IMG/VR virus record: IMGVR_UViG_3300037465_000306
Span: 1 to 25,449 of that record
Source: a virus
Lineage: Duplodnaviria; Caudoviricetes
Length of the DNA stretch: 25,449 bases
Strand: one strand, 5' to 3'
Part shown: positions 1-25,449 of the stretch, piece by piece
How the letters are laid out: each line of letters begins with the position of its first letter
Position numbering within the stretch: the stretch's first letter is position 1
The notes under the pieces: model-generated
Database searches by the model: none
Told to the model about the DNA's origin: nothing
Seen by the model: only the letters and a program-made list of their open reading frames with translations
Translations under genes and position numbers: made by a program

Positions 1-1
1 C

Positions 2-394
2 TCTAATAAAGAGTATGAATACATTACGCTTGCCGATGCAACAGACATACAATTTACATCAGCAATGGTTAAGAATGAGGGTTACACGTGGCTGGTGAAT
101 AATACATGTTTGGGAAATCAGATCATGCTAATTCACATTGTCGGGCCCAGCGCGATCAAAATCACAAATTCCCCTGTGAACACTGTCACCGCGCTAGAAC
201 CAAGGATTTTGGCTAAAATCGCAGCTTTCCCTCATCTACAGGAAATTTACAGAGCGTCAAAAGACAAAATGCAATCTAATAAGCAGTTGCCAGCATCCGC
301 TGAACAAACTATTAGAGAAGCTACAAAAGAAGATTACGAAGATGTGAACGGCGTGTATCCTGTACTTGCAGGATCAGGCTTGGAAGATTTCTAG
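2..394 (+). CDS. Hypothetical protein, 5'-truncated
   Basis: The frame of ORF 65..394 is open back to position 2, so the true start may lie outside the window. No recognisable motif. Followed by the palindrome and a terminator. Confidence 0.6.
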   Translation, partial: SNKEYEYITLADATDIQFTSAMVKNEGYTWLVNNTCLGNQIMLIHIVGPSAIKITNSPVNTVTALEPRILAKIAAFPHLQEIYRASKDKMQSNKQLPASAEQTIREATKEDYEDVNGVYPVLAGSGLEDF

Positions 395-423
395 TTAGTA
401 AAGCAGCTTAACCAATCTCCCAC

Positions 424-453
424 ACCCCCGCCTCTATGGATGCGGGGTTTCTT
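424..453 (+). terminator. Intrinsic terminator built from an inverted pair of the CCCCGCHTC repeat
   Basis: CCCCGCCTC-tatg-GATGCGGGG followed by TTTCTT, just downstream of the ORF ending at 394. Confidence 0.75.
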
Positions 454-470
454 ATTTCCCAGAAAATATG

Positions 471-500
471 TTGACAATCATCTATACAATAAGGTACAAT
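471..500 (+). promoter_or_regulatory. Sigma70-type promoter for the helicase
   Basis: TTGACA (471-476), 18-nt spacer, TACAAT (495-500). The spacer contains ATCTATACAAT, shared with the polB promoter. Confidence 0.75.
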
Positions 501-553
501 TTAGATAAAGCGGAAAGAAACCGCTAGACCAAATTCTAAAAAACAAATAATAA

Positions 554-2236
554 GTGAGAAACAAAACCATGCAATCAACATCCAACCTAAACAAACCCGC
601 CTCTAATACCAGAATTATCGATCTGACCCCTGACAAAAAGATAAAAGTTAAGTTTGATTATGACAATGATATCTACAAAACCATCAAAGGTGTTCACGGG
701 GGTTACTTTGTCGCTGAGAATTCGCGTAACAAATACTGGCTATTTGGGTCTCAGTGTGTGGAAAAATTAATAGATGTACTGATTCCTTTTGGGTTTGAAA
801 TTACAGACGCGCTGGATCAGTATTTGGAAACCATTAGAGAAGAGAAGCGGTTAGCCAAGGAGAAAATAGAAAATCGAGTAGACTGGTGTTTCGAGCATCT
901 AGAATCTGAGTCCGAGGAATGGAACTTCACCCCCTATCTTCACCAATGGGAAACAATCAATTTCATCCTGAATCAGCCTAATTTATCTGCCATTATCAGC
1001 GATGATCCGGGATTGGGGAAAACATTATCTGCTTTGATATCTGCAAAAGCAATCCGAGACTTTTACAGATTTGAGTATGGAGAATTTTTGTCCATCATTG
1101 TCGTCTGTCCGGTTTCATTGAAACTCAATTGGTTGATAGAAGCGGAGAAAGTAAAGCTAAAACTAGAGATTTTTTCCCATGCCAAAACACCAAAAGCACC
1201 GATCAATAAAAAATACATACTGATCGCAGATGAGGCACATGTATATAAAAATCCCGCCTCAGCACGATCCAAAAAATTTCTAGAATTGGCTGCTGACCAT
1301 AATTGCGTAAGTGTTTTGGCGATGACAGCGACACCAATGCTGAACGGTAGACATGCGGAATTGTACCCATTACTCAAGGCTATCAAGCACCCTGTGGCGG
1401 ATTCTAAAAAGTATTACGATATACGATATTGCGACGCAAAACCCACCGCTTTTACAGCTTGGGATGTTACAGGATCAATCAATTCTGAGGAATTATCGGA
1501 ACGAATATCGGACAAGCTTATAAAGCACCGAAAAGAGGAATGTATCGATCTCCCAGAGAAAACAATTATTGATATTTTCTGTGAGCCGAATAAAGTGGCC
1601 GAAGATGAATACAATGAGAACATTGAGCAGCTTAAGCAAAGCTATTTGGAAAGAGCAAGCAAAGGTGAGGTTAGTTTACAGGCTGAGGCACTGGTCACGC
1701 TAGGTCACTTGCGCAGATCAGCCAGTATTTACAAGTCTTATCAAACTATAAATACTGTTCAATCAATGATTGATGCGGGGTTACCTGTCGTAGTCTTTGC
1801 AGAATTTAGGGAATCAGCAGATCGGATTGCTGCACACTTCAATGTAAAATCGCTCAATGGAGATACTAAATTAGAAGATCGGCAGCAAATGGTGGATGAT
1901 TTTCAATCAGGTAAAAATTTAGTTTTTGTTGGATCGATCGCTGCCGGTGGTGTGGGCATCACTTTAACACGAGCCAATTACTTGGTAATGAACGATTTTC
2001 CTTGGAATCCTGGACTATACACGCAAGCAACCGATCGTATTCACAGGATAGGACAAAATAAAAATTGTACAATCTACAATATTTTTGGAAAAGATATTGA
2101 TTACGTGATGGCCACCATCAATAATCAGAAATCAACCAATATTGACAGAGTCATTAACGAAAAAATCGGAGTTATCCCTGACAAGCTTGATAGCAAATTC
2201 TATCAACGACTAGTAGAAAAGTTACTGGATATCTGA
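554..2236 (+). CDS. SNF2/SWI2-family SF2 helicase-like ATPase
   Basis: Motif I DDPGLGKT, Ia VVCPVSLKLNW, II DEAH, III TATP, V AGGVGITLTRA, VI QATDRIHRIGQ. The start may be ATG 569. Confidence 0.93.
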   Translation: MRNKTMQSTSNLNKPASNTRIIDLTPDKKIKVKFDYDNDIYKTIKGVHGGYFVAENSRNKYWLFGSQCVEKLIDVLIPFGFEITDALDQYLETIREEKRLAKEKIENRVDWCFEHLESESEEWNFTPYLHQWETINFILNQPNLSAIISDDPGLGKTLSALISAKAIRDFYRFEYGEFLSIIVVCPVSLKLNWLIEAEKVKLKLEIFSHAKTPKAPINKKYILIADEAHVYKNPASARSKKFLELAADHNCVSVLAMTATPMLNGRHAELYPLLKAIKHPVADSKKYYDIRYCDAKPTAFTAWDVTGSINSEELSERISDKLIKHRKEECIDLPEKTIIDIFCEPNKVAEDEYNENIEQLKQSYLERASKGEVSLQAEALVTLGHLRRSASIYKSYQTINTVQSMIDAGLPVVVFAEFRESADRIAAHFNVKSLNGDTKLEDRQQMVDDFQSGKNLVFVGSIAAGGVGITLTRANYLVMNDFPWNPGLYTQATDRIHRIGQNKNCTIYNIFGKDIDYVMATINNQKSTNIDRVINEKIGVIPDKLDSKFYQRLVEKLLDI

Positions 2237-2333
2237 ATTTACAGCCCCCGCCTCTATCAAAAAGATGCGGGGGTGGGGATTCCGACCCAGGAATTTGGAT
2301 GAACTTACAGCCCCCGCCTCGGGGGTTTTTTTT
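2234..2333 (+). terminator. Tandem terminator hairpins within a 21-bp direct repeat
   Basis: TGAA(T/C)TTACAGCCCCCGCCTC at 2234-2254 and 2300-2320. Hairpins 2245-2273 and CCCCCG-cct-CGGGGG plus T8 (2311-2333). Confidence 0.7.
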
Positions 2334-2363
2334 CAGTCGGTAAAGCAGCTTTACTATATTATG

Positions 2364-2393
2364 TTGACAACTATCTATACAATCGTCTATGAT
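2364..2393 (+). promoter_or_regulatory. Sigma70-type promoter for polB
   Basis: TTGACA (2364-2369), 18-nt spacer, TATGAT (2388-2393). Confidence 0.75.
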
Positions 2394-2445
2394 ATAAACA
2401 GCATAACTGCTAAACCCATCTTTCTGATCAGATCCTAACCCCCAT

Positions 2446-4401
2446 ATGCTTACAAAACAATTGCAACAATTCAGAAGACTTGCAAAAGTTACTGACAAAA
2501 GTGTAACCATCAACGAGGACGATATAAATATTTATGAGTATGATGAAACATTCATACCTGAATGGAAACCTACAATTACATTAAAGCCATTAGAGCAAGT
2601 ATCTAAAATTTACTTGGATATCGAAACAACCGGATTAGATCCAGACTCAGACGAGGTTGTTTTGATAGGACTGATGAATGAGAAAGGTAGGATTCACATC
2701 ATAGATTGCAAATCCAATGGTGAATTGAGCGGACTCTTGACATTTTTAGAGATACTAGGAAAGAAAAAACCAGAAATATTGCTAACATTCAATGGCTTCA
2801 AATTTGACTTACCTTTTTTGATTAAAAGGATGCGATTACTAGGTATACCTAGTAATCAAATACCTTTTTATATCAATCACGAAAAGACAAAGACATTTAG
2901 AATCGCACAGCAATTTTCTGTACCAGTAGAATATAATGATATTTGGTTAAATAGAGGCGAAATAGCAATAATAGATCTATTTCATCAGACTCTAGCATGG
3001 GATTATGTCAATCATAAGTTAACTAGATACGGTTTGAAACATATACCCAACCAATTGAATTTGCCGGGATACGAGAATGATAAACCCATAGAATTATCAT
3101 ATCCTCAGATGCAGCAAGCGATCGCTAATTGGGATGTGAGATCGCCTACAAAGGGAGTGACTGGCAAAGAATTGCTAATAGAGTATCTAGAATCAGATTT
3201 AAAAGCCACAAAAGCAATAGGTGATTTTTTATTGCCTGATATCTACTATCAAAAATTAATTTTGCCTGATTGGAATTTACAATCATTAGCTAGTAGCGGA
3301 AATGGCTCAAAATGGAATGATATTCTAAAACAACACTACAACAGAAAGGGATCACCCCCGCCTCAAACATCACCTAAGTTAACATTTGTAGGCGGGCTGA
3401 CAGGTTCCAAACCTGGATTATTTAGAAATATTGCTAAGATCGATGTAGCCAGCCTTTATCCCTCTATTATGCTGCTATATGGGATTTGCTCTGATAAGGA
3501 CCCAGACAGACATTGTCTTTCCGTTTTACGATTTCTTAGAAATGAGAGATTAAGATTGAAAGCTATAGCTGAGGAGAAGAAAGGAACACCCGAAGGAATG
3601 CAGGCCAAACAGACTCAGGGTGCATTAAAGGTACTTATCAATAGCGGTTATGGATTCTTGTCAACTGGATTTATTGAATACAATGATTTTATTGCGGGGG
3701 CCGGAGTGACGGCACATGGTAGGGCGATTTTAAAGCGTATGATGTCGGCATTGGAAGAATGCGGTATGATAAATATTTCCATCGATACTGATGGGATTTA
3801 TTTCGCATCCGATGATCCTACTTTTGCTAAAAATAAAGCCGCTTGGCAATATTGCCAATCTAAAATGCCAAAATCAATAATCCTAGAATATGAATTAGAA
3901 GCACTTGCCATGTATTGCCCACCCAATGAGAATGATTCAGAAAAGGGATTGCGCAAAAATTACGTTTATGCCTATTTTGATAAAAAGTCGAATGAGGTAA
4001 AAATTAAAGCAAAAGGCAAATTCATTAAGCGTGATAAATGTCATTTAGAGCGATCATTTATCCCTGAGTTAATTAAACACTATTTAGAGGGAAAACATGA
4101 AGCATACTACAAGGAAATACTATCTCAACTTTTAATGGGAATTTACCCAGTAGAAAAATTAGCCGTAAATCGCAAAATCAAGGCTAATGAGTCTAGAATT
4201 GTGGAATTGGGATTAGGCAAACCGGGGGATGTAGTAACCATCTACAAAGAGCGTGATAAAGTTTTGTATGGCAAGCGTGGTCAAGTGTTGAAAAAAAAAG
4301 AAATAATGTGGACTGATGACCCTAGTCGTATCGATTGGAGCTATTATGTGAAAGTGGTACAGTCCATGTGGGATCAATTTGAGAAATGCCCTAAATATTA
4401 G
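2446..4401 (+). CDS. polB: Family B DNA polymerase with 3'-5' exonuclease domain
   Basis: ExoI DIETTG, ExoII FNGFKFDLPFL, ExoIII YLESD, motif A DVASLYPS, motif B KVLINSGYG, motif C IDTDG. Confidence 0.95.
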   Translation: MLTKQLQQFRRLAKVTDKSVTINEDDINIYEYDETFIPEWKPTITLKPLEQVSKIYLDIETTGLDPDSDEVVLIGLMNEKGRIHIIDCKSNGELSGLLTFLEILGKKKPEILLTFNGFKFDLPFLIKRMRLLGIPSNQIPFYINHEKTKTFRIAQQFSVPVEYNDIWLNRGEIAIIDLFHQTLAWDYVNHKLTRYGLKHIPNQLNLPGYENDKPIELSYPQMQQAIANWDVRSPTKGVTGKELLIEYLESDLKATKAIGDFLLPDIYYQKLILPDWNLQSLASSGNGSKWNDILKQHYNRKGSPPPQTSPKLTFVGGLTGSKPGLFRNIAKIDVASLYPSIMLLYGICSDKDPDRHCLSVLRFLRNERLRLKAIAEEKKGTPEGMQAKQTQGALKVLINSGYGFLSTGFIEYNDFIAGAGVTAHGRAILKRMMSALEECGMINISIDTDGIYFASDDPTFAKNKAAWQYCQSKMPKSIILEYELEALAMYCPPNENDSEKGLRKNYVYAYFDKKSNEVKIKAKGKFIKRDKCHLERSFIPELIKHYLEGKHEAYYKEILSQLLMGIYPVEKLAVNRKIKANESRIVELGLGKPGDVVTIYKERDKVLYGKRGQVLKKKEIMWTDDPSRIDWSYYVKVVQSMWDQFEKCPKY

Positions 4402-4420
4402 TTAGTAAAGCAGCTTTACC

Positions 4421-4455
4421 AAAACCCCCGCCTCTAAACAGAAGCGGGGGTTTTT
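4421..4455. terminator. Intrinsic terminator, potentially bidirectional
   Basis: AAAACCCCCGCCTCT-aaac-AGAAGCGGGGGTTTTT after the polB stop. Confidence 0.85.
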
Positions 4456-4468
4456 GATAAATACGTAG

Positions 4469-4510
4469 GGCGTGTAAATGGTTGACAATTGGCGTGTAAA
4501 CGGTTAACCT
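4469..4510 (+). promoter_or_regulatory. Promoter of tnpB overlapped by an 18-bp direct repeat
   Basis: TTGACA (4482-4487), 17-nt spacer, TAACCT (4505-4510). GGCGTGTAAATGGTTGAC (4469-4486) and GGCGTGTAAACGGTTAAC (4491-4508). Confidence 0.6.
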
Positions 4511-4541
4511 TATATTATCTGCTCCATTTCTTAACGTAAAC

Positions 4542-5729
4542 ATGAAAGCTAGGTATAAGTACAGATTCTATCCAACAGACCAACAACAACAGAGTTTAGC
4601 TCAGTTGTTTGGGTGTGTTCGGGTTGTCTGGAATGATGCCCTGGCTATTTGTAAGCGCTCTGAAAAGTTGCCCAGTAACAATGACTTGCAAAAGTTGGTG
4701 ATTACACAAGCCAAAAAGACTGATGAGCGTTCATGGTTGTCTGGTGTTTCTTCAGTGCCATTACAGCAGTCTGTCGCTGATTTAGGAGTTGCCTATAAAA
4801 ACTTTTTCGATTCACTTAAAGGTAAGCGCAAGGGCAAAAAGGTCGGTAGTCCTAAATTCAAAAAGAAGACGCAAAGGCAATCAGCACGATTTACAATTAA
4901 TGGATTTTCAATCAAAGGAGAAGAAGTATATCTAGCCAAAATTGGTAATGTTAAGCCTATTTGGTCGAGAGAATTACCATCTGCGCCAAGTAGCGTAACT
5001 GTTATCAAAGATTGTGCTCACCGCTATTTTCTCAGCTTTGTTGTAGAAGTTCAACCCAATACTACCGTTGCCAAAAACCAAAGCATAGGTATTGATTTGG
5101 GAATCAAAACTTTTGCAGTTATGAGCAATGGGGAGAAAGCAATAAGCCCTAATTACTCAAAGAAAGACCGCAAAATTCGCAAACTACAACGTAAGCTAGC
5201 AAGGCAACAGAAAGGTTCTAAACGTCGTGAAGTCACCAGATTAAAGATTGCTAAGCAACATAACAAAATCGCAGATACCCGAAAAGATTTCCTGCACAAG
5301 TTGTCAACCAGAATAATTAACGATAACCAAGTAATTGTTTTGGAAGACTTGAATGTATCAGGAATGTTAAAAAACCGCAGGCTATCTAGGTTGATTAGTT
5401 TGCAGGGATGGCGAGAATTCCGGGTATTGTGTGAAGCTAAATCAGAAAAATTTAACCGGGATTTCAGAGTAATTAGTAGATGGGAACCTACTAGCCAAAC
5501 TTGTTCTTGCTGTGGGTATCGTTGGGGCAAGATTGATTTGTCTGTTCGCTCAATACGTTGCTTAAGTTGCGGTAATAAACACGATAGGGATGAGAATGCG
5601 TCCCTAAATATAGAAATGGTCGGCATGGGGCATCGGCACGACCTTAAACGGACGGGGAGCGACAGTAAGACTACTTCGGTAGCAAGTTGCTGTGAGCCGT
5701 CAAGAATCACCGACGTTCAACGTCGGTGA
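4542..5729 (+). CDS. tnpB: IS200/IS605-family RNA-guided endonuclease TnpB; RuvC triad intact; no tnpA
   Basis: N-terminal KARYKYRFYP...FGCVRVVWN, RuvC-I GIDLG, RuvC-II LEDLNV, Zn ribbon TSQTCSCCG...CLSCG, RuvC-III DRDENASLNI. Confidence 0.96.
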   Translation: MKARYKYRFYPTDQQQQSLAQLFGCVRVVWNDALAICKRSEKLPSNNDLQKLVITQAKKTDERSWLSGVSSVPLQQSVADLGVAYKNFFDSLKGKRKGKKVGSPKFKKKTQRQSARFTINGFSIKGEEVYLAKIGNVKPIWSRELPSAPSSVTVIKDCAHRYFLSFVVEVQPNTTVAKNQSIGIDLGIKTFAVMSNGEKAISPNYSKKDRKIRKLQRKLARQQKGSKRREVTRLKIAKQHNKIADTRKDFLHKLSTRIINDNQVIVLEDLNVSGMLKNRRLSRLISLQGWREFRVLCEAKSEKFNRDFRVISRWEPTSQTCSCCGYRWGKIDLSVRSIRCLSCGNKHDRDENASLNIEMVGMGHRHDLKRTGSDSKTTSVASCCEPSRITDVQRR

Positions 5730-5758
5730 GTATGTCAACAGAAAAACCCCCGCCTCTG
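5600..5758 (+). ncRNA. Predicted TnpB omega/reRNA: scaffold overlapping the tnpB 3' end, IS right end at TCAA (5735-5738), guide from 5739
   Basis: Subterminal hairpin TCACCGACGTT-c-AACGTCGGTGA (5707-5729) then GTATGTCAA, the usual IS605-group right-end layout. The 5' boundary is only an estimate. Confidence 0.65.
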
Positions 5759-5774
5759 TTTGGAAGCGGGGGTT
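5742..5774. terminator. Terminator between convergent tnpB and dcd
   Basis: AAAAACCCCCGCCTCT-gttt-GGAAGCGGGGGTT; the A5 run gives a U-tract on the minus strand. Confidence 0.75.
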
Positions 5775-5829
5775 GTAACGTGGCTAGGTTGTACTGCAAA
5801 GTCGCTACCAAAATATCAAGGGAACGTAA

Positions 5830-6375
5830 TTACATTCCCATGATATCCTCTGTGTAAACCGTAGATGCACCCAAATCTCCACAGCTGGAGGGCAATACGC
5901 TGCTGGCATCCTGATATTTGCCATTGTAGGGCGTTTCAGGTGTGGTGGTATTCATGATAATTAATTGGCCAATTCTTAAACCTGGATATATAGGCACACT
6001 ACGCATGATTGAATTATTTTTTAGCTCCAGCGTAATTATTCCTCTATATCCATTATCAATCCAGCCTGCCAAAGCATGATTCAATCCTTCTCTAGCACGG
6101 CTGGATTTAAGCTTTAATTCTGCTGCATAGAAGATGGGCAAGTTGATACGCTCCAGAGTACCAACTAAAATACAATCATTTGGTAATATATAGTACGGAT
6201 CATTTTTCGTATGATATTTGAAATTGGGATAATCCGTAAATCCATGTTTAGTATCTACCATCGCGGATATGCCGATCCTTACGTCAATGCTACTAGGGTT
6301 TAGTAGTTCTTCATCAAAAGGATCTATTAATCCATTTTTACAGGCGTTTCTAATTTGCCAATCTACTAAAATCAT
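5830..6375 (-). CDS. dcd: dCTP deaminase (trimeric dUTPase superfamily)
   Basis: MILVDWQI...LNPSSIDVRIG, TLERINLP, KSSRAREGL, AGWIDNGYRGIITLEL, YPGLRIGQL, YNGKYQ. Confidence 0.92.
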   Translation of the reverse strand: MILVDWQIRNACKNGLIDPFDEELLNPSSIDVRIGISAMVDTKHGFTDYPNFKYHTKNDPYYILPNDCILVGTLERINLPIFYAAELKLKSSRAREGLNHALAGWIDNGYRGIITLELKNNSIMRSVPIYPGLRIGQLIIMNTTTPETPYNGKYQDASSVLPSSCGDLGASTVYTEDIMGM

Positions 6376-6402
6376 GATTTACCCCATCTTTCTGATAAAA
6401 AT

Positions 6403-6648
6403 TTACCACAATTCAGTGGGTTCCGCAAATCTTTCGTCAATTTCAGTACGTAGATACACCAATAAATCCATTAATTCTTGATAGCTATCTATCAGATTGT
6501 TTCTACCGTTGTTAGGTTGCAGAGCTGTGCCGTACTTAATCATCCCAAAATTTTTTCGATCGGACAGATCTCTGATCACCGCATCAATTGAATGAGGATG
6601 ATTGTTTCTTAGAGGCGGGGGTTGAGGTTCTACAAGAGGGTTGATCAT
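6403..6648 (-). CDS. Small conserved phage protein, possibly all-alpha NTP pyrophosphohydrolase-like
   Basis: R..FG..KYGT.L...NGR..L.D.YQELMDLLVYL pattern recalled from phage proteins; sits next to dcd. Function is inference. Confidence 0.55.
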   Translation of the reverse strand: MINPLVEPQPPPLRNNHPHSIDAVIRDLSDRKNFGMIKYGTALQPNNGRNNLIDSYQELMDLLVYLRTEIDERFAEPTELW

Positions 6649-6670
6649 TAATAATAAAGCAGCTTAACCG

Positions 6671-7216
6671 TTATACTGCTGGCGGATCGATGACTGATTT
6701 AACACCGGCAAATAGATTATTACCACCAATTGATAGAAGGTAGTTTCTGGGATCGTAAACCATGGCAAAACTAGTACCTAATTTAATCTCTAGATAGTAG
6801 CACATCATTGATATTTCAGCTTCTAATCCATCCTCTGATAGATCGCCGAAAGGAAGACTTGAAATAAACCCCTTACAAATGAATTGATAAGCTTTATTAG
6901 TATTATCATCCTCCTCGATACAAGCGGTGGCAATTAGAGTTACAGTTCTGCTAGTTCCTGTTACTAGTGCTTTTAATAAATCATCGAAAACTCCTCTAAT
7001 TGTAAAGCTAACTTCTATCTCATTAAAAAACTTCGGCCGGGGGACTATGCCCAATTCGCCGGCGCGTTTGGCGGTGTCAAATTCCTGCTCTAAAATTGGG
7101 CTGGAAAGATCAGTGATGATACCTTTTAAATTGGCTGATATATCATTGTCGGTACCGGATGTATCGTATTCTAATTTTGCATTCCAATGAGTGATCTCAA
7201 ATAGTGAAATTGCCAT
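6671..7216 (-). CDS. Tail tube protein (P2 FII-like, contractile type)
   Basis: 181 aa, beta-rich; the 'RAGELG..PRPKFFNEIEVSFTI' and 'EAEISMMCYYLEI...YDPRNY...IGGNNL' pattern resembles Phage_tube; located in the structural operon. Confidence 0.7.
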   Translation of the reverse strand: MAISLFEITHWNAKLEYDTSGTDNDISANLKGIITDLSSPILEQEFDTAKRAGELGIVPRPKFFNEIEVSFTIRGVFDDLLKALVTGTSRTVTLIATACIEEDDNTNKAYQFICKGFISSLPFGDLSEDGLEAEISMMCYYLEIKLGTSFAMVYDPRNYLLSIGGNNLFAGVKSVIDPPAV

Positions 7217-7248
7217 AATAACCCCGCCTCAATCAACAAATAAACTAC

Positions 7249-7701
7249 CTACTGGGGACTTCCCGCAAGGGATGTTAAACACTGTTCAGTGTCGCTACCT
7301 TCAAACTTTAAATAAAAAGGTACAAGAAAAGTCAGAAGCGATCGCCATTTACCAGATTCAGGTGTGAAATTTTCAAATGATTGTAAAACCATCGTTCCGC
7401 ACCCTTTCAATTTTCTACGGTGTAGTTTGTAAATAATACCAAATACTACAGAATCCAAACTACGCTTTTGATCACTAGTTAGATAATTATTCTCATCATC
7501 ATCATTATATCTAAGGGGTGAAGCGACAGAAATATTAACAGATAAATTGAGATAATTACCCTCAACAGAACCATTAACAATAGCAAAAGTTAGCTCTGAT
7601 TGTTCAAAAATCCCATTAAGATTGGGTATATTTGGTAAATCTTTTACTTCAAAATCTTCTAATAGTATTTTGATTTGATCTGATACATCAGTGAAACTCA
7701 T
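7249..7701 (-). CDS. Putative tail terminator/completion protein (Mu gp37-like)
   Basis: 150 aa acidic protein between the Mu-G-like gene and the tube; call is mostly from synteny. Confidence 0.45.
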   Translation of the reverse strand: MSFTDVSDQIKILLEDFEVKDLPNIPNLNGIFEQSELTFAIVNGSVEGNYLNLSVNISVASPLRYNDDDENNYLTSDQKRSLDSVVFGIIYKLHRRKLKGCGTMVLQSFENFTPESGKWRSLLTFLVPFYLKFEGSDTEQCLTSLAGSPQ

Positions 7702-8144
7702 TTTTTTCTTTGACTTCTAAGTGATTTAACTCGCCTGATTTGTGCGATAATAAAATTATTCAACTTTTTGCGCCTATCATTTGGTATTCCTATCACCACC
7801 CTGGCTGGCATTTTACTAGTTCCGAAATGATGGAATTGATATTTAGGATCTTTGATACCAAATTCAAAATTAGTTTTAGTAGCTTTGTAGTAAAAGGCGT
7901 TAAACATGAAAAAAGTTTCGCGTAGTTTAAATGATGTTTTCTTCCTAGCTAATGTAGATGGCTTCAGAGGTTCCCAAGGTCTACCTTCCGGGTCAATTTC
8001 TTTTTGAAATTGTGTATTAGTTTCTTTTTTAATGTAATTACCAAAATCTCTGAATGCAGGCTCCAAATTACTAGTAGATTGTTTCAAATCTTTCATAAAA
8101 GACTTAAAACTTTTAGCATCTACTGATGCGGTTGGTTGTGTCAT
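7698..8144 (-). CDS. Virion morphogenesis protein (Mu gpG / P2 gpS-like)
   Basis: FQKEIDPEGRPWEPLKPST...KYQFHHFGT..MPARVVIG signature. Start at 8144 (MTQPT) preferred over 8195 because it reduces overlap with the upstream gene. Confidence 0.85.
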   Translation of the reverse strand: MTQPTASVDAKSFKSFMKDLKQSTSNLEPAFRDFGNYIKKETNTQFQKEIDPEGRPWEPLKPSTLARKKTSFKLRETFFMFNAFYYKATKTNFEFGIKDPKYQFHHFGTSKMPARVVIGIPNDRRKKLNNFIIAQIRRVKSLRSQRKK

Positions 8145-8487
8145 TATTACTATTATTGAATTCTGATACCGAGACATAAGAGAAGTGTATTGCATCTCCT
8201 AGGATATTTTGCAATCCTGCTATTCGTGATTGGATTTTAGGTTCCACAGTTAGGACGGCTTTCAATCCATTTATAGTACCATGCAATACCGTCCCTGGAA
8301 CCAGCCAACTAGGAGATGCGGGTGGATCAACCAACCGACCAAAACAAAAACCCTTAGAATCATTCCGCAATAAATCGGCTAAATATCTTCCGCTCTGATC
8401 CTTCAATGTACAAGTGATCCTATTTTTGCCATCACTTGTTAGTAGTTCGGATTTGATGAAAATAGGATCACTATATACAGTATTCAT
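8113..8487 (-). CDS. Hypothetical structural protein, possibly head closure
   Basis: Co-oriented 124-aa ORF in the head-to-tail part of the operon; no motif recognised. Confidence 0.5.
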   Translation of the reverse strand: MNTVYSDPIFIKSELLTSDGKNRITCTLKDQSGRYLADLLRNDSKGFCFGRLVDPPASPSWLVPGTVLHGTINGLKAVLTVEPKIQSRIAGLQNILGDAIHFSYVSVSEFNNSNNDTTNRISRC

Positions 8488-8550
8488 TGTTAGTTGTCTT
8501 TTGGAAGCGGGGGTGTGGTTTTTCTCAGTCGGTAAAGCTGCTTTACTATA

Positions 8551-8796
8551 CTAGATTTTGGGGGTTTTTTTACTCGTCGCCCCCGCATCAGAATCAGGAG
8601 TTTCGATGACAATTATTTCGCCAGATTCTATTGCTATTCGTAAATCTTCGTACTTACACTTAAGCCATTCAAGCTGATCGGGTGTTATACTAACAGAAGA
8701 TTCATTGCTATTTAATTCTATGGATCCTTTAGGAGTACCATAGACTAATTTAGGGGATGCTTGAGCCGATCGCGGTCTGTAAATTAAATTAGGCAT
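8551..8796 (-). CDS. Small hypothetical protein downstream of the capsid gene
   Basis: ATG 8796 (MPNLIY) lies 7 nt after the capsid stop; about 81 aa. Confidence 0.55.
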   Translation of the reverse strand: MPNLIYRPRSAQASPKLVYGTPKGSIELNSNESSVSITPDQLEWLKCKYEDLRIAIESGEIIVIETPDSDAGATSKKTPKI

Positions 8797-8803
8797 GTTT
8801 GAT

Positions 8804-9832
8804 CTACGATAGAGCATTGTTAAAATCGTAATACCACATAAATTCCTCTTCAAAATTGAGGATACCACTGGTAGAGCTAATGGTTACCTGCTCATACTCA
8901 AGCGACCCACGCCGGAAAGGCTCAATTGGCCGTCGTGCAAAAAAGTGCCTTTCAGGGTTGTAAGTAGTTGCTTTGAATACTATACGATCATTAGAATTTG
9001 AGTAATACGCGTTACCCGCCTCGTTCCACACATATTTATTTAATTCCGATCCTTGCAATTCATTGTGTATGCTGATCGAATTAATCCCCAGCCCCAATTC
9101 ACTAGAACGCAACATCTGCTGTACCGTCATTCCTATGGATTCACCAGCAGAAGTTTTATAAATCTCTACCAAACGTCTACCCAGTCTGGGAGGTACTTTC
9201 ATCTGTACCTGTGCAGGGGTAGATAGTTTTGCACGATTCACGAATTGCCAGATGATGTCAGTTAAGTCTTCGTACAATGTAGCCGTGCTTATATTATACG
9301 CACCAGATGATTTGGCATATGGTGCAAAAGTAGCATCAGCAGTTGCTATTCCTCTTTGAGAAAAAATACCGTAAATTCCCTTTTTAGGATATCCATACAA
9401 AACCGTGTGGTGTTCCCTACGGTTCATATAATCGGCTACAGCATCTTGTTTGGCGGCGATGATGTTGATCGACGGCAGCATAGTACGTGTCTCAGCTGCG
9501 ACCCGCATTTTTTCAATATCCATTAAATTCCATCTAGCGCCCTGGATAAAGATCGCGCAAGGGAATGATTTTTTTCCTAGCGAAATATCTACAGTGGGTG
9601 CATCATCACTAAATCCATCATATAAAGCTGCCATCTGCCCCGCATCAGACTTATAGTAGGCTTCTAAAAAGTCTAATCCTAAAGGCAAATCCCCGAAAGC
9701 CACGTGAAAATTAAGACTACTATCTAATCCCCATAATTGGGCGTAATTAATCTCATAGAGGCGGGGTAAAGTTTTGGTCAGTTGCTCTTTCAAAAACCAT
9801 CCGATCTTATTTACATTTGCGGGAAAAACCAT
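8804..9832 (-). CDS. Major capsid protein (DUF2184-like, HK97 fold)
   Basis: 342 aa; 'FLKEQL...LPRLYEINY', 'VLYG...GIYGIF' pattern; canonical DUF2213, cement, capsid order. Confidence 0.8.
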   Translation of the reverse strand: MVFPANVNKIGWFLKEQLTKTLPRLYEINYAQLWGLDSSLNFHVAFGDLPLGLDFLEAYYKSDAGQMAALYDGFSDDAPTVDISLGKKSFPCAIFIQGARWNLMDIEKMRVAAETRTMLPSINIIAAKQDAVADYMNRREHHTVLYGYPKKGIYGIFSQRGIATADATFAPYAKSSGAYNISTATLYEDLTDIIWQFVNRAKLSTPAQVQMKVPPRLGRRLVEIYKTSAGESIGMTVQQMLRSSELGLGINSISIHNELQGSELNKYVWNEAGNAYYSNSNDRIVFKATTYNPERHFFARRPIEPFRRGSLEYEQVTISSTSGILNFEEEFMWYYDFNNALS

Positions 9833-9871
9833 GTTGCTTCTCTGATTGATTTGTGGATTTAGAGGATTGAA

Positions 9872-10399
9872 TTAGATAATATCTGGTAACGATACTCTAA
9901 CCAAACCTGCTGCTGAGGTTTGGTCAAGGAATTTAGCACCAGGAATAGCTTCTTTACCAGTGCCAGAAGTTTTACTTAGCGCACCTATACGAGTCAAGCT
10001 CGCATCAGATGTATGGCGTAGGAATACAGGATCACCCACATCAACCGCTACCTCCGCGTACATAACAATATCACCCTCTTGCACTAGGGTAACGATATCG
10101 TTATCAGCATAATTAAAGCAATTTAATACAGAATCCCAAGACAAAAAACGTTGAAAATTAAGTGCGGTTACACCTAAAATTTTTGTTCCTGCTGTTGTGG
10201 GTTTCGATACTTTCAAAATTCCCAAAGAGTCTACGGATCCCGTAACAAATACCCCCGCCTCTAATGTTCCATTTGCTAGAGGTTCAAAAGTACTAAATCG
10301 GTATTGTCTACCTATTAATGATATAATTTGCCCTTGCCATTTCTCAGGTACAATAGGCGGGGTATTTACGTTGTAGGATAAATTAATTCCGGTTGCCAT
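9872..10399 (-). CDS. Capsid decoration/cement protein
   Basis: 175 aa between protease and capsid; 'ILGV....Y...D.V.LVQEGDI.....AV.VGDPVFLR...IPGAKF' pattern. Confidence 0.7.
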   Translation of the reverse strand: MATGINLSYNVNTPPIVPEKWQGQIISLIGRQYRFSTFEPLANGTLEAGVFVTGSVDSLGILKVSKPTTAGTKILGVTALNFQRFLSWDSVLNCFNYADNDIVTLVQEGDIVMYAEVAVDVGDPVFLRHTSDASLTRIGALSKTSGTGKEAIPGAKFLDQTSAAGLVRVSLPDII

Positions 10400-10438
10400 T
10401 TTCTTAATACCTAAAATTTAATCGGTTAAGCTGCTTTA

Positions 10439-11362
10439 CTAAAGCTTTCCTTCCATCTTTGCAATGTATTTGCTTCTGATCACTTCTAAATCAGAATCAA
10501 AATTCATTGATCCGTGTGGGCTGTTTTGATTTTTTCTGCTGTATTCAGATCCATCATCATTTTTAGTTGTTTCGGGATGGGAATTGCTAATAAAATTGAG
10601 CCAAAAACCCTGTAAAATAGCATCATTATTGAGTGCTTTAATGGTTTTTTCTGGATAGTAAATGCTCAGAATTTGACGCTTGATAGCATTAGAATCAGCA
10701 TTATAATCAATGGCTATGCTATTTTTTTCTAGTACTTCTCTCCAATCAGTTAATAATTCTACTCTTTCTTGAATTTCCATTGCATCAATGTTATTTACTG
10801 GCTTTTCTTTTTTATTTTCTATATCATCAGAATCGGCTTGAGGCGGGGTATCATCTAGGATAATAATTTTACTATTTTCGCCTGCTCTAGGTGAAAACTC
10901 TTTGGTGAGCAATGCAATATGGTTATATTTCCGGTTTGTTTGCTCAAGAATACCGTCGTCATTTGGTTTTTTCTCAGCCAAATATGATGCGCTAACGTGT
11001 GTGATTTCCTCTTTCATGATGGCTTGAACTGTAGCATCATCATGAACAATACCCGCCAAAACTAAAGCACCATTTTCATCTTCTGAATACTCTTGTAATA
11101 GAGTACCTTTGCTATATTCTCGGTAATTTTTGGAGTTGATAGGCCTTGGTGGGTGATTCAATGAAATTGGTTTACCCACAGCAGTTGACAGGGAATCCTC
11201 ATTAAAAAGCGCATCTTTGTTAATAACTTCCTTACGCCCGCCATCGTATACCAATTCTTGACCGGGGATACCCCCAATCATCCAGAATTTTAAATATCCC
11301 TCGGGTGTTATCTCATAATTTTTAATTTGATAAGAATCAGAATTAAGTTGTAACTTAGCCAT
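10439..11362 (-). CDS. DUF2213-family prohead protease/scaffold
   Basis: ITPEGYL...LFNEDSLST..GKPISLNHP...YNHIALL....RAG, followed by an acidic, helical C-terminus. Confidence 0.88.
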   Translation of the reverse strand: MAKLQLNSDSYQIKNYEITPEGYLKFWMIGGIPGQELVYDGGRKEVINKDALFNEDSLSTAVGKPISLNHPPRPINSKNYREYSKGTLLQEYSEDENGALVLAGIVHDDATVQAIMKEEITHVSASYLAEKKPNDDGILEQTNRKYNHIALLTKEFSPRAGENSKIIILDDTPPQADSDDIENKKEKPVNNIDAMEIQERVELLTDWREVLEKNSIAIDYNADSNAIKRQILSIYYPEKTIKALNNDAILQGFWLNFISNSHPETTKNDDGSEYSRKNQNSPHGSMNFDSDLEVIRSKYIAKMEGKL

Positions 11363-11379
11363 AAGTTTTATTTATCAGA

Positions 11380-11428
11380 ATTATAAGGTATTGTATTATT
11401 TGTGACAACAAAATGCAATACAATACCT
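11380..11428 (-). promoter_or_regulatory. Promoter of the head operon with a 12-bp inverted repeat
   Basis: Minus strand TTGTCA (11408-11403), 17-nt spacer, TATAAT (11385-11380). AGGTATTGTATT (11386-11397) and AATACAATACCT (11417-11428). Confidence 0.7.
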
Positions 11429-11449
11429 AAAAATGTGTAGTAAAGCTGC

Positions 11450-13108
11450 TTAACTGATATCTATCGTCTTTTTCGGGTAAAACTTAGAATAAAGACCAAA
11501 CATCAAAGCTTTGATAAATCTACTAAAATCTAAATTATTAGTCCAATTACCTTGTAAAGCGTCCACGGTGGTCGCACTGCCACGAACAACATAATTGAAG
11601 CGGGGATCTATAATCGGATCTGCTGGAGGGGTTGTCCCGGTTGTGGCAAAAGCATACAAATGTTGGATCCCGCCTCTAATACCATTACCCCAATTGATGT
11701 AATTGAAGGGTATATTTGCATTATCTACAGTGCCAACAAATAAAGGATTAAATGTATCTAATAAATCTTTATTAGTAAAATTTATGGTTTCGTATAATGC
11801 TATACAAAATGCTATATCGGCTCTAATTTTATTACCAGATTTATTGCCCTCTGTAATAAAAGTATTACCTAAATTTTGATTATAATTAGGGTTTAATGCT
11901 TTTGCATATTGATCTAGTTGCGTTCCTGTTAATAAACTAAGTGTGCCTTTAATATTAGTTGATATTGTTAGTGTATCTGTTGGATCTGGGAGCCGGGTAT
12001 TGCCCAGATAAGCTACCGTGAATGTTGCAAAATCCGCGGAAACTTTTGATATTGGATAGCCTGTTAATTCACTTATCCATCCATTATTACCATCAACTCT
12101 ATGTATACATTTAGTACACCGATAAAAACCGGCATGACTACCATAATCAGGATTTAATAAAAATACATTACCTGCTGTAAATTCTGGCAATCCAGATGAA
12201 TTAATAGTGACTTCAAACCCTTCTAAATAATCTTGTAAAATTCTGGCTCGTAATCTACGTGTTGCCGATTCTATATTGTTATACGCATCATTAAAATCTA
12301 TATTGTCAACTTTATTATTCAATTGTGTGTATGGTGTAGGTCGTGATAAAGCGATCGAGTATGCATCAGCATTATCACGATTAATATAAAAAATATTATA
12401 TTCTTTGTAAAGGCGAGTATAACTCTGTTTGGCGTTAAATCCGAATATTTCGCCAAAATCCCAAACATAAAATCTGGTGACATCACTAACAGCAGTCCCG
12501 ATGTCAAACATTCTTAGCGTCTTTCCTCTCAAATCTCCATAATAACCGTATGTATCGCAGATATATTTAAGCATATCTGCATAAGAATTAAATGAAATTC
12601 TGCATACATTAACATCTGGCGGATTGATATTATTAATATCTTTTATAGTTCCTAGATACACATTAGAGGCAAAGTTTTGAACAAGTGATAGGCCAAATGC
12701 AGAAGCAAAATTATTCACGGCCGTGCTTATTGTGGTGTTAGTATAAGTCAGCTGATTAAATCCATATGTAAATCCCAGACTAGGATCCGCTGCTAATGCA
12801 GAAACTCTGAATAGTTGATCCCCGCCTCCATTTTTAATATCATCGATGTAGTCTACATAAAATGTAGGAGATTGATATACAAATAATATCAAAGGTTCCC
12901 ACCATAATTTTACGGTTATTGTGTCTTTATATTGCCAAGCGGTTGATCTGGTGTATTTACTATGGAAAATTAATTCCAATTTTGTTGGCGTAAAACTAGT
13001 ATTAAAAACCTCTTCAATGGTAATAGAAACTAAATAAGGTGCAATGGTTTTACTAACATCAAAACCATTTATTTTAATCTCAAATCTTGGATAGTAAAGA
13101 GTAGCCAT
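11450..13108 (-). CDS. Late control D-like baseplate hub fused to a C-terminal glucosaminidase (GH73-like) domain
   Basis: N-terminal 'YPRFEIKINGFDVS..IAPYLVSITIEE' and 'GLPEFTAGN....G.H.G.Y....C.HRVD...GW.SEL' resemble gpD. C-terminal DIAFCIALYET...GIRGGIQHLYAFA...DPRFNYVVRG...L.GNW. Confidence 0.8.
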   Translation of the reverse strand: MATLYYPRFEIKINGFDVSKTIAPYLVSITIEEVFNTSFTPTKLELIFHSKYTRSTAWQYKDTITVKLWWEPLILFVYQSPTFYVDYIDDIKNGGGDQLFRVSALAADPSLGFTYGFNQLTYTNTTISTAVNNFASAFGLSLVQNFASNVYLGTIKDINNINPPDVNVCRISFNSYADMLKYICDTYGYYGDLRGKTLRMFDIGTAVSDVTRFYVWDFGEIFGFNAKQSYTRLYKEYNIFYINRDNADAYSIALSRPTPYTQLNNKVDNIDFNDAYNNIESATRRLRARILQDYLEGFEVTINSSGLPEFTAGNVFLLNPDYGSHAGFYRCTKCIHRVDGNNGWISELTGYPISKVSADFATFTVAYLGNTRLPDPTDTLTISTNIKGTLSLLTGTQLDQYAKALNPNYNQNLGNTFITEGNKSGNKIRADIAFCIALYETINFTNKDLLDTFNPLFVGTVDNANIPFNYINWGNGIRGGIQHLYAFATTGTTPPADPIIDPRFNYVVRGSATTVDALQGNWTNNLDFSRFIKALMFGLYSKFYPKKTIDIS

Positions 13109-13117
13109 AATTTTTGA

Positions 13118-13495
13118 TTAGCCAAAATTTATATTTTCCTTGAATGATAAAGTCATGTCTAATCGTAAAATATCACCATTATCATCTAACTCATTGGTGT
13201 TGATATCTAAACTTATTAAATAATAATTACCTAAGTTACTGGTAAATAATACTAATTGTTCTAGCGGTTTGATTGCGATTAATCCCGTCCAGTTACTGAA
13301 AACAGATCTGGCATTGTATGTAATTCTAGCCTGAACTTCTATTTCTGTAGCTGTTAGATTTCCCGGCTGTGTTATTTCGGTTAAATTAATAGTAGGTATA
13401 CTATTAATTTGAAATTTTTTTGACCATCTAATATTTAAAACCTCTTCGGATGATAAAGACAAAACAGAACCATAAGCTAATGCAATGTAACCCAT
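13118..13495 (-). CDS. P2 gpU-like tail/baseplate initiator
   Basis: 125 aa directly after the tape measure; C-terminal 'GNYYLISL......DNGDILRLDMTLSFKE'. Confidence 0.65.
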   Translation of the reverse strand: MGYIALAYGSVLSLSSEEVLNIRWSKKFQINSIPTINLTEITQPGNLTATEIEVQARITYNARSVFSNWTGLIAIKPLEQLVLFTSNLGNYYLISLDINTNELDDNGDILRLDMTLSFKENINFG

Positions 13496-15468
13496 TAATA
13501 CGTTCTCCTGTTAACTCGCTGATTGCCTTTATTGATAATATCTAGTAAATCTCTATCCCTCTGTTTAAGCTGCTTAACTAAATCATCATTGCCGCCACCA
13601 TTAATAGTGTAGTTAATGTTGAAAGTATTATTAGAGGCGGGGGGTGCCGAGTTTCTACTAAAGATCGGTGCTGGTTGTAGTCCCCCAGCACCCACCCCGC
13701 CTCTATTAGCCAATTGATTATTAATGCCCTTGTTTAAGTCAAAGCTGTTAACACCATTCATAAAAGTTTCAGCCATACTACGCCCGCTAGCTGTTAGATC
13801 TGATAATGCCCCCTTCTTGGCATCAGATGAGGGCAAATACTGCCTCAGCCATTTAGTGAAATTATCCATAGCTGATTGAATATTGCCGTACATCGATTGC
13901 AATCCATCAATAAATCCTTGGATCAATCCTCTACCCCAATTAATAGCAGCTTCTCTGAATTTTCTATCTAGACTTATTACCCAATTACCAAACTCTACTA
14001 TTTTATTAATACCATTACTGACAAAATCTGAAACTGATTTATACGCACTATTCCATAAACCTGTAAAAAATCCCTTTATAGGTTCCCAATTTTTGTATAT
14101 CAGATAAGCTGCACCGGCGATCGCACCTATTATTGCAATTATCGGTAATAGCGGAGCTAATGCTGCCCATAGGCCCACACCTACAGCGGTAATACCACCA
14201 AGTAAAATAGGAATAGCCGTTATAAAACCACCAATAGCTGATACTAACATCAAGAATGGGGCAATAGCTGCTGAAATACCCAAAAATGCAGCTATAAAAG
14301 TACTCAATTGGGGATATTGATCAACCAATGCAGAGATGTATTTTACAAAGGGTATAATAGCAGTTTGTAGTAGAGTATTTAATCCAGGTAAAATAGCCGT
14401 ACCGATGGTTATTCCTAATTCACCTAATGAATTATTAAAAGCGTTCATCTGTCCTTCAAAGGAATTTTTAGCAAATTTATCAAATTCACTATTAAGCTTA
14501 TTAATGTTACCTGTGGTGTTTCCTGCTTCTTGTAAAGATTTAGCTAATAAATCCGTTTGTTGCACCAATAATTGTGCTGATCCTACATGTTCCTGCCCAA
14601 AAATTCTTCCTAAAATCTCACGCTGGGTAACAGTATCTAACTGTTTGACGCGATTTAGAAATTCTTGCATTGTACCGATCGCATCTTTATCAAATCTCTT
14701 TGATAAATCGGTAGCTGAGTATCCTATTTTTAATAATGCTCTTTGTGCTGGCCCGCTTAAGTTAGTAGCCGCACCTAAAACAGATAAATATTTATTCATA
14801 AATGTCGCAGCTGTCTCCGGCGCTTTACCAGAACTGATTAAAGTTGCGCCAAAAGCAGCAATTTGGGTACCAGCAATCTTGGCAGAACTAGCCGATCCTG
14901 ATACCCTCTGAGTGAAATTTAATATCTCATTAGATGTTGCTGATGTGGAGTCATCTAATTTATTAACTGCTGCTAGATATTCCTCTATAGATTTTGTATT
15001 GAATTTATAAACTGAGGCTATTTTTGCAGCATTACTTGATATTTTTTCTATATTTTCTTTCTGATCAGTAGCTACTGCTACTTTTGCCATGGCCCCAGCA
15101 AAATCATCTACATCAGATTTAGCAACCCCTAATTTACCCGCCTCTGTAACGATATTAGCCAATTCAGTAGATGAGAATTGATATTGTAGATCGGCTGATA
15201 ATTTTCTTACGGATTTCCTAAATCCTTCTACCTCATTAGCGGCCAGATCCAAACCTCTAACCGCACCCTGGATCGATTTATCAAAATCGGCTGCTAATTT
15301 GGTAGATACACCTAAAGCAGCACCCGCAGCAATAGAAAGCGGGGTGAAAGCACCCGCAAGGGTATCAACTCTATTTTTAAAGCTGTCTACTTTACTAGTG
15401 GCTTGATCAATCCCTTTAGAAAAATTATTTACTAATTGTAATACCACATTAATAACTTCAGTTGCCAT
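13495..15468 (-). CDS. Tail tape measure protein (TP901-type core)
   Basis: 657 aa, Ala-rich and helical; 'STELANIVTEAGKLGV', 'VNKLDDSTSATSNEI', hydrophobic stretch, 'LIYKNWEPIKGFF', 'LPSSDAKKGALSDL'. Confidence 0.92.
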   Translation of the reverse strand: MATEVINVVLQLVNNFSKGIDQATSKVDSFKNRVDTLAGAFTPLSIAAGAALGVSTKLAADFDKSIQGAVRGLDLAANEVEGFRKSVRKLSADLQYQFSSTELANIVTEAGKLGVAKSDVDDFAGAMAKVAVATDQKENIEKISSNAAKIASVYKFNTKSIEEYLAAVNKLDDSTSATSNEILNFTQRVSGSASSAKIAGTQIAAFGATLISSGKAPETAATFMNKYLSVLGAATNLSGPAQRALLKIGYSATDLSKRFDKDAIGTMQEFLNRVKQLDTVTQREILGRIFGQEHVGSAQLLVQQTDLLAKSLQEAGNTTGNINKLNSEFDKFAKNSFEGQMNAFNNSLGELGITIGTAILPGLNTLLQTAIIPFVKYISALVDQYPQLSTFIAAFLGISAAIAPFLMLVSAIGGFITAIPILLGGITAVGVGLWAALAPLLPIIAIIGAIAGAAYLIYKNWEPIKGFFTGLWNSAYKSVSDFVSNGINKIVEFGNWVISLDRKFREAAINWGRGLIQGFIDGLQSMYGNIQSAMDNFTKWLRQYLPSSDAKKGALSDLTASGRSMAETFMNGVNSFDLNKGINNQLANRGGVGAGGLQPAPIFSRNSAPPASNNTFNINYTINGGGNDDLVKQLKQRDRDLLDIINKGNQRVNRRTY

Positions 15469-15606
15469 CGCCCCGCCTCAATTTCAATGTTGTTTTTGTT
15501 GATAGTAAAGCAGCTTTACCAGAAGAGCCCTCGCCCCGCCTCACCTAGTAAAGCAGCTTTACCAGAAGAGCCACACCCCGCCTCAATCTCAATGTTGTTT
15601 TTGTTG
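15468..15606. repeat. Composite repeat cluster: three CCCCGCCTC and two palindromes within 31-bp and 27-bp direct repeats
   Basis: 15471-15501 vs 15576-15606 (30/31 identical); 15503-15529 = 15546-15572; 15468-15480 = 15531-15543. Confidence 0.9.
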
Positions 15607-15667
15607 TTGCTGCTTTATTTGCTTTTTAACAAATTTAATTGCTTCTTTATGCCAGTAGATCCAAGCT

Positions 15668-16189
15668 TCAGGCGATAATTGTTCCGGGATCTGGATCGAA
15701 TAGCTCATCAATATGAAATTCGTCGCTAAATTCGGACAATTCGCCAAGAAAAAAATTAATTTTATTAAATAAATAAGCCGCTACTTGATAGGGCATATTT
15801 TCCAATTCGGAAATACTAATATCATAAAATTCTAATAGACAGTATTTCATGATTTTTAATGTGTTGCCATTAGCTATTTTCACAAAAGCTTGCAATTCAG
15901 CTACAAAATCTCTAGACAAACGTTTTGTTTTTATGTAATTTCCTTCTATTTCTATTCCTGTGTTGTCTTCAGAGGCGGGGGTGATGTTGTTAGTAAAAAT
16001 ACTACTAGTTAGTTTGATATAAATATCTGTTTTTAGGCGGCTAATTTCCTCTATTGTTATTGGCCGATCGTCGATCAAGACAAATTGCTCTATAGCCCAT
16101 TCTTGGGCTAATTTGGTATTGATAATAGTTCTTTGTGTGAATTCAAAAAAGTCTTTTCCTGTTCGGGGTTTGATGTTAATTTTTGGCAT
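15668..16189 (-). CDS. Tail assembly chaperone, probably with a frameshifted longer form ending at 15589
   Basis: Immediately upstream of the tape measure; T7 run at N-F-F (15755-15749); an open overlapping frame follows. Confidence 0.7.
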   Translation of the reverse strand: MPKINIKPRTGKDFFEFTQRTIINTKLAQEWAIEQFVLIDDRPITIEEISRLKTDIYIKLTSSIFTNNITPASEDNTGIEIEGNYIKTKRLSRDFVAELQAFVKIANGNTLKIMKYCLLEFYDISISELENMPYQVAAYLFNKINFFLGELSEFSDEFHIDELFDPDPGTIIA

Positions 16190-16290
16190 AAATTCAATTC
16201 ATCCGGATTACACATTTTTGTTGTATCTATTGTATTCGTCCCCGTATCAGGGTTACAATGGCTACATCAAAAATACTATAACATAATCTT
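16190..16290. promoter_or_regulatory. Divergent promoter region between the tail operon and the packaging operon
   Basis: Non-coding gap between divergent starts (16189 on -, 16291 on +). On +: TTGTAT (16230-16235), 18-nt spacer, TACAAT (16254-16259). Confidence 0.55.
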
Positions 16291-16860
16291 ATGGGTTTAA
16301 CGCCGGAACAGCAAAGATTTTTATCTCGATATATTAATAATAAAGGGGATTTCTACAAAACCATAGAATCTATGGGTTTGGACGCTTCGCATATCATCTC
16401 ATGGCAACAAACCTATAAAGAATTTGAAAATCAGTTTAGAGAAACAAAGCGTATAGTTCTGCAACATCTTAAAGATGAGAATTATATGATGTCATTACTT
16501 AGAATTAATGAAGCTCTACAGAATGGTATAACTCAGCACACAATTACACAGAAACACCGCATCATTGATGATGATGGTAATAGTGAATTTGAAACTACAA
16601 GAACCACCAAGCATCTAGGTGTTCCCGCTTGGGCAATACAAGAATCATTAAAAGAGTCGAGCATTGTCAAAGCCGTTAACACATTAGCCTCAGAGGGTGT
16701 AATACCTAGCGCGATCGCTAGAAAAATATTAAATTCTGCTAATAAAATCAGCAATGAGATTATTGAATCATTTGATATTTCCCCCGATGCTGAATTTATT
16801 AATGATAAGAAAGCGATCGCACTAATCAAGGCTGCTATTTTAGGAGAGGGCGATGCTTAA
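16291..16860 (+). CDS. terS: Putative terminase small subunit
   Basis: 189 aa; N-terminal HTH-like LTPEQQRFL...W....EF; overlaps the start of terL. Confidence 0.6.
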   Translation: MGLTPEQQRFLSRYINNKGDFYKTIESMGLDASHIISWQQTYKEFENQFRETKRIVLQHLKDENYMMSLLRINEALQNGITQHTITQKHRIIDDDGNSEFETTRTTKHLGVPAWAIQESLKESSIVKAVNTLASEGVIPSAIARKILNSANKISNEIIESFDISPDAEFINDKKAIALIKAAILGEGDA

Positions 16861-18265
16861 AGGTTTGATAATAAATATGGGTGATTTAGTTAAAAAAAAT
16901 TTAAATAGAAGACAAGAGACAAATATAGATCTTATTGATGAGACTTTTTGGCAAGGAACACCCATTTTTTGCCCATATCAAAATATACTAGTTACTGATG
17001 AATCATTAGTCTCAATTGTTGAGAAAGGGCGACAAATTGGGGCATCTTTTTCTTATGCTTTTAGGGCATCTTTTAGAGCAATTTGTAATCAAAGAGATAG
17101 TATTATAACCAGTTATAACAAAGCAGCCGTTAAGCAATTTATCAAAGATGCGGCATATTGGGCCAGAACATTTAATACTATATTTGAAATTATTTCTTAT
17201 CAGGAAGTAGTCAATGAGAGAGACTTAAACATATTTGAAATTAGATTTTTAAACGGAAGAACTATTACGGGTTTAGCCGGGGATGCAGTTAACCTCAGGT
17301 CATATTCTGGTAGGGATATCTATATTGATGAGGCGGCTTATCGTGCTGATTCATTGGATGATATTCTAGCTGCTGGTTTAGCGGCGATTATCCACGGTGG
17401 TACTATCAGGATACTTTCGACTCATGCGGGTATTGATAGCGACTTCAATCAGTTAATAGAAAGTGTAAAAGCGGGTAATCTGCCATACACACATCATAGA
17501 GTTAGTTTCAAGCAAGCTGTTAGAGAGGGATTATTTAAGCGGGTTTGTGCAAAGAAAAAGGATATATGGTCAATAGAAAAAGAAGAAGAATGGGTTGACG
17601 GTATCTACAAAATGTATGGAAATCGCGCTAGTGAAGAATTGGATGCGGAGCCAAGCGATTATAGCCAAGGGGGAAAAATATTTAAGGATTTCCAATTTAT
17701 TGATACTAGCGATCTATCACCCTGGCAATACATTGAATTTAGATATCACGATCTAGCCGCATCCGATGACGACGATGATAAAAATGATAGTCTGTACTAT
17801 TCTGCATCAGTCAAAATTAGATATATTCTGAGCACCAATAAAATGTCCATCATTGATTGGACAGCTGAAAAATTATCACCATTAGAAGGTGATGCACAAA
17901 TTGAAAGATTAGCACTTGCTGATGGTTCTAGATCGGTGCAATTGATTGAATTAGAGCCTGGATCAACTGGTGAGAAATATGTAGCAATCATGCAAGATAG
18001 GCTAATCAAAAAAGGTATTTTTCAGGTATTTGGATATAGGCCTTCTATAGATAAAGTCAAACGCGCTATTCCAGCAGGGAATGCCATGTGTGCAGGTGAT
18101 TTGATGATTGAGGCGGGGATGAGAGATCGTGATCAATTTTGCAAATTAATTACTAAATTTTCTAATAAAAGGCAACCGTTGGTAACGGATTTGGGAGACT
18201 GTATAAGTGGTATTTATGATTATGTGACAAATGAATATAATTGGCTACTTAGTAGTAATGGTTAA
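16853..18265 (+). CDS. terL: Terminase large subunit
   Basis: PYQ adenine-binding motif, Walker A EKGRQIGAS, Walker B IYIDEAA, motif III LST, nuclease RYHDLAA and D..D near the C-terminus. Confidence 0.92.
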   Translation: MLKGLIINMGDLVKKNLNRRQETNIDLIDETFWQGTPIFCPYQNILVTDESLVSIVEKGRQIGASFSYAFRASFRAICNQRDSIITSYNKAAVKQFIKDAAYWARTFNTIFEIISYQEVVNERDLNIFEIRFLNGRTITGLAGDAVNLRSYSGRDIYIDEAAYRADSLDDILAAGLAAIIHGGTIRILSTHAGIDSDFNQLIESVKAGNLPYTHHRVSFKQAVREGLFKRVCAKKKDIWSIEKEEEWVDGIYKMYGNRASEELDAEPSDYSQGGKIFKDFQFIDTSDLSPWQYIEFRYHDLAASDDDDDKNDSLYYSASVKIRYILSTNKMSIIDWTAEKLSPLEGDAQIERLALADGSRSVQLIELEPGSTGEKYVAIMQDRLIKKGIFQVFGYRPSIDKVKRAIPAGNAMCAGDLMIEAGMRDRDQFCKLITKFSNKRQPLVTDLGDCISGIYDYVTNEYNWLLSSNG

Positions 18266-18294
18266 GCTGCTTTACTAGAGAAGAGATTCATCCA

Positions 18295-18636
18295 ATGGTG
18301 ATAATCGATCTAATTAATGATAATTCAATTGAGATAGGTGCTAATTATGAAGCATCTTTCAAATTATGTAATGCGCCTGATTTATCAGATGGGTATTCCG
18401 GATACTGTCAAATCCGAACCAATAACCAATCAAATCTAGTAATTCTATCGCCTAGAGTTAATATAGTGAGCAAAGATTTATTCACTATATCAATTGCTTT
18501 CAATGATTATCCAGTTGATATTATCGCAGGAAATTATCAATATGATGTCTTGTTTGCTAGCAGTACGACGGGTAATAGATTTTATGCTGTAGGAGGGAAA
18601 ATTCAGATAATAAAGAGAATAACTACAATAACCTAA
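18295..18636 (+). CDS. Small beta-rich virion protein (BppU N-terminal-like)
   Basis: 'IEIGA......DLSDGY....QIR.....GNYQYDV.....GKIQI...IT' pattern; the family call is tentative. Confidence 0.5.
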   Translation: MVIIDLINDNSIEIGANYEASFKLCNAPDLSDGYSGYCQIRTNNQSNLVILSPRVNIVSKDLFTISIAFNDYPVDIIAGNYQYDVLFASSTTGNRFYAVGGKIQIIKRITTIT

Positions 18637-18655
18637 CACTCTCCCAGGAATTTGG

Positions 18656-19117
18656 ATGACAATTACTGAATCATTTAGTGCGAATCTGCTAGAAAACAAA
18701 AAATCTGCTGAATTATTATGCGAATGTAAATCAGCAGAATTAGTTAAAGTCTTTGTAATCAATAATAACAATGGGAATCAGGGCGATCAACTAATATGGG
18801 TTACACAAATTAACAACTCAATCATCATTTTCAACCATGGGTACGATTGCAGGAATGATATAAGCAGAATAATCCTATCCCTGCCTACACAAATCCCATT
18901 AGATGGGAGTGTATTAGCATTTAAAAATAGTGGTATTGCCGGTTTCAGAATTCAGCAATCTGATATGAACCATAGAATCAGGTTAGGCAACACGACAACT
19001 ACTCTAGGTGTGGCGGGTGCAATCAACTCTTATGATTTAGGTGATTATCTCAAAATTGAATACATTATTGATGAATGGGTAGCAACTGAAATAATAGGTA
19101 ATCTAGAGGTTTTATGA
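18656..19117 (+). CDS. Fibre-associated protein, paralogous to the C-terminal domain of the next gene
   Basis: NHGY...LSLP...G.RIQQ...I.LG.TTT.G..G.I aligns by eye with DNGY...LTLP...GWRISQ...IHYLGTSTTAG..G.I of 19114..20205. Confidence 0.6.
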   Translation: MTITESFSANLLENKKSAELLCECKSAELVKVFVINNNNGNQGDQLIWVTQINNSIIIFNHGYDCRNDISRIILSLPTQIPLDGSVLAFKNSGIAGFRIQQSDMNHRIRLGNTTTTLGVAGAINSYDLGDYLKIEYIIDEWVATEIIGNLEVL

Positions 19118-20205
19118 CGTTTCAAAATAGCTGGAATAATACGTTAGTTGGTAATATTAAGACCGTTCTAGGTTCCGATGCTCAAGGGGATATTTATTAC
19201 AGAAACTCATCGGGAAACTTAGATAGATTGGGTATAGGATTATCAGGTCAAGCCCTACTTAGCTCTGGAACAATCCCAACATGGGGGAATCCCACGCCGG
19301 GTGGCAATGCGGGTGGTGATTTAGCGGGTACCTACCCAAATCCAACGATCGCCCTAAATACTGTAACTTTTGCAAAAATGCAAAATATCAGTAGTGGATT
19401 TCTATTAGGTCGTAATACTGCTGGTACGGGTTCCATTGAGGCGGTGGATTCCTCAACAGTTAGAAGTATACTAGGTTTGGGTAGCGCTGCTTTATTAAAC
19501 ACGGGATCATCAGTAGGTGACATACCTGTATTACAAAGCGGGGGTGTGCTTGATCCTTCTATCATTCCTAATATCGCTATTACTAGCATTCAAGTAGTAG
19601 CTGATCAAGCAGCTAGGTTAGGATTAATCGATGTTCAAGTAGGTGACATAGCGAAACAAACTGATAATGGGATCAGTTACATTCTGTCAGCCACCCCCGC
19701 CTCAACGGATTCTAACTGGATATCGATCGGTGATACCAGTATTGATGCATCAGAAATTGTATCAGGTATAATTGCACCTTCTAGATTGGGTAGTGGTACT
19801 GCTAGTTCATCATCCTACTTACGTGGTGATGGTGTGTGGTCAAGTGTTTCGGGTGGCTCCTCTTTTACCTGGAATAATGTAACAGGCACTACACAAGCAA
19901 TGTCGGCCGATAACGGGTATATTACAAATAATGCTGCTTTAGTAACTTTAACCTTACCAAGTACGGCAGCATTAGGAACAATTATAAAAGTTGCTGGCTT
20001 TGGGGCTGGTGGCTGGAGAATATCTCAAAATGCTTCACAGCAGATACATTATTTAGGGACATCGACAACAGCAGGTACAAGCGGAAGAATTGACGCGGAA
20101 TTAACTAATACAAATTCTTCTAAAGCTTCTCTAGAATTATTATGTGTTGTTGAAAATACTACATGGGTTGTGATAAATGGTGTAGGTACTGTTGATATAG
20201 TCTAG
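19114..20205 (+). CDS. Tail or head fibre protein
   Basis: G/S/T-rich; AGGDLAGTYPNPT, VTFAKMQN, LGLGSAA, RLGSGTASSSSYLRGDG.W fibre motifs. Confidence 0.8.
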   Translation: MTFQNSWNNTLVGNIKTVLGSDAQGDIYYRNSSGNLDRLGIGLSGQALLSSGTIPTWGNPTPGGNAGGDLAGTYPNPTIALNTVTFAKMQNISSGFLLGRNTAGTGSIEAVDSSTVRSILGLGSAALLNTGSSVGDIPVLQSGGVLDPSIIPNIAITSIQVVADQAARLGLIDVQVGDIAKQTDNGISYILSATPASTDSNWISIGDTSIDASEIVSGIIAPSRLGSGTASSSSYLRGDGVWSSVSGGSSFTWNNVTGTTQAMSADNGYITNNAALVTLTLPSTAALGTIIKVAGFGAGGWRISQNASQQIHYLGTSTTAGTSGRIDAELTNTNSSKASLELLCVVENTTWVVINGVGTVDIV

Positions 20206-20224
20206 TAAAGCTGCTTAATTGACC

Positions 20225-21217
20225 ATGAGTACACAAAATCCATCTGGCGATAGCGATAAAATCATCCTAATTAATGATATTGGTATAAAAACTGAGATTA
20301 TACCATCAGCAACAGAAAATCGTAGCCTATCTTTGCCTGATAAAGATGGCGTATTAGCTGTAACTTCAGATTATTTTACACCACAAACCATTGTATACAC
20401 TACACCCGGATCGTATACGTACACCATACCTAATGATGCTAATTATATACGTATGATTGTTATAGGTGGTGGTGGAGGTGGTGGAAGCGGGAGGAGGGGC
20501 GCAGTCTCAACCAGCCGAACTGGTGGGGGTGGTGGTGGAGGTGGTGGAGTGACCGACATCACCTATAGAAATATTGATATCCCTGGTTTTAATCTTAGTA
20601 TTACTGTCGGTGGAGGTGGTATAGGCGGGGCTGCGGTAAGTACTAATGATTCCAATGGAAATGGTGGCACTGCTGGTGGTAGTAGTCAAATCGTAGATAC
20701 TTCCTCTAGTAGAATTCTAGCTTTTGCTAGTGGTGGTGGGGGTGGAGGTGGTGGTACCGGATCAACTGGCGGATCAGCGGGATCCCCAGGTAATATAGCA
20801 ACTTATCCGGGATCTACTGGTGGACCTGGCGGTACTTCTGGCGGGACTGGTGGATCATATTCTAATATGAGTTGCGGCTCTGGTGGAGGCGGCGGGGCCG
20901 TGACTTCTTCCAACAACACAAATAGCGGGGGTGGAGGCGGTAAGGGTGGTTACGCTTATCAGGGAGGTTCCACAGTTGGGGGTGGTGGTGGAGGTACAGG
21001 GGCCGGGGGCGGCACTTTCGCCACCGTATATAATCCACCTATGCCTGGATCTGGTGGTGGTGGTGGTGGATCTAGCATATCTGCTAATAGTGGGAGTGGT
21101 GGAAATGGATCCTCACCTGGAGGAGGTGGTGGGGGTGGAGGTGCTGTCTTGAATGGATTTACAGCTAGTAAGGGTGGTAATGGTGGTACGGGTGCTGTAT
21201 ATATTTACGTTTGGTAA
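20225..21217 (+). CDS. Glycine-rich virion protein 1 (putative adhesin)
   Basis: TPGSYTYTIP...IGGGGGGGSG...ITVGGGG.GG...GGNGGTGAVYIYVW; start ATG 20225 preferred. Confidence 0.8.
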   Translation: MSTQNPSGDSDKIILINDIGIKTEIIPSATENRSLSLPDKDGVLAVTSDYFTPQTIVYTTPGSYTYTIPNDANYIRMIVIGGGGGGGSGRRGAVSTSRTGGGGGGGGGVTDITYRNIDIPGFNLSITVGGGGIGGAAVSTNDSNGNGGTAGGSSQIVDTSSSRILAFASGGGGGGGGTGSTGGSAGSPGNIATYPGSTGGPGGTSGGTGGSYSNMSCGSGGGGGAVTSSNNTNSGGGGGKGGYAYQGGSTVGGGGGGTGAGGGTFATVYNPPMPGSGGGGGGSSISANSGSGGNGSSPGGGGGGGGAVLNGFTASKGGNGGTGAVYIYVW

Positions 21218-21226
21218 TCATCAATT

Positions 21227-22261
21227 ATGGCTTATCAAAATCCTAGAGGGGATAGAAAAGATAAAATAAAAATCCTTGGTAATTCTATCAGTACTGATAT
21301 TAATACTGAAATTTTGCCAACGGCAACAGCTAATAGAACTATTACTACACCCAATAAAAACGGTGATCTCTTACTGAATGACGATATTTACACCCCCGCC
21401 TCTGAAACATTTCTATTGCCAGGTACATACAACTACACGATACCTGATGGCGCAAAATTAATTAGATTTATTTGCATAGGCGGTGGTGGAGGTGGTGGAA
21501 GTGGTAGGAAAGGTGCCACCTCTACAGTTCGTGGAGGGGGAGGCGGGGGCGCAGGAGGGAATATCACAGATCTAATATATAGAGTTGCAGATATTCCAAC
21601 CAAAGATTTAATAGTAACAGTCGGTGAAGGTGGTGCAGGCGGGGCCGCGGTAAGTACTATCGATACCAATGGAAATAATGGCACCATCGGCGGATCAAGC
21701 ACAATTATGGAATCCTCGACTAGTAGAATTTTAGCGATCGCCTCTGGTGGAAATGGTGGTAATTACGGCAACAACTCTAATGGTGGGGCCACAACTATTT
21801 TGAATACCTTAGGGTTGACTTATGCAGGTGGTAGCGGCGCTTCTGGCGGAGGATTTACAAACAATGCTGCTAATGGTGGCGCGACGGCCATGGGTACGGG
21901 TGGAGGTGGAGGTGGAGGTGGAATGTCCGCCGGTAACGTTTCACGTTTGCCGGGAAATGGGGGTAAGGGTGGGGTAAGTTATCAAGGTAGTAGTAGTAGT
22001 ATAACTGGCGGTTTGGCCGGGACCAACGGTACCACTGGTACTAATGGTAGTTCATTCACTATAGTTTATGGGCCGCCTATACCAGGCTCTGGTGGTGGAG
22101 GTGGTGGGAATGGTAACGGCGGTAGCGGCGGTAGCGGCGGGGATGGTACTTCACCTGGGGGTGGTGGTGGTGGAGGCGGGTCATGCTCAAATGATGAAGG
22201 TGCTATCGCCAATAAGGGTGGTGATGGTGCTGGGGGTGCTGTGTATATCTATACTTGGTGA
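21227..22261 (+). CDS. Glycine-rich virion protein 2, paralog of the previous gene
   Basis: Same architecture; ends GGDGAGGAVYIYTW. Confidence 0.8.
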   Translation: MAYQNPRGDRKDKIKILGNSISTDINTEILPTATANRTITTPNKNGDLLLNDDIYTPASETFLLPGTYNYTIPDGAKLIRFICIGGGGGGGSGRKGATSTVRGGGGGGAGGNITDLIYRVADIPTKDLIVTVGEGGAGGAAVSTIDTNGNNGTIGGSSTIMESSTSRILAIASGGNGGNYGNNSNGGATTILNTLGLTYAGGSGASGGGFTNNAANGGATAMGTGGGGGGGGMSAGNVSRLPGNGGKGGVSYQGSSSSITGGLAGTNGTTGTNGSSFTIVYGPPIPGSGGGGGGNGNGGSGGSGGDGTSPGGGGGGGGSCSNDEGAIANKGGDGAGGAVYIYTW

Positions 22262-22269
22262 TCAGAAAA

Positions 22270-22626
22270 ATGGGTTTAATCGATTTTGATCAAGCTTCAG
22301 CTTTAGTTAAGCAGCTTTACCCGAATGCGGCTGATCCTATGCTCTCATACGAGTTGGAGAATACAAAAGGTCAATTTTATAGACCCTATCTAATTTCAGC
22401 TAAATTCATGCTAGCTGAGTATAGGCAGCTAATAAAAGCCGATGAAGTAAGTTTTGCCTATGACATTATAAGGACTGCAAAAAATTTATTATCATTGCAA
22501 AAACTGATAGATAAAAATGATAATTCTATCCCTGAAGGTCAGTCAGTTGATGATATTTTAGGGGTAATAAATCATGTTGAATGTGAGAAATGTGTAAACG
22601 AAACTATAGGGATTAATATCTACTAG
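22270..22626 (+). CDS. Hypothetical protein, possible head-tail adaptor
   Basis: About 118 aa, helical, just upstream of the portal; ATG 22270 preferred over GTG 22255. Confidence 0.5.
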   Translation: MGLIDFDQASALVKQLYPNAADPMLSYELENTKGQFYRPYLISAKFMLAEYRQLIKADEVSFAYDIIRTAKNLLSLQKLIDKNDNSIPEGQSVDDILGVINHVECEKCVNETIGINIY

Positions 22627-24035
22627 TGATGACTGATGTACAATTTGATGTGAATAATTACGATGCTTCAGGCTTAATGCAGATCATGTCCCTGATGGCA
22701 AATAAAGCGGGAAGAATTGCGGATGATGATGGGTCTAATAAAACATTAACCGATCTGCAAATAGATGAGTTGTACGAAAATTCTAAATTAATTCAAAAAA
22801 TCATTAATAAGTATCCCGAAGAATTTAAAACATTAGGATATGAAATCAGAAATAGTTCTGGCGAATTAATAGAAAAAGATAACGATGTATTATTAGAATC
22901 TTTTAAAGATGCTTTAATTTCTAGTCGTTTGTATGGTCGTTCGTTCCTTAAATTAGAATTTGATGATTTTAATGATACAAAAATATTGAAGCGGGGTTCA
23001 AAACTGATAGGATATTCCCTACACTACGATCTCCACCAAGTAGGCGATTTTTTCAATATAGAATCGAAGCCCGTTCATTTTTCTCGTGTTATTGAATTTA
23101 TAGGTGTCAAAACCTATAAAAAGCACATCAAGAAAAATGACCCCAATTACTGTAGATCTGTTCTTCAATCGCTTTATGTGAGTTTCAGTAACTTCATTGA
23201 TAATAATTACAATGCTAAATATCTGCTAAATAATCTCTCATATTTAACTATAGGTATTGAAAATTTAGGAAATATGCAGATTAGTGACGAAGGTAAACGT
23301 ATTGTATTTGATCGCTTAACTGCTTTAAATATTAATAGAAGCATAAGCCGAATTATGGCCTATGATAAATCAAAAGAAGCGATAGGCTTCATCAGTCAGA
23401 CCTTAACAGGGGTTAATGATTTAGTTGAACAATCAAAATCAATATTAGCTAGTGAGTCTGATTATCCTGTATCAGAAATATTTGAAACTAATCAAAGTCA
23501 GGCTTTAGGTACTGGTATACAAAATCAGTTAGTGGCGCGTTATTTGTGGGCTAGGCGTGTTAGAAATTGGTCCATCAACAATGCGCTACCATATTTAAAA
23601 ATATATTTCAATCGCACCAGAGATATGAGTGAATTGGAAATATGGATTCCATTTATAGTTGATCTTACAGATGAGGAAAAGGCCGATATTGAAAAGAAAG
23701 CGGCGGATAGATCAAAAGTTTTAATTGATGCGGGTATCATATCGCCGGAAGAGGCCAGGAGTGGGTACAAAGGAGATATATTCACGCTAAATATCAAGCT
23801 AAATGATGCTGAATATCTAGCAAAAGACGATAAAGACGGTAAAGCTGCTTTACTGAAGGATATAAATAATGAGAAAAAGCTGAATCAAGAACAAAACACC
23901 CCCGCCTCTAACACTGACGCGGGGGCTGAAGTGATACCCGACGATAAATTCTGGGATGATTTAGCCACTATCACATCACACGATCTAGATTCGTTCGCCG
24001 AAAAAGTAATAAACGAGGCAGAAAGCGAAAGCTAG
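22626..24035 (+). CDS. Portal protein (DUF1073 family)
   Basis: 469 aa; LY....LIQKII.KYPEE, SRLYGRS, VHFSRV..F.G, SVLQ, LIDAGIISPEEAR; typically co-occurs with DUF2213 and DUF2184. Confidence 0.85.
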   Translation: MMTDVQFDVNNYDASGLMQIMSLMANKAGRIADDDGSNKTLTDLQIDELYENSKLIQKIINKYPEEFKTLGYEIRNSSGELIEKDNDVLLESFKDALISSRLYGRSFLKLEFDDFNDTKILKRGSKLIGYSLHYDLHQVGDFFNIESKPVHFSRVIEFIGVKTYKKHIKKNDPNYCRSVLQSLYVSFSNFIDNNYNAKYLLNNLSYLTIGIENLGNMQISDEGKRIVFDRLTALNINRSISRIMAYDKSKEAIGFISQTLTGVNDLVEQSKSILASESDYPVSEIFETNQSQALGTGIQNQLVARYLWARRVRNWSINNALPYLKIYFNRTRDMSELEIWIPFIVDLTDEEKADIEKKAADRSKVLIDAGIISPEEARSGYKGDIFTLNIKLNDAEYLAKDDKDGKAALLKDINNEKKLNQEQNTPASNTDAGAEVIPDDKFWDDLATITSHDLDSFAEKVINEAESES

Positions 24036-24090
24036 GGAAAAGAAAAATAATATGTTATCATGGTTTCATTTCTTGGTCAGGAATTTTACC

Positions 24091-24318
24091 ATGTTTTACA
24101 ATCTGATTAGCGCATTGGAAGATTTCACCAATTCCGGAGATGAGTACGACTACGAGTTTCTGAAAAATTCACTATTGATGCTTAACGATGATCAATTGAA
24201 ATTGGTATCGGAATTGATTGAAAGCATGTTGGATCAACAATTGATTGATCCCATATACAAAATGCGATTTATCCAAATACGTGATCTTGCAAATTCATGT
24301 TTAGTAGGGCAAAACTAA
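24091..24318 (+). CDS. Small hypothetical protein
   Basis: Co-oriented ORF filling the gap; start 24091 or 24052. Confidence 0.45.
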   Translation: MFYNLISALEDFTNSGDEYDYEFLKNSLLMLNDDQLKLVSELIESMLDQQLIDPIYKMRFIQIRDLANSCLVGQN

Positions 24319-25007
24319 ATATAGATGGTGTATTACCATCACAAATCTACTACGATCCCACTCTAAAACGATATCGATACAAAGGAGGTGGCAAAAACCA
24401 ACCAATCAGAGGGACATTTCTAAGCAGATCAGACGCGCTCAAGCTCCAAAAAGATTATCTGATGGAAGCTAAGGCGCGTTTTCTTGCTCTGACCCCCCGC
24501 ATCATGGCAGGAGAAATTGGAGTCTACAAAGAAGCGGGGGAGCTATTGAAAAGCATCCATTTGAGCAATGCTGTACTGGCTGCCAATGGTATCGACAAAC
24601 TAATCGATAGGGATTTGGGAACAATAGGAAGTATATTAAAGAAACAATACTATTCGGGTAGAAGTGATGACGGAAAACCCTACGGATTGAGACATCTTTT
24701 TATTGAGGTTCAGAATGGATCAGTCAGTGCAGCACAGTTGAGAAATAGATTGTCGATGTATGCGGAGGCGGGGGAAATATCAGGTAGTGTGGTAAAGCAA
24801 AATCAAGCCTATTCACAGGGTCTGACAGCCATGAGAAGGATAGATTCCGGTGATGATGCTGAGTGTGAGGATTGCGCTAGATATGCAGCTGCTGGATGGC
24901 AACCCATAGGTAATTTGCCTATTCCTAAAACTCAATGCAAATGCAGATCGAATTGCAGATGTAGAGTTATCTACGCACGGCTTGAGGATGTAGCACTAGG
25001 TAGTTGA
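24297..25007 (+). CDS. Head morphogenesis / minor capsid protein (Mu F-like C-terminus)
   Basis: C-terminal ECEDC...GWQPIG.LP.P...CKCRSNCRC; follows the portal. Confidence 0.7.
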   Translation: MFSRAKLNIDGVLPSQIYYDPTLKRYRYKGGGKNQPIRGTFLSRSDALKLQKDYLMEAKARFLALTPRIMAGEIGVYKEAGELLKSIHLSNAVLAANGIDKLIDRDLGTIGSILKKQYYSGRSDDGKPYGLRHLFIEVQNGSVSAAQLRNRLSMYAEAGEISGSVVKQNQAYSQGLTAMRRIDSGDDAECEDCARYAAAGWQPIGNLPIPKTQCKCRSNCRCRVIYARLEDVALGS

Positions 25008-25020
25008 TGTGTGCTACAAT
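24989..25020 (+). promoter_or_regulatory. Promoter with an 8-bp inverted-repeat operator
   Basis: TGTAGCAC (24989-24996), 14 nt, GTGCTACA (25011-25018); extended -10 TGcTACAAT (25012-25020). Confidence 0.5.
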
Positions 25021-25039
25021 AGTGTTGATGATTGGTAAG

Positions 25040-25288
25040 ATGATCAACATTATGAACACCAAAAAACAAACAAATAAAAAGAGAAAAGACACGAGTTTAT
25101 CGAGAATCGACAAATACGTGTCTTTTTTCCGCAAAAACCCCGACAAAAAATACACCGTCAAAGAGATTTTCGATAAATTCCCATTTAACACAGACATGAA
25201 TCAAGTAAGACTAACTCTAGAAAAAGGAAAAATAAATGGCAAAGTGAAATCAACTATTACTGAGGCGGGGGTAACTTATCATCTGTAG
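25040..25288 (+). CDS. Small basic protein, possible winged-helix DNA-binding protein
   Basis: Lys-rich; 'FFRKNPDKKYTVKEI......QVRLTL...KINGKV......VTYHL' fits a wHTH layout. Start uncertain (25028, 25040 or 25052). Confidence 0.5.
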   Translation: MINIMNTKKQTNKKRKDTSLSRIDKYVSFFRKNPDKKYTVKEIFDKFPFNTDMNQVRLTLEKGKINGKVKSTITEAGVTYHL

Positions 25289-25329
25289 GTTTAGCTATTT
25301 ATCAATGTTAGTGAATTAGTTGAAATTAT

Positions 25330-25449
25330 CAGAAAAATGGGTTTAAAACCTCGCCCTTCTAGGGCGACTTTACTTTTGTATGCCTTTAGTTTACCATAGT
25401 AGATATAGTTTGGTAAGCACAGTGTTAAAAGCCTACAAGTACAGAATCT
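25330..25449 (+). mobile_element. Left end of a second IS200/IS605-family (IS1341-type, tnpB-only) element
   Basis: TTAT (25326-25329), then CAGAAAAATGGGTTTAAAACC, then hairpin TCGCCCT-tct-AGGGCGA (25351-25367), followed by a tnpB start. Confidence 0.75.
25422..25449 (+). CDS. tnpB: Start of a second TnpB, 3'-truncated and not in the ORF track
   Basis: GTG TTA AAA GCC TAC AAG TAC AGA ATC = MLKAYKYRI, the typical TnpB N-terminus; preceded by a left-end hairpin. Confidence 0.75.

Follow-up and report, generated by a model that had tools for sequence, protein, structure and literature searches.

The window analysed here, a 25,449 nt stretch of cyanophage DNA, carries an asymmetric 9-mer, CCCCGCHTC, which is a phage-specific DNA signal maintained at even spacing on each strand. 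We consider it probable, from comparisons at the sequence level, that this word is the template site at which a phage AEP primase-helicase would start lagging-strand (Okazaki) fragments. The observations that bear on this prediction are the counts of the word, its phage specificity, its evenness per strand, a concerted base switch between relatives, a polar C/T footprint around the copies and the presence of a primase-helicase gene in relatives.

The first-pass annotation of the window had claimed about 37 iterated copies, and we counted 37 matches, 19 on the + strand and 18 on the - strand. The + copies, which include the first of the series, start at 426, 2246, 2312, 3356, 4426, 5748, 7222, 8581, 9638, 10253, 12820, 13695, 15471, 15534, 15576, 19695, 21394, 23900 and 24495 (ending at 24503). 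The - copies, which include the last, lie at 439-447, 1772-1780, 2264-2272, 4441-4449, 5763-5771, 6612-6620, 8504-8512, 9758-9766, 10840-10848, 11597-11605, 13634-13642, 15972-15980, 18110-18118, 21540-21548, 22988-22996, 24531-24539, 24765-24773 and 25262-25270. Across 100 dinucleotide shuffles of the window the word was encountered 0.19 times on average and at most twice, which amounts to an enrichment of about 200-fold; the near-zero expectation of the annotation thus held, while its GC estimate of about 35% gives way to a measured 38.3%. The H position is occupied by C in 25 copies, by A in 6 and by T in 6, and there is one variant with G. In addition to the five 3-C variants (CCCGCHTC) pointed out earlier on the + strand at 596, 1253, 9015, 11669 and 15137, four were found on the - strand at 8315-8322, 20484-20491, 22173-22180 and 23727-23734.

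Using 30 genes, 23 of the 37 copies were placed inside genes and 14 between them. The in-gene copies occupy all six frames (sense 3/3/5, antisense 8/3/1) and read as TPAS, PP, PR, EAG, GG or KRG, just as had been described; likewise, of two Gly-rich paralogs, the one with the word has YTPAS where the other has FTPQT. The enrichment also withstands the codon-preserving control that had been proposed, with 500 synonymous-codon shuffles yielding a mean of 0.91 and a maximum of 5 in-gene copies versus the 23 observed. Selection at the peptide level is ruled out as the cause of the word, in agreement with the earlier view that the signal lies in the DNA. One copy, at 21540 within a poly-Gly stretch, may be a chance occurrence.

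Several copies appear to double as local signals, as the annotation had recognized. Four inverted pairs form hairpins, at 426-447, 2246-2272, 4426-4449 and 5748-5771. The first of these (426..447, +; -13.3 kcal/mol) is followed by a T-rich tract and stands after a conserved replication-module gene (65..394, +), of which only the 3' end is present, the contig start cutting the gene; its full-length homologues span 408 aa in the relative G004 and 466 aa in G003, and our guess is that the product is SSB-like. This hairpin is likely to be a terminator, as a secondary use of the word. The second follows the SNF2-type helicase gene of the replication module (554..2236, +), in a + strand region (2246..2330) where the copy at 2312 pairs with the following G-run and is accompanied by a T tract; these structures are likewise likely terminators. 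The remaining two flank a host-like, IS605-family TnpB element (4459..5739, ORF 4542-5729, +), one of them (4426..4449, +) after the gene for the family B DNA polymerase (PolB; 2446..4401, +) and to the left of the element, the other (5748..5771) to its right; at the corresponding junction the relative G001 shows just one hairpin. The element is devoid of copies and is missing from G001 and G004, both of which bear the word, and hence it is not part of the signal and an origin of the word from IS ends is ruled out. Two copies present GAGG on their G-rich strand, which is the - strand: 7222..7230, about 10 nt before the ATG of the tail tube gene at 7216, and 15471..15479, about 7 nt before the ATG of the tape measure gene at 15468. 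Both are likely ribosome-binding sites. These terminator and Shine-Dalgarno roles look secondary. A second, near-palindromic word, AAGCWGCTT, with 14 copies (401..23850), 11 of them at gene borders, is a separate element and probably an operator.

PolB is the marker of the phage group with iterated words. The PolB of the window shows 43-44% identity to those of N1, A1 and YongM, about 50% to that of G003 and 42% to that of G009, and the relatives that share it each bear a word of their own with a C-run at its 5' side. These words include CCCCCGCTT, CCCCGGAATCA in N1, CCCCGGAGTCA in the A1 group and CCCTGG in G009; they are 6-11 nt long, near-invariant and lineage-specific, with strand counts of 40/40 in G003, 45/47 in N1, 46/44 in A1, 53/45 in YongM and 67/67 in G009. 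At 16 of the 37 in-gene sites of N1 the A1 word is found at the same aligned place, one base apart. These two phages have one host in common, but almost all copies in each are of its own word, which makes a host enzyme an unlikely reader. A host repeat is ruled out, since the word reaches 982 per Mb in the window and no more than 39 per Mb in any of 301 cyanobacterial genomes; the designation of the word as a phage-specific signature thereby passes the host check suggested with it. No such word was detected in 50 of the 53 kb of M8CRM-1, which has a distant PolB, or in S-LBS1, NrS-1 and Pan4, in which primases are present; in the first 50 of the 70 kb of N4, CTGGTTC is four-fold enriched, yet not evenly spaced. 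A metagenome scan with a PolB alignment drew in two close fragments, too short for word counts, and a hairpin-pattern scan added no further member to the family from the 80 listed loci with flanks. Contigs of three runs compared with positions 1-20000 of the window indicated that related strains are present.

Per-strand gaps average 1.15-1.54 kb across the words of the relatives, and the mean same-strand gap in the window is 1337 on the + strand and 1460 on the - strand. In G003, N1, A1, YongM and G009 the CV of the per-strand gaps is 0.54-0.62 versus about 0.97 at random; in each of them none of 4000 uniform simulations was as even as observed, and strand-label permutation gave P of at most 0.0003. 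The window has a CV of 0.64, with P of 0.0075 by uniform simulation and 0.0035 by strand-label permutation. Over six records, only 19 same-strand gaps of less than 300 nt were observed where about 109 are expected; copies on opposite strands can adjoin one another. The records pooled here and for the footprint below come from related phages. The strand-label test weakens when hairpin pairs are dropped (P of 0.13 in the window, 0.07 in A1 and 0.08 in Dfl-JY23), and stricter versions of the words give a weaker spacing signal. Even spacing is moreover a property of HIP1 in N1, A1 and YongM (CV 0.51-0.57), and evenness alone is therefore not diagnostic. HIP1 (GCGATCGC) occurs six times in the window. 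Given that the evenness is strand-specific, a double-strand nucleoprotein or repressor site is disfavoured; among the functions listed by the first-pass annotation, the nucleoprotein site thus recedes and the primase site is favoured.

A role as repressor site (stoperator) or promoter element was proposed in 2016 for the motifs of phages N-1 and A-1, in the accessible part of that report (PMC4916379). The share of intergenic copies in the window (14/37) exceeds the 5% that is non-coding, as such a role would have it, but 23/37 copies lie within genes, the evenness is per strand, and orientation with respect to transcription is absent: sense and antisense copies in genes number 11/12 in the window and 26/31, 27/20, 27/25, 32/27 and 50/55 in the five relatives. 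The word is thus unlinked to the direction of transcription, and with the separate palindromic word at gene borders better suited to an operator role, we regard this proposal as highly improbable for the present word. The strands also alternate along the genome, leaving the word orientation unpolarised. This disagrees with a KOPS/TRS-like loading site for a phage membrane-anchored FtsK-like ATPase that would move phage DNA, for example between the cells of a filament. An ATPase whose small helical domain at the C-terminus is conserved is indeed encoded by G003, G004, N1, A1 and YongM, and a P-loop ATPase of similar build by G009 (the single-sequence model of the FtsK-like ATPase, with pLDDT 36, was unusable). 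However, closer homologues of the ATPase occur in phage CL131 and on plasmids of Nostocales (3/15 plasmid records), and no iterated asymmetric word accompanies them in the first 100 of the 112.8 kb of CL131 or in the three plasmid stretches, which span 38-41 kb. The loading site also predicts neither the same-strand exclusion nor the footprint, and we consider it very unlikely.

The polar footprint was predicted from the priming model ahead of its test. On the C-run strand, synonymous C over T is higher by 0.030 over 300 nt on the 5' side of the word than on its 3' side (z 6.2, 0/3000 shifts, 442 sites pooled over five records), and the sign is identical in all six records. There is no G/A asymmetry around the word (z -0.2), and the controls gave z of 0.5 for HIP1, 1.2 for the second palindrome and 0.75 for other C-runs. 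With a gene-position-matched control the footprint has z of 2.2-3.8; in the window alone it is weak (z 2.0) and at its 16 deep in-gene sites absent (z -0.2). In comparisons of close relatives, the rates of substitution were not consistently asymmetric. Such a footprint could also come from one-sided repair, if the word marked the place where a phage enzyme nicks, or brings repair into, one particular strand, and the repair both made new copies in places without a nearby one and left the C/T asymmetry; repair-based models exist for HIP1. At most positions of the word, copies with one mismatch are much scarcer than perfect ones, the word sites are only modestly conserved against G004 (5.3% differences versus 7.0% overall), and the even spacing of HIP1 in N1, A1 and YongM would fit as well. 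Nevertheless, words with one mismatch are not consistently rarer than chance would give, HIP1 lacks the footprint and no candidate nickase tracks the word; methyltransferases are encoded by N1 and A1, but none was detected in a Pfam scan of 27 of the G003 ORFs. We therefore view a nicking site as unlikely.

The absence of a G/A shift bears on a further possibility, namely a Chi-like, orientation-dependent site that would halt a helicase-nuclease, start recombination and shield broken phage DNA from either side, since a G-rich strand left as a single-stranded tail would be expected to alter G/A on the C-run strand. The asymmetry of the word, its one G-rich strand, its use of both strands with evenness on each, and the RusA-like resolvases encoded in the phage group are all compatible with such a site, and the G-rich strand of the G003 word contains GAAGCGG, which we take to be the Staphylococcus aureus Chi. 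The word is, however, not enriched in hosts, and the different words kept by N1 and A1 in the same host speak against a host enzyme; a Chi-like site thus appears quite unlikely.

The strand-specific evenness, the same-strand exclusion and the polar C/T footprint point to the single-strand action expected of primase sites, and the per-strand spacing of 1.15-1.54 kb is on the scale of Okazaki fragments, those of T7 being given as 1-6 kb in the available part of the source. The candidate reader is typified by the G003 protein P0001, which has a fold like an AEP primase joined to an SF3 helicase; within it, residues 215-347 are similar to the zinc-ribbon domain of DnaG, with a TM of 0.52-0.56, below the naming threshold of the tool. 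A primase with a putative template-reading domain is encoded in G003, N1, the A1 group and G009. The gene was found neither in the window nor in the 94-96% relatives examined, and searches for the window primase, using P0002 and the alignments A2 and A4 as queries, retrieved only G003 or nothing; an AEP primase-helicase of the window phage itself is accordingly predicted from G003. The primases of N1 and A1 have an N-terminal region of 428 aa in common (42.5%) and different helicase halves, alongside near-identical words. In G009 both the primase and the word are different. A primase profile run against 401 cyanobacterial genomes gave seven weak partial matches. PolB or other proteins of the shared module may be alternative readers.

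For the protein reading the word, the primer and the mode of replication we infer the following scheme. The strand reading 5'-CCCC-GCHTC-3' would be the single-stranded template, with the 3' half of the word read by the zinc-ribbon-like domain of the primase, which would synthesize a G-rich primer across the C-run, and the phage PolB would then extend this primer into the 5' flank. With one site per 1.1-1.5 kb selected for on each strand, the word would be written into genes in any frame, surplus same-strand copies would be redundant and decay, and sites would follow any drift in the specificity of the reader. Given that both strands are used equally, forks would cross every region in both directions. 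More tentatively, and leaning slightly against it, we entertain a private genome code, in which a long primase word at Okazaki spacing on both strands would let the replisome copy phage DNA and ignore that of the host, about 90 sites would be rewritten in step with the primase reading domain, and a mutation sawtooth at each site would map the direction of replication. Two positive controls failed, as the NrS-1 8-mer occurs once in its own genome and the T7 pentamers are not evenly spaced in that of T7; fragment size in T7 is reportedly independent of site number (cited in the accessible part of PMC12839067). If priming holds, a long and strict primase site would dictate sequence genome-wide, even within genes, a primase would co-evolve with about 90 sites at once, the N-1 motifs named promoters or stoperators would be reinterpreted, and orthogonal, sequence-addressed replication tools would be suggested. 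N-1 and A-1, culturable phages of a model host, would then form a natural specificity pair one base apart, making the choice of active sites by primases directly testable.

The annotation had known of no description of the motif. This stands for the window word, but Chenard et al. (2016, PMC4916379) have described asymmetric motifs in N-1 and A-1, two Nostoc phages of the same group; the word of the window differs from these in sequence. The accessible text of that paper gives 21 N-1 motifs with an 11-bp core, which to judge from its length is probably CCCCGGAATCA (the three supplement text files have no match for it), and counts motifs near gene starts; in-gene copies, per-strand spacing and replication are not mentioned there. 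Literature searches, with subscription papers thinly covered and the window 9-mer not queried as text, returned no paper on the N1 and A1 words in cyanophages and none on phage genomes in which primase sites are over-represented or evenly spaced. HIP1 of cyanobacteria is reported, in the parts available of these papers, to be selected and periodic (PMC5861425) and methylated (PMC13756078). Like HIP1, the word is iterated and lies within genes in several frames, but HIP1 is palindromic, host-wide and without a polar footprint, whereas the word is non-palindromic and not abundant in the host. The Neisseria DUS and Haemophilus USS are asymmetric 9-10-mers, frame-independent and paired in terminators, which saturate the host chromosome. 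The likeness drawn to them earlier holds for the inverted terminator pairs and the use of any reading frame, but the density of the word in the phage is at least 25 times that of any of the 301 host-order genomes surveyed, and this rarity in hosts disfavours the analogy. Mycobacteriophage stoperators, Chi and KOPS/TRS are likewise asymmetric iterated words read by one protein; stoperators keep one orientation relative to transcription and lie mostly between genes, Chi is set by the host, in whose genome it is enriched, and recurs in the phages of that host, and KOPS/TRS are polarised in orientation or clustered at one locus, whereas the present word is unoriented and phage-private. The word also resembles primase sites, for which the available portions of the sources give 5'-(G/T)2GTC-3' with a 3' flank for T7 gp4, with active sites 1-6 kb apart, 5'-TTTGGTTA-3' and GTG for the NrS-1 PrimPol, which initiates just 5' of its site, and 5'-CCAAC-3' for GP55 of phage 1706, which makes poly(G) primers on CCCAAC. 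By the same sources, known primases prime over the 5' part of the site with specificity on the 3' side, and a zinc-binding domain is implicated; comparably, the word is asymmetric and apparently read on a single strand, and P0001 of G003 has a zinc-ribbon-like region. As sites at which priming is predicted, the words of this group differ from those of T7 and NrS-1 in being 6-11 nt long, near-invariant, even on both strands and lineage-specific.

[quoted passage not shown] It contains 37 copies of CCCCGCHTC (19 on the plus strand and 18 on the minus strand), where 100 dinucleotide shuffles average 0.19. Of these, 23 lie within genes, where all six frames are used, while 500 synonymous-codon shuffles gave 0.91 (maximum 5). 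The iterated word is a real feature: its excess over chance, proposed in the first-pass annotation, persists under the codon-preserving control, and re-reading of the window also recovered the in-gene peptides, the variants with three Cs, the inverted-pair hairpins and the two copies used in ribosome binding as Shine-Dalgarno sequences.

The window phage likely infects Nostocales, given that its TnpB has its nearest relatives (85–89%) in Nostoc, Fischerella, Trichormus and their kin, that the palindromic cyanobacterial repeat HIP1 occurs in six copies, and that its PolB is 43–44% identical to those of Nostoc/Anabaena phages. Four Nostocales-type genomes of 5.7–7.6 Mb hold 77–96 copies each of CCCCGCHTC, and the maximum for CCCCGCCTC among 301 genomes of the order is 199 in 5.1 Mb. 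This amounts to at most 39 per Mb; the density in the window is 982 per Mb, which rules out the host repeat that the first-pass annotation had weighed. A Chi-like site would likewise require a word in the host, and none was seen.

Relatives at 94–96% share the word (22, 16 and 28 copies in fragments of 19, 17 and 26 kb), and other members of the phage group have words of their own. The farther relative G003 (55.8 kb, with direct terminal repeats and a terminase at 69%) has 80 copies of CCCCCGCTT; the word of phage N-1 is CCCCGGAATCA, that common to A-1, YongM, Dfl-JY23 and Elbi (the A-1 group) is CCCCGGAGTCA, and G009, a provirus sharing the PolB group, has 134 copies of CCCTGG. A C-run opens every one of these words. 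For N-1, Chenard et al. 2016 described 21 asymmetric motifs whose core is 11 bp long, and for A-1 they described 43; their proposal was that these act as promoters or stoperators (PMC4916379). A stoperator requires orientation, but the word has none relative to transcription in the window and its relatives. The close relative G004 keeps 18 of the 21 in-gene window sites, the G003 word lies within 15 nt of 8 of 25 window sites, and the A-1 word within 15 nt of 19 of 37 N-1 sites, 16 of them exactly aligned with a one-base difference. Such site turnover and joint switching point to a phage-encoded reader with drifting specificity, and the mixed seventh base of the window word may represent a relaxed state of this reader.

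A second, near-palindromic word, AAGCWGCTT, occurs 14 times in the window (401–23850), 11 times at gene borders; in G003 (L088 1014–19340) it often lies directly beside a TTGACA box belonging to a repeated element that resembles a promoter. The same role is filled by TAGAGTSACTCTA in the A-1 group and by AAAGTSACTTT in G009, and no such word is among the top words of N-1. A short local duplication at 15471–15600 of the window holds extra copies of both words, and contigs from two other runs skip 42 nt there. The IS605-family TnpB element (4459–5739), which follows TTGAT and ends in TCAA, is missing from the close relatives G001 and G004; motif hairpins flank it on both sides in the window, and G001 has one hairpin there. 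In G009 we also noted a helicase with an intein (L108 7636–9600) and an ORF encoding 3204 aa or more (L105 1–9615).

Strand counts of the words are nearly balanced (G003 40/40, N-1 45/47, A-1 46/44, YongM 53/45 and G009 67/67). In these five, per-strand gaps average 1.15–1.54 kb with a CV of 0.54–0.62, against about 0.97 for random placement; none of 4000 uniform simulations was as even, and permuting strand labels gave P ≤ 0.0003. The window behaves similarly (CV 0.64; P 0.0075 by simulation and 0.0035 by strand labels). Pooled, the core words of the two strands in the records of this test form independent series, and across six records there are 19 same-strand gaps below 300 nt where about 109 would be expected. 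With hairpin pairs removed, the strand-label test holds in G003, YongM and N-1 and weakens in the window (P 0.13), A-1 (0.07) and Dfl-JY23 (0.08); tighter word definitions also weaken it. HIP1 is evenly spaced too in N-1 (L095/L099), A-1 (L096/L100) and YongM (L007/L101), with a CV of 0.51–0.57 and gaps of 1.4–1.8 kb, a pattern not seen in CL131, G009 or plasmid stretches; G003 has no HIP1 copies. The main alternative to a priming site is a self-limiting nick or repair site.

A site for an FtsK-like ATPase was also considered, such an ATPase being common to the phage group, but no iterated word accompanies its closer homologs, which occur in CL131 and in three plasmid stretches. The membrane-anchored ATPase lies with small genes in a module (L092 10849–13749, L088 10691–14685, L252 15320–18483) found in the phage group, CL131 and Nostocales plasmids, and possibly serving DNA transfer.

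The word is likely a priming site of a phage primase. The candidate reader, the 841-aa G003 protein P0001 (model pLDDT 83.9), matches AEP primase and SF3 helicase structures, and the middle domain of this predicted model resembles the DnaG zinc ribbon at a TM of 0.52–0.56, below the bar for naming. The N-1 and A-1 primases share their N-terminal 428 residues at 42.5%, while the helicase half of N-1 is nearer that of G003, so the word goes with the N-terminal part. The N-1 primase-helicase (L095 31134–33872) looks chimeric, A-1-like at its N-terminus and G003-like in its helicase half. G009, with no match to P0001, has a different primase-polymerase and a different word. Profile and sequence searches found no primase gene in the window or its 94–96% relatives' fragments; PolB or an SSB-like protein may instead be the reader. 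In a non-coding stretch of G003 (L088 5886–6200), short units resembling GGAAAAACTTGGA are arranged as an inverted repeat; similar stretches occur elsewhere, and this one is a possible origin. Members of this phage group reportedly carry invertible segments (bioRxiv 10.64898/2026.02.14.705889; PMC8297451), and one may speculate that these might make it easier for forks to traverse a region in either direction.

Were the C-run strand a lagging-strand template with priming at the word, DNA immediately 5' would be copied at once and DNA immediately 3' would stay single-stranded longest, so that C should survive better 5' of the word, a prediction made ahead of the test. Across 442 sites from five records, the 300 nt 5' of the word exceed the 300 nt 3' of it in synonymous C over T by 0.030 (z 6.2), a difference that none of 3000 shifts reached. 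The sign is identical in 6 of 6 records (z 1.8–4.8; window 2.0), which, being kin, are not six independent tests. Around the word there is no pooled G/A effect, and the footprint is absent at HIP1, the second palindrome and other C-runs. Against random sites in the same genes the pooled z is 2.2–3.8, weaker for antisense sites, and the window's 16 deep in-gene sites show no footprint; substitution rates between close relatives gave no consistent asymmetry.

Primase sites as such are of a known kind; the literature searched, which took in few subscription papers, held none that are long, near-invariant, genome-wide and evenly spaced on both strands. The anatomy of the word fits published primases: NrSPol initiates on the 5' side of its recognition site (PMC8718748), CCCAAC templates yield poly(G) primers with GP55 (PMC12205980), and with T7 primase the 3' flank selects sites, 1–6 kb apart (PMC12839067; PMC2910064). 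The 8-mer of NrS-1, however, occurs once in its genome, and T7 pentamers are randomly spaced, whereas the word here is spaced evenly.

Follow-up and report, generated by a model that had tools for sequence, protein, structure and literature searches.

The locus described here raises the question of what a tnpB gene, lodged between the DNA polymerase and dcd genes of a phage, is aimed at, and whether a guide that folds into a hairpin can be used at all. The first-pass annotation of this DNA had proposed that the guide is a junction of the right and left ends of a transposable element (RE|LE), pointing TnpB at the left junctions of IS605-family copies, with the hairpin shortening the guide against self-cleavage. 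A different answer is favoured here with moderate confidence, namely that an IS605-family tnpB gene, together with its right end and a copied promoter-like block, forms a predicted homing nuclease whose guide RNA would direct cleavage of the empty site when sister phages infect the same cell.

The phage and its tnpB gene

The window, i.e., the whole stretch of DNA analysed, is the entire virus record of 25,449 nt and encodes a helicase, a family B polymerase, Dcd, tail tube, capsid, terminase, and portal proteins. The host is likely to be a filamentous cyanobacterium, because the closest TnpB relatives are mostly from Nostocales and the phage polymerase has relatives on cyanobacterial plasmids. 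A host or prophage with repeat B plus CAGAA was found in none of 401 cyanobacterial genomes, and GenBank phages contained no close relative of the window phage (portal identity of at most 26%). Two short repeats mark the phage DNA: AAGCWGCTT occurs 14 times in the window (25 kb) as opposed to 6 times in 415 kb of host loci, and CCCCGCCTC 25 times as opposed to twice. Both are phage-specific, spread window-wide, and also found in the related loci L007 and L100; they are often joined as terminators at gene ends and are present within coding sequence too. The features needed at the outset are as follows:

4542..5729, plus strand: tnpB, 395 aa, with intact RuvC residues D185, E268, and D350 and a zinc finger; no tnpA upstream
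5590..5738, plus strand: predicted omegaRNA scaffold, overlapping the 3' end of tnpB and including the right-end hairpin and TCAA; 5' boundary estimated
5739..5754, plus strand: predicted 16-nt guide CAGAAAAACCCCCGCC, corresponding to the pre-insertion phage flank (15/16 against the empty allele behind TTTAC)
5745..5774, minus strand: intrinsic terminator formed by repeat A, serving the convergent dcd operon; the interior (5754-5765) is an exact inversion of that in L007 and L008

The protein carries the HTH, OrfB, and TNB domains and the RuvC D-E-D triad of an IS200/IS605-type TnpB. The right end was placed correctly in the first-pass annotation: a GAAT guide at 5704-5707 and a hairpin at 5707-5729 are followed by the TCAA cleavage site at 5735-5738, and the likeness to related elements ceases at 5738. 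The fold of 5560-5790 has a z of -4.5, and an Rfam search returned no match. Contigs bearing related tnpB copies in runs X1, X5, and X7 depart from the window at the same position, 5738, and part from it at 4541 on the left side. No closer donor element was found, the best DNA identity being 86% among 389 Nostocaceae genomes, and the TAM region of TnpB found at best 84% identity among 401 genomes.

As a separate observation, a tnpB of about 93% identity is present in X1 and was seen in X5 and X7 as well; over window positions 4540-5738, X1 shows a surplus depth of near-identical tnpB (176 vs. 115), and over 3941-4223 it holds a minor polymerase variant (depth 19.5) that is unlike both the window and L007.

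The source of the guide and its predicted target

A scan of IMG/VR with dcd gave 13 loci, two of which (L007 and L008) are close, with 93% protein identity. Both align with the window at about 90% on either flank and lack all of 4420-5738, presenting instead an uninterrupted order of polymerase stop, repeat B ending in TTTAC, CAGAAAAACCCCCGC, hairpin, TTGTAAC, and dcd. One contig each in runs X2 and X4 spans the same tnpB-free allele, these being perhaps the same samples as L007/L008 and hence not independent. The tnpB insertion, situated between conserved polymerase and dcd genes and missing from sister genomes in the manner of a homing endonuclease, lies 3' of a conserved tetranucleotide (TTAC|CAGAAAAA in L007/L008), and its right flank equals the empty site. 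As the tnpB-free sister allele already holds CAGAAAAA, the guide is the pre-insertion flank, as expected for IS605 elements. It fits the empty site behind TTTAC at 12/12 seed positions and 15/16 overall, the single mismatch arising because the hairpin interior is inverted.

The starting point of the RE|LE proposal was a genuine one: positions 5739-5746 and 25330-25337, the latter opening a left end, both read CAGAAAAA. What was built upon this identity was for the most part not borne out. The 8-mer precedes the insertion in L007, L008, X2, and X4, and it continues as a phage terminator, not as TGGG followed by a guide tetranucleotide and a left-end hairpin; its A-run corresponds to a terminator U-tract. 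No RE|LE junction was found in 208 loci searched by regular expression. The annotation had suggested comparing flanks at homologous loci, with unrelated flanks speaking for a chance match; among 85 distinct flanks (110 related loci, 95 rows kept), none contained CAGAAAAA, the best reaching 5/8, a result that speaks against the proposal by the annotation's own standard. The 8-mer itself has 6 copies in the window, 1.9-3.4 being expected, and the left-end starts found in the TnpB family average 5.25 A per 8 nt, under a search pattern that demanded a C-purine-purine start.

The left ends and their relics in the window are listed below:

25326..25449, plus strand: separate IS605-family element, truncated by the contig end, with TTAT motif, left end from 25330, and a tnpB start near 25422
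22259..22279, plus strand: 17-nt left-end stub, TGAT|CAGAAAAATGGGTTTAA, no hairpin; sister allele TTAT
6378..6398, minus strand: stub resembling a left end, upstream of dcd (18/21 positions match), with no counterpart in L007
2410..2430, minus strand: left-end-like stub upstream of the polymerase gene, 18/21 match; TGAT here, TTAT in L007

The 25330 sequence is a true left end, since the start TTAT|CAGAAAAATGGGTTTA runs into a left-end hairpin in 26/26 host matches (22 by regular expression, 4 by eye) from 151 Nostocaceae genomes, with stubs lacking the hairpin in 0/26; the idea that such stubs are common in hosts at large was accordingly rejected. The element behind it belongs to another TAM class and has a different TnpB start, and no relative covering 25330 was found. 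Compared with TTAT followed by the first 17 left-end bases, the three gene-border stubs agree at 18-20 of 21 positions (none such in 60 simulated genomes), and all stop at the foot of the would-be hairpin; in one of the TTAT stub alleles of the sisters, 22 nt are identical to the 25330 junction. We read these stubs as scars of earlier insertions. Their counterparts in sister loci lie at L166:3490 and L007:7613, and the stub at 22263 likely supplies the start codon of the next gene.

Two origins may be considered for the 8-mer already present at the empty site. It could be an older left-end stub, since TTAC|CAGAAAAATGGG left ends exist (8/13 matches real, in 6/301 cyanobacterial genomes) and the phage carries three stubs; we regard this as possible but doubtful. 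The phage's own repeat-B module would be the simpler source, repeat B being followed by CAGA at 5/39 counted ends, among them CAGAAGA...CCCCGCCTC modules common to the sisters. A left-end origin of the guide is thus not supported in the form of an RE|LE junction and survives in a weak, historical form as an older stub; whichever origin applies to the 8-mer, the functional match of the guide is the empty site. An insertion preference for left-end-like flanks was also considered and rejected, as flank and left end of the same element agree at 0-5 of 8 positions (mode 2) among 71 related elements, with no favoured +1 base.

Which sites could be cut depends on the TAM. From 117 loci, 76 distinct elements with a detectable left end were gathered, their motifs comprising 53 TGAC, 13 TTAT, 5 TCAC, 2 TTAC, 1 TAAC, and 2 irregular, the last two being left out so that 74 were used. 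In ISDra2 TnpB, K76 is reported to read the -3 base, and the residue sets aligned here to read the -3 and -1 bases (PMC10097598). S71 of the window protein aligns with K76 and, by our own reading of the alignment, N46/Q50 lie near Y52/S56. S71 occurs in 13/15 elements with T at -3 and 0/59 others, and Q50 in 61/61 elements with C at -1 and 0/13 with T, counts that overstate the support as the elements are related and not independent. The TAM is therefore predicted to be TTAC, the motif of the empty site, rather than the TTAT of 25330, because S71 goes with T at -3 and Q50 with C at -1. Some features make this prediction uncertain: TnpB residues 118-120 (TIN) are closer to those of TAAC/TCAC elements, the nearest TnpB backbones (85-89%) are of the TGAC type, one further TTAC element has A71, and the TAM-residue signature of the window TnpB is unique among its 120 nearest proteins. 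Apart from this prediction, residues 46/50, 71-72, 79-80, and 116-120 covary tightly with the insertion tetranucleotide (TGAC, TTAT, TCAC, TTAC, TAAC) across L001-L005, L020-L099, L108-L132, and L157-L163, and thereby offer a simple, testable natural TAM code for this cyanobacterial TnpB clade.

Given the predicted TAM, on which the comparison relies, the guide finds 15/16 positions in the sister allele and 9/16 at its own left junction, as would befit a homing nuclease. No TTAC site in the window has more than 5 leading guide matches, and the nearest self site, at 15520, matches 13/16 behind TTTAC with mismatches at positions 6, 8, and 12. The proposed truncation by the hairpin for self-protection is hence unneeded. 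As for the left junctions, the guide matches the 25330 left end at 8/16, behind TTAT in place of the predicted TTAC, and no left end found exceeds 8/12 of the first bases. Since double mismatches in positions 1-12 are reported to abolish cleavage by ISDra2 TnpB (PMC10097598) and a 10-nt guide to allow ISDge10 TnpB to bind without cutting (PMC13507860), left ends could at most be bound by the window TnpB. The anti-transposon idea is probably wrong for this protein. Real TTAC-type left ends in cyanobacteria and the two stubs that read TGAT where a sister has TTAT lend the original proposal some colour, yet indels are frequent at the stub-bearing gene borders, TTAT|CAGAAA is still present at 6394 and 25330, and a guide aimed at left junctions with a protective hairpin is, all considered, very improbable.

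A related thought is that TnpB binds without cutting, its 6-8 free guide bases holding the complex on TTAC|CAGAA repeat-B modules or left-end-like sites as a transcription roadblock in sisters or in its own genome. The ISDge10 precedent and the seed of about 6 nt described for TldRs (PMC10705468) agree with such a role, as do several TTTAC|CAGAA sites at gene borders. It is nonetheless improbable, given an intact RuvC, a guide that is not conserved across homologs and so bears no sign of selection, and the persistence in the carrier of such sites (15520, 15563), which speaks against a strong effect.

In wider searches, TTAC plus 12 guide bases had 24 matches in IMG/VR, two of them the sister phages. 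The longest match besides these, 19 nt in L135, was taken as chance, the gene resembling a Firmicutes-type metA by translation. No other tnpB-bearing phage relative emerged from the dcd, polymerase, or TnpB scans of IMG/VR, no further carrier from two metagenome pattern scans, no match from an exact scan for the left hairpin, and no contig with the empty allele from run X1, the sole run with most of the cassette. The distant dcd relatives L009-L019 have no repeat A and at most one repeat-B core, and do not polarise the insertion site.

The left side of tnpB and the hairpin over the guide

Upstream of tnpB, the following features occupy the space in which a left end would be expected:

4405..4419, plus strand: phage palindromic repeat B (GTAAAGCAGCTTTAC), directly after the DNA polymerase stop; same in L007/L008
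4420..4456, plus strand: second copy of the repeat-A terminator hairpin, in the left end's place, with five T on the plus strand
4469..4518, plus strand: copy of a phage intergenic promoter-like block, with 18-bp direct repeats at 4469-4486 and 4491-4508 and TTGACA at 4482-4487

The last bases of repeat B, TTTAC at 4415-4419, constitute both the insertion motif and the predicted TAM. In relatives, the hairpin of the left end is situated some 85-575 nt before tnpB; a left end with guide tetranucleotide and hairpin is present in 76 distinct relatives and absent upstream of the window tnpB, where a CAAAA remnant survives at most. No tnpA lies inside the element, merely 122 nt separate the insertion point from the start codon, and the element's own IS promoter region is gone. 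With the terminator copy in the left end's place, the self-target is broken: the seed of the copy is 3 nt shorter than that of the empty site, and TTTAC plus the copy matches the guide at 7/12. The copy went unflagged in the terminator scan. This left copy (see 4433-4444) resembles what template switching from the right hairpin copy would yield.

The promoter-like block is identical at 47/50 positions to the intergenic region of divergent genes in the sister contig L100, where it is flanked on one side by a divergent 88-aa gene and on the other by the gene that opens the run toward the helicase region; no comparable match was found in the other loci examined, and an exact search of IMG/VR with the 18-bp repeat matched the sister phage L100 only. 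Judged by its position, the block copied at 4469-4518 is likely a phage promoter, and the copy lies 23 nt before the tnpB start codon, although a promoter consensus scan counted no more than shuffled controls did (3 vs. 3.2). A contig of run X1 tracks the window to 4519 and then goes on like L100, and an 88-aa protein of 94% identity occurs on 3 contigs (up to 31,448 nt), as does the window TnpB, which suggests that the carrier phage keeps the original block and that 4469-4518 is a duplicate. IS605 elements, by comparison, are reported to express tnpB usually from a promoter of their own, sometimes under Arc repression (10.64898/2026.09.24.754181).

The 88-aa protein itself (L100:2121-2387) is of a cyanobacterial family, divergent from the block, and a candidate repressor for the 18-bp repeats. 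It has no PHROG family, no named Atlas cluster, and no Foldseek match, and its model reaches a pLDDT of 58 alone and 72 with 6 sequences.

The usability of the guide in a hairpin-bearing RNA is the main point at issue, and to have raised it is the real contribution of the first-pass annotation. The hairpin at 5745-5774 (-19.6 kcal/mol) leaves guide nt 1-6 free and pairs nt 7-15 and 17-19, so that the asserted pairing of the guide in a terminator stem stands for the untrimmed transcript. The accompanying claim, that the guide runs into a repeat-A terminator, is correct as to the hairpin, with a qualification as to the strand: the terminator scan flags it on the minus strand only, the plus-strand tail reads TTGTAAC, and the U-tract faces the dcd strand. 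Read on the dcd strand, the A-run of the guide is thus the U-tract that would stop the convergent dcd transcript.

Opening guide nt 1-12 in the untrimmed RNA would cost 10.2 kcal/mol, a value equally high in 1 of 83 natural flanks, and opening nt 1-16 would cost 17.3 kcal/mol, above all 83. These costs speak for the chief rival reading, a stranded and muted passenger: the insertion would be the same, but its guide would be shut by the hairpin, the terminator and promoter copies would stem from no more than a repair of the polymerase-dcd junction, and the element would be disappearing as did the earlier insertions now left as stubs. The confinement of the cassette to a single lineage, the three left-end stubs (suggesting repeated loss of such elements), and the surplus tnpB depth in X1 (suggesting recent arrival) point the same way. 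Set against this, an RNA whose 3' end falls at or before guide nt 28 has an opening cost of at most 1.2 kcal/mol, the plus strand has no U-tract to set the 3' end at the hairpin, the reading frame and catalytic residues are intact, and chance would hardly be expected to set a promoter-like copy just ahead of tnpB. TnpB is described as having no 3'-end processing of its own and as tolerating 3' padding, with host RNases as possible trimming agents (PMC10278001). We consider a muted passenger possible but unlikely.

Predicted homing and its relation to known systems

The homing nuclease reading that we prefer would entail the following course of events. TnpA would have inserted an element of the TTAC type where repeat B ends, whereupon the old flank became the guide. 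A later rearrangement would have replaced the left end and tnpA along with the IS promoter; it would thereby have given the polymerase gene a terminator again and placed tnpB on the phage schedule, at the price of TnpA excision. With TTAC as the presumed TAM, a usable guide would result either from host RNases trimming the RNA 3' end within the hairpin or from displacement of the hairpin by the target. A sister genome cut at the empty site would then die or be repaired from the tnpB-bearing genome via the polymerase and dcd flanks of about 90% identity, and such repair would spread the cassette. Cleavage of the donor joint by IS605 TnpB, driving recombination, is reported (10.1101/2023.03.14.532601). 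The cassette occurs in one lineage only across the IMG/VR and metagenome scans, so spread by homing is a prediction.

The preferred reading may be taken further, to a phage-owned, RNA-guided weapon against sisters that is locked in by left-end loss, switched on with the replication genes via a repressor-controlled promoter present in duplicate, and held in check by a terminator hairpin until this is opened or trimmed, with the TTAT-to-TGAT changes in the stubs as selection footprints of TnpB complexes recognising left ends. This extended form is speculative and we think it rather unlikely as a whole.

Several known systems invite comparison. The locus shares with the IS605 elements ISDra2 and ISGst2 (10.1101/2023.03.14.532601, PMC10097598) the D-E-D RuvC, the right-end hairpin, TCAA, insertion 3' of a 4-5 nt motif, a guide equal to the right flank, and a target equal to the empty site. 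Unlike them, it has no left end, tnpA, or IS promoter, so could not peel out even in trans, and its tnpB expression would come from the copied phage block. More generally, active TnpBs that have lost their mobility are on record (PMC10691335). The plasmid TnpB gene drive, in which IS-free plasmid copies are displaced without TnpA (PMC11870625), offers an analogy, as the TnpB-bearing replicon is here likewise predicted to displace or convert IS-free copies without TnpA; the window case differs in that phage genomes of about 90% identity and a captured promoter would be involved, both by prediction. Free-standing phage homing endonucleases such as Seg and Mob of T4 (PMC13565253) similarly sit between conserved phage genes, are absent in sisters, and have a cleavable site only in the sister allele, whereas the specificity of the window nuclease would derive from a guide RNA recorded at insertion and its spread is predicted only.

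Among phage-resident members of the TnpB family, TldR of Enterobacter prophages (PMC10705468) is nuclease-dead and has a conserved, host-directed guide, neither of which applies to the window TnpB with its D185, E268, and D350; 0/85 related-element flanks share its guide, and a second phage copy was not found. The type V-U2 locus of cyanophage vB_AphaS-CL131 (PMC6293099) also encodes a TnpB-family protein, but with a CRISPR array that is absent in the window. An intact IS605 element, a TldR, and a CL131-like CRISPR locus were accordingly ruled out, the first lacking its left end and tnpA here, the second being at odds with the intact RuvC, and the third with the missing array.

TnpB homing has been shown at donor joints (10.1101/2023.03.14.532601) and between plasmid copies (PMC11870625). 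The listings and abstracts searched contained no test of homing between phages by a nuclease-active TnpB, nor of promoter capture by a nuclease-active tnpB gene, though similar loci may sit in supplements. The window locus comes with a target allele found in nature, a junction that is naturally self-protected, and a predicted TAM, and RNA-guided marker exclusion between phages is therefore directly testable; it also allows a natural experiment on whether TnpB is blocked when a strong hairpin covers its guide.

Elsewhere in the window, a repeat-B/repeat-A module at 15503-15590 lies in a 43-nt tandem duplication, and two adjoining paralogous glycine-rich proteins of 332 and 344 aa, probably related to tail fibres, are encoded at 20219-22261.
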